Shown: positions 1 to 54,216 of the stretch, piece by piece
Layout: each line of letters begins with the position of its first letter
Numbering within the stretch: position 1 is the first letter of the stretch
Assembly: GCA_030605345.1 (NCBI GenBank)
Contig: JAUWIN010000004.1
Span: forward strand, 1 to 54,216
Length of the DNA stretch: 54,216 nucleotides
Origin: Candidatus Brocadiia bacterium
GTDB lineage: Bacteria > Planctomycetota > PUPC01
Direction of reading: 5' to 3'
Program-made: the position numbers and the translations under genes
The notes under the pieces: generated by a model
What the model was told of the DNA's origin: nothing
What the model saw: only the letters and a program-made list of their open reading frames with translations
The model's database searches: none

Positions 1-1
1 G

Positions 2-451
2 ATTGTCGTTGTCGACCCAGCGACAGGGCGGGTGTTGTGGAAGACTAAGCCGGGCGGGGAGGTCCGCCGCCTTTTGTGCACCGAGGACAGGGTTTTCATT
101 GCGCACGAACTTGACGACTGTTCAGTGGTATGCGAGAGGCTGAAGGACGGCAGGCGGATGTGGGCTACGGTGGTCGCCGAGAACAGCCGCTACCGCCCCG
201 GCGGCGACCCGGTACCGTTCATGGATATCGTTGGCGGCCGACTGATCACCGTGCAACATCTGAAAGGCAGGCCGGGCCGGAACCGAGCCCCGCTCATTGC
301 GGCAATCAGGGTCTCGTACGGCATGTTACTGAGGTGCATTGGCCTGAAGCCGACTAGCGGTTATAATGTGTTAGGGGCCAAGGCTGGCGGCGGCATTATC
401 GCCCTGATTACCGAGTCTGGCTTGATTGGCATATCGGCTGTCGGAGAATAG
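2..451 (+). CDS. C-terminal part of a PQQ-like beta-propeller repeat protein (5' truncated by window edge)
   Basis: The frame is open from base 2 ([15 protein letters not shown]...RLKDGRRMW), typical PQQ/BamB-like blade motifs. It lies directly upstream of the MoxR operon. Confidence 0.6.
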
Positions 452-519
452 CCCGCAGGTTTGGCCGCCACATACCACACACAGGCCTGTGGCGCGGGAC
501 GAACAATTGGAGGAATGGA

Positions 520-1634
<1,115 letters not shown>

Positions 1635-1638
<4 letters not shown>

Positions 1639-1748
1639 AAAACACGATTTATCTGGCCGACAACATGGAGGTCCTGCCGACCATCGCCGACCGGTCGGTG
1701 AACCTCATTTATGTCGACCCGCCGTTCAACACTGGCAAGGTGCAGTAG
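1635..1748 (+). pseudogene. N-terminal remnant of a beta-class N4/N6 site-specific DNA methyltransferase
   Basis: [37 protein letters not shown] contains motif IV (DPPF). The ATG overlaps the moxR stop (ATGA). TAG at 1746-1748; no SAM-binding motif I follows. Confidence 0.75.
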
Positions 1749-1851
1749 CGCACGAGGATGAAAGCTGTCCACATAACTGACGATGCGGGGCCTCTCAAGC
1801 GGTTTGAGCACGCCTGGCAGCAATACGGCCTCGAGAGCGAGGGTTGACTTC

Positions 1852-2769
1852 GTGGCGCAGGTTGAAACGAACGAGGATTACAAGAAGTACCTCGACCCGA
1901 AGGTCCTTTCTCGGATTTCGCGGCTGGACATCAAGGCGCGGCTGATAGTTGAAGGCTATGTGTCGGGCCTGCACAAGAGCCCTTTCCACGGCTTCAGCGT
2001 CGAGTTCGCCCAGCACCGGGAGTATTCGCCGGGTGACGACCTGAAGCACCTCGACTGGAAGGTCTTCGGCAAGACCGACCGGTTCTACGTCAAGCAGTAC
2101 GAGGAGGAGACCAACCTCCGCGGCTGGATTCTGCTCGACATCTCCGAGTCGATGGACTACCGGTCGGGAGAGGTGTCGAAGCTGGAATACGGCTCGTACA
2201 TCGCCGCATCGCTCGCTTTCCTGATGCTCCAGCAGCAGGACTCCGCCGGGTTAGTATTGTTCGACGACCAGATTCGCACCCTTCTCAAGCCGTCGGGGCA
2301 GCCGTCGCACCTGAAACTGATTACCCGCGAACTCGCCGAGGCGAAGCCTACCGGCCGCTCGAAGGTGGGAACAATCTTCAACGACCTCGCCGAGCGGCTC
2401 AAACACCGCGGGCTAATCATCCTCATCTCCGACCTGTTCGTCGATCCCGGGGAACTCGCTGTGGGACTGCAACACTTCCGGCACAAGCGTCACGAAGTCG
2501 TCCTGTTCCACGTCCTCGACGATTACGAGCGGACGTTCCCGTTCAGGGACCTCACCATGTTCAAGGGGCTTGAAGGATACGAAGACGTTTTCGCCGAGCC
2601 GCGGTCGCTGCGGGATGGCTACATCGCCGAGATGGAGAACTTCGTCAAGCACGTGAAGCGGACGTGTCGGCAGCACAAGATCGACTACGTGCCGATGACC
2701 ACCAGTGACTCGCTGGAGGCGGCCCTCAGCGCCTATCTGGCTGGCCGCCTGGCGATGAGAGGGAAATAA
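1852..2769 (+). CDS. DUF58 domain (vWA-like) protein, MoxR partner
   Basis: GLHKSPFHGFSVEFAQHREYSPGDDLKHLDWK and YVKQYEEET signatures. GTG start at 1852 chosen for its GAGGG RBS (ORF track start 1783). Confidence 0.92.
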   Translation: MAQVETNEDYKKYLDPKVLSRISRLDIKARLIVEGYVSGLHKSPFHGFSVEFAQHREYSPGDDLKHLDWKVFGKTDRFYVKQYEEETNLRGWILLDISESMDYRSGEVSKLEYGSYIAASLAFLMLQQQDSAGLVLFDDQIRTLLKPSGQPSHLKLITRELAEAKPTGRSKVGTIFNDLAERLKHRGLIILISDLFVDPGELAVGLQHFRHKRHEVVLFHVLDDYERTFPFRDLTMFKGLEGYEDVFAEPRSLRDGYIAEMENFVKHVKRTCRQHKIDYVPMTTSDSLEAALSAYLAGRLAMRGK

Positions 2770-2892
2770 CGGCCGACACGATGAATCTCGCGAAGGCGGT
2801 TCAGCTCATGCCCGCGATTGGAGTGACACCAGGCGCTGCGACGGATGTCGTGTAGGTGCTTTCGACTTCCAGATGACGAATAAAGGCGAGAG

Positions 2893-5115
2893 GTGTTTGA
2901 ACTGATCAACGGATGGATGGCGCTGGGTGCGCTCGGCGCGTCCATCCCCGTCATCATCCACCTGCTGAACCGGCGGCGGTTCAAAATCACCCGCTGGGCG
3001 GCAATGGAGTTCCTGCTGGCCTCGCTGCGGAAGAACTACAAGCGGGTGCGGATGGAGAATCTCCTGCTCCTGCTGCTGCGGGTCCTGATGTTCATCCTGA
3101 TTGCGCTCGCCCTTGCAAGGCCCAGGGTGACGGAATCAGGCGCGCTGGGCGCTCTGGGGACCGAAAGCCGCCACGCCATCATCGTCCTCGACAATTCCTT
3201 CAGCATGGGTTACCGCGAAGGCTCCGACACTTGCTTCGACCGGGCGAAAGATGTGGCTCAGCAGATACTGAATTCGCTCGACACGGGCGACGTGATTTCG
3301 CTTCTGGCAATGTCCGACGTGACCCGGCCGGTGATTAAGCAGGCGACGCTCGACGTCGGCCTGGTGAGGCAGGAGGTCAAGCGGATACGTCGTGGATGGG
3401 GTGCGACCGACGTGCGGGCGGCGCTGGTCGCCGCCGCCGGCTTGCTCGACTCGACCAAAAAGCCGCGGAAGGAGATATTCATCATCACCGACATGCAAGC
3501 GCTCGGATGGGGCAACAAAGGGGCGGAGCCAAGTTCCGAACTCGAATCTGCCCTCGAACACATCCGAAAACAGGCCAAAGTGTTCGTAGTCGATGTGGGG
3601 AGCGCCGAGCCGGAAAACCTGGCCGTCACCAAGCTGGCACCGGTCTCCAGTATCATCGGGACTGGGACTCAGTCGGAATTTGAGGGGGAGGGGTCCAACT
3701 TCGGCAGGACGCAGAAATCCGGCGTCCAGCTCAGGTGCCTGGTGGACAAGTTCAACCAGGGCGTCAAGACGCTCGACATTCCGCCCGGCAAGAGCAAAAC
3801 CACAACGCTCACCCACTCATTCCATACCAAGGGGATGCACGTTATCCAGGTTCAATTGGGGGAGGATAGGCTCCCGCCGGACAACGTCCGGCACCTGGCC
3901 GTCAACGTGGAGGAATTCGTCCGCACCCTGCTGGTCAACGGCGAGACCTCCACTGAGCCGGACGAAAACGAGACCTACTTCATCGAACGGGCGCTCAGTC
4001 CACCGACAGAACAGGTCGGCCTGAAAGTCTCACACGTCAAACCCACGACAATAACCGAGTTTGGTATATCGGGGGCCGACTTCGCAAAATACCGCCTGGT
4101 GGTGCTGGCCAACCTGGCTTCGCTGGCGGCGGAGAAGCCCGTGCTGCGGCTGGAAGACTACGTGAAACGCGGCGGGGCGCTGGTGGTGTTCCTTGGCGAC
4201 CGGGTCGATGCGGCGTTTTACAACCAACGGCTCTTCAAGGACGGCAATGGGCTGCTCCCGGCTCGGCTCGGTTCGGAAATGGGCACCACCGGACCCAACC
4301 GGAAGGGTACGCACATCGAGTTGCTCAAGCCCGTTCATCCGGCGTTCCGGCGCTTCACCGGGGAAAAGGCGTTCTTCATCAGCCGCTCGGTCCTGTTCTA
4401 TAAATACTACGAACTCCACCTGCCGAAGCAGCTCGAGGATGTCCGGGTTGTGGCGCAGTTCCACGGCGGCGGGCCAGCCATCGTTGAAAAGACGTTCGGC
4501 CGCGGCCGCGTGATGCTGTTTGCCTCCTCCTGCGACGCGGAGTGGAACAACTTTCCCACCTCCGCAGCGTATCTGGTTGTCGTGCACGACCTCCTCAGAC
4601 ACCTGGCGAGCGGGGAGTTCGAGCAAAGGAACGTCATCGTCCACCAGCCATACCGGCGCACCTTCGCACCTGCCGAACTCATCGACACGGTGAAGGTCCG
4701 CCGGCCTGACGGCGCCGAAAAAGAACTCCGCCCATACCTCATACGCCCTGCCGGGCGCCGCGCCTCTGAAGAAAGCGAGAACGCAACCCTGACGCTGACA
4801 CAAATCCGCTTTCTGGAAACCGACGTGGCAGGACAATACAAACTCGAACTCCGGCGGAAAGACGGGAGCCGACCCCCAATAGAATATTTCGCGGTGAACG
4901 TTCCTCCGCAGGAGAGCGACCTCCGGCGTTACGCGCCTGATGACGCCAAGGCGGCCGTCAAGGGCATTCAATTCGAATATGCCACGAGCCTGGCGGAATT
5001 GAAGCTGGCGGTGCGGCAGAGCAGGGCCGGGCGGGAGTTTGCCCGGCCGCTCTTGCTGGCGCTGCTTGCGGTCACGTGCGTCGAACTCATCCTCGGGCAG
5101 AGGTTCGGAAGATGA
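2893..5115 (+). CDS. BatA N-terminal / vWA domain membrane protein
   Basis: N-terminal IPVIIHLLNRRR..WAAMEFL (BatA), MIDAS DNSFSM, IITDMQ, C-terminal TM helix; MoxR operon context. Confidence 0.88.
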   Translation: MFELINGWMALGALGASIPVIIHLLNRRRFKITRWAAMEFLLASLRKNYKRVRMENLLLLLLRVLMFILIALALARPRVTESGALGALGTESRHAIIVLDNSFSMGYREGSDTCFDRAKDVAQQILNSLDTGDVISLLAMSDVTRPVIKQATLDVGLVRQEVKRIRRGWGATDVRAALVAAAGLLDSTKKPRKEIFIITDMQALGWGNKGAEPSSELESALEHIRKQAKVFVVDVGSAEPENLAVTKLAPVSSIIGTGTQSEFEGEGSNFGRTQKSGVQLRCLVDKFNQGVKTLDIPPGKSKTTTLTHSFHTKGMHVIQVQLGEDRLPPDNVRHLAVNVEEFVRTLLVNGETSTEPDENETYFIERALSPPTEQVGLKVSHVKPTTITEFGISGADFAKYRLVVLANLASLAAEKPVLRLEDYVKRGGALVVFLGDRVDAAFYNQRLFKDGNGLLPARLGSEMGTTGPNRKGTHIELLKPVHPAFRRFTGEKAFFISRSVLFYKYYELHLPKQLEDVRVVAQFHGGGPAIVEKTFGRGRVMLFASSCDAEWNNFPTSAAYLVVVHDLLRHLASGEFEQRNVIVHQPYRRTFAPAELIDTVKVRRPDGAEKELRPYLIRPAGRRASEESENATLTLTQIRFLETDVAGQYKLELRRKDGSRPPIEYFAVNVPPQESDLRRYAPDDAKAAVKGIQFEYATSLAELKLAVRQSRAGREFARPLLLALLAVTCVELILGQRFGR

Positions 5116-7562
5116 GGGACTTGCTGCTCAAACTCTTCAACCTGGACCGGGCGGATTTCAGCGCCGCCGAGGGGTGGAAACTGCGCCTGATGAGCGAATG
5201 GGCACCCGCTGTGGTAGTCTTCGCCTGCCTGGCGCTGGTCGTGTTGGTGTGGCAGATATACAAACGCGAGAAGGGCACCGCCTCGGCCAGGTTCAAACTA
5301 ATGCTCGCCCTGCTCAGGCTGCTCGCCCTGGCGGTTCTGGTCTTCGTCCTCCTCGCTCCGGCCGTAGTCATCGTCCGGTCCGAACTCAAGGAATCATACG
5401 TGGTCATTCTGGCGGACAAATCTGACAGCATGAATCTGGAAGACAAGTATCGCGACGACGAGACGCTCGCCCGCCTGGCTTATGCGGTTGGCCTGAGGGA
5501 GAAGCTGGCCCCCTCGGAGCCGGTCGAGCTGGAGGTCGCCGAAGAGATCCGCGCCATGTCCCGCGCCGAAATCGCAAACCGGGCGCTGGCAAACCCGAAG
5601 CTCGACTTAGTTGGCCGGATTGCACAGAACGCGAAGGTCCGACAGTTTGTGTTCGCGTCAACCATCTCGCCAGCGCCGGTGGCCGGGCCTGAGAGCAGAC
5701 CTGAAGGGAGCGGGCCGGAATCGAAACCGACGCAACAGACCGTCCGCCCGCTGGTCATCAAGCCAGACGGGCCGGTGACGCAGATCGGCGAGAGCATCCG
5801 CGACGCGGTTGCCGAGCTGCGAGGCCAGCGCATCGCTGCCATGGTCGTCCTCTCGGACTGGTGCTCCAACAGCGGCCTCCCGCCCACCGAGGCCACCCGG
5901 TACGCCCTCGACGCCAAGTCGGCATTTCCCATCTTCACCGTGGGCGTCGGCGACCCGGCAGGGCAGCGCGACATCGTCGTCTCCAGCGTCTCCGCAAACA
6001 CCGTCGCCTTCCTCAACGACCCGCTGATGTTCAACGTCGCCATCGAGCAGTCCGGCTACGACGGCGCGGTGGTCCCGCTTGAACTCCGCCTGGGCGAGAA
6101 AATTGTGGCCACCAGGAACATCACCCTGGTGCCCGGCTACAAGTATTACACCATCTCGCACAAACCCTCGAAGAAGGGAGTGTGCAAATATCGGGTCTCC
6201 GTCCCGGCGCGGGACGACGAGCTTTCAGCCCGGAACAACGTCACCGAGCACACAGTAACGGTGAAGGATGACAAGATCAGGGTGCTGCTCATCGCCGCCG
6301 CCCCGAGCTGGGAGTGGCGCTTCCTCAAGGCGGCGCTTGTCCGCGACAAGTCGGTTCGTCTCTGCGCCTGGCTTCAGTCCGCTGACCGCCACTGGACAAT
6401 GGCGGGGGGCAAGCAGCTCGACCACCTTCCTCTGAACAAGAAGGAACTGGTGGACAACTACGACGTGGTCTTCATGCTGGGGGCGTCTCCCGACACCTTC
6501 TCCGAAGAGCAGCTCGACAACATCAGGTCGTTCGTGGGTGATTTCGGCGGCGGCCTCATCTTCTCCGCCGGAGCCGGTGCGCTGTGTGAGGGGTTTGCGA
6601 ACACCGCTCTGGCGAAGTGCCTGCCTGTGTCGCTCGAATCGCCCACCGATTTCCGGTTCACCCGCGCGCCGATGTATTCCTTCGAATTGCACGTCACGCC
6701 CGAAGGATGGGCGCACCCGGCGATGAAACTAGCCCAAGACGCGCACCAGAACCGTGAACTGTGGGAGCACCTGCCAAAATTGTTCTGGTTCCACCCGATC
6801 GAAAAAGTCAAGCCCGGTGCGCGGGTGCTGGCGACCCATTCGGAAGAGAAAAGCGAGCGCGGCTTGTTCCCCATCTTCGTCGAGCAGCGCTACGGCGCCG
6901 GGAAGGTGTTCTTTTCCGCCACCGACGAAACCTGGCGCTGGCGGTTTATCATCGGGGACAAATATTTCTATCAGTTCTGGCGGCAGACCATCGGGCTTAT
7001 CGCAGCCAACAAACTGCTCGGCAGCGCAAAGCGCCTTACCATCTCTGTGGCCAGGAACAAATATAGTATCGGACAGAAGGTCGAAATCGAGGCCAGGGTG
7101 CTCGACCAGATGCTCCGGCCGTCCGGCGAGAAATCACTAATGGCCACCCTCGCCCTCCCCGGCGGAAGCACCAGAAAACTCGACCTGGCCCTCGTCGCGC
7201 CGAACCAGGGGCTCTATCGCGGCTCCTTCATCCCGCGCAAGATCGGCAGCTACGCCGCCCGGGTGCGTCCCAGCCCGACCGAAGAGGCCGAAACCGTCCC
7301 CTTCAGCGTGACGATGTCCACCCTCGAAAGCGAGAGCCGCCGGCTCGACCTGGAAACTATGAAGGCCGTCGCCAAAAAGACCTCCGCCGCCTGGTTCACC
7401 ATCGACCAGATTGGCCGAATACCGGAAAAGATAAAGAGCGAATCAACGAACATCACCACCGAACACCCGACGGAAATCTGGGATTCGTGGGGCTGCCTGC
7501 TGCTGTTCACAATCCCGCTCGCCTGCGAATGGTGGCTGCGAAAACGCAGACTGCTGACCTGA
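5112..7562 (+). CDS. vWA / glutamine amidotransferase-like domain membrane protein (MoxR operon)
   Basis: N-terminal TM helices, DKSDSM MIDAS-like motif, WEWRFL, ETWRWR and a C-terminal EWWLRKR motif. ATG at 5112 overlaps the upstream stop. Confidence 0.85.
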   Translation: MRDLLLKLFNLDRADFSAAEGWKLRLMSEWAPAVVVFACLALVVLVWQIYKREKGTASARFKLMLALLRLLALAVLVFVLLAPAVVIVRSELKESYVVILADKSDSMNLEDKYRDDETLARLAYAVGLREKLAPSEPVELEVAEEIRAMSRAEIANRALANPKLDLVGRIAQNAKVRQFVFASTISPAPVAGPESRPEGSGPESKPTQQTVRPLVIKPDGPVTQIGESIRDAVAELRGQRIAAMVVLSDWCSNSGLPPTEATRYALDAKSAFPIFTVGVGDPAGQRDIVVSSVSANTVAFLNDPLMFNVAIEQSGYDGAVVPLELRLGEKIVATRNITLVPGYKYYTISHKPSKKGVCKYRVSVPARDDELSARNNVTEHTVTVKDDKIRVLLIAAAPSWEWRFLKAALVRDKSVRLCAWLQSADRHWTMAGGKQLDHLPLNKKELVDNYDVVFMLGASPDTFSEEQLDNIRSFVGDFGGGLIFSAGAGALCEGFANTALAKCLPVSLESPTDFRFTRAPMYSFELHVTPEGWAHPAMKLAQDAHQNRELWEHLPKLFWFHPIEKVKPGARVLATHSEEKSERGLFPIFVEQRYGAGKVFFSATDETWRWRFIIGDKYFYQFWRQTIGLIAANKLLGSAKRLTISVARNKYSIGQKVEIEARVLDQMLRPSGEKSLMATLALPGGSTRKLDLALVAPNQGLYRGSFIPRKIGSYAARVRPSPTEEAETVPFSVTMSTLESESRRLDLETMKAVAKKTSAAWFTIDQIGRIPEKIKSESTNITTEHPTEIWDSWGCLLLFTIPLACEWWLRKRRLLT

Positions 7563-7616
7563 CCCCGCACCGAAGTCGCCGCGTATTTTCTTTTTCTGCC
7601 GCCGTGAATAGACAGC

Positions 7617-8393
7617 TCAAGGGACGTCAAATTCCGCCGCCAGGAAAGTGTGGTCGGAAGACTTGGGAAGCCTCCGTGGGTCGAGGTCAATCAGGGCGTC
7701 AGTTGACCTATTCGCAAGCGGTCTGGTCGCCAGGATATGGTCCACCCGCCAACCCTTCCCCTCCTTGACCGCATTGCGGGAGCGGTAGTCGAAAAACGTG
7801 TACTGGCCGGACTCGGGGTGGTGCTTTCTGAACACGTCCACAAAGCCCCACTCGACAACGCTCTGAAACGCTGCCTGCACCTCCGGATTAAAGCACACGT
7901 GCCCCAGGAGCCGCTTGGGGTCGTGAACGTCGATGTCCGTGGGCGCTACGTTCAGGTCACCACACCACAACACCTTTTCCTTCGACGCATAATGTTTCTG
8001 GAAGAACTTCGCCAAGCGCGAGAACCACTCCAACTTGTATTTGTAAACCGGCAGTTTGACGTCCCTGCCCTGCGGGACGTATGTGTTCACGATGTGCACG
8101 CCCTCGTAGGTCCCGCGGACGAGCCGTGTCTCGTCGCGCGGGCCGCCGTCGTCGAGGCCGTACGAAACGTCCTTCAGTTCGCCGGAACTGATAATCGCCA
8201 CCCCGTTGTACGACTTCTCGCCCTTGAACACCACCTGGTAACCGGCCTGCTCGAAATCGCCCGCCGGGAAGGAGTCGTCCGGCACCTTTGTCTCTTGCAC
8301 GCACAGCACGTCCGGCTGGTGTTTCGCAAGCCAATCCAACAGGATCGGCATCCGCGCACGAATAGAATTGGCATTAAACGTCGCGACCTTCAT
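7617..8393 (-). CDS. xth: Exodeoxyribonuclease III
   Basis: ATFNANSIRAR, VQETK, SYNGVA, GDLNVAP, GWRVDH and SDH motifs. Confidence 0.95.
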   Translation of the reverse strand: MKVATFNANSIRARMPILLDWLAKHQPDVLCVQETKVPDDSFPAGDFEQAGYQVVFKGEKSYNGVAIISSGELKDVSYGLDDGGPRDETRLVRGTYEGVHIVNTYVPQGRDVKLPVYKYKLEWFSRLAKFFQKHYASKEKVLWCGDLNVAPTDIDVHDPKRLLGHVCFNPEVQAAFQSVVEWGFVDVFRKHHPESGQYTFFDYRSRNAVKEGKGWRVDHILATRPLANRSTDALIDLDPRRLPKSSDHTFLAAEFDVP

Positions 8394-8483
8394 CGGAATC
8401 CTACCGCGCCCGGACCGGCGTAATTAGAGCCACTCTCCGGTTTGCCCCTCTACAATGCCGACGGTCGGCTCGGAGCGCCGATT

Positions 8484-9695
8484 TCAGACATTATTCAGAA
8501 GATGCCCAAGTCTGGCCGTCTTCGTCTTGAGATACTTCATGTTCGTTTCCCTGGGCGAGACTTCAATCGGCACCCGCTCCACAATCTCGATGCCGTAGCC
8601 GGACAAGGCCGCATACTTCCTCGGGTTGTTCGTCAACAGCCGGATTCGGCTGAGGCCAAGGTCGCGAAGTATCTGCGCGCCGATCCCGTAGTCGCGCCCG
8701 TCGGGCTGATAGCCGAGTTTTTCGTTGGCCTCCACCGTGTCCATGCCGTCGTCCTGTAAGTTGTATGCGTGCAGTTTATCCTCCAGGCCGATGCCGCGGC
8801 CCTCCTGCCGCATATAAAGGAGCACTCCGCATCCCTCCTCCGCGATCATCTGCTGAGCTTTTTCGAGTTGCTCGCCGCAGTCGCACCGGACGGAATGGAA
8901 AATATCGCCCGTCAGGCATTCGGAATGCACCCGCACAAGTACCGGCTGCTCCTGCGTAACTCCCGGCTTGATGCCACCGATACAAAGCGCCAGGTGAATA
9001 TAGTCGTCGATGTCCGAGCGGTAACAATGCAGCTCGAATTTGCCGAGCGTGGTGGGCAGGCGCACCGCCGTAATGTGGCTGATGAGCCTCTCCTCACTCC
9101 TACGGTAGAAAATCAAATCCTTGATGGTGCACATCTTCAGGCCGTGCTTCCGGCAGTACACCTCCAGTTGCGGCACCCTGGCCATAGTTCCGTCGTCGTT
9201 CATAATCTCGCAGATTACCCCCGCCGACTGGAGGCCCGCCAGCCGCGCCAGGTCCACCGCCGCCTCGGTATGGCCGGCGCGGACCAGCACACCGCCGTCG
9301 CGCGCCCGCAGCGGGAACACATGTCCGGGCCGGCGGAGGTCCTCCGGTCTCGCGTCAGGGCGCACCGCCGTGCGGATGGTCTTTGCTCTGTCCGCGGCCG
9401 AGATACCTGTGGTGGTGCCTTCCCTGGCTCCGATGGAGATGGTGAAGGCGCAGAGGTTCTTGGGCCTGTCTCCGGGCAGGAGTTGAAGTTTGAGTCTGTC
9501 GCAGGTCTCACCCGTAAGCGGCAGGCAGACCAGGCCGCCGCCGAACTTTCGCATGAAGTTAACTGTCTCCGGCGTGACCTTCTCCGCCGCCATAACAAGG
9601 TCGCCCTCATTCTCACGACTTTCGTCGTCCACCACCCCCACCATCTTGCCCGCGGCGATGTCCGCCAGAACGTCGGGAATTGACGAAAACCCCAT
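8484..9695 (-). CDS. ribBA: Bifunctional DHBP synthase / GTP cyclohydrolase II
   Basis: [41 protein letters not shown] and [11 protein letters not shown] at 9695 follows a GGAGGAG RBS. Confidence 0.96.
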
Positions 9696-9806
9696 TACTC
9701 CTCCTCGCAGGTTATTTCCCCTGCGCCGGATTATAACCCGGCGTGCCGGGCCAGTCAATCCTGTCGGAAGGCGCCGGACTCATCGCTCGCCGCCCGCCCG
9801 GGCGTA

Positions 9807-9835
9807 TTGACTTGGCCGATGTTCACTGCTATACT
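9807..9835 (+). promoter_or_regulatory. Sigma70 promoter of tRNA-Asp
   Basis: TTGACT-17bp-TATACT, 18 nt upstream of the tRNA. Confidence 0.8.
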
Positions 9836-9853
9836 TTGGGAGGTAATACAAGT

Positions 9854-9931
9854 GGGGCCGTAGCTCAACTTGGTTAGAGTACCAGACTGTCGATCTGGGG
9901 GTTGCGGGTTCGAGTCCCGTCGGCCTCGCCA
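9854..9931 (+). tRNA. tRNA-Asp (GTC)
   Basis: Acceptor stem GGGGCCG/CGGCCTC, anticodon arm CCAGA-CTGTCGA-TCTGG, T-loop GGTTCGAGTCC and encoded CCA. Confidence 0.97.
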
Positions 9932-10179
9932 GTTCATCCTCGTACCTTACCCTACCTGCAGAAGTGCATGCGGCCGGGTGCCAGTGGCACCCGGTCCGTG
10001 GTGCACTGCGGCTACAAGTCACTGTCGGTTCTTTTTTTAGCTACAGCGACCCGCCGGGGCAAAAATTATCCTTTAGCTGTGGGAGCTCAATGAGTAAAAT
10101 CCGCGTACACGGGCTTGCGAGGTAGGTGCAGGCGTTGCGGACAGCGCCGGCCAACTGGTAATTTTCAGGCGGTCAATCC

Positions 10180-11700
10180 ATGATCGAGATTGACGGTAGC
10201 TCGCTGACCATCCAAGCGGTGGTGAGCGTCAGCAAGGCCCGCGAGCGCGTCGCTCTGGCCGAGCGGGCGCTTCGGGCAATCCAGGAATCGCGTGACTTTG
10301 TCGAGAAGCTCTCCAAAGAGGGGCGCGCCGTCTATGGCGTTACCACTGGGGTAGGCGAACTCGCGCAGCGGGTGGTTTCCACGTCTGATCTTGAAAGACT
10401 TCAACTCAATCTTGTTCGCAGCCATGCGACGGGCGTGGGCGAGCCGCTCGACGAGGACATCGTCCGGGCGACCATGCTTCTCCGTGCCAACGCGCTGGCC
10501 AAGGGGTATTCGGGGGGGCGGCAAGAGCTGATTACCTTCCTGCTGGAGCTTCTCAACCGGGGGGTTTATCCCTACATCCCATCGCGGGGGTCCGTCGGTG
10601 CCAGCGGTGATTTGGTACCCCTGGCTCACCTTGCCCTGGTCATCGTGGGCGAGGGAGAGTGCCTGCGGGACGGCAAACGCCAGCCCTCCTCGGCCGCGCT
10701 CGAGGCGGTCGGCCTGGCGCCGATGACGTTGGCCTCCAAGGAGGGACTTGCCCTGACCAACGGGACCCAGGTAATGGCGGCCTCCGGTTGCCTTCTGGCA
10801 GCGCAGTCAAACGTGTTGGTCCGAAGCGCTCAAATCGCCGGCGCCATGAGTTTGGAGGCCCTGAGGGGCACAGACCAGGTGTTCGACGCCAGGATTCACC
10901 TCAGCCGGCCACACCCGGGTCAAATTCGTTGCGCCGCAAACATGCGTCGGCTGGTGGCGGACAGCGGCATCATCGCGTCACACAAGGAGTGCGATAAGGT
11001 TCAGGATGCATACACGCTGCGCTGCATCCCGCAGGTCTACGGTGCGGTTCTGGACACAATCTCTCACGTGGAAAAGGTGTTCTCGGTCGAGATTAACTCG
11101 GCCACGGACAACCCGCTCGTCTTCGCGGACGAGGGCGAAGTGCTCTCCTGCGGGAACTTCCATGGCGAGCCGCTGGCGTTCGCCGCGGACTTTCTGGGGA
11201 TCGCGCTGGCCGAAATCGCGAACATAGCCGAGCGCACCATCGACCGGCTGGTCAACCCACACCTCAGCGGCCTGCCGCCGTTCCTGGTGGCGAAGAGCGG
11301 CCTGAACACCGGCTTCATGATCTCGCAGTACACGGCGGCGGCGCTCGTGTCCGAAAACAAGGTGCTGGCGCATCCGGCCAGCGTTGACTCCATCCCCACG
11401 TCCGCGGGTCAGGAAGACCACGTCAGCATGGGCACGACCAGTGCGTGGCACGCGTGGATGATTCTGAAAAACGTAGAAAACGTCATCGCCATCGAACTCC
11501 TCTGCGCGGCACAGGCTATCGATTTCCATGAGCAAGCGGCGGGCGCGGGGCCCCGCGCGGCCCACGACCTGATTCGACAGCACGTGAAACATCTGGACGA
11601 TGACCGCGCCCTTTATCGCGATATCGAGACGGTTCGGGACCTCGTGGCGTCGGGCGTGGTCGTCCAGGCCGTGGAAGAGCAGATTGGCGCTCTGGAATGA
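10180..11700 (+). CDS. hutH: Histidine ammonia-lyase
   Basis: VYGVTTG, MIO-forming GASGDL, KEGLALTNGTQ, QDAYTLRC, GNFHG and QEDHVSMG. Confidence 0.96.
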   Translation: MIEIDGSSLTIQAVVSVSKARERVALAERALRAIQESRDFVEKLSKEGRAVYGVTTGVGELAQRVVSTSDLERLQLNLVRSHATGVGEPLDEDIVRATMLLRANALAKGYSGGRQELITFLLELLNRGVYPYIPSRGSVGASGDLVPLAHLALVIVGEGECLRDGKRQPSSAALEAVGLAPMTLASKEGLALTNGTQVMAASGCLLAAQSNVLVRSAQIAGAMSLEALRGTDQVFDARIHLSRPHPGQIRCAANMRRLVADSGIIASHKECDKVQDAYTLRCIPQVYGAVLDTISHVEKVFSVEINSATDNPLVFADEGEVLSCGNFHGEPLAFAADFLGIALAEIANIAERTIDRLVNPHLSGLPPFLVAKSGLNTGFMISQYTAAALVSENKVLAHPASVDSIPTSAGQEDHVSMGTTSAWHAWMILKNVENVIAIELLCAAQAIDFHEQAAGAGPRAAHDLIRQHVKHLDDDRALYRDIETVRDLVASGVVVQAVEEQIGALE

Positions 11701-11770
11701 AAGGACTTACGGGCGAAACGGGTCGGGATTAGTCGTAGTGGCGCCCAACATTTGATTAGCGAGGTCTTCT

Positions 11771-13468
11771 ATGCCGGGACGGCCGATGTACATGGAGCAA
11801 AAGCCCTCCGGGCCCATTCGAGCAGCGCGCGGTGCCCTGTTGCGCTGCAAGACCTGGGAGGCCGCGGCGGCTCTCCGGATGCTGGAGAACAATCTCGATC
11901 CGGAGGTGGCGCTCTTGCCGGATCAACTCATCGTCTACGGCGGCTCCGGCCGGGCCTGTCGGAACTGGCGAGAATATCACCGCATCGTAGCGGCGCTGAA
12001 GGAACTGGAGGAAGACCAGACCCTGCTGGTGCAGTCGGGAAAGGCCGTCGGTGTGCTCCAGACCTACCCGCACAGTCCATCCGTCCTCATCGCAAACAGC
12101 AACATCGTGCCCGCCTGGTCAACCCAGGAAAACTTCGACCGATACGATGCCATCGGCCTGACGATGTACGGCCAGATGACCGCGGGCAGTTGGATCTACA
12201 TCGCCACGCAGGGCAGCCTTCAGGGCACCTTTCAGACACTTGCCACGCTGGCGGAACAGCATTTCGGCGGGACGCTCGAAGGAAAGTTCGTCTTGACCGG
12301 CGGACTGGGTGCGATGAGCGGCGCGCAGCCGCTGGCGGTGACGATGAACGACGGCGTGCTCCTCGCGGTGGAGGTAGATGGCGAGCGCATCGCTCGACGG
12401 GTGAAGGAAGGCTACTGCAACCGGATGACGGCCGACCTGGACGAGGCGTTGGGCTGGGTGACAGAAGCCGTCCGGGCAAAAGCGCCGCTGTCGGTTGGGC
12501 TGGTCGGCAACTGTGCCTCGGTTTGCCCCGAGTTGGTGCGTCGAGGCGTGACGCCCGACGTGGTCACTGATCAGACCTCTGCCCACGACCTCATGGATTA
12601 CGTCCCCACCGGCGACCTGGCGGGCGTGCGCCGGCTTCGTTCGGCCGATCCGGAGGAATATCGGAAACGCTCGTTGGAGTCCATTGTCCGCCATACCGAG
12701 GCGATTCTGGAGATGCTGGAACGCGGCGCCATTGTGTTCGACTACGGGAACAATCTGCGCGGTCAGGCGGAGAAAGGCGGGCTGACCGTTCGCAATGAGG
12801 ACGGGGATTTTCTGTATCCCGGCTTTGTGCCTGCGTTCATTCGCCCGCTCTTTTGCGAAGGGCGGGGGCCCTTCCGATGGGCGGCGCTTTCGGGAGAGAT
12901 ATCAGACATCCAGAAAATCGACGAGGTAGTCCTGAAGCTTTTTCCGGACGACGACATCCTCCGCCGGTGGATTCATCTTGCTCAGAAACAGGTCCCGCAG
13001 CTTGGGCTTCCGGCGCGCATCTGCTGGCTCGGTCTGGGCGAGCGGGCGAAGCTCGGGGTCCGGATCAACGAGATGGTCGCACGGGGCGAGCTCGCCGGGC
13101 CAGTCGTCATCGGTCGAGACCACCTCGACTGTGGCTCAGTGGCCTCACCCAACCGCGAAACGGAGGGCATGAACGACGGGAGTGACGCCATCGCCGACTG
13201 GCCGCTCCTGAACGCGCTGGCCAACGCGGTCTGCGGCGCAGATTGGGTCTCTATCCACAATGGCGGCGGCGTTGGTATCGGCAATTCGACGCACGCCGGC
13301 CAAGTGATTGTCGCCACCGGAAAGAAGGAAAAACGCATTCGGCTGGAACGGGTCCTGACCGCCGATCCGATGACGGGGATCTTTCGCCACGCCGACGCCG
13401 GATACGAGGAAGCTATCGACTTTGCGAAGGCCAGACAGGTCAATATCCCCGGCCTGAAAGAAAATTAG
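11771..13468 (+). CDS. hutU: Urocanate hydratase
   Basis: [46 protein letters not shown]. The true start may be 11786 or 11792. Confidence 0.96.
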
Positions 13469-13481
13469 ACGGAAATGCTCA

Positions 13482-14534
13482 ATGCAGAAAACTGTCGCCT
13501 GCGTGCCCAACTTCAGCGAAGGTTCCGACGAGAAGATAATCCGCCGGATTGCCGATGAGATTAGAGCGACGAAAGGGGTGCAGCTCCTGGACGTCGATCC
13601 GGGCAAGGATACAAACCGAACGGTGATCACTTTCGCCGGTGAGCCCGAGGCCGCCCGGACCGCAGCCTTCAGGGCCATTCGGACGGCTGCTGAACTGATC
13701 GACATGAGCAGCCATCACGGCACCCACCCGCGGGTGGGGGCGACGGACGTCTGTCCGTTTATCCCTGTGGCTGAAGTGTCGGTCGAGGAATGTATCAGTC
13801 TCGCCAAAGTCCTGGCCCGGCAGGTGGGACGGGAGCTCCGCATTCCTGTGTATTTATACGGCTATGCTGCGGCGAGGCCAGAACGCGAAAAACTTCCAGA
13901 CATCAGGAAGGGCGAATACGAAGCTCTGCCGGAAAAACTGAAGTCCCCGGACTTCAAGCCCGACTTCGGCCCACAGGAGTTCAACGCTCGCTCCGGAGCG
14001 ACTGTCATCGGGGTGCGGGATTTCATGCTCGCCTACAACATCAACCTGAACACGAAGGACGTGGCTCCGGCCCGCGAGATAGCGAGGAATATCCGAGAAA
14101 CCGGACGGCCTGCCCGCGCCGAAAACGGGCACATCATCAGAAGAAAAGACGGTACGCCGGTCAGGGTGCCCGGCAAACTAAAATACTGCCAGGCCATTGG
14201 ATGGTATGTAGTGAAGTATGACCGCGCTCAGGTATCAACGAATCTTCACAATTACAAGGTCACCGGCCTGCACACGGCATTTGAAACCGTCCGCCAGGAG
14301 GCAGCTACACGCGGAGTGGAAGTGACCGGCAGCGAACTCATTGGCCTCGCGCCCAAACAGGCAATACTGGATGCCGGCAAGTTCTATCTGACACAACGTG
14401 GGCGCGACATCAATGTTGCCGAGCAGACTATAATTGATACAGCGGTTCGCTCCCTCGGGCTAAATGATGTGGTCCCCTTCAACCCGGCGGAAAAAATTAT
14501 CGAATACCGAATCAGCCACCAGGTTGAGCAATGA
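13482..14534 (+). CDS. ftcd: Glutamate formiminotransferase (FTCD N-terminal part only)
   Basis: CVPNFSEG, NRTVIT, HPRVGATDVCPFIP, GSELIGL; located inside the hut operon. Confidence 0.92.
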   Translation: MQKTVACVPNFSEGSDEKIIRRIADEIRATKGVQLLDVDPGKDTNRTVITFAGEPEAARTAAFRAIRTAAELIDMSSHHGTHPRVGATDVCPFIPVAEVSVEECISLAKVLARQVGRELRIPVYLYGYAAARPEREKLPDIRKGEYEALPEKLKSPDFKPDFGPQEFNARSGATVIGVRDFMLAYNINLNTKDVAPAREIARNIRETGRPARAENGHIIRRKDGTPVRVPGKLKYCQAIGWYVVKYDRAQVSTNLHNYKVTGLHTAFETVRQEAATRGVEVTGSELIGLAPKQAILDAGKFYLTQRGRDINVAEQTIIDTAVRSLGLNDVVPFNPAEKIIEYRISHQVEQ

Positions 14535-15796
14535 AACCGGAACGGACGAAAGATCCAGCCGACCTGCTCGTGTTTAACGCTTCGAAGGTGTTGACCCTGG
14601 CAGGCCCCGACCGGCCTCGCTCGGGCGAGGAAATGCAGGACCTGGGCGCAATCCCGGGCGGGGCTGTCGCGATGCGCGGCGGCCGCATCCTGGAGACAGG
14701 CGCCTCGGCACAGCTGCGCGACCACTACGCGGATGCCAAGCGGCTCGATGCGGCAGGCGGCCTCGTCATGCCGGGGTTTGTCGATTGCCACACACATCTG
14801 GTTTACGCCGGGTCACGGGAAAATGAACTGGCCCAGCGCCTGGCCGGGGCGAGTTACCTTGACATCCTGGCAGCGGGCGGCGGTATTCACAGCACCGTCC
14901 ACGCCACCCGCGCGGCGAGCTATGAAGAACTCACCCAGCTTGCATTGAAGCGGATGAACCAGATGCTTCAACACGGGACAACCACCGTGGAGATCAAAAG
15001 CGGCTACGGGCTCGACCTTGAGACCGAGAAAAAGATTCTTGAAGTCGCCGCCGCCGCGGGTCGCCGGCACCCTCTTGACGTGGTTCCCACGTTTCTGGGC
15101 GCTCATGCCGTGCCCCGAGGGACAAATCGCGCAAGATATGTGAACTGGTTGATAAAGGAAGCGCTGCCCGCGCTGCGAGGTCTGAGCGAGTTTTGCGACG
15201 TCTTCTGCGAAAAAGAAGCCTTTACCGCGAAGGAGACCGGCCGGATTCTCAGGGCGGCCAAGCGCCACGGATACGGCCTCAAGGTCCACGCCGGCCAGTT
15301 CAGCGACCTCGGCGCCGCTGGGGTGGCCGCCGGGCTTGGTGCCGTTTCTGCGGAACACCTGGAGAACGTTTCCGAGGCCCAACTCAAACAGATGCGCAAC
15401 AGCGGCACTGTGGCCGTGCTGCTGCCGGGCGTCCCGTTCTTCCTGCTTTCCGAGCGTTATGCTGACGCGCGGCGGATGATCCGCCTCGGCGTGCCCGTCG
15501 CGCTGGGGACTGATTTCAATCCGGGTTCCTGCCCCTCATTCTCGATGCAAATGGGGGTCGCGCTTGCCTGCCTGAAAATGATGATGACGGTGGAGGAAGC
15601 CATCACCGCATCGACCATCAATGCGGCCTGGGCTATCCGTCGGGCCGACTGGCTGGGGTCGCTGGAACCGGGCAAACAGGGGGATTTGATTGTGCTGGAT
15701 GTGCAGGATATTTCGTCGCTGCCCTGCCACTTCGGCACGAACCTTGTGCGGTCCGTCGTCAAAGCGGGGCAGATTGTCCTCCCACCTCGCCACTGA
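14531..15796 (+). CDS. hutI: Imidazolonepropionase
   Basis: PGFVDCHTH, GGGIHSTV, GTTTVEIKSGYGL, FLGAHA, DVFCE and TDFNPGS. Confidence 0.95.
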   Translation: MKPERTKDPADLLVFNASKVLTLAGPDRPRSGEEMQDLGAIPGGAVAMRGGRILETGASAQLRDHYADAKRLDAAGGLVMPGFVDCHTHLVYAGSRENELAQRLAGASYLDILAAGGGIHSTVHATRAASYEELTQLALKRMNQMLQHGTTTVEIKSGYGLDLETEKKILEVAAAAGRRHPLDVVPTFLGAHAVPRGTNRARYVNWLIKEALPALRGLSEFCDVFCEKEAFTAKETGRILRAAKRHGYGLKVHAGQFSDLGAAGVAAGLGAVSAEHLENVSEAQLKQMRNSGTVAVLLPGVPFFLLSERYADARRMIRLGVPVALGTDFNPGSCPSFSMQMGVALACLKMMMTVEEAITASTINAAWAIRRADWLGSLEPGKQGDLIVLDVQDISSLPCHFGTNLVRSVVKAGQIVLPPRH

Positions 15797-15813
15797 GGCG
15801 GCTTCATCAACAC

Positions 15814-15841
15814 TTGACATTGGCGCTGCCGGACATAAAAT
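15814..15841 (+). promoter_or_regulatory. Sigma70 promoter of the DUF1080 gene
   Basis: TTGACA-16bp-TAAAAT upstream of an AAGGAGG RBS. Confidence 0.65.
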
Positions 15842-15927
15842 CAGCACGCTCAGATGGACGTTGTTGCGGCCGGTGTCCGGTCACAGCTTCTAATAAGTTT
15901 TGGCAAACTCACAGAAGGAGGTCGAAG

Positions 15928-16671
15928 GTGGCAAAGGACAAGCTCGGATACGATGACACACCGATCATTCCCGGTCAGAACTTTAAGGTGCACGACAGCA
16001 AGCGGCCCCAGGCGCGCGTGATCACGCCCGGCACCGCAAGCACTGAGGAACAGGCCGGTGAGCCCCCGTCGGATGCCGTCGTGCTGTTCGATGGCACGGA
16101 CCTGTCGAGCTGGACGGGGCGGGACGACAAGGCGCAGTGGAAGGTCGAGAACGACTACATGGAGGTCAATCCCGGCACCGGCGACATTCAGACCAAGAAA
16201 AAGTTCGGCGATTGCCAGCTGCACGTGGAATGGCAGTCTCCCCACGAAGTCTCCGGAGACAGCCAAGGACGCGGAAACAGTGGCGTTTTTCTCATGGGGC
16301 GCTACGAGATACAGGTGCTGGACTGCTACGACAACCCCACCTATGCCGACGGTGCCACAGCTGGCATCTACGGCCAGTGGCCACCCCTGGTGAACGCCTG
16401 CCGCAGGCCCGGACAGTGGCAGACCTACGACATAGTCTGGAAAGTCCCAAGGTTCCGGGGAAAGAAGGTGCTCTGTCCGGCGCGTCTCACGCTGATTCAC
16501 AACGGCGTTGTTGTGCACCACGACAAGGAACTCATCGGCCCCACCACACACCGCCAAGTCCTCCCCTACGAGGCGCATCCAGAGGAGGGGCCACTCTCCC
16601 TGCAGGACCACGGCGACCTGGTGCGCTACCGCAACATCTGGTACCGTTCTCTGCGCGATTACGACGAGTAG
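15928..16671 (+). CDS. DUF1080 family protein (3-keto-disaccharide hydrolase-like)
   Basis: PPSDAVVLFDG, FGDCQLHVEW, GNSGVF, YEIQVLD, WQTYDI, LQDHG and YRNIW. GTG start follows AAGGAGG. Confidence 0.9.
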   Translation: MAKDKLGYDDTPIIPGQNFKVHDSKRPQARVITPGTASTEEQAGEPPSDAVVLFDGTDLSSWTGRDDKAQWKVENDYMEVNPGTGDIQTKKKFGDCQLHVEWQSPHEVSGDSQGRGNSGVFLMGRYEIQVLDCYDNPTYADGATAGIYGQWPPLVNACRRPGQWQTYDIVWKVPRFRGKKVLCPARLTLIHNGVVVHHDKELIGPTTHRQVLPYEAHPEEGPLSLQDHGDLVRYRNIWYRSLRDYDE

Positions 16672-16719
16672 CCTGAGCGGTCTCAGCGGTCCGGACGCCT
16701 CGACGAATGAGCGGAAAGG

Positions 16720-16753
16720 AAATGGGTTCCCGGGTCAGCCCGGGAACCCATTT
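16720..16753. terminator. Bidirectional hairpin terminator between convergent genes
   Basis: Perfect 15-bp stem AAATGGGTTCCCGGG-tcag-CCCGGGAACCCATTT. Confidence 0.75.
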
Positions 16754-16775
16754 GAGACGTCCGACTTTCGCAGTC

Positions 16776-17367
16776 TTACTTAGCTTCTTCGGCTTCGTGG
16801 TCTTGCGGTGTTTCGCCTTGCCGTTTAAGCTTGTTCTTCATTCGGCGGCGACTGCCTCTCTCACGCATTTTCTGCGCTATATGGATTCTCTCACGCATTT
16901 TCTGCGCTAAATGTTTGGCGGCCTCATCCTTGTGGGCCTCCAACATCTCCGCCAACTGCTTGTGAAACCGGCTCTGTTCCTCGATCATCTTGATGGCGTG
17001 TGCCTCGATTTTCTTGCCGGTTTCCTCTCTGAGCGCCTCACGATCAACCCCTTCTTCCTGTTCTTTCTCCTGTTCGATAAGATTCCTGATGTCTTCCCCT
17101 ATTGCCTTGCGCAGATCCCCTATGTTCTGTTTATGCTTTTCCCGGGCTGCCTGCACATCTTCGAGCTGTGCAAACCAATGCAGCTCCTTGGATGGTGCGA
17201 ACATATTCGGTCGCTTCAGAGTTCTGCCGCTGGGGCCGGGACGCTGTCCGCGCACAGCCTTGTGCCCTGGTTCAGCGCGAGGAGCAGATTCCTCCGCTTT
17301 TTGCCGGCAGCATGCTGACAACTACAAAAACCGCCAGTCCGATGGTTACGAGACGTGCTGTTTTCAT
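16776..17367 (-). CDS. Secreted helical/coiled-coil protein of the ECF operon, +1 frameshift in an A5 run
   Basis: The ATG at 17367 gives the signal peptide MKTARLVTIGLAVFVVVSMLPAK. Removing one A at 17298-17302 joins it through AKA|EE to ORF 16776..17321. Confidence 0.65.
16857..16909. repeat. In-frame tandem repeat of a 23-bp unit, period 30 (AQKMRER x2)
   Basis: TCTCTCACGCATTTTCTGCGCTA occurs twice. Confidence 0.8.
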
Positions 17368-17391
17368 GGTTTTTTCCTTCCTTTCTTGGGG

Positions 17392-17946
17392 TTACACTAA
17401 AAACCTTATCGACGACACATCCGAACGCACTTCACCTAAATCCTCGCTGACGGATTCATGCCCGTACACCTCCTCAATATATTCCAGTGATTGAAGGTCC
17501 TGGCAAAACGCATCGACGATATCGAACAGATCGGCTTTGAGTGTGCCCGCCTCTGTTTCCGTGTAATTGTTGCCGGAAGCCGGAACGGCCACGTCCGAAT
17601 CGCGTTGGTGAAGAAAATAACACACCGGCAGCACAGCCAGAAAGATACAGGCCGCGCCTGCCAGGACTGCTCTGCGAATGAGCTGCCGCCGGGGCGCAGG
17701 TCGGCGGACGCTGTTGACCATCCGTTGACGTATTTGCGTGCGCCGCGGGATATTGTGCTCTCGTGTCTGCTCGAATGTGTGGAGAACCGCCTCCATCTGT
17801 ATCTTCGCCGTGCGACACGATTCGCACTCCTGCAGATGCTTCTGCAGAGAGGCCGCCTGCTCTTGGGATGCCTCACCGCTGCGCGTGAGCAGCAAAATAT
17901 CCCGTGCCTGTTCGCAGGTGATTTCACGACAGGTATGCTCATTCAC
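17392..17946 (-). CDS. Zinc-binding anti-sigma factor (zf-HC2) with TM helix
   Basis: HLQECESC (HxxxCxxC) followed by a hydrophobic helix; coupled to the ECF sigma gene. Confidence 0.85.
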   Translation of the reverse strand: MNEHTCREITCEQARDILLLTRSGEASQEQAASLQKHLQECESCRTAKIQMEAVLHTFEQTREHNIPRRTQIRQRMVNSVRRPAPRRQLIRRAVLAGAACIFLAVLPVCYFLHQRDSDVAVPASGNNYTETEAGTLKADLFDIVDAFCQDLQSLEYIEEVYGHESVSEDLGEVRSDVSSIRFLV

Positions 17947-18485
17947 AGTTGCTGCCCTTTCAGTTCCTTCCGCAGGTTCTCGGTTGCGCGTCGCATATAC
18001 GAGAGTGCCGTGCCGAGCGGTATATCCATAATTTCAGCAACTTCTCTAAATTTCAGTTGTGCTTCCTCCCGGAGCAGAAAAACGCTCCGTTGCGTCTCCG
18101 GCAATTTGCTCAAGGCTTGGTCGATTTTTTCTTTTGTCTCCTGCGTGTGCTGTTGTGCTTCGGGCAGAACGGATTTCCGCTCTGCCTCGCGATGCCTCCA
18201 GTATTTGCGGAATCGTTTTCGTAAATATGTTTTCTTCCTTAGCCTGTCGAGCGCAACATTCCGGGCGACCGTGAGAAGCCATTGCAGGAGGCGTTCCTGT
18301 TCCCGATATGCTTTGAGCCTGTTGGCGGCTCGAATAAACGTTTCCTGCAACACGTCCTCGGCATCAGTCGTCCCCACCAGCCGGGACAGGTACCGATAAA
18401 CTGGCAGGCTGTACCGATCATAAATAACACCCAAGGCCTCCAGATCACCGGCCAGAAACCTACTTACCAGTTGCGAATCGTGCAC
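17943..18485 (-). CDS. ECF RNA polymerase sigma-70 factor
   Basis: DAEDVLQETF, WLLTVARNVALD, and region 4.2 LPETQRSVFLLR..LKFREVAEIMDIPLGT. Confidence 0.93.
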   Translation of the reverse strand: MHDSQLVSRFLAGDLEALGVIYDRYSLPVYRYLSRLVGTTDAEDVLQETFIRAANRLKAYREQERLLQWLLTVARNVALDRLRKKTYLRKRFRKYWRHREAERKSVLPEAQQHTQETKEKIDQALSKLPETQRSVFLLREEAQLKFREVAEIMDIPLGTALSYMRRATENLRKELKGQQL

Positions 18486-18817
18486 GGTGCTTTCTCAACT
18501 TCATTATGCATAACGTGGGCCGGGACCAGTTTATTGCGCTGATTTGGAGTGGATTTTTGCGGGTACCAGAGCATCGAGACCAGGGGAGTCTGCCTTTCCC
18601 TGTCAATTCCTAACAGATAAACAACCCGTCGTGAGCCTCCCGTCGAGAGCCTCCCTTCGGGTCTGAGCCTCTGGGTCGAAGACTGGGTCGAATGACAATT
18701 GGCAAGGTTCACACTCAAGGGTAGAGCCGCCATCTTCTCCTGGCAAGTTCCAACTACCAGTCGCACGGCTTCCGATGTCAGGATGGTCCGCGTCATCGGG
18801 GCTGCTCCACGTGGTTC

Positions 18818-18905
18818 TCATTTGCTGCGGCGGTTCATCGAGAGCACCCAGGCGAACCCCATCAAAACGAATATCCCCCAAAAACTGATGCGGTTGCAGC
18901 GATAC
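18818..18905 (-). pseudogene. Possible remnant of the first TM segment of a NupC/CNT nucleoside transporter
   Basis: NRISFWGIFVLMGFAWVLSMNRRSK* resembles CNT N-termini (LISxxGIxxLLGxAWLLSxNRR). It has no start codon or continuation. Confidence 0.4.
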
Positions 18906-18926
18906 TGGCTTCGCAGGCCTGCCATG

Positions 18927-21167
18927 TCAGAATCTGAACTCGAGGATTTCCTCAAGTTGGTCGAAACTGAGGCGGACGATAGTGAGGGACCGCCCTGCGT
19001 CGTGACGCCAGGCACGGGCGGCATCCGCAAGGTCGTCGATCTCGTCCAGTTTGGCGCCTCCCCACCGCACTTGCGACGGCTTGTCGCACTCGGCCAGGGT
19101 AAGGTAGCAGGTCTCGCCGGCGTGATATCCGAGCCTGACCACTAACTGCCTCGGCGACGACCGGATGGCGAGCATGTGGGCGACGGTTGCGACACGCGCT
19201 CGCCTCTCGTGCCGGGCAACGACCTCGCAGCGCGGCTCGAGCTCCTCGCCCAGCAGATGCAGCACGTTGCGGGTGATGAACTGCGGGTTCAGACGCAGGG
19301 GGTAATATTCCCTGCCCTCGACCACGTTGTAGGCGTCAGGGTAAAAGCCAGCCAGCTCCGACCGGGCTCCGTTGTCGGTCTTCTGGAGCTGCATCCCGCA
19401 CTGCGTGATAGCCCGGCCGATCCGATGCCACCGCATCGACCGGTCGTAACGCGCGATACGGAACAACTCCCTCGCGTAAACCAGCCCGTTCCACTGCGCC
19501 GCAACGCCGAACCAGGGCTTTTTATCCATCAAGGTGACTGCGAAAAAGGGAACGCTGGCGTAGCGCATGACCTCGCGGTTGTGCGCCTGCCACAGCCACA
19601 CGAACGGCAGCCCTGCCCAGGCCCAGTACACGGCGCGCTCGAGCCGGGCGGGATTGCCGCTGATGAGGTAAGCATCGAGATAAGCGGCCAGGAGTTGCGC
19701 CGCCGCAAGAAGGTCGGGCGCGTTCTGATGGACGTCCCATACCCTGAGTCCGGAAGGCCTGCTGACACGGTCGAGGAACCGGACGGCCTTGATTCCAGCG
19801 TCACGGTGGCCGCGGTCGCCGGTAAGGAGCGCCGATTTGAGCAGCATGGCGGCGTGCTCGGCGGTGACACCGGGGAGCGACCTTTCGCGCTTTCGCCCAA
19901 CCGCGGCGTCTTCCGCAGGCCACCCGCCGTCGCGCTGCTGCCTCCGTATCAGTTTATCCAGCCGCCCTTTCCACAGGCCAAGTTCTGTGGAGAACCCGCC
20001 GCGGAAGTACGCCAGAGACAAACCGCTGGCAGCGCCGTGCGCAGCGACGGCCTCCTCCACACAATCGCGCATGCGCTGTTTGAGCTCTTTGGCCTTCGCA
20101 AAAAGAGAACCACGCCAAAGCGCCAAGGCGACCAGTTCGCTGTAAAACGTCCACTTCTGCTCGGCCGTGCTGCTGTGCGCCCACGAAGAACGCGCCGGAC
20201 TCCAGGCGCGGTCGAGGTAAGTCTCGATGTCAAGCTCGATGCTCTCTTTGTAACTGCGGGGCTTCGGCGGCGGGGGGATGAGCCCGCACAGGTTGATATA
20301 CTCACCAATAGCCTCCAGCACGTTAGAAGAGTCAAGCGTGAAGAGGTTACACTCCAGCTTGATTTCACGGCCGGGCGTCATCTGGTATGGCCGTTCCGCG
20401 CACAGCGAGCCCTCGTCCACAAACTTCGGCACGGACGGCAGGAACAGGCCCATCAGGTGGGAGTCGGCCTTCTGAGTAAAATCGGGCGAAGCGAACACCG
20501 CAGCGGGATAGCGGGGTGCGGATGATTCCCTCCGCTCGCCATCCCACATCTGAAGTGGGTCCCAGGTCAGCCCGGTCACCAGGGCGCCCCGGGCCAGGGC
20601 CATCACCGGCACAGTAATCTTATACGGATGCGGCACGTGGCGGCGGTCGAACGGCGGCGGCGCAACATCCGACGAGGAAGACCGTTCCCGACCGACTACC
20701 CAGTCCAGCCCTGGGAAGATAGCCGCGGTTCTCTGCGGCCCGGCGGCATCGGCCGATACTCTCAGAAATGGACACCGAAAGGCCAACAGGTCACAGAGGC
20801 CGCTCGCCGCAAGCCGGCCAGTAATGGTGACCCTTGGGCCCCGGTCGGGCATGTAGAATTCGATACTGAGCGACCACCGCACTTCATCAGCATCATGAAA
20901 CTCCGACTCCAGCCGCAGGATACAGTCGGCTCCACGTCGGTCTATCTCGTAGCTAGCAGCACTGACCTTCTCCGTCCCTGTGGTGCCGTCCCGCGCCCGG
21001 TAGACAACTACGCAGACCGGGTCCGCCGTAGCCGCCAGTTCGAACTCGTCACCCTTCCTGCCGTACACGGAGTATTTGCTGACCAGCCCGTCAACTAGGG
21101 GGAACGTCAGCCGCAGCGAGTCATTCTCGATCGCGATACCGTCGCTCAGCTCCAGTATCGTCGCCAC
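18927..21167 (-). CDS. Large hypothetical protein, probable beta-sandwich plus (alpha/alpha)-barrel
   Basis: Long ORF with host-like codon use and a GTG start after GGAGG; QQRDGGW and helical repeats suggest an alpha-toroid fold. Function unknown. Confidence 0.7.
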   Translation of the reverse strand: MATILELSDGIAIENDSLRLTFPLVDGLVSKYSVYGRKGDEFELAATADPVCVVVYRARDGTTGTEKVSAASYEIDRRGADCILRLESEFHDADEVRWSLSIEFYMPDRGPRVTITGRLAASGLCDLLAFRCPFLRVSADAAGPQRTAAIFPGLDWVVGRERSSSSDVAPPPFDRRHVPHPYKITVPVMALARGALVTGLTWDPLQMWDGERRESSAPRYPAAVFASPDFTQKADSHLMGLFLPSVPKFVDEGSLCAERPYQMTPGREIKLECNLFTLDSSNVLEAIGEYINLCGLIPPPPKPRSYKESIELDIETYLDRAWSPARSSWAHSSTAEQKWTFYSELVALALWRGSLFAKAKELKQRMRDCVEEAVAAHGAASGLSLAYFRGGFSTELGLWKGRLDKLIRRQQRDGGWPAEDAAVGRKRERSLPGVTAEHAAMLLKSALLTGDRGHRDAGIKAVRFLDRVSRPSGLRVWDVHQNAPDLLAAAQLLAAYLDAYLISGNPARLERAVYWAWAGLPFVWLWQAHNREVMRYASVPFFAVTLMDKKPWFGVAAQWNGLVYARELFRIARYDRSMRWHRIGRAITQCGMQLQKTDNGARSELAGFYPDAYNVVEGREYYPLRLNPQFITRNVLHLLGEELEPRCEVVARHERRARVATVAHMLAIRSSPRQLVVRLGYHAGETCYLTLAECDKPSQVRWGGAKLDEIDDLADAARAWRHDAGRSLTIVRLSFDQLEEILEFRF

Positions 21168-21270
21168 CCTGCGCCCTCCCAGCCTGGTCGGGGGGAATTT
21201 TTCGTCAGTATTTGTACCACACCCAGGGCTGCGGCGCAAGTGCGCATGGCGCAGGCAGACATCCCGGAGC

Positions 21271-21299
21271 TTGACGAACGCGAGCCTTTGGGGTAAACT
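21271..21299 (+). promoter_or_regulatory. Sigma70 promoter of rnpB
   Basis: TTGACG-17bp-TAAACT. Confidence 0.75.
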
Positions 21300-21322
21300 A
21301 TATTTGGCGGCTCATTGCCAAT

Positions 21323-21720
21323 GGGGTATTGGAGGCAAGGCGGCCGCTCGCGCAGTAGCGCGGGAGGAAAGTCCGGGCCCCAGGGATCACGGCGGTGGGT
21401 AACGCCCACCGGGCGCAAGCCTCGGGAAAGTGGAACAGAAAGCATACCGCCCCGAAGTCTGCTTCGGCGGACAAGAGGTAAGGGTGAAAAGGTGGGGTAA
21501 GAGCCCACCAGCGGCACGGTGACGTGCCGGCTCGCTAAACCCCGCCGGGGGCAAGACCAAATATGGGAAGAGAGCGATCTCCTCGCCGCCATCGCAGATG
21601 GCACATTCCCGGGTAGGTCGCTGGAGGCTGGCGGCAACGCCGGTCCCAGATGAATGGCCGCCATGCCCGGCACCGCAAGGTGTCGGGCGCACAGAACCCG
21701 GCTTACCGCCTCCAGTCCCC
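21323..21720 (+). ncRNA. rnpB: RNase P RNA (bacterial type A)
   Basis: GAGGAAAGTCCGGGC, ACAGAAA, GGGTGAAAAGGTGGGGTAAGAGCCCACC and ACAGAACCCGGCTTA. P1 pairs GGGGTATTGGAGGC with GCCTCCAGTCCCC. Confidence 0.96.
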
Positions 21721-22057
21721 CGCGACTAACTTCTTTCGCATTCCTTAGGTTACTTCTTCCTGAAATTGCCTTCACTTTACAGGAGATACCTATTTTGCTT
21801 CGATAGGGCATTATCACGTTGCCTCTACACCACGTGCCGCATCCTTGCGCCGCGCTCCACCGGAGGTTAGAATGAGGCGCGCTGTGTGCTATGATGTTAT
21901 GGAGAACGTCGGCGCAACCGAGTCGCGAAGGTCCTTTTAAACTATGCCGGCCGGGTTCAGGGGAGCGTCTTCGAGGGTGATCTCGACGAAACCGTCATAT
22001 CGCAACCTACAAACCACCTGAGGGTCACAAAACGGGGAAGAGCTTATAGGTGATAAA

Positions 22058-23605
22058 ATGCTGCCCGAATTCAAAAATTTTGCTTTAACAGATTTTTCAA
22101 AAGACGGAAATAAAAGGAGAATGCTTGAGGCTCTTGCCAAGGTGAGAGCCGAGTTTGGAAAGGAATATCCTATAGTTATTGGTGGTGAAAAAATTAAATC
22201 CGGGGATGTTCTAAAATCATATAATCCCTCCAACAAGGAAGACGTTGTTGGAATGGTTCAAAAAGGCACACCGGAACTTGCTCAAAAAGCCATTAGTGCT
22301 GCATGGGACGCTTTTGAGAGCTGGAGGAGGGTTTCTGCGAAAGAGCGGGCAGGGTATTTATTAAAAGCAGCGGAGCTTGTGAGACAAAGACGGTTTGAGC
22401 TTGCTGCCTTGATGGTTTATGAAACGGGGAAAAACTGGACAGAGGCCAGTGCTGACGTTGCTGAGGCGATCGACTTTTTAGAGTTTTACTCAAGAGAAGC
22501 AATAAGATGGGCCAATCCCCAACCTGTTATAGCGTCTCCCGGTGAGACGAATGAACTTGTGTACGTCCCACTTGGGGTTGGAGCAATAATCCCGCCGTGG
22601 AATTTTCCAGTAGCGATTCTTGTTGGAATGACATCTTCTGCAATAGTCGCAGGAAATACTGTCGTTTTAAAGCCGGCGAGTGATGCTTGCATATTAGGCG
22701 CCAAATTCTGTGAAATTATGGAAGAAGCAGGGTTGCCTCCTGGGGTCTTGAATCTTCTTCCAGGCAGCGGCTCAGAAGTTGGAGAGTATTTAGTCACTAA
22801 TTCAGATATCAGGTTTATATCGTTTACTGGGTCAAAGCAGGTCGGCCTGAGGATCATACAGAACGCCGCTAAAACCCAGCTTGGCCAGAAGTGGACAAAA
22901 AGAGTCGTTGCAGAGATGGGCGGCAAGAACGCCATAATAGTAGATAGTGAGGCAGATGTTGAAAACGCCGTTCAGGGAATAATAGCTTCAGCTTATGGAT
23001 ATCAAGGACAAAAATGCTCAGCATGCTCTAGAGCCATAGTTGTAAAAGATGTTTATGACGAAGTGATTATGGCGCTGCGGGACAAAACAAAGCGCATAAA
23101 AATTGGCCCAGCAGAGAACTTTGACAATTATATGGGGCCTGTGATAAATCAGGCGGCATATGAGAAGATAAGCCGCTACATTGAGGTTGGTCGTAATGAA
23201 GGAGAACTAATTCTCGGAGGGGATGGGGATAATAGTAAGGGTTATTTTATTAAGCCGACTATTTTTACACATGTGAGTTGCGATGCCAGAATCGCTCAGG
23301 AAGAAATTTTTGGACCCGTACTTGCAGTAATAAAAGCTGAGGATTTTGACGAGGCTCTGACAATTGCAAACGGCACAGATTATGGTCTAACAGGCTCTGT
23401 CTATACAACAAACCCCGAGAAAATTAAAAAAGCAAAAGAACAATTTTTCGTCGGAAACCTGTATCTTAATCGCAAATGTACTGGCGCTCTGGTCGGCGCG
23501 CAGCCGTTCGGCGGGTTTAACATGTCTGGAACCGATTCAAAGGCTGGTGGCAAGGAGTATTTGCTGCTTTTTATCCAGGCAAAATCAATATGTGAGAGAA
23601 AGTGA
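22058..23605 (+). CDS. pruA: 1-pyrroline-5-carboxylate dehydrogenase (RocA/PruA type)
   Basis: IPPWNFP, FTGS, AEMGGKN, catalytic GQKCSACSR, EEIFGP and QPFGGFNMSGTDSKAGG; AT-rich codon usage. Confidence 0.93.
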   Translation: MLPEFKNFALTDFSKDGNKRRMLEALAKVRAEFGKEYPIVIGGEKIKSGDVLKSYNPSNKEDVVGMVQKGTPELAQKAISAAWDAFESWRRVSAKERAGYLLKAAELVRQRRFELAALMVYETGKNWTEASADVAEAIDFLEFYSREAIRWANPQPVIASPGETNELVYVPLGVGAIIPPWNFPVAILVGMTSSAIVAGNTVVLKPASDACILGAKFCEIMEEAGLPPGVLNLLPGSGSEVGEYLVTNSDIRFISFTGSKQVGLRIIQNAAKTQLGQKWTKRVVAEMGGKNAIIVDSEADVENAVQGIIASAYGYQGQKCSACSRAIVVKDVYDEVIMALRDKTKRIKIGPAENFDNYMGPVINQAAYEKISRYIEVGRNEGELILGGDGDNSKGYFIKPTIFTHVSCDARIAQEEIFGPVLAVIKAEDFDEALTIANGTDYGLTGSVYTTNPEKIKKAKEQFFVGNLYLNRKCTGALVGAQPFGGFNMSGTDSKAGGKEYLLLFIQAKSICERK

Positions 23606-23615
23606 ATGGTCATTT

Positions 23616-24896
23616 ATGCAGGATTTTCTGTCTTATAACAAAAGACAATATAGCCCGTTAGGCCCGAGAAGCGCTGAGTTTATTAGAAGGATTGATGCGC
23701 ATAGTGCCCACAATTATGAACCTTACCCGTTCGTTGTGGAAAGGGCAAAGGGACCCTGGCTATATGATCCGGACGGAAACAAGGCACTAGATTTTTTATC
23801 AGCCTACTCTGCCATCCTAACTCATCAACACCCCGGGGTTATCGAAGCGGTGAAAAAAGAGATGGCGGCAGGTTGTGATTTAGTAAGTAGGGCGATTTAT
23901 TCGGCTCCATTCGCAGATATGGTAGAGATTATTACAAGGCTCACCGGCTATGACAGGGTCATGCCGAAAAGCGATGGAGGCTCCTCAACAGATTCTGCAC
24001 TCTCCGGATTGCTAATGCATGGTTATGAAAGGGGTATTAAGAATCCAGAAGTTATTGTTACTGAGAATTATTTTCATGGAAGGTCGTGGATATTTACGTC
24101 AAACGCGCTTTTTGATCCCGAACAGTCCTTCAGAAAAGTTCCAAGGGCACGTGGTGTCGTTGTGGTTAAAGATAACATAGATGCCATAAAAGCAGCAATC
24201 GATAAAAATACAGTAGGCATATTTATCGAGACACATAAGGGTGAAGCGGGGCCATTGTTTTCTACAAAAGCTCACTTTTTGGCAATAAGGCAGCTGACTA
24301 GAGAAAACGGCATTTTTTTAGGTGTTGATGAGATTCAGACAGGACTGGGAAGATGCGGTTATATCATGGCCTGGCAGGAATATGGCGAGGAGGCTAGGCC
24401 GGATTTTGTAACCCTCGGCAAGGCGTTAGGAGGAGGAATTATTCCTGTTTCAGCGGTTGTTGGAACAGAGGAATTCATGAAGATTTATACTCCAGGGTCT
24501 GATGGCAGCACCTTCGGAGGCTATCCGTTAGCATGTGTTGCAGCATGTGCTGTTCTTAACTATATTATTGAAGAAAACATTCCAGAAAAGGTAAAGGAGT
24601 TAGGACAGTATTTTGTCGGAAAATTAAGAACCATACCAGGAATTGAGGTTGAAAATAGGGGCCTATTAATAAGAGTTGAAATAAAAAACGTAGATACGGC
24701 AAAATATGCTTGCCATGAAATGTTGCTAGGTAAGAACAGAAACCCGAGAATATTCATGAAACATGGACACGCAAATCGAGAAAAAAACGTCGCATATACA
24801 AGAATTGCACCTCCACCAGGAGCAATGACAAAGGAATTAATTGATTTCGCTGTTGAAAACACAATTGCCCCTGTTTTAAGTAGGGCCAGCAAATAG
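23616..24896 (+). CDS. rocD: Class III PLP aminotransferase, divergent ornithine aminotransferase
   Basis: SAHNYEP, DFLSAYSA, FHGR, DEIQTGLGRCG, LGKALGGG (PLP lysine) and GSTFGGYPL; adjacent to P5C dehydrogenase. Confidence 0.78.
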   Translation: MQDFLSYNKRQYSPLGPRSAEFIRRIDAHSAHNYEPYPFVVERAKGPWLYDPDGNKALDFLSAYSAILTHQHPGVIEAVKKEMAAGCDLVSRAIYSAPFADMVEIITRLTGYDRVMPKSDGGSSTDSALSGLLMHGYERGIKNPEVIVTENYFHGRSWIFTSNALFDPEQSFRKVPRARGVVVVKDNIDAIKAAIDKNTVGIFIETHKGEAGPLFSTKAHFLAIRQLTRENGIFLGVDEIQTGLGRCGYIMAWQEYGEEARPDFVTLGKALGGGIIPVSAVVGTEEFMKIYTPGSDGSTFGGYPLACVAACAVLNYIIEENIPEKVKELGQYFVGKLRTIPGIEVENRGLLIRVEIKNVDTAKYACHEMLLGKNRNPRIFMKHGHANREKNVAYTRIAPPPGAMTKELIDFAVENTIAPVLSRASK

Positions 24897-25065
24897 AAAT
24901 CTTCAGCAAAACAGCGCGTGGGCCAGGAAAGGTCGGATTATCCGATCTTAAGTGCGATGACAAGAACTCGCTTCCTTCCAGGAACACCTTCATGACCAGT
25001 TTAGCTTTCCATTTCGCGGGGAAAGTCTTTTCGAAGACCCATCCGTAGGGAACAGGAGGTCCGCT

Positions 25066-26283
25066 GTGCCCCAAGAAATTATCGAACTAAGAGGCCACGT
25101 GATAGACTCGTTCATCCTGCCGAAGATGCTGGATGTCATTATGGAGCACAAGGCCCGCTTCGAAATCCAGGACATCCAGGTGGGGGTCAAGCCTGACGAA
25201 CCCAGTTTCGTCCGCATGCTTATTGCCCACAAGGACCCCAAGACACTGGAGGCGGTTCTGCACCTAGTCAGGCGATATGGTGCGGAGACGGTCGAGCCAA
25301 AGGAAGCCCAGCTCAGCCCCACCTCGCGGGGCGGCGTCTTTCCCGAAAACTTCTACGTCACCACGAACCTCGACACCTCAATTTACCTCCAGGGCCGCTG
25401 GGTGAAGGTGAAGAACCCGGAGATGGACTGCGGTATCCTGGTCTCAAAATCGCCGCGCGGCGCCAGGACAATCAAAATGGCCCAGGTCAAGAGGGACGAC
25501 CTTATAGTGACCGGCTACGATGGGGTGCGGGTGGTGCCGGTTGAGAGCCGGCGGTCGCCGGAAGATTTTCAGTTCATGACCAGTGAAGTTTCGACAGAGA
25601 AGCCGAAGGGTTTGATGATCTCGCAGGTAGCCCGGCTGATGAAGGAAGAGCGCCAAGCCGGCCGGCCAATCCTGTGGGTCTGCGGCCCCGCAGTAGTCCA
25701 CTCCGGCGCTGGCCCGCTGCTCGAGGAATTGGTGGAGACGGGATACGTCCAGATTCTTTTTGCGGGAAACGCGCTCGCTGTGCACGACATCGAGTGCGCC
25801 CTCTACGGCACCTCACTCGGCGTCTCCATGGGCGAAGAAGTCGGCACCGGCTCGGGGCACGAAAACCACCTTCGCGCCCTCAACGTCGTTCGCCGCGCAG
25901 GTGGAATCCGCCAGGCGGTCCACCAGAGGATTCTGAACAGCGGAATAATGCACGCGTGCATACGGCGCCAGGTCGATTTTGTCCTCGCCGGCTCCATCCG
26001 TGACGACGGCCCGCTGCCAGACACCATCACCGATACCGTCAAGGCCCAGGACGCTATGCGCCGGCGATGCCGGAAGACCCGCCTCGCCATCACTGTCGCA
26101 ACCGTACTTCACTCCGTCGCCACCGGCAACATGCTCCCCGCCAAGACGCGCGTCGTCTCGGCCGACATCCAGCAAAGTGCGGTGACAAAACTGATGGACC
26201 GCGGCACCTTTCAGACCATCGGTATCGTGACGGACGTGCAGCCATTTCTTCGCTCCCTCTTACTCGAGCTGAAGCTCCCGTGA
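25066..26283 (+). CDS. TIGR00300 family protein (ornithine cyclodeaminase-like; LOR/SDH N-terminal plus ArgZ/AgrE C-terminal-like)
   Basis: ELRGHVIDS, FYVTTN, EMDC, FMTSEVSTEKP, GPAVVHSG, GNALAVHDIE, LAGSIRDDGPLPD and HSVATGN. Confidence 0.88.
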   Translation: MPQEIIELRGHVIDSFILPKMLDVIMEHKARFEIQDIQVGVKPDEPSFVRMLIAHKDPKTLEAVLHLVRRYGAETVEPKEAQLSPTSRGGVFPENFYVTTNLDTSIYLQGRWVKVKNPEMDCGILVSKSPRGARTIKMAQVKRDDLIVTGYDGVRVVPVESRRSPEDFQFMTSEVSTEKPKGLMISQVARLMKEERQAGRPILWVCGPAVVHSGAGPLLEELVETGYVQILFAGNALAVHDIECALYGTSLGVSMGEEVGTGSGHENHLRALNVVRRAGGIRQAVHQRILNSGIMHACIRRQVDFVLAGSIRDDGPLPDTITDTVKAQDAMRRRCRKTRLAITVATVLHSVATGNMLPAKTRVVSADIQQSAVTKLMDRGTFQTIGIVTDVQPFLRSLLLELKLP

Positions 26284-26422
26284 ACATAGGAGCGATCGGG
26301 CGCCCGTTCCACCGGTTCGCCCCCGACCGCCGCCAACACAAAACGCTATTGCGCTCTGACAGAATACTGCTAATATGCTCTGGACCTCTGTCCTGAACAA
26401 CTCGCACCGAACGGAGAGCACC

Positions 26423-27658
26423 GTGGCCTGGACCAGATACCTCGCAGTGACGCTATTGTCTTGTTGCCTGGCCGCGTCCAGCTGTTCCTCACCGCGGGTA
26501 AATCCCGGTGAAGTTGGCCCCAAGCCGCTTCCAATCACCCCGCCGAGCCGGCAATCCATCCAGGCCGCCATCGACCGCGGGGTAGCATTCCTGGTTCAAA
26601 ACCAGAATAAAAACGGGTCCTGGGGCAACTCTCGCCCCAAGCTGATTAACGTGTATGTGCCCGTGCCCATGGGCTATCTGGCGATGCGGGGCGGCGTGAC
26701 GGCGCTCTGCGTGATGGCGCTGGCCGAGGCCGAGTCGGACCAGCCGGGCGCGGAGGAAGCACTCCGCCGCGGCGGGAACTGGCTGCTGGAAAACCTCCCC
26801 AGGGTGCGCGTGTGCTCCAGACAAATAATGTTCAATAATTGGACGCACGCTTACGGCATCCAGGCACTCGTGCGCATGCTCGGGAGGCAGTCCCTCTGGC
26901 CCGGACGCCGCAAGGCAATTCGAGACCTGATCCGCGACCAACTCGACCGCTTGCAGGAACACCAGCAACTCGACGGTGGCTGGGGGTATTACAAAGGCAC
27001 TTATTTCAAGCGGTCACCGGCCAATTCCATGACTTTCACCACGGCAACCGTCCTGATTGCCATGCACGAAGCCAGCCAGGCGGGGTTCTCGATACCCGAA
27101 AAGATAACTAAACGTGCGGTCAAAACCCTTCAGGCGACGCGCCGCCCGGACTTCGCATATTGGTATCGCCTAACAAGGCGCCCAGCCACGCTTTGGCCAA
27201 TCAGCCACCCGCCCGGCAGTCTGGGCCGGTCGCAGGCCTGCAATGCCGCGACGCGCCTGTGGGGCGACAAGGCCGTCACACTCGACGTAATCAAGACCTG
27301 GCTCGACCGCCTGTTTGCACGCGATAGTTGGCTGAGCATGAGCCGCAAGCAGATATACCCTCATAACGGGTACTATCAGATCGCCGGTTACTTCTATTAT
27401 TACGGGCATTACTATGCAGGGGTGTGTATCGGGCTGCTCCCACCCAAAGACCGCCCCCATTCCCAGCACCACCTCGCCCACATCCTCCTGCCCCTCCAAG
27501 AAAAGGATGGGTCGTGGTGGGACTTCCCGATATACGACTACCATCAGCAGTATGGCACCGCTTTTGCTGTCATGGCCCTCAACGCCTGCCTGCCCCCCGC
27601 GCCTCAGCATGCAAATATCCCCGTCGCGTCCAACCTGCACACCGGCCGCGGCGGATAG
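26423..27658 (+). CDS. Prenyltransferase/squalene-oxidase (QW-like) repeat protein, probable lipoprotein
   Basis: AIDRGVAFLVQNQNKNGSW, QQLDGGWGY and LQEKDGSWWD repeats; N-terminal signal with LAASSC. Start uncertain (26375 or 26423). Confidence 0.8.
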   Translation: MAWTRYLAVTLLSCCLAASSCSSPRVNPGEVGPKPLPITPPSRQSIQAAIDRGVAFLVQNQNKNGSWGNSRPKLINVYVPVPMGYLAMRGGVTALCVMALAEAESDQPGAEEALRRGGNWLLENLPRVRVCSRQIMFNNWTHAYGIQALVRMLGRQSLWPGRRKAIRDLIRDQLDRLQEHQQLDGGWGYYKGTYFKRSPANSMTFTTATVLIAMHEASQAGFSIPEKITKRAVKTLQATRRPDFAYWYRLTRRPATLWPISHPPGSLGRSQACNAATRLWGDKAVTLDVIKTWLDRLFARDSWLSMSRKQIYPHNGYYQIAGYFYYYGHYYAGVCIGLLPPKDRPHSQHHLAHILLPLQEKDGSWWDFPIYDYHQQYGTAFAVMALNACLPPAPQHANIPVASNLHTGRGG

Positions 27659-27762
27659 TACCCGAACAAATGCGCGGCTCACCTGAGCCGCAAGGTAACG
27701 CCTCCGCCAGCGCTCGAGTTCGGCCACGCCGCTGCTTGGTCGAAGGTCTCCGGGCCAAACCC

Positions 27763-27933
27763 CTATTCCTCCTTGATGGCCTCCTGCGGACACTCCTCAA
27801 TGCAGGCCCCGCACTCGGTGCATTTTTCCTGATCGATCACGGCCTTCTCGTCAACCATCGCGATCGCCTCCCCCGGGCAGCCCTCCCCGCACCTCTCCCA
27901 GCCGACCCATTCTTCCGGGTCCACCTTTACCAT
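27763..27933 (-). CDS. Small 2x[4Fe-4S]-type ferredoxin (56 aa, not in the ORF track); first cluster motif degenerate
   Basis: MVKVDPEEWVGWERCGEGCPGEAIAMVDEKAVIDQEKCTECGACIEECPQEAIKEE with a strong AAGGAGGAG RBS. Confidence 0.9.
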   Translation of the reverse strand: MVKVDPEEWVGWERCGEGCPGEAIAMVDEKAVIDQEKCTECGACIEECPQEAIKEE

Positions 27934-28409
27934 TCCTTGCTCTCCTCCTTACTAACCGATGACATACGTGCTCCAGCTCAAACACCCGCAAACCTTCCGC
28001 CGAAGCAATGGGACACACTCACGCTCAAATCGTTCTCCGTACTGCGGCTCCCCGCCTCCAAGCCACAGAGCATCCAAAGCACGGATTTTATGCGCCCCGG
28101 CGCGCCCCGTCAACTACAAATATCTGCTCAAATTATATCTAATGGCACGCGAGAAACCGTCAGGGGGTAATTCAGCAGAAAATGCAGAGGGTACGACAAA
28201 GCTGTTAAGGAATTCTTACAGCGAGGGATCCGGATAGGGGCCGCCAGCGTTTACGCCTGACGGCGTAATTGGCGGGCCAACGGCCCCCGCCCCGGACGGG
28301 ACACCGCTTTCGCGGCTACTTCTATATGTGCCAAACCGAACATACTATCGACGTTCACATTGTCAAACGAAAAACTCACGAGCCGCAAGTCGCGGCTGCG
28401 CAAATTCCT

Positions 28410-28444
28410 CGTTCATGTTGGCAGCTTCGTTGCCAACATGAACG
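28410..28444. terminator. Hairpin downstream of the PEP-CTERM array
   Basis: Perfect 14-bp stem CGTTCATGTTGGCA / TGCCAACATGAACG. Confidence 0.55.
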
Positions 28445-28518
28445 TCAACATTATCGCTGGCCCCGCCCCCCGCCGAAGGCGATGCGCCCTCGGGCGGACC
28501 GGACGGGGGTAAATTACG

Positions 28519-30072
28519 TTACGTCCTCCGTCTGCGAACGAGCGGGATGAGGCCCAAACCAAGCACGCCAAGACAGGCCGGCTCGGGTACTGGAGTATCA
28601 CCGGGTGCGCCCAGGCCACTGGTGCCTTCTCCGAAGTTCGCCTCCAGTTCTTGGTAGTCGGCCCAGTCAACGTCGCCGTCCCCGTCGAAGTCACCTTGGG
28701 CCCAAGTCGCTCCGGTTGTGATTCCGAAACCTACCTCCAGGGCCTGGTAGTCTGACCAGTCCACGTCACCGTCCAGGTCGCAGTCACCAGCGAGAGGTGC
28801 CGGGCCGGTGAACTTCACCAGCTGCACGTCCATGAAGTTGGTTTGCCCGCAGATATACGGGTTGTCGGACGGGTCCAGCGTGACGGAGGCGGCAGTCTCG
28901 TACATCCTCTTTCCAGCTTGTGTTACCCACAGCTGATTGCCGGACGCGTCATACTTGACGAGGAAGGCACCACCCTCGGCGGAGCCGCCGCCGACATCAC
29001 CGCCCTCTCCGGCGAGAAAGGGGTTGTCGGACGAGTCCACCGCGGTAGAGAGGCCATGGTCCTGCGTACCGGCACCGTGCGTGTAGACACCGCTCACTTG
29101 GTGTAGCCACTGCTGATTGCCCGACGAGTCATACTTGGCGAGGTATGCATCCTGACCGCCGTCGGTGACCTCACCGGGGAAGGCGCCCAAAACCGACCCG
29201 CTGACATACGGGTTGCCGGACGAGTCCACCGCCACGCCCTTGGCCTCATCGTAGTTGGGCAGGCCGAATTGGGATATCCACACAGGAGCGCCGTCCGACG
29301 AGTCGAACCTGGCGACGAACGAATCCAAAGTATTGCCGGCGTTAGGCCCGCCGAAGTCGCCTTCGGTGCCCCCGCTGACATAGATGTTGTCGGACGAGTC
29401 CAACGCGATGGCGTAGGCCATGTTCTTCTCGGGCGTCCCGCATTGGGATATCCACTGCTGATTGCCCGACGAGTCGTACTTAGCGACGAACATGTCTATA
29501 CCGCCGGCGCTCCCGCCGCCGAGGTCGCCCTCGGTCAACCCGGCGATATATGGGTCGCCGGACGAGTCCAACGCGACGCCGTAGCCGTAGTCGGAGCCGG
29601 CCGTACCGAATTCGCGTATCCACACCTGATTGCCGGCCGAGTCATACTTGGCGAGCAACACATCCATCTTATTGCCCGTCTGGTATTCGCCGGTGTTCCC
29701 GGTGACGTATGCGTTGCCCGAGGAGTCCACCGCGATGGACCTGCACATCTGCTCGTGCTCGTCACCGAATTTGGATATCCACAGCTGAGTGCCGGACGAG
29801 TTGTACTTGGCCACGAACCCATCACTCTTACCGGCACCAGGCCCACCGAGGTCGCCCGCGGTGTAGCCGGTGAAATATGCGTTGCCGGACGAGTCCGTGT
29901 CGACGCCGTAGGCGTACTCGATGGTCCAGCTGCTGCCGGAGCTGGCGAGTTTCACCGTCCACTCGACGGGGTAGGGGTCTTCCGCCCACGCCGCCGACGA
30001 AACCACAAAAACCAGCGCCGCCAACATGACGCCGGTTAGCGCTTGTCGCATCTTGGTTCTTTTCCCAATCAT
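28519..30072 (-). CDS. PEP-CTERM protein with SBBP beta-propeller repeats and a dockerin/EF-hand-like domain
   Basis: Signal peptide; about 7 repeats of (A/V)xDSSGNxYxxG...FVAKYDSSGNQxW; GDCDLDGDVD/GDFDGDGDVD; tail VPEPACLGVLGLGLIPLVRRRRT. Confidence 0.92.
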   Translation of the reverse strand: MIGKRTKMRQALTGVMLAALVFVVSSAAWAEDPYPVEWTVKLASSGSSWTIEYAYGVDTDSSGNAYFTGYTAGDLGGPGAGKSDGFVAKYNSSGTQLWISKFGDEHEQMCRSIAVDSSGNAYVTGNTGEYQTGNKMDVLLAKYDSAGNQVWIREFGTAGSDYGYGVALDSSGDPYIAGLTEGDLGGGSAGGIDMFVAKYDSSGNQQWISQCGTPEKNMAYAIALDSSDNIYVSGGTEGDFGGPNAGNTLDSFVARFDSSDGAPVWISQFGLPNYDEAKGVAVDSSGNPYVSGSVLGAFPGEVTDGGQDAYLAKYDSSGNQQWLHQVSGVYTHGAGTQDHGLSTAVDSSDNPFLAGEGGDVGGGSAEGGAFLVKYDASGNQLWVTQAGKRMYETAASVTLDPSDNPYICGQTNFMDVQLVKFTGPAPLAGDCDLDGDVDWSDYQALEVGFGITTGATWAQGDFDGDGDVDWADYQELEANFGEGTSGLGAPGDTPVPEPACLGVLGLGLIPLVRRRRT

Positions 30073-30149
30073 TTCACATCTCCTTCTCTATCTCCGTCTC
30101 CAGGCGGCTGCTTCACATCACACCCGACCGTGGCCCTCCCCCAACGCTC

Positions 30150-30265
30150 CGCCCTGGGTCCGCCAAAGCCGGAACACACCCCTGCGTCAGTTCTGTTCGG
30201 TTCGCACCATCTCCTTTCATTCGTGGTTCCCCACACGGTTTGATTGCAGTCCACATCACTGCGCG
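30150..30265 (-). repeat. Intergenic leader element, copy A
   Basis: GTGGACTGCAATCAAACC..GTGG.GAACCACGAATGAAAGGAGRTGGTGCGAACC...CAGAACTGACGCAG, shared with copy B. Confidence 0.85.
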
Positions 30266-30345
30266 TTAGCTCCTGCGCCTGCGAATGAGCGGGATGAGGC
30301 CCAAACCAAGCAGGCCGAGCGTGGCCGGCTCGGGCACAGGGCCTC
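30266..30345 (-). pseudogene. Orphan PEP-CTERM sorting signal
   Basis: GPVPEPATLGLLGLGLIPLIRRRRS* with no signal peptide or passenger domain upstream; DNA is very similar to the tail at 28519-28590. Confidence 0.8.
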
Positions 30346-30502
30346 TCTCGAGCCCTCCCTGCTGTACCGCTAGACGCACAGGGCGGGCAACTGCGGTGTA
30401 GCCCGCCCTGAACGGTTGCATTCACCTTTTTCACCCGTGTACGGGGCGGAGACCGCGTGGCCTCCGCCCTCACGGTTGGTTACAATGCGGCTCTGCTCTG
30501 CG

Positions 30503-31384
30503 TCAGCTCCGACGCCGGCGCAGGATCACGCCGACCCCACCGAGTGCCAGCAGTGCCAGCCCGGCGGGCTCAGCAACGGGCTCGACGCCCTGCACTTCGC
30601 CTATGTACCACTCGTCCCAGGTGCCGTAGAAATCCTGGAGGTACCACCTTCCTCCGCTACGGGCGACAGAGTAGTACTGCAGCTGATCCTCCGGGGTCGG
30701 GTCGTTTTTGTCATCGTCGGAATCTGTTATCCAGACGCCGAGGTAGTCGCCGGTGGTCTCGTCAACCCTGAGGCCCCAGCACGTGACCGCGTGACCGCCG
30801 GAGTCGTATAGGCCAAGCCCGACTCCGTATCCTGCGTGGAGGTAGTCGTCGATGGCCGACATGGCCAGGTCGGGGTCCAACTGGAGATGGCAGTAGTCGT
30901 CGAAGTTATACGGCGGTTCCCAGAATCCGCCGCCTGCCACGTCCACCTGGGACCAACCGCCCTCGCCCTGTTTGTCGTTGGTGCCATCAAACCACCAATC
31001 CCAGCCGTAGTACATGTTCCCGCCTACATCCGTCCAGTGGTCCTGGAAGTAGGCGAACATGTCGTCGGTGCCGCTGAAACCTTCCGAAGGCGCATAGCCC
31101 CAGCCGGTCCAGTCGAGCACATTGGACGCCGTAGCAGCCCAGCACATCTCGTCGTCCTCGGTGTTGGTTGGGCTCTTCTCGGCATCGCACCAGGTGCCGC
31201 CGAACTCGGCGTAACCGAAATAATCGGTCCCGCCGACGGGCGGCTCAGGCGGCTCGATGGGATTGAGCCCCTCCGGTGGTGCAAGCACGCGGACACCGTC
31301 CGCCACGGCGGCGGGCACAGACAGCGCGCAGAGCAACCCGCACAACACAGCTGCGACAAGCAGCCTGTAAGTGTGCTTTCTCAT
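30503..31384 (-). CDS. PEP-CTERM protein with a papain-like (IdeS/Mac-like) cysteine peptidase domain
   Basis: Signal peptide; DAEK...DDEMCWAATASNVLDW (Cys), GHAVTCWG (His), WITDSDD; tail VAEPAGLALLALGGVGVILRRRRS. Confidence 0.8.
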   Translation of the reverse strand: MRKHTYRLLVAAVLCGLLCALSVPAAVADGVRVLAPPEGLNPIEPPEPPVGGTDYFGYAEFGGTWCDAEKSPTNTEDDEMCWAATASNVLDWTGWGYAPSEGFSGTDDMFAYFQDHWTDVGGNMYYGWDWWFDGTNDKQGEGGWSQVDVAGGGFWEPPYNFDDYCHLQLDPDLAMSAIDDYLHAGYGVGLGLYDSGGHAVTCWGLRVDETTGDYLGVWITDSDDDKNDPTPEDQLQYYSVARSGGRWYLQDFYGTWDEWYIGEVQGVEPVAEPAGLALLALGGVGVILRRRRS

Positions 31385-31424
31385 GTTACCTCCCTTACTG
31401 CTAAGTTAAGTGTTCTGCGCTCCT

Positions 31425-32171
31425 TCATGCGCGCTTCCTCCGGCGGGCCGCCAGGCCAACTGCACCGAGTGCCAACAGGCCAAGCGCCGTCGGCTCAGGA
31501 ATCGGCACATATTCGCCGCCACCGGCCTCGACTGGCGTGTCCACCTGGTCAGAGAAGCCGAACTCGTGCAACTCGATGGCGAAGTACGCGGTCATAGTGA
31601 CGTCGGCCCAACCATAGTGCCGACCGGCCTCATCATCGGCGTACAAGCCGACGTATCCGCTGCCGCCGAACGCCCACTCGCCAGCGAAGTAGAAGTTCCA
31701 GCCGCCCAGCCCGCCAGTGTCGGTGACTGCGCGGTCGGACCAAACGCGGCCATCTTCCAGCGCATCGCCGACGACGTAGCCCCCACCCAGTCTGCCTACG
31801 TTCCATACGTCGCCATAGCCGGCGACATAGCCGACGTTCTCACCGATGTTCAGGCACGTGGCGTCTTTCTGTTCAGTCCCCCACCAGTAGAAGTTGCGTT
31901 CCTGGAAGGTGAACGTGTCGGCATCCTTCGCCAGGCCGTCTGGCAGAGGACCAATGTCTGTGTCGTTCACGACGACTGTGCCGTCCATCTTGAACGAGAG
32001 GATGTCCTGCTCCCAGTCGGACGTCGCGTCGTACCAGCCAGCTCCGCCGTTATCGTAGGTGATGACGTCGGCGGCGGCAGGTACCGCTTGGCTGGCCAAC
32101 GCAACCGCACCGCCAGCGAGCGAATAGGCGGCCAGTTTGCGTGCCAGCGATTTCTTTGCCTTTTTACTCAT
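31425..32171 (-). CDS. PEP-CTERM protein
   Basis: Signal MSKKAKKSLARKLAAYSLAGG; GYVGL...HYGW motif; tail IPEPTALGLLALGAVGLAARRRKRA. Confidence 0.9.
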   Translation of the reverse strand: MSKKAKKSLARKLAAYSLAGGAVALASQAVPAAADVITYDNGGAGWYDATSDWEQDILSFKMDGTVVVNDTDIGPLPDGLAKDADTFTFQERNFYWWGTEQKDATCLNIGENVGYVAGYGDVWNVGRLGGGYVVGDALEDGRVWSDRAVTDTGGLGGWNFYFAGEWAFGGSGYVGLYADDEAGRHYGWADVTMTAYFAIELHEFGFSDQVDTPVEAGGGEYVPIPEPTALGLLALGAVGLAARRRKRA

Positions 32172-32317
32172 AACAATACTCCTTGTCCCCTCCCGTAGGA
32201 GACAACAAATGGCCTTGATTCGAATCGAGGGAGGCCAACCCTCCTGCTCCTTGCTCGCGGGGCAACGCACCCCGCGAGCGTGCTACTTCCCTCCCTGACA
32301 CGTCCCGCCCTTTTGGG

Positions 32318-32430
32318 TCGCCAAAGGCGGACCCGCCTTCGGCGGACTGCGTCAGTTCTGGTGGGTTCGCACCACCTCCTTTCATTCGTGGTTCTCCACG
32401 AGGTTTGATTGCAGTCCACACCACTGTGCG
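32318..32430 (-). repeat. Intergenic leader element, copy B
   Basis: Near-identical to 30150-30265 and also starts immediately after a PEP-CTERM stop codon. Confidence 0.85.
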
Positions 32431-33123
32431 TTACCTCCTCCTCCGGCGCAGCACAGCGCCGATACCGCCGAGTGCCAGCAGCGAGAGCGCGGCCGGCTCG
32501 GGGGTGACGGGCCCCACAACGGGACCGGTTACCGTTAGGCCGTCGATGATACTGCCCATAATCGTCCCAGGGGGCAGCCCACTCTCGACGTACAGGACCG
32601 AACTGCTACATCCCAAATCGATGACGCTTAAAGGGATGCCGTAGCCCGGGTTGGCGGTCGGGAAGTCGAATCCGATCGTCGGCCCGGAGACCAGGTCCAC
32701 ATCGGCAGAGAACGGCGTCTGATCACCGAGCGTAAAAGCCGTCGGGATATTCGCCGTCAGGTAGCCGAGCGGAACGGTTGTATCCGCATCCGGAAACGAC
32801 GTCGCCGTAAACCGCGTGATGACGCTGTTCCCGTTCGCAACTGTACCAGTGTTATTTATCTGGAACAGGTACAGGTAGTTCCCCAGGTCATCCGTGAAGG
32901 CCTGGGACACTACATTGGCGGACAGATTGCCCTCTGAAAAATCTGTCGTCATGGCCGAGTCCACAGCTGTCGGCGTAGCCTCCAACAGATCATTCAAATC
33001 GGCACCCGTTACATCCCGGTGCACCGGTGTGGCGTATGCGGCCGTCCAGGTCAGGACGATCACCGCGGCTGCGCAAAATGCAGCGGCGATGCGTCTGGTT
33101 CCAGAAACGTTCTTTGCAAACAT
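32431..33123 (-). CDS. PEP-CTERM protein
   Basis: Signal peptide (AYA), YLYLFQINN strand, tail VTPEPAALSLLALGGIGAVLRRRRR. Confidence 0.9.
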   Translation of the reverse strand: MFAKNVSGTRRIAAAFCAAAVIVLTWTAAYATPVHRDVTGADLNDLLEATPTAVDSAMTTDFSEGNLSANVVSQAFTDDLGNYLYLFQINNTGTVANGNSVITRFTATSFPDADTTVPLGYLTANIPTAFTLGDQTPFSADVDLVSGPTIGFDFPTANPGYGIPLSVIDLGCSSSVLYVESGLPPGTIMGSIIDGLTVTGPVVGPVTPEPAALSLLALGGIGAVLRRRRR

Positions 33124-33125
33124 TG

Positions 33126-33782
33126 TCACCTCCTCCCCCGGCGCAGCATCGCGCCGATCCCGCCAAGCACGAGCAGCGAAAGCGCCGCTGGCTCGGGGAT
33201 GACGACGCCGCAGACGTCAACGCTATCCGGCACGACCTCCGGGTCCTTGTGCACGTTGCCCGGGCCCGTCCAGTCGCTGTCGAGGACATTGAACTGCCCA
33301 TCTCCGACATCGACCGTCAGTTCGCCGGGTCCGGCACATTCGTAGGTCCCGCTGGCCAGAAGAACAGGCGCGTCCCAGGTGGTGCCGTAGTGGCTGCCGG
33401 CCGAAATGCCGACGTCCTTCAGCACCAGGGTGTCCAGCCCCTCGGGGTCCGGGAGCCCGCCGTACATGGTTGGCTGGCCGGCGTAGATACCGATGCCGAG
33501 GCTGCCGTCGTTACGGTTCTCGAAACCGAACAAGCCGAACTGGACGGTGTCGAACCCGAATGGTGCTTCCATCGTGGAACCCGTCACGCTAGCCCCGCCG
33601 GAGCCCACCACATCGATGATGAAGCTGGACAGGCCGTTGTTATCGCCAGAGACGTCGGCATAGACCTGCCAGGCACCTCCACCTGCCTCGATGTCGAGGG
33701 TGACGGTGTTCGCCTGCGCCACTACCGCCGCGCCGGCGATGAACAAAACTCCCAGCACTGTCAACAAAATTGCTTTCTTCAT
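33126..33782 (-). CDS. PEP-CTERM protein
   Basis: MKKAILLTVLG signal with ATG overlapping the upstream TGA; tail IPEPAALSLLVLGGIGAMLRRGRR. Confidence 0.9.
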   Translation of the reverse strand: MKKAILLTVLGVLFIAGAAVVAQANTVTLDIEAGGGAWQVYADVSGDNNGLSSFIIDVVGSGGASVTGSTMEAPFGFDTVQFGLFGFENRNDGSLGIGIYAGQPTMYGGLPDPEGLDTLVLKDVGISAGSHYGTTWDAPVLLASGTYECAGPGELTVDVGDGQFNVLDSDWTGPGNVHKDPEVVPDSVDVCGVVIPEPAALSLLVLGGIGAMLRRGRR

Positions 33783-34723
33783 TTCCTTCTCCTTCTCACA
33801 AGAATTTGAGTTAGTCCAACGCCAAACAGAAGAGCGGCTGCGGGTTCGGCTACTGGGTTGCCGCCGAGGGCGCCGACGCCACTCGTGCCCTTTCCGAAGC
33901 TGGCCTCGAGTGCCTGGTAGTCGGCCCAATCAACGTCGCCATCTCCGTCGAAGTCACCATCGCCCCAGGTTGCTCCGGTTGTCATTCCGAAGCCTACCTC
34001 CAGGGCCTGGTAATCTAACCAGTCCACGTCGGAGTCCAGATCACAGTCACCCGCCGTGGCGGGGCCAGTAACGGTGCCACTCCCAACATCCGACCCGTAG
34101 AAGCTGTGGTTCGACCAGTTGATGGTGGCAGCTGGGTTGGGGTGCACAATCCGGAATGTCAGGATTAGGCCCGCTGGACCTCTGTTCTGATTCTTGGCTG
34201 TGAATAGCAGGCTCTGACCATCTCCGGCGACCACTCCGCCGTAGATAAACCACGGGAAGGAGTAACTGGACTTCTTGCTCCCGTAGGGGAAAACCGCATT
34301 GTAGTCACCCGGGTCATGCCACGGGTTGTCGATAGCCCAAGACTGACCGTGCAATATCCAGGGGTCAGTACAACCAGAGCCATAGGGGTTGCAATTGGCG
34401 TAGGAACCGTAACAGTCCCTCTCCCAAGAAGCGGGGCTATGTCCCGCAGCCCAGTCCCACTTCTGGTGGAGTGTTCCGCTCCATCCGCCCGGGCATTGGT
34501 TGACGATTTGGCTGGCATTAAACCCGCTCAGACCAAAATTAACGATGTGGGTCCCGCCGCTGGGGTTGCCCAGCACGTCGTAGACGTATTCCCAGTTACC
34601 GTCGCCCAAGTCCGTTGGGGCTTCGGCCAATACAACGTCCGGGGGACCACTGGCCAGGGCGGTGCTGCTGAACGCCAGCAGCAGGCCAACCACTAACACC
34701 GCCGTTAGCTTCCTTCCAATCAT
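33779..34723 (-). CDS. PEP-CTERM protein with dockerin/EF-hand-like domain
   Basis: Signal peptide (ALA); the C-terminal GDCDLDSDVD...GDFDGDGDVD module is nearly identical to that of 28519..30072; tail VAEPAAALLFGVGLTQILVRRRRK. Confidence 0.88.
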   Translation of the reverse strand: MIGRKLTAVLVVGLLLAFSSTALASGPPDVVLAEAPTDLGDGNWEYVYDVLGNPSGGTHIVNFGLSGFNASQIVNQCPGGWSGTLHQKWDWAAGHSPASWERDCYGSYANCNPYGSGCTDPWILHGQSWAIDNPWHDPGDYNAVFPYGSKKSSYSFPWFIYGGVVAGDGQSLLFTAKNQNRGPAGLILTFRIVHPNPAATINWSNHSFYGSDVGSGTVTGPATAGDCDLDSDVDWLDYQALEVGFGMTTGATWGDGDFDGDGDVDWADYQALEASFGKGTSGVGALGGNPVAEPAAALLFGVGLTQILVRRRRK

Positions 34724-34752
34724 CATTCTCTCCTCCACTATCACTCTCTGGC

Positions 34753-34862
34753 CCGGCGGCTGCTTACATCACAGCCGCCACTATCCCTCCGCCGACGCCG
34801 GACCGTCCGGCGCCGCTGCGTAGGTTCTGCTCGGTTGGCATCACCTCCTTTCGGCCTCGTGC
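34753..34862 (-). repeat. Intergenic leader element, copy C
   Basis: GAAAGGAGGTGATGCCAACCGAGCAGAACCTACGCAG core, plus TGTGATGT(G)AAGCAGCCGCC shared with the 3' flank of copy A. Confidence 0.75.
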
Positions 34863-34901
34863 TACGTAGCCACTCCGCAGAGCAGCAACGCGAGTTACCG
34901 G

Positions 34902-35090
34902 TTATACTGCGACTGCCCTGCTCCGCGTCCTTGGTCTGAAACCTCGGGCTGACGCCCTCCGCACCGTTTCGACTGCGATGGTGCTGTTGCAGCTTGGACA
35001 GTGCCACAGTTCAACCGGCGGCTGATTTCCGAGCCGCTGGATCGAGTGGAACCGGGCTCGTTCGTGTTTGCAAATCCGTCTTGGTGCCAT
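34902..35090 (-). CDS. Small putative zinc-ribbon protein (CxH...CPSC)
   Basis: GAGGAG RBS; MAPRRICKHERARFHSIQRLGNQPPVELWHCPSCNSTIAV; paralogous N-terminus at 48787. Confidence 0.65.
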   Translation of the reverse strand: MAPRRICKHERARFHSIQRLGNQPPVELWHCPSCNSTIAVETVRRASARGFRPRTRSRAVAV

Positions 35091-35167
35091 TGTGTCTCCT
35101 CGTCAGTTCAATCCACGCTTCCTTCTCGCCACAGACCGATATAAGCATCGGCCTCCACCCATATACG

Positions 35168-35206
35168 TGCTACAAACGCTGTAGCATTGCTACACGCGGT
35201 GTAGCA
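35168..35206. promoter_or_regulatory. Tandem palindromic operators TGCTACA-N5-TGTAGCA (x2)
   Basis: Perfect sites at 35168-35186 and 35188-35206; a degenerate third copy lies near 35380-35398. Confidence 0.7.
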
Positions 35207-35424
35207 TTTTGCAAATGTTCCAAAATAATACGTTTTTCGATTGCCAGTTGGCTTTGGCGGCCGTGCGATAACCCCGCATACAGCCAGCGCTTATGTTGTT
35301 GCGTAGGCGTGAGAGCCGGCGCTGCGGGGCGCTCAAAAATTTTCGATTTTTTTCTCAAGGTTGCCTCCGACACGCAAAATCCCACAGACGCTGTAGCATC
35401 TTGCCGTTTTCCCAAAAATTACAT

Positions 35425-36132
35425 TTAGAGCTGCCATTGCGTTTCTTCATCCGGGTCATAAGCCGCTGCGTAGCCGGTGCTTACGCTGTTCCGGAGGTGT
35501 TGGCCAAGTGCTATGTGCTTTTCAGAAATTTTTGAAATCGCCCGAGAAATCGCGTTGGAGACGCACTTGCGGGCCTTCTCTCGGGCGCCGTCGAACCTTT
35601 TGAGGCTGCCTTTGTGGTTGGTGGACGCGTGCAGGAAGCGCAGGATCTTCTCGCGTTCACGCTCCAGGCTGAGCACCCGTGCTTCGTCGTTCTGGTCCTG
35701 GGCACGCTGGATTTCGTCCTTCATCTCGTCCAGCCTCCGGTGGTATTCGCGGAGCGCGGGGCTGTCGGCAAGGACGCCCGTAGTGCGAGAACCGCCCGCC
35801 CCGAGGCGGACAGCGGCCCAGGCGGCCGGCGGACGAGCTTGTCCGGCGGTGGAGGAGCCGCCATTGACGCCGAAGTACAGCGCCATCACAGGGATCCTCT
35901 GTGAGGGATTTGCGAGGAGATGTGCGATGTAGTTGAGTCCTACCCTGGGCTTGACGTTGACCGAGTGGCCGACGAAGCTGAGGGTCCAGGAATCCCCTTC
36001 CTCGCGGAAGACGTTGTGGTTATTCGGATGAGCGACCAGTTCGCCGCCGTTCTGCCTTACGGCGAGTTCGATGAGTTCGCCGATGGTGGTGTTTTCCAGC
36101 AACGCGTTGACTTCTTGAATTGGGACAGCCAT
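35425..36132 (-). CDS. Putative transcriptional regulator (stand-alone domain resembling the C-terminus of ATPase-type regulators)
   Basis: NVFREEGDSWTLSF..GLNYIAHLLANP..EKARKCVSNAISRAI..LGQHLRNSVSTG..YDP pattern; AGGAGAG RBS. Confidence 0.65.
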   Translation of the reverse strand: MAVPIQEVNALLENTTIGELIELAVRQNGGELVAHPNNHNVFREEGDSWTLSFVGHSVNVKPRVGLNYIAHLLANPSQRIPVMALYFGVNGGSSTAGQARPPAAWAAVRLGAGGSRTTGVLADSPALREYHRRLDEMKDEIQRAQDQNDEARVLSLEREREKILRFLHASTNHKGSLKRFDGAREKARKCVSNAISRAISKISEKHIALGQHLRNSVSTGYAAAYDPDEETQWQL

Positions 36133-36945
36133 AGACTCTCTCCTTTCTGTTGCAAATCTACGGCCGGTGGAAATCAGCGGCTTCCACCGGGCCTGCGGGC
36201 CCTCGAGCTGAAGTCCTGGGGCTGAAGGCGCGCAATCTGGGCGCCCGTCCGTGGACTACAAAACCCGCTCACTACACCGCGAGCGGCCAGGGTGGACTCT
36301 GCGGGGAGTTTGCCCCCTGCTGGGTCATTCGATAGGCATCAGCTCCTTTGTTTTGACTGCGCTCCGTGGGGTTCGCGGGCGGAGGTGCGGTGCTGAGCGC
36401 AGTGGGATTGCCAGATTTTTCAGCATGGGACTTTGCGCCGAGGATAGTGGCGCTGATTGCGGGCAGGATCGCGCAGCGCAGGAAGTGCTATGTGGCCGGT
36501 CCGCGCTGCTGTTCGTTAGGTCCTCGGAACTGACCTTCCGGGTCAGTTCGTCGGAGGTGAGAAATGGTCCACGGTGTCCCGTCCGGGGCGGGGGCTAGGT
36601 TTAGAGCCAGTCGAACGTGCGTTCCCCCGGTTGCCGGTCACGACCGCCAAACCGTGACCAGGCTCCCCGTTTTTAGTGGGCCTTCTCGGCGCCCTGCCGC
36701 TACGCCATCCTCTGGCTCCTTTCTGCTGCTGCGGTGTCGTGCCGATCCGTGACGGAGAACGTCCGCTCCGCCAGTCCGCCACTACACCTCGAAATTCTCC
36801 TATCTGCGCCAAGCGCCGCTGCTCACTACGCCGTGAACAGCTCCTCCCGATAGGAGCCCATTTGTCTACCGGTGCTTTGATATTTTTCCGCCGCGACCTG
36901 CCACAAGCAGGAAGCTGCGAAGCAGTCTATTCACAGATGTTATCT

Positions 36946-37174
36946 GCAAATTCCATGCCAACGCTGGGCAAATATGCAGAAAAAACCTTAACACCCTGCA
37001 AAATAGGAGCTTACAGAAAGAGCAACCAGCCGACGCAAACGCGGCCATGTTGCGTAAAATAGACATGAAAAAGCCGCAATTCGGGCGAAAACAGCGTAGG
37101 TGTCTGTGCCAGTGTGACTTAGGCCCATGTTGCCGAAAAGCAACGTGCGGGCAAAGTGTTGCGTTTGGGCAACG
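36946..37174 (-). promoter_or_regulatory. Sigma54 promoter module 1 (-24/-12, enhancer palindromes, IHF-like sites)
   Basis: TGGCATGGAATTTGC at 36946-36960; TGTTGC-N6-GCAACR-like sites at 37048, 37128 and 37157; TAAC-N17-CTTA at 36989. Confidence 0.8.
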
Positions 37175-37238
37175 CGCCTGGCGGGCGGAAACAGAGCGAT
37201 CAGGAACCGTTACAACCTAGGGGCTTCTCCCCGGATCG

Positions 37239-38435
37239 TCAAGTATTCGCGGTCTTCTCGGCTGAGGCTAGGTCGATCTCCAAGTAGTCTGCAAGGTCGT
37301 GCATCGTTTTCATCCGCTCAAGGAACGCGGGTAGAACGTCGGCGCCCATCAGCTCGCGGAGGAACGGCAGTTGCGACTGAAGCCCGGCGAGGTCCTGCCT
37401 GGTCGCTTTGGGGTGACCTGCTACGAAAAAGAGCGCCGACTTGTATTCTTCAAGCGCCTTGAGGTGCTCATCCCGGTCGAGCACACGCTCGCCGGATGCC
37501 AGGTACTGATCGACGTAGGTAGGAAGGTTCCGCCGCAAGGCCTGCGAAACCGGTCGCACGTAGGGATGACAATTATAACGCTTGAAACTGACGTAGGCCA
37601 ACAGGTGGAGCAGGTCGCAATTCGTCTCTATCGACCGGGCGGTATCCTGTGTCAGGATGCCTCGGTCCTCCATTTCCCGCATGCTTTTTCCACGGTCGTA
37701 ATGGACGAACGTCAGTGGCGATATCCTGGCGGGGAATGGCGCCTTGGCGAATTGGTCGAAACGGGGGTCGTAAATGGTGCCCCGATATTCATCCCCCAGC
37801 GCATCGCGCATGAACCGCTGTTTTGGAGACGCCTGCTCGGAGAGATGGGCGGCCTTGACCTTCTGTCCGGGTACAAGCATGGGATAAGGAAGGAGCGAGC
37901 GGTCGTGACCGTTGACAACACAAGGTGTTCGCATGTGAATCGCGATTTTCAACGCGACATTCCCATACAAGGACGAGCAAATCCCGCAGCCGAACATCTC
38001 CCGCAGCCCGTACCGCTCACCGTTGAGGAAGCCGTAGCGTATCGCCCTTTTCCAGACATTGTCATCGACCCGGAACTTCATGAGGTCCACGCCGAGCTTT
38101 CGGGTGACATGCTCCGCGTTCCGAATCGAGAGATCGTTCACGAACGGATGCACCACGAGGCACGCCAGCGGCCTCAGGCGGTATTTCTCTTTCAGGAGAT
38201 ACAGAACATACGAACTGTCCTTTCCGCCACTGACCATCACGAGGGCGTGATACAGGTGGTTATGGCCTCGCATCTGCTCAAAGCCCTGCTCCATGGCTTT
38301 GACGAACGGCGCGGGCGCTGGATCGACCAGAGTATCCTGAGCGCAATCCGAGCAGATTCCATCGTTCCCGATGGAGAGGCCGGGCATCGCCGACGTGCAG
38401 ATACATTGTTCGCACACTTTTGTCTCTGATGTCAT
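37239..38435 (-). CDS. PP-loop ATPase, N-acetyl-sugar amidotransferase (WbuX)-like
   Basis: N-terminal CxxC...CxxC, VMVSGGKDSSY PP-loop, CGIC and ETNC motifs. Confidence 0.75.
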   Translation of the reverse strand: MTSETKVCEQCICTSAMPGLSIGNDGICSDCAQDTLVDPAPAPFVKAMEQGFEQMRGHNHLYHALVMVSGGKDSSYVLYLLKEKYRLRPLACLVVHPFVNDLSIRNAEHVTRKLGVDLMKFRVDDNVWKRAIRYGFLNGERYGLREMFGCGICSSLYGNVALKIAIHMRTPCVVNGHDRSLLPYPMLVPGQKVKAAHLSEQASPKQRFMRDALGDEYRGTIYDPRFDQFAKAPFPARISPLTFVHYDRGKSMREMEDRGILTQDTARSIETNCDLLHLLAYVSFKRYNCHPYVRPVSQALRRNLPTYVDQYLASGERVLDRDEHLKALEEYKSALFFVAGHPKATRQDLAGLQSQLPFLRELMGADVLPAFLERMKTMHDLADYLEIDLASAEKTANT

Positions 38436-38465
38436 GGTGCTCCCTTCCGAAGGACCAGCCGGCGT

Positions 38466-39551
38466 TCATCCGCCTGTCATCGGGGCTGAGGGGCGCGGCA
38501 CCTCGTTCCAAGGCACAACCAGGTCCAGGCCCATGGTGCGCAGGGTTCCCGTCGGCTTGGCATCCAGGTCACGGTCAGCGATTTCCACGAAGTTTGGGTA
38601 ACGGCTTTCGTCGATATAGAAAACGAGGCCGGTAATGCCAGCCTCGTGGCACGCCTTGGCCCCATCGCCGATAATCAATGGGATAGCCCAGCCGCCGCGA
38701 AACTCTTCAATGGCGGCGAATCGGGGGACCTCGAGTATGTCTCGTTTGACCACGCCTACGTAACTGGCAATAATCTCATCGCCCCTGAACACCACCCGCG
38801 AATGAGGCTGTGAAAGTTCATGCGGGTCGGGGCCGATCCCATCGGCAAAAAACATTCGGAAAAACTCGTCAACCTTCCGCAGGCCCACCCGGTCTAACCG
38901 GACCACACGGATATCCTCGGGGATAGCCCCTCGCCGACGATAGCCTTCTACCACGCGCATACAAACATCCCGCAGACGCTTCGTGCCAAGGCTGTAGCTC
39001 GTCTCCGTCAGTTTCACCTTGAAATGGAGTCCCTGAAGGCATTGTTCCAGGAGCAAGCCCACCTCGCTGGAAAAGGTGCACTTGAGACATTTCGCACCGC
39101 CGGCTGCTGCGCGCGCGATGCCGGCTCGCAAAAGCGGGTGCAGCACCGAGTCCGAGTCTTGATCCGCCCGGGGTGGCTCGGAGGCTGGGCGCACACCCGC
39201 CGCGAGGCTGACGGCGAGCGTTTGCATGTGGGACAGCCGTAACGCGATAGCGCCGAGGATTTCGTCCTTCCCCGCGCGGTGAATGACGAGGATTTCGTGT
39301 GCGTCCGGGTCGCGAAACGCCTTGTCAAACATCCCACATAGGACAGGTTCGTCGGCGGGCAAGGCCGGACGGATGACCCAGTCGGACCTGTCCAGCGCCC
39401 TTCGAGTCTCATGGGCAGCCTTCCCCGCATCAGGTGGGATGTCGTCGGGGGTTTTGTTTTCGCCAGCCAGGGCGTTTTGACTGAGGTAGCTATCGAGGCG
39501 TCGATCGGCCTGGGCGAGGTCTTCGTCGAACCGGCTGGCCCATGCCTCCAC
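38466..39551 (-). CDS. C-terminal tandem GNAT-like part of AlkP-TPR-GNAT protein B
   Basis: VIRPALPAD and PRFAAIEEFRGGWA GNAT motifs. It is in frame with 39714..41573 across a single TAG (54 open codons in between) and paralogous to 41739..43025. Confidence 0.7.
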   Translation of the reverse strand: MEAWASRFDEDLAQADRRLDSYLSQNALAGENKTPDDIPPDAGKAAHETRRALDRSDWVIRPALPADEPVLCGMFDKAFRDPDAHEILVIHRAGKDEILGAIALRLSHMQTLAVSLAAGVRPASEPPRADQDSDSVLHPLLRAGIARAAAGGAKCLKCTFSSEVGLLLEQCLQGLHFKVKLTETSYSLGTKRLRDVCMRVVEGYRRRGAIPEDIRVVRLDRVGLRKVDEFFRMFFADGIGPDPHELSQPHSRVVFRGDEIIASYVGVVKRDILEVPRFAAIEEFRGGWAIPLIIGDGAKACHEAGITGLVFYIDESRYPNFVEIADRDLDAKPTGTLRTMGLDLVVPWNEVPRPSAPMTGG

Positions 39552-39713
39552 CTCTCGCCTAACCTGTTCTACCGCAGCGCGATACTCCGGCGTTTTGTCG
39601 CTGGCTGAGTCGTCGAGGCGCTCTTCCGGCTGGCTGACGTCAGGCTCGAATCGGCCGTCCAGGGGAATTCCGTCAGCTTGAGCTTCACGAATCTCGCTCA
39701 GGTACTCCTGGGC

Positions 39714-41573
39714 CTACTCGTAGTCCGGGTCGAACCGTAGCACTGTCTCGAAGGCTTCTTTCGCCCGATCCACTTCGCCGAGTTTGAGCAAGCTTCTCCC
39801 CAGGAGGAGGTGCCCCACAGGTTTCGAAAAATCGACGCCCACTGCTTTTAGTGCGGCTTCGGCGGCGTCCTTGTACTGCCTCACCTGATGCAACACGGTC
39901 GCCAGTGCAAGATGCGCCGGGAGGAAATGCGGGTCGATCCTGATTGCGCGGCGCAGTGCAGAAATCGCCTCCCGTGGTTGGCGCGCCTGACGATACATCT
40001 CAGCCAGATAATAGAACAGTCTGGGCAGTGGCGGATTCCCCGCGGCGGCTTCCTTAAACAGGCTCAGGGCCTCGCCGAGGTCTCCTTGATCCTGGGCGAT
40101 TGCGCCGGCCACAAACTTGCCGATCGGCGCGTCACGATGAGCCTCGGCGAACGGCTCCATCACGGCCAGTGCTTCGTCTGTCAACCCGTTGATATACAGA
40201 GCCTCGGCCACCGTCAACCCGATGTCCCACCGCAGCGGGTTGGTGTAGTACAGCCGGGTCAACAGCGGCAGGGCCAGTGCCGGACGAGAGGAATTCAGAT
40301 AGGTCTGCGCCAGGTTCCAGTCGTTCTCCGTTTGCGTCCTCAGAGCTGCCTTGTCGGCGTATACTGCAGCGAAGCCTATTCGGTCCATCCACGGAACCCG
40401 TTGTGGCGGCTCGACAGCGCTGGGCCGTTCGGGCGAGATGGTGTCCCAAGAATCAACGGTCTCCGCCGAAGGTAAGGGACAAGCGAAGGCGTCCTCCAGG
40501 GCACGCCCGTCCATGTCGTTCGCCAGCGGGAGCCCACACAAGCGCAGAATGGTCGGACAGATGTCAAACACCCTGGCGCCATGAATGAGTTCATCCTCAC
40601 GAACCCCGCTCGCCCGGAAGGCAAAAATGCCCTGCCCACGGTAGAACGACTCCTTCGGCCGTGAGTGGTTCAGAAAAGCCGCCCGAGGAACTTGATGATG
40701 AGGAACATATCCCCGCGGGGAATACAGCAGGACTGCGGCCCCTTCGCCGGCCAGCTCAATAAGGCGGCCAAGAAGCAAATCACACAGGCGAATAGCACTG
40801 ATCCCCACCTCGTTGAACAGTTCAAATTCACGCTTGTCCACCCAGTCCAGGCGGGGACGATGGTATTCCAGGAACCTCAGCCACAGCAGGTCAATCGCCG
40901 GATAATTGACCGATGTTACGTCCCATTCGGTGTTCTCCATCAGGAAGGTGACGACCGCGTGCACCGACAGGGTCTCGGCCAGGACGCGCGCAATCACCCC
41001 TAACCGCCAATCCCTGGGCTCGATCTCCTTCAACCGCGGTACGAAGAGTGCCATCGTATGGGGGTCGATGTCCTCGAGCGAGACAATGAACTTTTTCAGG
41101 GGACTAAGCTGGTCGTCCGGAAAAACGCTGTCATCAGGAACATCAAAGGTGGTTCTCCAATTTGGCGGTAGCTTCTGGAAAAAGGCGGGACCGACAAATG
41201 TGCCGTTTATTTGCTCCGCCGGGCCGGTGGTCGGGAAATTGACCACGTTGCAGCGGCGGTGGTTCTGCGAGAGAATGTCCCAGAATGCTTTGGCCCGACG
41301 TGACAGATTGCTGACCTGTCCTACCGTGCCGTCCGGACGGACCTCCTGAGTCCCCAGGACGCCGTGCTTGTCGGCATATTTGCCGGTCGCCAGGGAGTTG
41401 TACACTATGGGGGCAAGTAGTGGACGGGGCGCGAACAGCTCGCCCATCACGCCGTGTTCGATAAATTGGCTGAGGTTGCGCAGTTCTCCGGCGTCGAGCA
41501 GCGGGTTGATAATGTCCCAACTCGCCCCGTCCCAGCCGACAAGCACAATTTTGTTACGCTTGCTCTGGTCCAT
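39714..41573 (-). CDS. N-terminal AlkP/NPP-superfamily-like plus TPR part of protein B
   Basis: VLVGWDGASW, SLATGKYADKHG and DICPTIL...DMDGR, followed by TPRs. It ends at an in-frame TAG at the end of the last TPR. Confidence 0.8.
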   Translation of the reverse strand: MDQSKRNKIVLVGWDGASWDIINPLLDAGELRNLSQFIEHGVMGELFAPRPLLAPIVYNSLATGKYADKHGVLGTQEVRPDGTVGQVSNLSRRAKAFWDILSQNHRRCNVVNFPTTGPAEQINGTFVGPAFFQKLPPNWRTTFDVPDDSVFPDDQLSPLKKFIVSLEDIDPHTMALFVPRLKEIEPRDWRLGVIARVLAETLSVHAVVTFLMENTEWDVTSVNYPAIDLLWLRFLEYHRPRLDWVDKREFELFNEVGISAIRLCDLLLGRLIELAGEGAAVLLYSPRGYVPHHQVPRAAFLNHSRPKESFYRGQGIFAFRASGVREDELIHGARVFDICPTILRLCGLPLANDMDGRALEDAFACPLPSAETVDSWDTISPERPSAVEPPQRVPWMDRIGFAAVYADKAALRTQTENDWNLAQTYLNSSRPALALPLLTRLYYTNPLRWDIGLTVAEALYINGLTDEALAVMEPFAEAHRDAPIGKFVAGAIAQDQGDLGEALSLFKEAAAGNPPLPRLFYYLAEMYRQARQPREAISALRRAIRIDPHFLPAHLALATVLHQVRQYKDAAEAALKAVGVDFSKPVGHLLLGRSLLKLGEVDRAKEAFETVLRFDPDYE

Positions 41574-41738
41574 AGGTAACATTTCACCCGTCCGTAACGA
41601 GCAGGTCAAGAGGTCTTGGCAAGTTTTGCGAGATCTGAGCCTGGCGCCAGAGGCCCGGCATTGTGGACGCGCAGATACGTTGCCCGCACACTTTTCCCTG
41701 TGATGCTATTGCACTCCTCTCCGAAGGCGCAGATGACC

Positions 41739-43025
41739 CTACGATTCCCTCGGGCCGGGGCGTGGCCAGGGCACGACCAGATCCAATCCCATGGTCCACG
41801 TTCGGGTGATTTCCTCCGCGCCGGTCCGACGGCCGATCCGGATCATGTCGGGAAAGACGCTTTCGTCGGCATAGACAACGATTGACCGCAGTCCACTATC
41901 GTAACCGGCCTTGGCACCATAGCCAATAAGCATCGGCGTCGCCCAGCCGGTCTGATATTCCGGCAATACGGCAAGACGCGGTGAAATCCACGCTTCGCCC
42001 TGCACGTAGCCCGTGTAGGCCGCGATGATCTCGTCACCACGCCGGATGACCAGGGACAGCCGTTCATCCAAATCCAGGCGCCTGGGCCCAATGCCATCGT
42101 CAAAGAAGCGGCGGAAGAATCGTTCGACCTTGTACATGTGCACTTCCCGAAGCGAAACAACCTGAACGTCGTCCGGAATTGCTTGCCGCCGCTTGTATCG
42201 CTCGACGACCCTTAGACACCGGTCGCGTGTCGCAAGCATGTCCATCTGAATCACGGTTTCGCGTTTCTTGACCCTGAACCCCAGTTGCTCGAGACCCTCT
42301 GCCAAGTGTTCGCGCCCTTGCGGCGAAAGATTGTATGAGACCGTGCTCACTCCTCCCGCGGCGGCGCGAGCCACCCCAGCGCTAATCAGCAGCCACCACA
42401 GGGCCTCCTCATCCAAGCCAGCGGCGGCCGCCGCGGCGACAGACACCGGGTGTGCCGCGAGCCCGACGCGCTTCCCAGCATTATCGCTCATGCGCAGAGA
42501 CACAGCGCCGAGCAGTCGATTTTCTCCGGCCTGGTGAAGGACGAAGACATCGTGGCGATGATGCTCAGCCAGCACTGGTACGGTCAGTGGCCCTAACTGA
42601 GCCAGGTCGGCTGGCATCACAGGTCGTACCACAGCGTCTGCATCCTTCAGCACCGGAATACGCACGGTGCTCGGTGCGGCGCGGGGTGTCTCTCCGTTCT
42701 GGTGTGCGAGTTGGCTGGCGTTCTCGGCGAGATATGCGTCTAACTGTTCATCCGCTTGCTGGAAGCAGCGAATGTAGTGATTGGCCCAGGACATGACCTC
42801 TTGACGGGAGCGATGGACCCTCGGAAGCAGCTCATCTACATCCCGGCGGGGCAGCGCCACAGGCGCTTCCTCATCTTCGTCGATAGCTCTCGGTTCGTCG
42901 CCGGCTTGCAGGGCTTCCAGTCGCGCTTTGGCCGACTCCAGGTTGCTGCTGAAACGAAGGGCGTTTGCGTAGGCCTCTTTAGCTCGCTCCAGATCGCCGA
43001 GTAGTTCCAGACACGTGCCCAGCAA
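41739..43025 (-). CDS. C-terminal TPR plus tandem GNAT-like part of AlkP-TPR-GNAT protein A
   Basis: Begins mid-TPR; VVRPVMPADL and PRLAVLPEYQTGWA; in frame with 43044..44804 across a single TAA. Confidence 0.7.
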   Translation of the reverse strand: MLGTCLELLGDLERAKEAYANALRFSSNLESAKARLEALQAGDEPRAIDEDEEAPVALPRRDVDELLPRVHRSRQEVMSWANHYIRCFQQADEQLDAYLAENASQLAHQNGETPRAAPSTVRIPVLKDADAVVRPVMPADLAQLGPLTVPVLAEHHRHDVFVLHQAGENRLLGAVSLRMSDNAGKRVGLAAHPVSVAAAAAAGLDEEALWWLLISAGVARAAAGGVSTVSYNLSPQGREHLAEGLEQLGFRVKKRETVIQMDMLATRDRCLRVVERYKRRQAIPDDVQVVSLREVHMYKVERFFRRFFDDGIGPRRLDLDERLSLVIRRGDEIIAAYTGYVQGEAWISPRLAVLPEYQTGWATPMLIGYGAKAGYDSGLRSIVVYADESVFPDMIRIGRRTGAEEITRTWTMGLDLVVPWPRPGPRES

Positions 43026-43043
43026 GTAGTGGGCTGGCGCATA

Positions 43044-44804
43044 TTAGAACTCGACCGTCAAGGCCTTGAGCGCTTGCTGGGTAGCAGCTTCGTAGTCCCC
43101 GGTTTTTCGGTGCACCAGGGTCAGTCCAAGGTAGCCCAGGATATAGTTCGCATCGACCTTGACGGCCCGGCGGTGGCACTCCAGGGCGCGGTCCAAATCT
43201 CCCGTACGGCGGTAGACTTCACCCAGGCGGAAATACAGTTGCGGAATCGGAGGGTTGTCCTCCGCCGCCTCCTCGAATAAGCCCAGCGCCTCGGAATCTC
43301 GGCCCTCATATTGCGCTATCATGGCGGCCATGAACTTCCCGGTAGGTCTCTGCCCGTGAACGGCTACGTAGTTCCGCATGACGGTTACAGCCTGCTCGAC
43401 GAGCCCATTTACGTATAGCGCGTCTGCGACCAATGGCACCATGTCCGTCCAGAATGCGCAGGTGTAATACAACCGCGTCAAGAGCGGCACGGCAAGGTCG
43501 GGACGCGACGAATCGAGGTCGGCCTCGGCTTGGTTCCAGTCGTTCTGTACCTGCACCAACAGTGGCGGTCGATGGGCATAAGCCGAGGTAAAGCAGATCA
43601 TCTCGGTCCAAGGGATTGGGCGCATGTCCGCAGGCAACTCTGGCCGTGTAGGTGGGCAAGTCTCCCAGGTCTTGATTGCCTTTGCCTGTGATAACGGTTG
43701 GGTGAACGCGTCCGCCAGGACGCGCCCGTCCATGTCCTTCGGTACGTCAACGCCACACAAGCGCAACACCGTCGGACAGACATCGACTTCCCGGACCCCC
43801 TGAATCAGCTCACCCTGACGCGTGCCATCGGCGCGTATGACGAAGATTCCTTGCGGCCGATGCTGCTCGGCCTCGGAGTGAGGCCCGGGCGACACGGTGC
43901 CTCGGGGCACCTGATGATGCGCCACGTAGGCCCGCGGCGAATACACTATCACGGTCGCATTCTCGCCGGCCAGTTGCAGCAAACGACCCAAGAGCAGATC
44001 GCAAAGCCGGACCGAACTGTTGACCACGTTGCTGAACAGATTGAATTCCGCTTCATCCACCCAGTCCAGGCGAGGCGGATGGTAACGAAGAAAGCCCCGG
44101 GAAAGGACCTCGATGGCCGGGTAATTGACGCTCATGACGCGCCACTCGGCCCTCTCCATCAGCCAGGTCGCCACAGCATGCACCGAGAGCGTGTGCGCCA
44201 GCCCCCTGGCCACCTGCGCCAAGCGCTTGTCCCGAGGCGGCAATTCGCGCATGCGCGGCACGAACAGTCCGACGGTGGGCGGGTCCAGGTCTTCCAGAGA
44301 AACGATGAACTCCTGAAGCGTCGACGCCAGATCAGCTGGAGAGACACTGTCCTCAGGCACATGCACCGGGCTCCAACTGCTGGCTCGCGGTGGCCCAAAG
44401 AATCCGCAACTGACAAAGGTGCCGTTGGTCTGCTCGGCCGGTTCGGGCGTCGGGAAATGGACCACGTTACAGCTAACGCCTTTTTGTGACAGGACTTCCC
44501 AGAACGCCTTCGCGCGGCGCGATTGGCTGGTGATGGGTCGCACAGACCGACCGTGGTCATATACCTCATGAGTGCCGAAGATGCCGTGCTTGCTCGGGTA
44601 CTTACCCGTCGCCACGGACGTGTAGACCATCGGCTCCATCAGGGGCCGGCTTGAGGTCATCCCTCCCATCGCTCCAGTTTTAATGAGCCCGGCGAGATTC
44701 GGTAACTCGCCGCCGTCCAGCAGGGGCGTGATCACGTCCCAACCGGCTGCATTCCAGCCAACCAGCAGGACCTTCGAGGTCGTCGGGTTTCTCATGAGCG
44801 CCAT
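43044..44804 (-). CDS. N-terminal AlkP/NPP-superfamily-like plus TPR part of protein A
   Basis: LLVGWNAAGW, TSVATGKYPSKHG and DVCPTVL...DMDGR, followed by TPRs; colinear paralog of 39714..41573. Confidence 0.8.
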   Translation of the reverse strand: MALMRNPTTSKVLLVGWNAAGWDVITPLLDGGELPNLAGLIKTGAMGGMTSSRPLMEPMVYTSVATGKYPSKHGIFGTHEVYDHGRSVRPITSQSRRAKAFWEVLSQKGVSCNVVHFPTPEPAEQTNGTFVSCGFFGPPRASSWSPVHVPEDSVSPADLASTLQEFIVSLEDLDPPTVGLFVPRMRELPPRDKRLAQVARGLAHTLSVHAVATWLMERAEWRVMSVNYPAIEVLSRGFLRYHPPRLDWVDEAEFNLFSNVVNSSVRLCDLLLGRLLQLAGENATVIVYSPRAYVAHHQVPRGTVSPGPHSEAEQHRPQGIFVIRADGTRQGELIQGVREVDVCPTVLRLCGVDVPKDMDGRVLADAFTQPLSQAKAIKTWETCPPTRPELPADMRPIPWTEMICFTSAYAHRPPLLVQVQNDWNQAEADLDSSRPDLAVPLLTRLYYTCAFWTDMVPLVADALYVNGLVEQAVTVMRNYVAVHGQRPTGKFMAAMIAQYEGRDSEALGLFEEAAEDNPPIPQLYFRLGEVYRRTGDLDRALECHRRAVKVDANYILGYLGLTLVHRKTGDYEAATQQALKALTVEF

Positions 44805-44978
44805 ACTCCTACACGGGGCGGGCTCGGCATGCTTCCGCCGACGTGGATAGCATCGGCATCAAACACCCCTCGCTTAAAGGAATTATCCTAATTGACACGC
44901 ACAAGACCTGACCTTCACTGTCACGGCGACGATTAGCTCGCTTGTTGACGAAGTCCGCTGAGCGCGGCCGCCACCTGC

Positions 44979-46997
44979 TCACGCGCCTCGCCGCTTGTGA
45001 AGCTCTGCCCAGTCGTTTGTGAAGCTCTTGAATATGACCGGAAGCAGCAGGTTCGGCTCCAGCGTATAGCGAAGGACATCATACAAGAAGACATTGGGAC
45101 TGTCACTTGAGCTCCGCAACCGAAACCGGCGATAGCCCAGGTCGTAGACGCGCTTCAGCTCCGCGGTGGCGAAATTGCACGACCGAAAATCGGCCGCCAA
45201 CGTCGCCCTCGGTGCCGGCGACCCGCGCTGACCGGCGTCCGCCGCGCCGCCCAAAGCAGAATCCTCGTTGATCAGCATCTCGATTCGGTCACGGTCAAGC
45301 TGCTCCAACAACTCGTCGTCGAGTCCGTCTTCGGGACACAGGACGACCGTGTCGAACCGTTCGGTCATGGCCTTGTAATCGTCCGCTTGCCCACAACCGC
45401 CTTCCGTCGCCGTCCTGACCACGGAGGCCGTGAGCTTCAGTTCCGGATGGCCAGACCGAATGTGATCGGCCAGCAAATCGCTCGCCAAGATGCACCCATT
45501 GAGCGCCCGTCCGTTGTCCAGAATCTCCAAAATCCGATTGCACGTCTCGTCGGCAAGATCACCCGGCACCAGCCGATGGCTCTTGAAAACGCAATAAACG
45601 CCGATGCCCAGGTCATTGAAACGCCCAACCGTCTCAGCCCACGCATCAAAGTTGACCTTGCGTACTTGCGGCCGGGGCAGCCCGTTCCAAGACACACTAA
45701 GCCCGCCGCACACCCCGTCAATGTTCAGGTGACACTCGAACCGATCCGTCAACACGGCAAGAACGTCACGCAGCAGGCGTCCGTGAACCGATAAACCGCC
45801 AATCCTCCAACGAGCGTCCGGCCAAAGAGGATGTCGAGCACCCTCCCCTGTCGGCAGCCGATGTCCGACCACGGCGGGGACCTCCACCACCATCGGTCGA
45901 ACTACCACCGAATCGGCTCGACGCCCCTCATCGTTGTCGAGAACAACACCATCTGGCGAGCCAGCCTCCTGGCACGCGGCGTGAATCTTCCTCACCGCTT
46001 CGCCCGCACGCTGCCCGGCCTGACCCGAAACGAAGGACTTGAAGATGACGGGCGCCAGGATTTCCGGCTCGACCGCAAACCGAAGCAGGTCGAACAAAAA
46101 TGTCGCCGGCATGTTCTGCCGGCCCTGCAGCTTGAATCGACGGTAGCCCATCTCGTAAACCCGCAGCATCTCTGCGGTGCTGAAGTTGCAGGACCGCACA
46201 GCCGATGTAACCCTTCGCAACGGCATCCGGCAATGGCGTCGTTCCATCAACGTGTAGGGGTTGTCGTCGGAGTCAACGGGCGCGGCCTTCAACACCGTTG
46301 CCATCACCTCGTAGTCCTTCACGCGGTTCGGGCATCGAAAGGCACAGTCCTCATTGACCAGGATCTCTATCTTGTCCCGGTCGAGCTGATCCAGCAAGTC
46401 GTACTTAAACCCGTCGTCGGGATGAAGCATGACGCTGTCGAACCGTTGCAGTACCGATCGGTAGTAGCCAAGATTGCCGCGCCCTTCTTCTTCAGTAACC
46501 TTGATTATCGAGGCGGTCAGCTTGAGACCCGGGTGCCGCCTGCGAACGTAGTCATACAGCAGGTAACTGGCCAGGATCACCCCGTTCAGGCCCCGGCCGT
46601 TGTCGATCGCCTCCAACAAAAGGTTGCACGCCCGATTCTCCAGATCGCTCTTCTCCAGCAGATGATTGGTGAATGTGTAGAGCACCCCGATCCCCACGTC
46701 GTTGAATGTCCCGCCCATTGCCCCCAGAGCCTGCTCTGTTGGTACCGGCACGATACTGAAGCGCCCGCAGTTCCACGGAACCTGAGGAGAGCCATGAATC
46801 GCGTCGAAATTGAGACGGCAGCCAAATCGTTCCTGCAGGACGCTGAACACCTGGAGGATTAAGCGGTCATGCCCGAACAGGCCGGTCAGATTCCAGTGCG
46901 CCTCCGGCCACAGAGGATTCCTCGCTGCCAATCCGAATGGCAGCGCACACTTCATCATGGGTGCGTCCCTTCTCAACACGTAGTCTCCAAGCCGCAT
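44979..46997 (-). CDS. Tandem two-domain protein, peptidase U32-like (putative Fe-S TIM barrel)
   Basis: Internal duplication (PLWPEAHW/PLWPDARW, LDNGR.LNG.ILAS, LKLTAS, QLDRD.IE.L.NED, RSCNF, GYRRF). Domain 1 has CAFRC and FKLQGR (compare U32 KIEGR). Confidence 0.6.
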   Translation of the reverse strand: MRLGDYVLRRDAPMMKCALPFGLAARNPLWPEAHWNLTGLFGHDRLILQVFSVLQERFGCRLNFDAIHGSPQVPWNCGRFSIVPVPTEQALGAMGGTFNDVGIGVLYTFTNHLLEKSDLENRACNLLLEAIDNGRGLNGVILASYLLYDYVRRRHPGLKLTASIIKVTEEEGRGNLGYYRSVLQRFDSVMLHPDDGFKYDLLDQLDRDKIEILVNEDCAFRCPNRVKDYEVMATVLKAAPVDSDDNPYTLMERRHCRMPLRRVTSAVRSCNFSTAEMLRVYEMGYRRFKLQGRQNMPATFLFDLLRFAVEPEILAPVIFKSFVSGQAGQRAGEAVRKIHAACQEAGSPDGVVLDNDEGRRADSVVVRPMVVEVPAVVGHRLPTGEGARHPLWPDARWRIGGLSVHGRLLRDVLAVLTDRFECHLNIDGVCGGLSVSWNGLPRPQVRKVNFDAWAETVGRFNDLGIGVYCVFKSHRLVPGDLADETCNRILEILDNGRALNGCILASDLLADHIRSGHPELKLTASVVRTATEGGCGQADDYKAMTERFDTVVLCPEDGLDDELLEQLDRDRIEMLINEDSALGGAADAGQRGSPAPRATLAADFRSCNFATAELKRVYDLGYRRFRLRSSSDSPNVFLYDVLRYTLEPNLLLPVIFKSFTNDWAELHKRRGA

Positions 46998-47472
46998 TCA
47001 GCTTTAGGTAAGATTCTAACGCGGTGCCAGCTTGGAAGCAAACGACAACCAGGCGCATCGTGCGCCGGACCGGATTGAGGCCAAGCTTGACGATGGCCCC
47101 TGTTGACTCCAAACCCAGAGGCAGGAACCTCATACCTTCAGCAAGTGTTCCGGAAGCTGAAACTTGCGCCAGGATCTGGACGCCAGATGAAAGACTGCTG
47201 AGCCCAATCACGATTGGTCGAGTTCACCAGGGAGTTCAGGGCAGGTCACGCATCGTGAGCGATGCGCGAAGATAACCACGCCACAGCGTTCAACCCCCCA
47301 CGGACTTGGTTCCGCGAATCCGACTTGGGCCTGTTGGACAGTTGTCTGCAGCGATGCCACAGCAGGCTCAGTACGCACAACCCCGCTGCGTTAGAGGCTG
47401 CCGGGTCCGTGACCATCCGACCCTCCCGTCGTCGGAGCAGGTCGCCGAATTCCCGGTGCCATCAAGACCGAT

Positions 47473-47508
47473 GACGCTGGGGAGGACGTCAAGGGCCGCC
47501 CCAGCGTT
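47473..47508 (-). terminator. Hairpin immediately after the PEP-CTERM gene
   Basis: ACGCTGGGG...CCCCAGCGT stem; no U tract. Confidence 0.4.
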
Positions 47509-47516
47509 ACTCAGGT

Positions 47517-48409
47517 TCATCCGCGCTTTTTCCGGCGTGCTGCCAGGCCAACACCCGTAAGGAACAGTACCAAGACCTGGGGCTCTGGGACCAGCGCACC
47601 GTCATGCCCGCCCTCTGACGAAACGAACAGCGAATAAGGCTCCCACCACGGCGTGAGGCCGATCTCGCCAACGTCCACCCAACCGCTGATGAGCCAGCCA
47701 GCCGATCCGTCGGGCATCGTCTCGGCTCCCAGGATACCTCGCTGCTGCCTGTGACCTCGGTGTCAAAGTCCTTTATCCGCGTCATGTAGCTGTTGACCTG
47801 GTCGTCGCCGTCCTGGTCATCGGGGTAGTACCACCTGTCGGCGGTTTTCATAACCTGCTGATAAGTTTCGAATGTGGCGGTCGCAGGCACGGCGTCCGTG
47901 TACAGGTCGCCCTTGGTGACACTGGACCAGGTCTCTCCTGGATATTTCTGCGTCACGACGTTGGCGTGGTCGGTAAGAGCGATGGCGTGCCTCTGGACGT
48001 CCGGCCCGGTCTCCGCAAAGGGGTCCGGTGACCCGACAGTGATCCACAAGTCGCCGGGGCTCATGTTTACGGGGTCGACGTCGGCGTAAGAATCCAGTGC
48101 CATGACCCCGCTTTCTGGCATGCTTGTCAAGATCTTGAAGTAGAGCTTGTCGCTGGTGAGTTTGGTGCCCATCTCCCAAATCTCAAAATCAGCCTCGTCG
48201 GCGGTATCGCCAGGCTTGACAGCCGCATCGCCAATGAAGCTCTCGTCCTGTGTGTAGTAATCCAGAACGAACCAGTACCCCGCTTCATATCTGTAGCCGC
48301 CGGGTAAATTGGGATCCCGTGGCGGACTGTACCCTGAAGCGATTGGACACAATCCCGCGAGACTAATTGCCACGATTGCTAAAATACAGGTCCTCATAGT
48401 GGTCCTCAT
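47517..48409 (-). CDS. PEP-CTERM protein with a single-base frameshift near 47725
   Basis: The signal peptide and body (PGDLWI) are in ORF 47507..48409. The tail LVPEPQVLVLFLTGVGLAARRKKRG is in the shifted ORF 47517..47717. Confidence 0.82.
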
Positions 48410-48567
48410 TATTGTAACCTCCTAAATGTGCCGCAGGCGTAAGGCCTTGCGAAAGTAACAGTGGAACCGGACACCACCGAACCTACCAGCTACCGAAGCT
48501 GTGATGCTCGGCCCTCCGGCCCAGCACTGGCCCCGAGCAGCGTCCGTCTCGGGAGAACCAGTCTCCC

Positions 48568-48606
48568 TTGCGTGTCTCAACTCATAGGCATTACCCCTTT
48601 CATTCA
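48568..48606 (-). repeat. Intergenic leader element, diverged copy D
   Basis: GAATGAAAGGGGTAATGCCTATGAGTTGAGACACGCAA aligns with the core of copies A-C. Confidence 0.6.
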
Positions 48607-48699
48607 CTGCGGTGGGAGACCAGACGGCTGACCCCGCCCTCCCAACTCTGGCTGCTATGGCGCAGTCGTCGGCTGCTGAGCGCGCCTGCGTCCCGACTG

Positions 48700-48787
48700 G
48701 CCGGAAATGCTCCGGCGGTTGATTTGCGAGTTGCCGGATGCTGTGAAATTGTGCCGGTTCGTGCTTACGAATGCTTCTCCCTGCCAT
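48700..48787 (-). pseudogene. Degenerate paralog of the small zinc-ribbon ORF 34902..35090
   Basis: MAGRSIRKHEPAQFHSIRQLANQPP aligns with MAPRRICKHERARFHSIQRLGNQPP. The Cys ligands are lost and similarity stops after QPP. Confidence 0.65.
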
Positions 48788-48823
48788 CTTCCCTCCGTTT
48801 CACAACTTATCAGTTGCTTTACC

Positions 48824-49052
48824 GCAAATTCCGTGCCAAAGGCCCGAAAAATCCTGGGGGAAATCCTAACTGCACATACAATAAAGGGTTACAACATTGC
48901 CTGGCGCCAGCTCCAAGTAAGTCATGTTGCAAAAAATACCCGTCCCAAACGCCATATCTGCCCTGGAAACAGGCTAACCTCTGGCGAGCCCGGAGCTTAG
49001 CCTCATGTTGCTGAAAAGAAACACGGAGAGGAAATGTTCCGTTTCCGCAACG
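48824..49052 (-). promoter_or_regulatory. Sigma54 promoter module 2
   Basis: Consensus TGGCACGGAATTTGC at 48824-48838; palindromes at 49006 and 49035 plus a half-site at 48925; TAAC-N17-STTA at 48867 and 48975. Confidence 0.85.
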
Positions 49053-49081
49053 CGTCTGGCGAGCGGAAACTGCGAAGGGAA

Positions 49082-49420
49082 TCAGGAACTGTCGGGACCC
49101 GAGGGCGAGAATTCTTCCTCGGTGAGGTCGCCTGTGAAATACCGTTCCAACTCCTCCGGCGTGCACTCCTCACGCGGCGGGCAGTAGTCGGGCAGGTCAC
49201 GGACATAGGGGCAATCGGCGGGGAAAACGCCGAGCTGAATGCCTTCCTCAACGGTGAGGCAATGCGGATTCAACTCGAACCGATTTTCGTAAACGGTGCA
49301 CAGCCTGCTTTCGGGGTCGTAGAACTTGCAGAAGGACGGCAGATAGACCACCTGCCCGTCGATGACTATCTTCTCGTGGCAGCACTTGCCGCAACGGCGG
49401 CAGAGCCTCGCATCAGCCAT
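49082..49420 (-). CDS. CxxCxxCC cysteine-cluster protein (YkgJ/YcgN-like)
   Basis: LCRRCGKCC, CKFYD...CTVYENRF..NPHC and PADCPYV. Confidence 0.8.
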   Translation of the reverse strand: MADARLCRRCGKCCHEKIVIDGQVVYLPSFCKFYDPESRLCTVYENRFELNPHCLTVEEGIQLGVFPADCPYVRDLPDYCPPREECTPEELERYFTGDLTEEEFSPSGPDSS

Positions 49421-49442
49421 AATCAAGTCCCGTAGCGCGCAG

Positions 49443-50600
49443 CTAGCCGGTGAGTTCCTCCCGGGCGAATGTGATTTTGGGGCGGCGCAGGCCAACGTTG
49501 AGCAGCAGTGACACCGCCAGCAAAGAGGACAGGGTCGAAGACCCGCCGTAACTCACGAAGGGTAGGGTGACGCCGACAATGGGCAGCAGGCCGATGGTCA
49601 TGGCGACGTTGATAAAACCTTGCACCACGAGCAACGACACTACGCCCACGGCGATAAGCCTGCCGACCGGCTCGCGGCAGCGCCGGGCGATACTCAGGCC
49701 AGCCGCAGCAAGCAGGAGGTACAGCACGATGACGACGTTGGCGCCGACAAAGCCCGCCTCCTCGCAGATGACGGCGAACATGAAATCGGTGTTGCGGTAG
49801 CCCAGGTAGTTCAGCCTGTTCTGCGGCCCCTTGCCGCGACCCCTCCCCCAGACTTGGCCGGAGCCGACGGCAATCCTGGACTGGATCATGTGGTGGAACC
49901 GACCCACTCGTTCCGCCTGTGTCAGTTCCTGCCCCTGCCGGACCCACGCGGTGATGCGGCCTTGCTGCTCCCTGCTCATGCTGAACCACGCCAGAGGCAG
50001 TAAGACCAGCGTCGCCGCGGCGAGCAGCGCCAGATGCCTGATGCGGGTGCCGGCGACGAACACCATTGCGACGGCGGGAGCGACAAACATCAGGGCGGTC
50101 CCGAGGTCCGGCTGGGCGGCGATCATGGCTGCGGGCACCGCGGCGATGCCGAACGCCGCGAGTCCGCCTGAGGCGGACCTCATGCGCTTCACCCTGTGCC
50201 GGCCCGCCAGGAACCACGCAAGCGCAATGATGGTGGTGATCTTGACCAGCTCCGACGGCTGGAGCCGCACGTTCGCCGGCAGCACCAGCCAACTCCGGGC
50301 GCCGTTGACCACCCTGCCGAACACCATCACCACCCCCAGCATCGCCAGCCCGCCGAGGTAAAGTATGAGCGACATCGCGGCGAGGGTGCGGTAGCGGGGG
50401 ACGAGCAGGGCCGCACCGAGCACGATGCCGACTCCGATCCATATTATCTGCTTCTGAGGGCTGGAGGTATAGTAGCCCTGCCCCGCCCGTGCCGAGCGGT
50501 AAGACGCACTTTTCATATAGGGCCAGGTGAACACCATCAGCGCCAGCACGGCCACGACCACCGCCCAGTCGAGCCGCTTGAGTTGGCGAAAGCTCGTCAT
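49443..50600 (-). CDS. rodA: SEDS peptidoglycan glycosyltransferase RodA
   Basis: GARSW, QPSELVK, QPDLGT, TDFMFAVICEE and GVTLPFVSYGGSS; downstream of PBP2. Confidence 0.92.
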   Translation of the reverse strand: MTSFRQLKRLDWAVVVAVLALMVFTWPYMKSASYRSARAGQGYYTSSPQKQIIWIGVGIVLGAALLVPRYRTLAAMSLILYLGGLAMLGVVMVFGRVVNGARSWLVLPANVRLQPSELVKITTIIALAWFLAGRHRVKRMRSASGGLAAFGIAAVPAAMIAAQPDLGTALMFVAPAVAMVFVAGTRIRHLALLAAATLVLLPLAWFSMSREQQGRITAWVRQGQELTQAERVGRFHHMIQSRIAVGSGQVWGRGRGKGPQNRLNYLGYRNTDFMFAVICEEAGFVGANVVIVLYLLLAAAGLSIARRCREPVGRLIAVGVVSLLVVQGFINVAMTIGLLPIVGVTLPFVSYGGSSTLSSLLAVSLLLNVGLRRPKITFAREELTG

Positions 50601-52630
50601 CGGCGCTCATCCTCTCCGTGCTGTTCAACGCCAAGCAAATCCAGCGGCATGGCTTCGAGTATCCTGCGTGCGACGGGTGCGGCTGTGCTGCCGCCGCCCT
50701 GTCCGTTGGTGAGGCGCTCGATGGCGACTGCGAACGCGATTCGCGGCTGCTTGTGCGGCGCATAGCCCACAAACCAGCCCACGTCGTCGCCGGGCCGCGC
50801 GGCAGTGCCGGTCTTGCCGCAGACCTCGAACGGCCTGTGGAAATTTCTGAACGCGCTGTTGCCCGTTCCGCCGTATTCGTTCACCACCTTATACAACCCA
50901 AGCCGCACCACGCTCAGCGAGTGCTTCGAGAGACCAAGGTTGCGCGGCTTGCGTTCATCAGGCAGGACCTCAGCGGCGGGGCTGTCGGTGTCGAACGGGC
51001 GGAGCTCACTGACGCCCTTCAGCGGCATCAGCCCCCCGTCGTTGGCGACCGTGGCGACCATCTGGGCCACCTGGAGCGGCGTGACCACCAGCTCGCCCTG
51101 GCCGATGGCCAGGTTCAGCAGCTGCCCGCCGGGCGCGGTCAACGGAAGGTTCCCCCCGTATTCCCGCGGGATGCGGACGCCTGTTTTCCTGCCGAGGCCC
51201 AGCCGTGCCGCCATGCCGATGAGTGCTTCGGCGCCCGCCCGCTGGGCGGTTCTGTAGAAGAAAATGTTGCAGGAATACTTGAACGCGTCGGGCAGCTCGA
51301 CCGTGCCGTGGCCGCTTCTGCGGTGGCAGCGGAACGTCCGCCCCCCGAACTGGATGGAACCGGTGCAATTGACCGAGGGCGGGACGCAGCCCTTCTCCAG
51401 CGCCGCGAGCGCGGTGACGATTTTGAAGACCGAGCCGAGCGGGTAGCGGGCCCTCACGGCGCGGTCCCACAGCGGCCGGTCGGGGTTTTCGGCCAGTTGG
51501 CCGTAGTCCTGGCTGAACCGCGCCGGGTCATACTTCGGGCTGGAGGCGATGGCAAGGATGCGGCCGGTGCGGACCTCGACGAACACAACCGCGCCGACCT
51601 TGTGTTCCAGCGCGCGCTCGACAATCTTCTGGAGTCGCGAGTCGATGGTAAGAACCACGTCGCGTCCTGTCTCTGCGGGCGCGTTGGCCAGCACGCGCTG
51701 GCGGCGGTCCATGTTGTCGCGCTCGATGCACCGCATGCCGAAGTGCCCGCGCAGAATGTCGTCCAGGCTCTTCTCGATGCCGGCGCGGCCGGCTCGGAGG
51801 GTCATGAAGTATCCCCTTCCCGGCCAGCCGCGGTATTTCTCGACCGCCGCTTCCACGTCGCGCGGGTCGTAGTCCGACACGTAACCGACCAGATGCGGAG
51901 CGAGCACGCCGGAGGGGGTTGCCCGCTCGCACCGAGTTTTGACCTGAAAGCCGCGGAACTCGTTCGGCCGGGTCTCGACCGCGGCAACGGTCTCATAGTC
52001 CACCCCTTTGATAACCGAGACCGGCGAGAACACCGGTATGCGGAGCCGGGCCACGTCCACCGCCGTCCTCAACACCCGTTCCAGTAGTTCGTCGCGCGGC
52101 TCGCCGGTCAACTGGGCCAGTTCGCTCACCGAGCGTACCAGCTGCTGGGGGAGTTCGAACTCGTCGCACTGCCGCTCCACCAGATACACGACCGGCGGGC
52201 CATGTTCGCCATGCACCTCGACTTCGAGCTTGGACCAGGCTTTTGCGACCAGGCAGGGGTCGCCGTCGTCGCCCTGTTTGCGGTGTATGTCAAAGTCAGC
52301 GTGGGTAACTCGGAGCAGTTTCTCGCCGCGCGGGACGTAGAACAGGCGGCGGAGGGGGTCGCGTATGCGCCGCTCGCCGGAAGGGTCCAGCCTGCCGATG
52401 ACCACCGCCACGTCGAATGCCAGCCTGTCCTCGGCGAGGACCGCTCCGTCGCTGGTGAGGATGCGTGCCCGCGCTACGTCAAGCGGGAGCAGAGCAACCC
52501 GCTGCCGGTCGGCGTAGCTCCTGTAGTGTTCGCCCCGCACAATCTGGAGGTGAACCAGGCGCGCCTCGACCGCGACAAACGCGGCGATTATGACACAGAA
52601 CAAAACGCCTACGCGGCAACTATGACGCAC
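50597..52630 (-). CDS. mrdA: Penicillin-binding protein 2 (class B)
   Basis: SVFK, SCN and KTGT motifs, N-terminal TM and LTIDSRLQ. GTG start at 52630 follows GGAGGAG. Confidence 0.9.
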   Translation of the reverse strand: MRHSCRVGVLFCVIIAAFVAVEARLVHLQIVRGEHYRSYADRQRVALLPLDVARARILTSDGAVLAEDRLAFDVAVVIGRLDPSGERRIRDPLRRLFYVPRGEKLLRVTHADFDIHRKQGDDGDPCLVAKAWSKLEVEVHGEHGPPVVYLVERQCDEFELPQQLVRSVSELAQLTGEPRDELLERVLRTAVDVARLRIPVFSPVSVIKGVDYETVAAVETRPNEFRGFQVKTRCERATPSGVLAPHLVGYVSDYDPRDVEAAVEKYRGWPGRGYFMTLRAGRAGIEKSLDDILRGHFGMRCIERDNMDRRQRVLANAPAETGRDVVLTIDSRLQKIVERALEHKVGAVVFVEVRTGRILAIASSPKYDPARFSQDYGQLAENPDRPLWDRAVRARYPLGSVFKIVTALAALEKGCVPPSVNCTGSIQFGGRTFRCHRRSGHGTVELPDAFKYSCNIFFYRTAQRAGAEALIGMAARLGLGRKTGVRIPREYGGNLPLTAPGGQLLNLAIGQGELVVTPLQVAQMVATVANDGGLMPLKGVSELRPFDTDSPAAEVLPDERKPRNLGLSKHSLSVVRLGLYKVVNEYGGTGNSAFRNFHRPFEVCGKTGTAARPGDDVGWFVGYAPHKQPRIAFAVAIERLTNGQGGGSTAAPVARRILEAMPLDLLGVEQHGEDERR

Positions 52631-53153
52631 TTCCGAAACTCCTCCGCGACCGCACCCCCAGGAACCTTTCCAGCGGCCGCATCGCGGCAAAGACCAGCGG
52701 GCCGAGCGCCGCTGAATACATCCCCGCCCAAAAGCCCTGCGCCAGAACCGGCCCTGTGTGCCCACCCGCCAGGACGGCCAGAGCAACAGCCAGCGTTCCC
52801 TGCGCCGCAACACACACGGGCGCCAGAATCAGCACTTGCGCCAGCGCACTCTCGAGAAACAGATCCTCGCTGAGTCGGCTTACAGCAACTGCGACCAGCC
52901 CGAAGACCAGCGCCGCCGTGCCCAACGGCAGGTACGAGCCGGCGGAGTAAATGTCCTCCAGCAGCCCCGCGGCCCATCCTATCCAGAACGCGTTCCACCG
53001 CCAACCCTTCCGCAGCGGCTCACGCGCCGCAATGCACACCGCCACCAGCAGCAGCAGGTCCGGGCGGACATGCCGAATCGCCAGCGCCGGCACCATGCTC
53101 GACTGCACCAGAGCGACAATCAGTAACAAACCAATTATGCGAAGCCAGCGCAT
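52620..53153 (-). CDS. mreD: Rod shape-determining protein MreD
   Basis: Hydrophobic protein with RPDLLLLV and GWAAGLLEDI; upstream of mrdA. Confidence 0.85.
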   Translation of the reverse strand: MRWLRIIGLLLIVALVQSSMVPALAIRHVRPDLLLLVAVCIAAREPLRKGWRWNAFWIGWAAGLLEDIYSAGSYLPLGTAALVFGLVAVAVSRLSEDLFLESALAQVLILAPVCVAAQGTLAVALAVLAGGHTGPVLAQGFWAGMYSAALGPLVFAAMRPLERFLGVRSRRSFGSAS

Positions 53154-53332
53154 AGAACCAGCCAGCAGGACCTCCCCCCATAATAAATATCGACACAACA
53201 TACTACGAAACTTTAGCATGAAGTTATAGTGTTCGGTTGGCGCCCGCCGGCTTCCTGCCTCTGGGCTACAGAAAATTTGCCGAGCGCGGAGTTTTCGTTG
53301 CTGTAGCTGCTCGCCGTAAGGGCCAGCCCGAA

Positions 53333-53561
53333 CGTTGCCGAAACGCAACACCGAGCCAGCATGTTGATTTTTGTCAACATGGGCTAAGTTACGGCATCAC
53401 AGTATCTTGCGCCGTTTGTGGGCAATGTTGCGTCTCTGGGCGTTGATTTTGGGCAACATGGGCCTGGTTCGTCACCAAAGGAAAAAGGAGCGTAACATCT
53501 TGTTCCGCAAGGTGTTACAATTCTTCCAACCCTTTTTTACCTCCGTTGGCATGCTATTTGC
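53333..53561 (+). promoter_or_regulatory. Sigma54 promoter module 3
   Basis: TGGCATGCTATTTGC at 53547-53561; palindromes at 53333, 53362 and 53441; TAAC-N17-GTTA at 53493. Confidence 0.85.
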
Positions 53562-53683
53562 GCGTACGCAGGGAAGAACCAATGGACACAATGCCCCGAA
53601 GTAGGGGAGAAACTCTCGTGAGCCAATGGACACAACCGACTGTGGGCGAGAAAGAGAACGGTGAAGAGATAAGGGGTGGCAAC

Positions 53684-54216
53684 ATGTCAAAAAGGAACTG
53701 GGTGTTGGCGCTGGTGGTGGCTCTTATGGCAGTCACCGGTTCGCAGGTGTTGGCGGACAACTACTGGGAGGGCGCGGGGACAGGCGGCGATCCTTCGATA
53801 AGCGGCCCGACCACGTTCTGGTCGCTGGGGGGCAACTGGAGCGAACTGCATGCCCCCGGCCTGGATGAGGTTGTGTATGTTGTTTTCACTAACCCCGGGC
53901 AAGTGAACGTTGACTCTGGTGCGGAGGCGTACGAAGTCTTCATGGATGGCGGCGCGGTTGTCACCCTGGATGGCGTTGACTCGACGTTGAGCGTCGTCAA
54001 CCCTCTGCGTGTCGGCTATGACGGCGAAGGCACGCTGAATATCACCGGCGGCGGAGCGGTCAGCAACTACTATGGCTACATCGGCCACTTCTCCGGCTCG
54101 ACCGGCGCGGTTGCAGTCGATGGTGAAGGCTCGACGTGGACGAATGACGGTAGCCTCCACATCGGCTACTACGGCGCCGGCACGCTGAATATCACCGGCG
54201 GCGGAGCGGTCAGCAA
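53684..54216 (+). CDS. Secreted protein with T5SS/PEP-CTERM-associated repeats (3' truncated)
   Basis: Signal MSKRNWVLALVVALMAVTGSQVLA; 50-aa repeats VGYDGEGTLNITGGGAVS..GYIG..GSTGAVAVDGEGSTW; 38-bp exact repeat at 54029-54066 and 54179-54216. Confidence 0.88.
   Translation, partial: MSKRNWVLALVVALMAVTGSQVLADNYWEGAGTGGDPSISGPTTFWSLGGNWSELHAPGLDEVVYVVFTNPGQVNVDSGAEAYEVFMDGGAVVTLDGVDSTLSVVNPLRVGYDGEGTLNITGGGAVSNYYGYIGHFSGSTGAVAVDGEGSTWTNDGSLHIGYYGAGTLNITGGGAVS

Follow-up and report, generated by a model that had tools for sequence, protein, structure and literature searches.

Enhancer-dependent promoters of the sigma-54 type follow a recurring plan. At glnAp2, tandem NtrC dimer sites lie about three helical turns apart and more than 100 bp upstream of the sigma-54 promoter, and the dimers bound there oligomerise into an active ring, while at nifH (NifA) and Pu (XylR) the site of a bending protein lies between enhancer and promoter, centred about 65-80 bp upstream of the start; dimer sites upstream with a bending site between them and the promoter are the standard enhancer layout (glnAp2, nifH, Pu). 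For PEP-CTERM genes, Haft et al. 2006 (PMC1569441) describe a proteobacterial site of 17 nt whose end is TTTACA and which precedes the sigma-54 motif by about 63 nt; they give this PEP-CTERM motif as found only in Proteobacteria, and expect further regulators and motifs still to be discovered outside that phylum. A study of Aquincola shows the RpoN dependence of a PEP-CTERM gene (PMC9850573).

The window, by which we mean the whole 54,216-nt stretch of DNA analysed here, carries three sites that we read, with a probability of about 0.78, as enhancer-dependent sigma-54 promoters of one regulon of PEP-CTERM proteins, repeat proteins and exopolysaccharide genes. This regulon and the proteobacterial system (PMC1569441) have in common -24/-12 promoters before PEP-CTERM genes with long non-coding leaders, a repeated upstream motif that is the presumed site of an NtrC-type response regulator (in the PrsK/PrsR/PrsT system), and a link to EPS genes and exosortase. 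Unlike the proteobacterial box, the motif here is a palindrome and its sites lie about 90-215 bp from the promoter box rather than about 63 bp; there are three sites together with two TAAS-N17-STTA elements (IR), and the lineage is Planctomycetota. Set against glnAp2/NtrC, the half-site is another one, a third, proximal site is present, two IR palindromes intervene and the regulon is different. Set against the IHF sites of nifH and Pu, the symmetric TAAS-N17-STTA departs from the asymmetric enterobacterial IHF consensus and occurs twice per module, and one HU/IHF-family protein is encoded, not an alpha/beta pair.

All three -24/-12 boxes lie where the initial annotation had placed them (Table 1). 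Inside TGGCAC-N5-TTGC each has the GG and GC dinucleotides, 10 bases between them, by which a sigma-54 promoter is recognised, and TGGCAYGNNNTTTGC matches exactly three times in the window and in 0 of 100 dinucleotide shuffles. Of the sequencing runs listed for this DNA none is recorded as RNA, and the start sites of Table 1 are predictions. The module order is UAS1, UAS2, IR-b, UAS3, IR-a and -24/-12 box, with the consensus (CAT)GTTGC-N6-GCAAC(ATG) for the UAS sites across modules. The paired palindromes reported 29 bp apart were recovered as 16-mers of the form GTTGC-N6-GCAAC whose centres lie at that distance, with mirrored A/T tracts in most; counted upstream from the T of TGGC, their starts fall at 213 and 184 bp in all three modules, and the nearer one therefore ends 168 bp from the box edge, exactly as had been claimed. 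UAS3, previously put at 87-89 bp, lies about 80 bp nearer the promoter than the pair, is weaker, and ends about 86-90 bp upstream with its right half GCAACATG intact. Where 2.07 matches to GTTGC-N6-GCAAC at one mismatch or fewer would be expected in the window, there are 12, seven of them inside modules, a count that leaves out the two-mismatch UAS at 53363. The TAAS-N17-STTA elements are likewise where they were said to be: one copy precedes the three boxes by 28, 28 and 29 bp, and a second, partly degenerate one, with 0-1 mismatch, starts at -161, -161 and -162; the window holds 7 against 0.53 expected.

Table 1. Features of the three promoter modules and their surroundings (positions are those of the window; box and module designations are predictions)
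Feature	Position	Strand	Remarks
Module 1 sigma-54 -24/-12 box	36946..36960	-	TGGCATGGAATTTGC; predicted start ~36934
Module 1 IR-a	36989..37013		28 bp upstream of box; putative IHF-like site
Module 1 UAS3	37049..37064		left half weak, right half GCAACATG intact
Module 1 IR-b	37097..37121		1 mismatch; starts -161
Module 1 UAS2	37129..37144		GTTGCTTTTCGGCAAC read on minus strand
Module 1 UAS1	37158..37173		GTTGCCCAAACGCAAC read on minus strand
First ORF after module 1	35425..36132	-	235-aa protein; leader ~800 nt
Tandem-palindrome promoter element	~35150-35215		between module 1 and its PEP-CTERM array
Seven PEP-CTERM-tailed ORFs, array downstream of module 1	28519..34744	-	one is a 51-aa stub
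Module 2 sigma-54 box	48824..48838	-	TGGCACGGAATTTGC; predicted start ~48812
Module 2 IR-a	48867..48891		28 bp upstream of box
Module 2 UAS3	48926..48941		right half GCAACATG intact
Module 2 IR-b	48975..48999		exact TAAS-N17-STTA
Module 2 UAS2	49007..49022		1 mismatch
Module 2 UAS1	49036..49051		1 mismatch
Gene behind module 2	47507..48409	-	homologous to PEP-CTERM protein on C104; PEP-CTERM tail in other frame (47517-47762), hence an apparent frameshift
Module 3 UAS1	53334..53349		exact
Module 3 UAS2	53363..53378		GTTGA...TCAAC, 2 mismatches to GTTGC-N6-GCAAC
Module 3 IR-b	53385..53409		1 mismatch
Module 3 UAS3	53442..53457		full palindrome, 1 mismatch
Module 3 IR-a	53493..53517		29 bp upstream of box
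Module 3 sigma-54 box	53547..53561	+	TGGCATGCTATTTGC; predicted start ~53573
Gene behind module 3	53672..54214	+	T5SS/PEP-CTERM-associated repeats; TIGR04393 89 bits vs cut-off 23; cut by contig end, start codon uncertain

A genome scan for the spaced motif found the same UAS before sigma-54 boxes throughout the 2.28-Mb assembly, mostly ahead of PEP-CTERM-type genes. Including the three in the window there are at least 14 such modules, picked by eye; an objective rule (a sigma-54 box with at most two mismatches and at least two UAS with at most one mismatch within 330 bp) returns 11. The genome holds 24 exact copies of GTTGC-N6-GCAAC, where the reversed control has none, and 13 instances of the paired pattern, where the control again has none; 18 of the 24 copies are intergenic on a crude map whose greedy ORFs (100 aa or longer) span 91% of the genome. 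Exact boxes of the form TGGCA[CT][GA]NNNTTTGC number 16, where our own arithmetic from base composition expects about 1, and 11 of the 16 have a loose UAS (GTT[GT]-N8-[CA]AAC) within 260 bp upstream. The gene for the cognate sigma factor, whose absence would have spoken against this reading, is present: rpoN (PF04552, 134 bits) lies on C51, and in this assembly its reading frame is shifted by 1 nt within a GG/CCCCC run immediately ahead of the RpoN box, a shift that is likely an assembly error but could be real. Activators of the PF00158 type number nine, at E-values of 1.5e-22 or better.

How exact is the architecture? The base-precise spacing described at the outset holds for the three modules of the window and for those on C3 and C127, and is shifted by 1-4 bp on C67, C1 and C82; a second module class has its UAS at about -246, -216 and -135. 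Ungapped identity outside the motifs among the three modules of the window is 0.43, 0.40 and 0.31, which bears out the claim that module 3 diverged while its spacing was retained. Module 1 and those on C3, C127 and C67 are clear paralogues, with identities of 0.52-0.87 outside the motifs, and the exact 168-bp spacing is thus in part a consequence of paralogy and not universal.

The relation between motif and promoter extends beyond this genome. Paired UAS were found in 5 of 9 genomes of the same family, where 19 of 21 loci have a sigma-54-like box 101-281 bp downstream of the UAS (166-281 bp in 18 of them); the spacing varies among relatives, at -166 to -281. A second family of the class shows the single UAS 72 times against 6 and 69 times against 0 in the control, with 13, 18 and 10 exact sites against 0; there a sigma-54-like box lies 132-303 bp downstream of the UAS in 13 of 15 loci, two of which overlap one promoter, and PEP-CTERM tails close two of the downstream ORFs. 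The recurrence before sigma-54 boxes genome-wide, within the family and in a second family agrees with the proposal of a single enhancer-binding-protein motif, and the UAS are probably, judging from the sequence patterns, the binding sites of one such protein.

The genes behind the modules fit the surface-protein regulon that had been proposed, being mostly PEP-CTERM or PEP-CTERM-associated, plus an EPS operon. Behind the 14 modules the first ORF encodes a PEP-CTERM protein in five cases, a TIGR04393-repeat protein in three, and a member of the 235-aa family in two, PEP-CTERM genes then following; the remaining four are an EPS priming glycosyltransferase operon, a PilZ-like protein (21.2 bits versus 22.5), a giant protein resembling C25 peptidases and SdrD, and an unknown ORF followed by MurJ. 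The 235-aa protein matches no Pfam or NCBIfam model and belongs to a rare family, with five relatives found and only unnamed clusters in the Atlas; its AlphaFold model has a mean pLDDT of 51. The genome has 24 matches to TIGR02595 at E<=0.01, all above the cut-off, an exosortase gene (PF09721, 153.5 bits) and an EpsI gene (66 bits); on the XrtA subtype model the score is 126 bits against a cut-off of 208, which assigns no subtype. Between module 1 and its PEP-CTERM array lies an element of another kind, in which GCTACA-N5-TGTAGC stands twice before a TATA-like box and no -24/-12 box is present; the EPS operon on C47, predicted to be sigma-54-driven, holds another in its leader. Both these tandem-palindrome promoters and the sigma-54 modules precede PEP-CTERM genes, with different motifs, and the former appear to be a second regulatory layer. 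An Rfam search of the module leaders gave no known RNA family; elsewhere in the window it matched RNase P RNA and one tRNA, and a sub-threshold ZTP match lies inside the 235-aa gene.

Which protein would act on these sites? The inference that the activator gene lies outside the window was sound, the sole PF00158 match on the contig being a weak one (25 bits) beside DUF58/BatA genes. The best candidates are two REC-AAA-HTH proteins encoded on C99 (1376-2821) and C129 (170-1597). Among five REC-type activators tested, only these two types have clear orthologues in the second motif-bearing family; both have orthologues in all or nearly all genomes of the family and across the class, including a family of the class without clear UAS enrichment; their HTH helices are conserved throughout, and phylogenetic profiles do not separate the two. 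No UAS was found near C99-type or C129-type genes in 20 loci, family orthologues included. In G027 a pair resembling the UAS precedes a homologous regulator, but no convincing promoter accompanies it, and the case was set aside. In five class genomes the activators on C78, C48 and C87 gave no match at E<=1e-110, or one of only 44-46% identity, results that served only to lower their priority as candidates. Genome contigs queried with the C99 regulator yielded generic activators from many phyla, with a Phycisphaerales MAG giving the best match (47%) and nothing from the same family.

The C99 regulator sits in a conserved HK-EBP-TPR-TPR order, which resembles the PrsK/PrsR/PrsT system in its succession of kinase, regulator and TPR protein. 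The resemblance does not extend to the curated models. The best scores for PrsR (TIGR02915, cut-off 502.6 bits) are 438 on C129 and 422 on C99, with 0 of 17 matches passing; PrsK (TIGR02916, cut-off 300 bits) reaches 103.6 bits, through the generic kinase core only; and PrsT (TIGR02917, cut-off 312) gives 24-68 bits in four matching TPR proteins, two beside the C99 regulator and two in the window, a similarity at the level of the TPRs only. TTTACA, the one part of the published motif compared, is found at -130 to -60 in 0 of 14 modules. The comparison with the published PEP-CTERM box that the initial annotation had suggested therefore ends in a distinction: motif, spacing and the lack of PrsK, PrsR and PrsT by curated cut-offs set these modules apart from it. 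A search of the full text in PubMed Central and bioRxiv, with subscription journals outside its scope, found no earlier description of GTTGC-N6-GCAAC.

The IR elements are the other recurrent part. At a spacing of 17, TAAS and STTA pair 57 times in the genome (about seven of these copies sit in a repeated cassette derived from the 3' end of the 235-aa gene and are therefore not independent), against 4-17 times at the other spacings from N12 to N23; 36 of the 57 are intergenic on the same ORF map (2-4 at other spacings), and 15 lie 26-40 bp upstream of a sigma-54-like box (0-1 at other spacings), 5 of these 15 boxes lacking a UAS. The distances to the box group at 26-29 and at 38-40 bp, which differ by one helical turn. 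All 8 of the 8 class-A modules have an IR-b, which lies 7 bp downstream of UAS2. With at most one mismatch, the IR occurs at -53 to -67 in 13 of 19 promoters of same-family genomes; for the second family the corresponding figures are -51 to -63 and 5 of 12. For the composite TGCCA-N26-40-IR, the counts and control counts are 15 and 3 in this genome, 69 and 13 in family relatives, 112 and 42 in the remainder of the class, and 64 and 83 in other classes of the phylum. The IR is thus a general feature of sigma-54 promoters in the class, not specific to the UAS regulon. Conservation is confined to the four outer bases of each half, and further in no consistent pairing is seen; a hairpin in RNA or DNA was rejected, since inner positions do not pair above chance in most copies.

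The notion of IHF-like sites survives, through the enrichment of spacing 17, the position, the phasing and the class-wide generality, and loses its tie to the surface-protein regulon. IHF sites of sigma-54 promoters typically lie where the IR does, between enhancer and promoter, and the presence of the IR near sigma-54 boxes generally, class-wide, supports an architectural role of the IHF type; the conservation of the outer bases alone is in keeping with a protein that senses DNA shape along an extended footprint. The E. coli IHF consensus is not palindromic, and a single IHF-like protein would bind the IR as a homodimer. The one HU/IHF-family gene of the assembly (C71, 21211-21477) encodes a protein that scores higher with IHF models (beta 73.5 bits, alpha 65.9 bits) than with HU models (37.3 and 32.8 bits), all below the curated cut-offs, and its best solved relatives include IHF and HU alike. 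We put the reading of TAAS-N17-STTA as a putative IHF-like bending site at a little better than even odds. The elements could instead be operators to which some other dimeric regulator binds, for example a global repressor, or an anti-activator or co-activator acting on sigma-54 promoters. The IR is a genuine palindrome whose half-sites are separated by two helical turns, as in the sites of many dimeric regulators; 42 of its 57 copies have no sigma-54-like box beside them, the tandem-palindrome promoters too are preceded by copies, and the HU/IHF homologue is not assignable to IHF by curated cut-offs. We nevertheless think such an operator unlikely: the IR accompanies sigma-54 promoters with different upstream sites, its two distance classes coincide with typical IHF positions, the second copy falls between distal and proximal UAS in all eight modules noted above, and the conserved four bases on each flank suit a shape-reading protein.

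The shared architecture might also be mainly inherited repeat DNA, one promoter region having been copied before several genes, in which case the exact spacing would be a trace of recent duplication and not of any functional need. The kinship of module 1 with those on C3, C127 and C67 favours this, as do the duplicated long leaders and downstream genes (72% identity between module 1 and C67 over about 800 nt) and the other distances in relatives. It remains an improbable account of the whole set, however, in view of module 3, C82 and C1, which are near random outside the motifs (0.22-0.41) and keep the order and, within 4 bp, the spacing, of the recurrence of the motif-promoter relation in other genera and another family with unrelated flanks, and of the concentration of the sites in intergenic DNA. 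More improbable still is that GTTGC-N6-GCAAC is bound by a non-activator, for instance a surface-gene repressor, with the true activator bound elsewhere or acting from solution. No activator could be tied to the UAS, and the unrelated, operator-like tandem-palindrome element also precedes PEP-CTERM genes; against these points stand two to three dimer-type sites 90-250 bp upstream of the box with a bending-type site between, the UAS carried by 11 of the 16 best sigma-54 boxes, and an association between UAS and sigma-54 box that survives across two families.

How might enhancer-dependent promoters of this build work? Each module would offer three sites to dimers of one NtrC-type enhancer-binding protein; a bend at IR-b would fold UAS1 and UAS2 onto UAS3, letting three dimers form an active hexamer, which a bend at IR-a, 28 bp from the -24 box here and about 39 bp from it in other promoters, would deliver to the closed sigma-54 holoenzyme, whereupon ATP hydrolysis would open the promoter. 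More tentatively, at somewhat less than even odds, we propose that a homodimeric IHF-like protein on a phase-locked IR may be a standard part of sigma-54 promoters in the class, that in the PEP-CTERM/EPS regulon two bends and three dimer sites may make a pre-folded, hexamer-assembling enhancer, and that the system may be analogous to PrsKRT and independent of it.

To our knowledge, transcription control in Planctomycetota is almost unexplored. The modules now supply a PEP-CTERM sigma-54 motif for a class of this phylum, outside the Proteobacteria, along with a concrete regulon that comprises at least 14 promoters here and, in relatives, as many as about 70 sites. They narrow the activator to two testable candidates and define a sequence that is a candidate for recognition by the single IHF-like protein of the lineage. 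If this reading is true, promoter architecture in these uncultured sediment bacteria would be predictable from sequence.

The three sigma-54 promoter modules described in the initial annotation, with paired palindromes and further sites at fixed distances from each box, were described accurately. Exact TGGCAYGNNNTTTGC occurs in the window only at the three boxes claimed, and 100 shuffles of the window gave no match. In every module two 16-bp GTTGC-N6-GCAAC palindromes, putative activator sites (UAS1 and, nearer the box, UAS2), begin upstream of the box, 213 and 184 bp from the T of its TGGC; the third site (UAS3), which has an intact GCAACATG half, ends ~86-90 bp upstream of the box. TAAS-N17-STTA inverted repeats (IRs), putative IHF-like bending sites, number seven in the window against 0.53 expected; one lies 28-29 bp upstream of each box, and the partly degenerate second copy next to UAS2 is likewise present, with 0-1 mismatches, beginning at -161/-162. 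Identity among the three modules outside these motifs is 0.31-0.43 in ungapped register.

Coordinates of the promoter modules, associated elements and neighbouring genes (C numbers, other contigs of the assembly, G000)
Feature	Location	Strand	Remark
Module 1 sigma-54 box	window 36946-36960	(-)	
Module 2 sigma-54 box	window 48824-48838	(-)	
Module 3 sigma-54 box	window 53547-53561	(+)	
Module 1 leader, ~800 nt	within window 35425-36945	(-)	72% identical to C67 copy
Exact TAAS-N17-STTA	window 35459-35483		within 3' end of 235-aa coding sequence
Tandem-palindrome element	window 35150-35215	(-)	
Tandem-palindrome element	C67 ~21010-21050		
Tandem-palindrome element	C47 ~1740-1780 and ~33865-33905		
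Tandem-palindrome element	C56 ~39618-39655 and ~47386-47425		
Tandem-palindrome element	C15 ~6695-6732		
62-aa ORF	window 34902-35090	(-)	CxH...CxxC pattern
Decayed copy of 62-aa ORF	window 48713-48787		directly after module 2 promoter
Module 2 PEP-CTERM gene	window 47507-48409	(-)	sorting tail in another frame, 47517-47762(-)
Phosphodiesterase-TPR paralogues	window 39714-41609 and 43044-44804	(-)	between modules 1 and 2
WbuX-like N-acetyl sugar amidotransferase	window 37239-38435		adjoins the paralogues
PilZ-like protein, 137 aa	G000:C47 ~34499-34909	(-)	21.2 bits vs 22.5 cut-off
rpoN	G000:C51 ~7852-9300	(-)	1-nt frameshift
RNase P RNA class A	window 21328-21720	(+)	ordinary
tRNA	window 9854-9928	(+)	ordinary
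Histidine-utilisation row (histidine ammonia-lyase, urocanase, formiminotransferase, imidazolonepropionase-like genes)	window 10180-15796	(+)	ordinary

The same architecture recurs across the assembly holding the window (2.28 Mb in 141 contigs, 60% G+C, rated 92% complete). Eleven of its 16 exact boxes, TGGCA[CT][GA]NNNTTTGC, have a loose UAS (GTT[GT]-N8-[CA]AAC) at most 260 bp upstream. From 200 sigma-54-like matches allowing up to two mismatches we picked 14 modules by eye; a fixed selection rule gave 11. Exact UAS sites number 24, against none in the reversed control, with 18 intergenic by a crude ORF map, and the paired pattern occurs 13 times versus 0 in its control. Thirty-four sites give the consensus (c)(a)(t)GTTGC-tttt(c)(g)-GCAACATgg, and by our reading of the consensus table the central six bases are A-rich in UAS1 and T-rich in UAS2 in 10 of 12 modules, so that the pair forms a larger dyad. 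Eight modules place their sites at about -213/-184/-100, and another three to four at about -246/-216/-135.

How far does this arrangement extend? Paired UASs are present in five of the nine same-family genomes; outside the family the pair gave only two-mismatch matches, at control level. In 19 of 21 loci from these family relatives, a UAS is followed after 101-281 bp by a sigma-54-like box (166-281 bp in 18). Enrichment of the single 18-mer, at no more than one mismatch, extends to most family genomes and is strong in a second family of the same class of Planctomycetota (for example 72 vs 6, 69 vs 0 and 37 vs 2 in controls), where exact sites number 13, 18 and 10, each against 0. There the box follows at 132-303 bp in 13 of 15 loci (two overlap one promoter), and two downstream ORFs have PEP-CTERM tails. 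Because these distances vary by lineage, the exact 168 bp between UAS2 and box is a local feature.

The IR might have belonged to this regulon specifically, or to sigma-54 promoters more widely. Across the genome only spacing 17 is enriched, with 57 copies versus 4-17 for the other spacings from N12 to N23; 36 of the 57 are intergenic (2-4 for other spacings), and 15 precede a sigma-54-like box by 26-40 bp (0-1 for other spacings), in two distance groups of 26-29 and 38-40 bp. Five of these boxes have an IR and no GTTGC site (C5, C21, C42, C56-72170 and C133, by contig), which makes the IR a feature of sigma-54 promoters generally, not of this regulon. The composite, defined as an IR separated by 26-40 bp from the edge of a TGGCA box, exceeds its control in this genome (15 vs 3), in the nine family relatives (69 vs 13) and in the class's other 15 genomes (112 vs 42); 16 genomes from other classes of the phylum gave 64 vs 83. 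A hairpin is unlikely, since the inner positions are not consistently complementary. Some copies have spread by duplication: that in the 3' end of the 235-aa gene is found again in cassette remnants on C47, C56 and C15, and about seven copies within this repeated cassette are not independent. The assembly has one HU/IHF-family gene, whose product scores higher with IHF than with HU models, all below cut-offs, and both IHF and HU are among its closest solved structures.

The activator gene is absent from the window, as had been proposed: none of the genome's nine strong PF00158 genes (E-value 1.5e-22 or better) lies there, and the match on the window's contig reaches 25 bits only, adjoining DUF58/BatA genes. 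No PF00158 activator attains the cut-off for PrsR, and neither PrsK nor PrsT, further PEP-CTERM regulatory proteins of Proteobacteria, is present in the genome at curated cut-offs. The gene order on contig C99 (kinase, regulator, TPR, TPR) recalls PrsK-PrsR-PrsT. All nine family relatives have this regulator; within the flanks covered, the kinase adjoins it in seven of them and the first TPR gene in every one. The regulator's best named match in a search of genome contigs is from a Phycisphaerales MAG (47% identity). Five REC-type regulators were tested for clear orthologues in the second motif-bearing family, and two candidate activators, the C99 and C129 types, were the only ones to have them. 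The rpoN gene has a 1-nt frameshift at a GG/CCCCC homopolymer run before the RpoN box, placing that box in a different frame; this could reflect either an assembly error or a genuine lesion.

At the proteobacterial PEP-CTERM site, a 17-nt motif ending in TTTACA lies ~63 nt upstream of a sigma-54 motif and was reported in Proteobacteria only (PMC1569441); in Aquincola, a PEP-CTERM gene was shown to be RpoN-dependent (PMC9850573). The modules here share that logic but differ in motif, distances, site number, accessory IR and lineage, and in all 14 of them TTTACA is absent from the corresponding place.

A second promoter element, two tandem GCTACA-N5-TGTAGC palindromes followed by a TATA-like box, occurs 15 times (0 in the reversed control) and lies upstream of PEP-CTERM genes. 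One copy, on C47, falls within the leader of the sigma-54-driven EPS operon, ~165 nt from the leader's start. The element seems to add a further level of regulation to the gene set served by the modules. Immediately upstream of it in the window, on C67 and, as a remnant, on C15 is the 235-aa gene, a position that suggests a cassette; this protein family has five members found, one relative being named as from a Planctomycetota MAG. The module 1 leader, which precedes that gene, contains mini-ORFs and several AAAGGAG boxes that resemble Shine-Dalgarno sequences. The 62-aa ORF shares 89% DNA identity with its C67 copy and is probably a real small gene, as 11 of 17 differences are synonymous by our count. 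In two nearby paralogous proteins a type I phosphodiesterase/nucleotide pyrophosphatase domain is followed by TPR repeats at the C terminus.

Which genes do the modules serve? Taking the first ORF after each of the 14 modules, they are five PEP-CTERM proteins (one of them that of module 2), three TIGR04393-repeat proteins (including that of module 3, all cut by contig ends), two proteins from a rare 235-269-aa family with PEP-CTERM genes next in line (module 1 and C67), and one each of an EPS priming glycosyltransferase operon, a PilZ-like protein slightly below the Pfam cut-off, a C25-peptidase/SdrD-like protein, and an unknown ORF with MurJ after it. The PEP-CTERM gene of module 2 is apparently frameshifted, given its tail in a different frame; its C104 homologue is intact. 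A regular expression finds 30 PEP-CTERM-like tails in the genome, four of which look false; 13 of the remaining 26 share a strand with a module and lie no more than 8.5 kb downstream of it, and several of the others adjoin contig starts. The genome also has 24 TIGR02595 matches, an exosortase gene and an EpsI gene. The sigma-54 enhancer architecture is real and conserved, while protein binding and DNA bending are inferred; the PilZ-like target hints at a link between the regulon and c-di-GMP.
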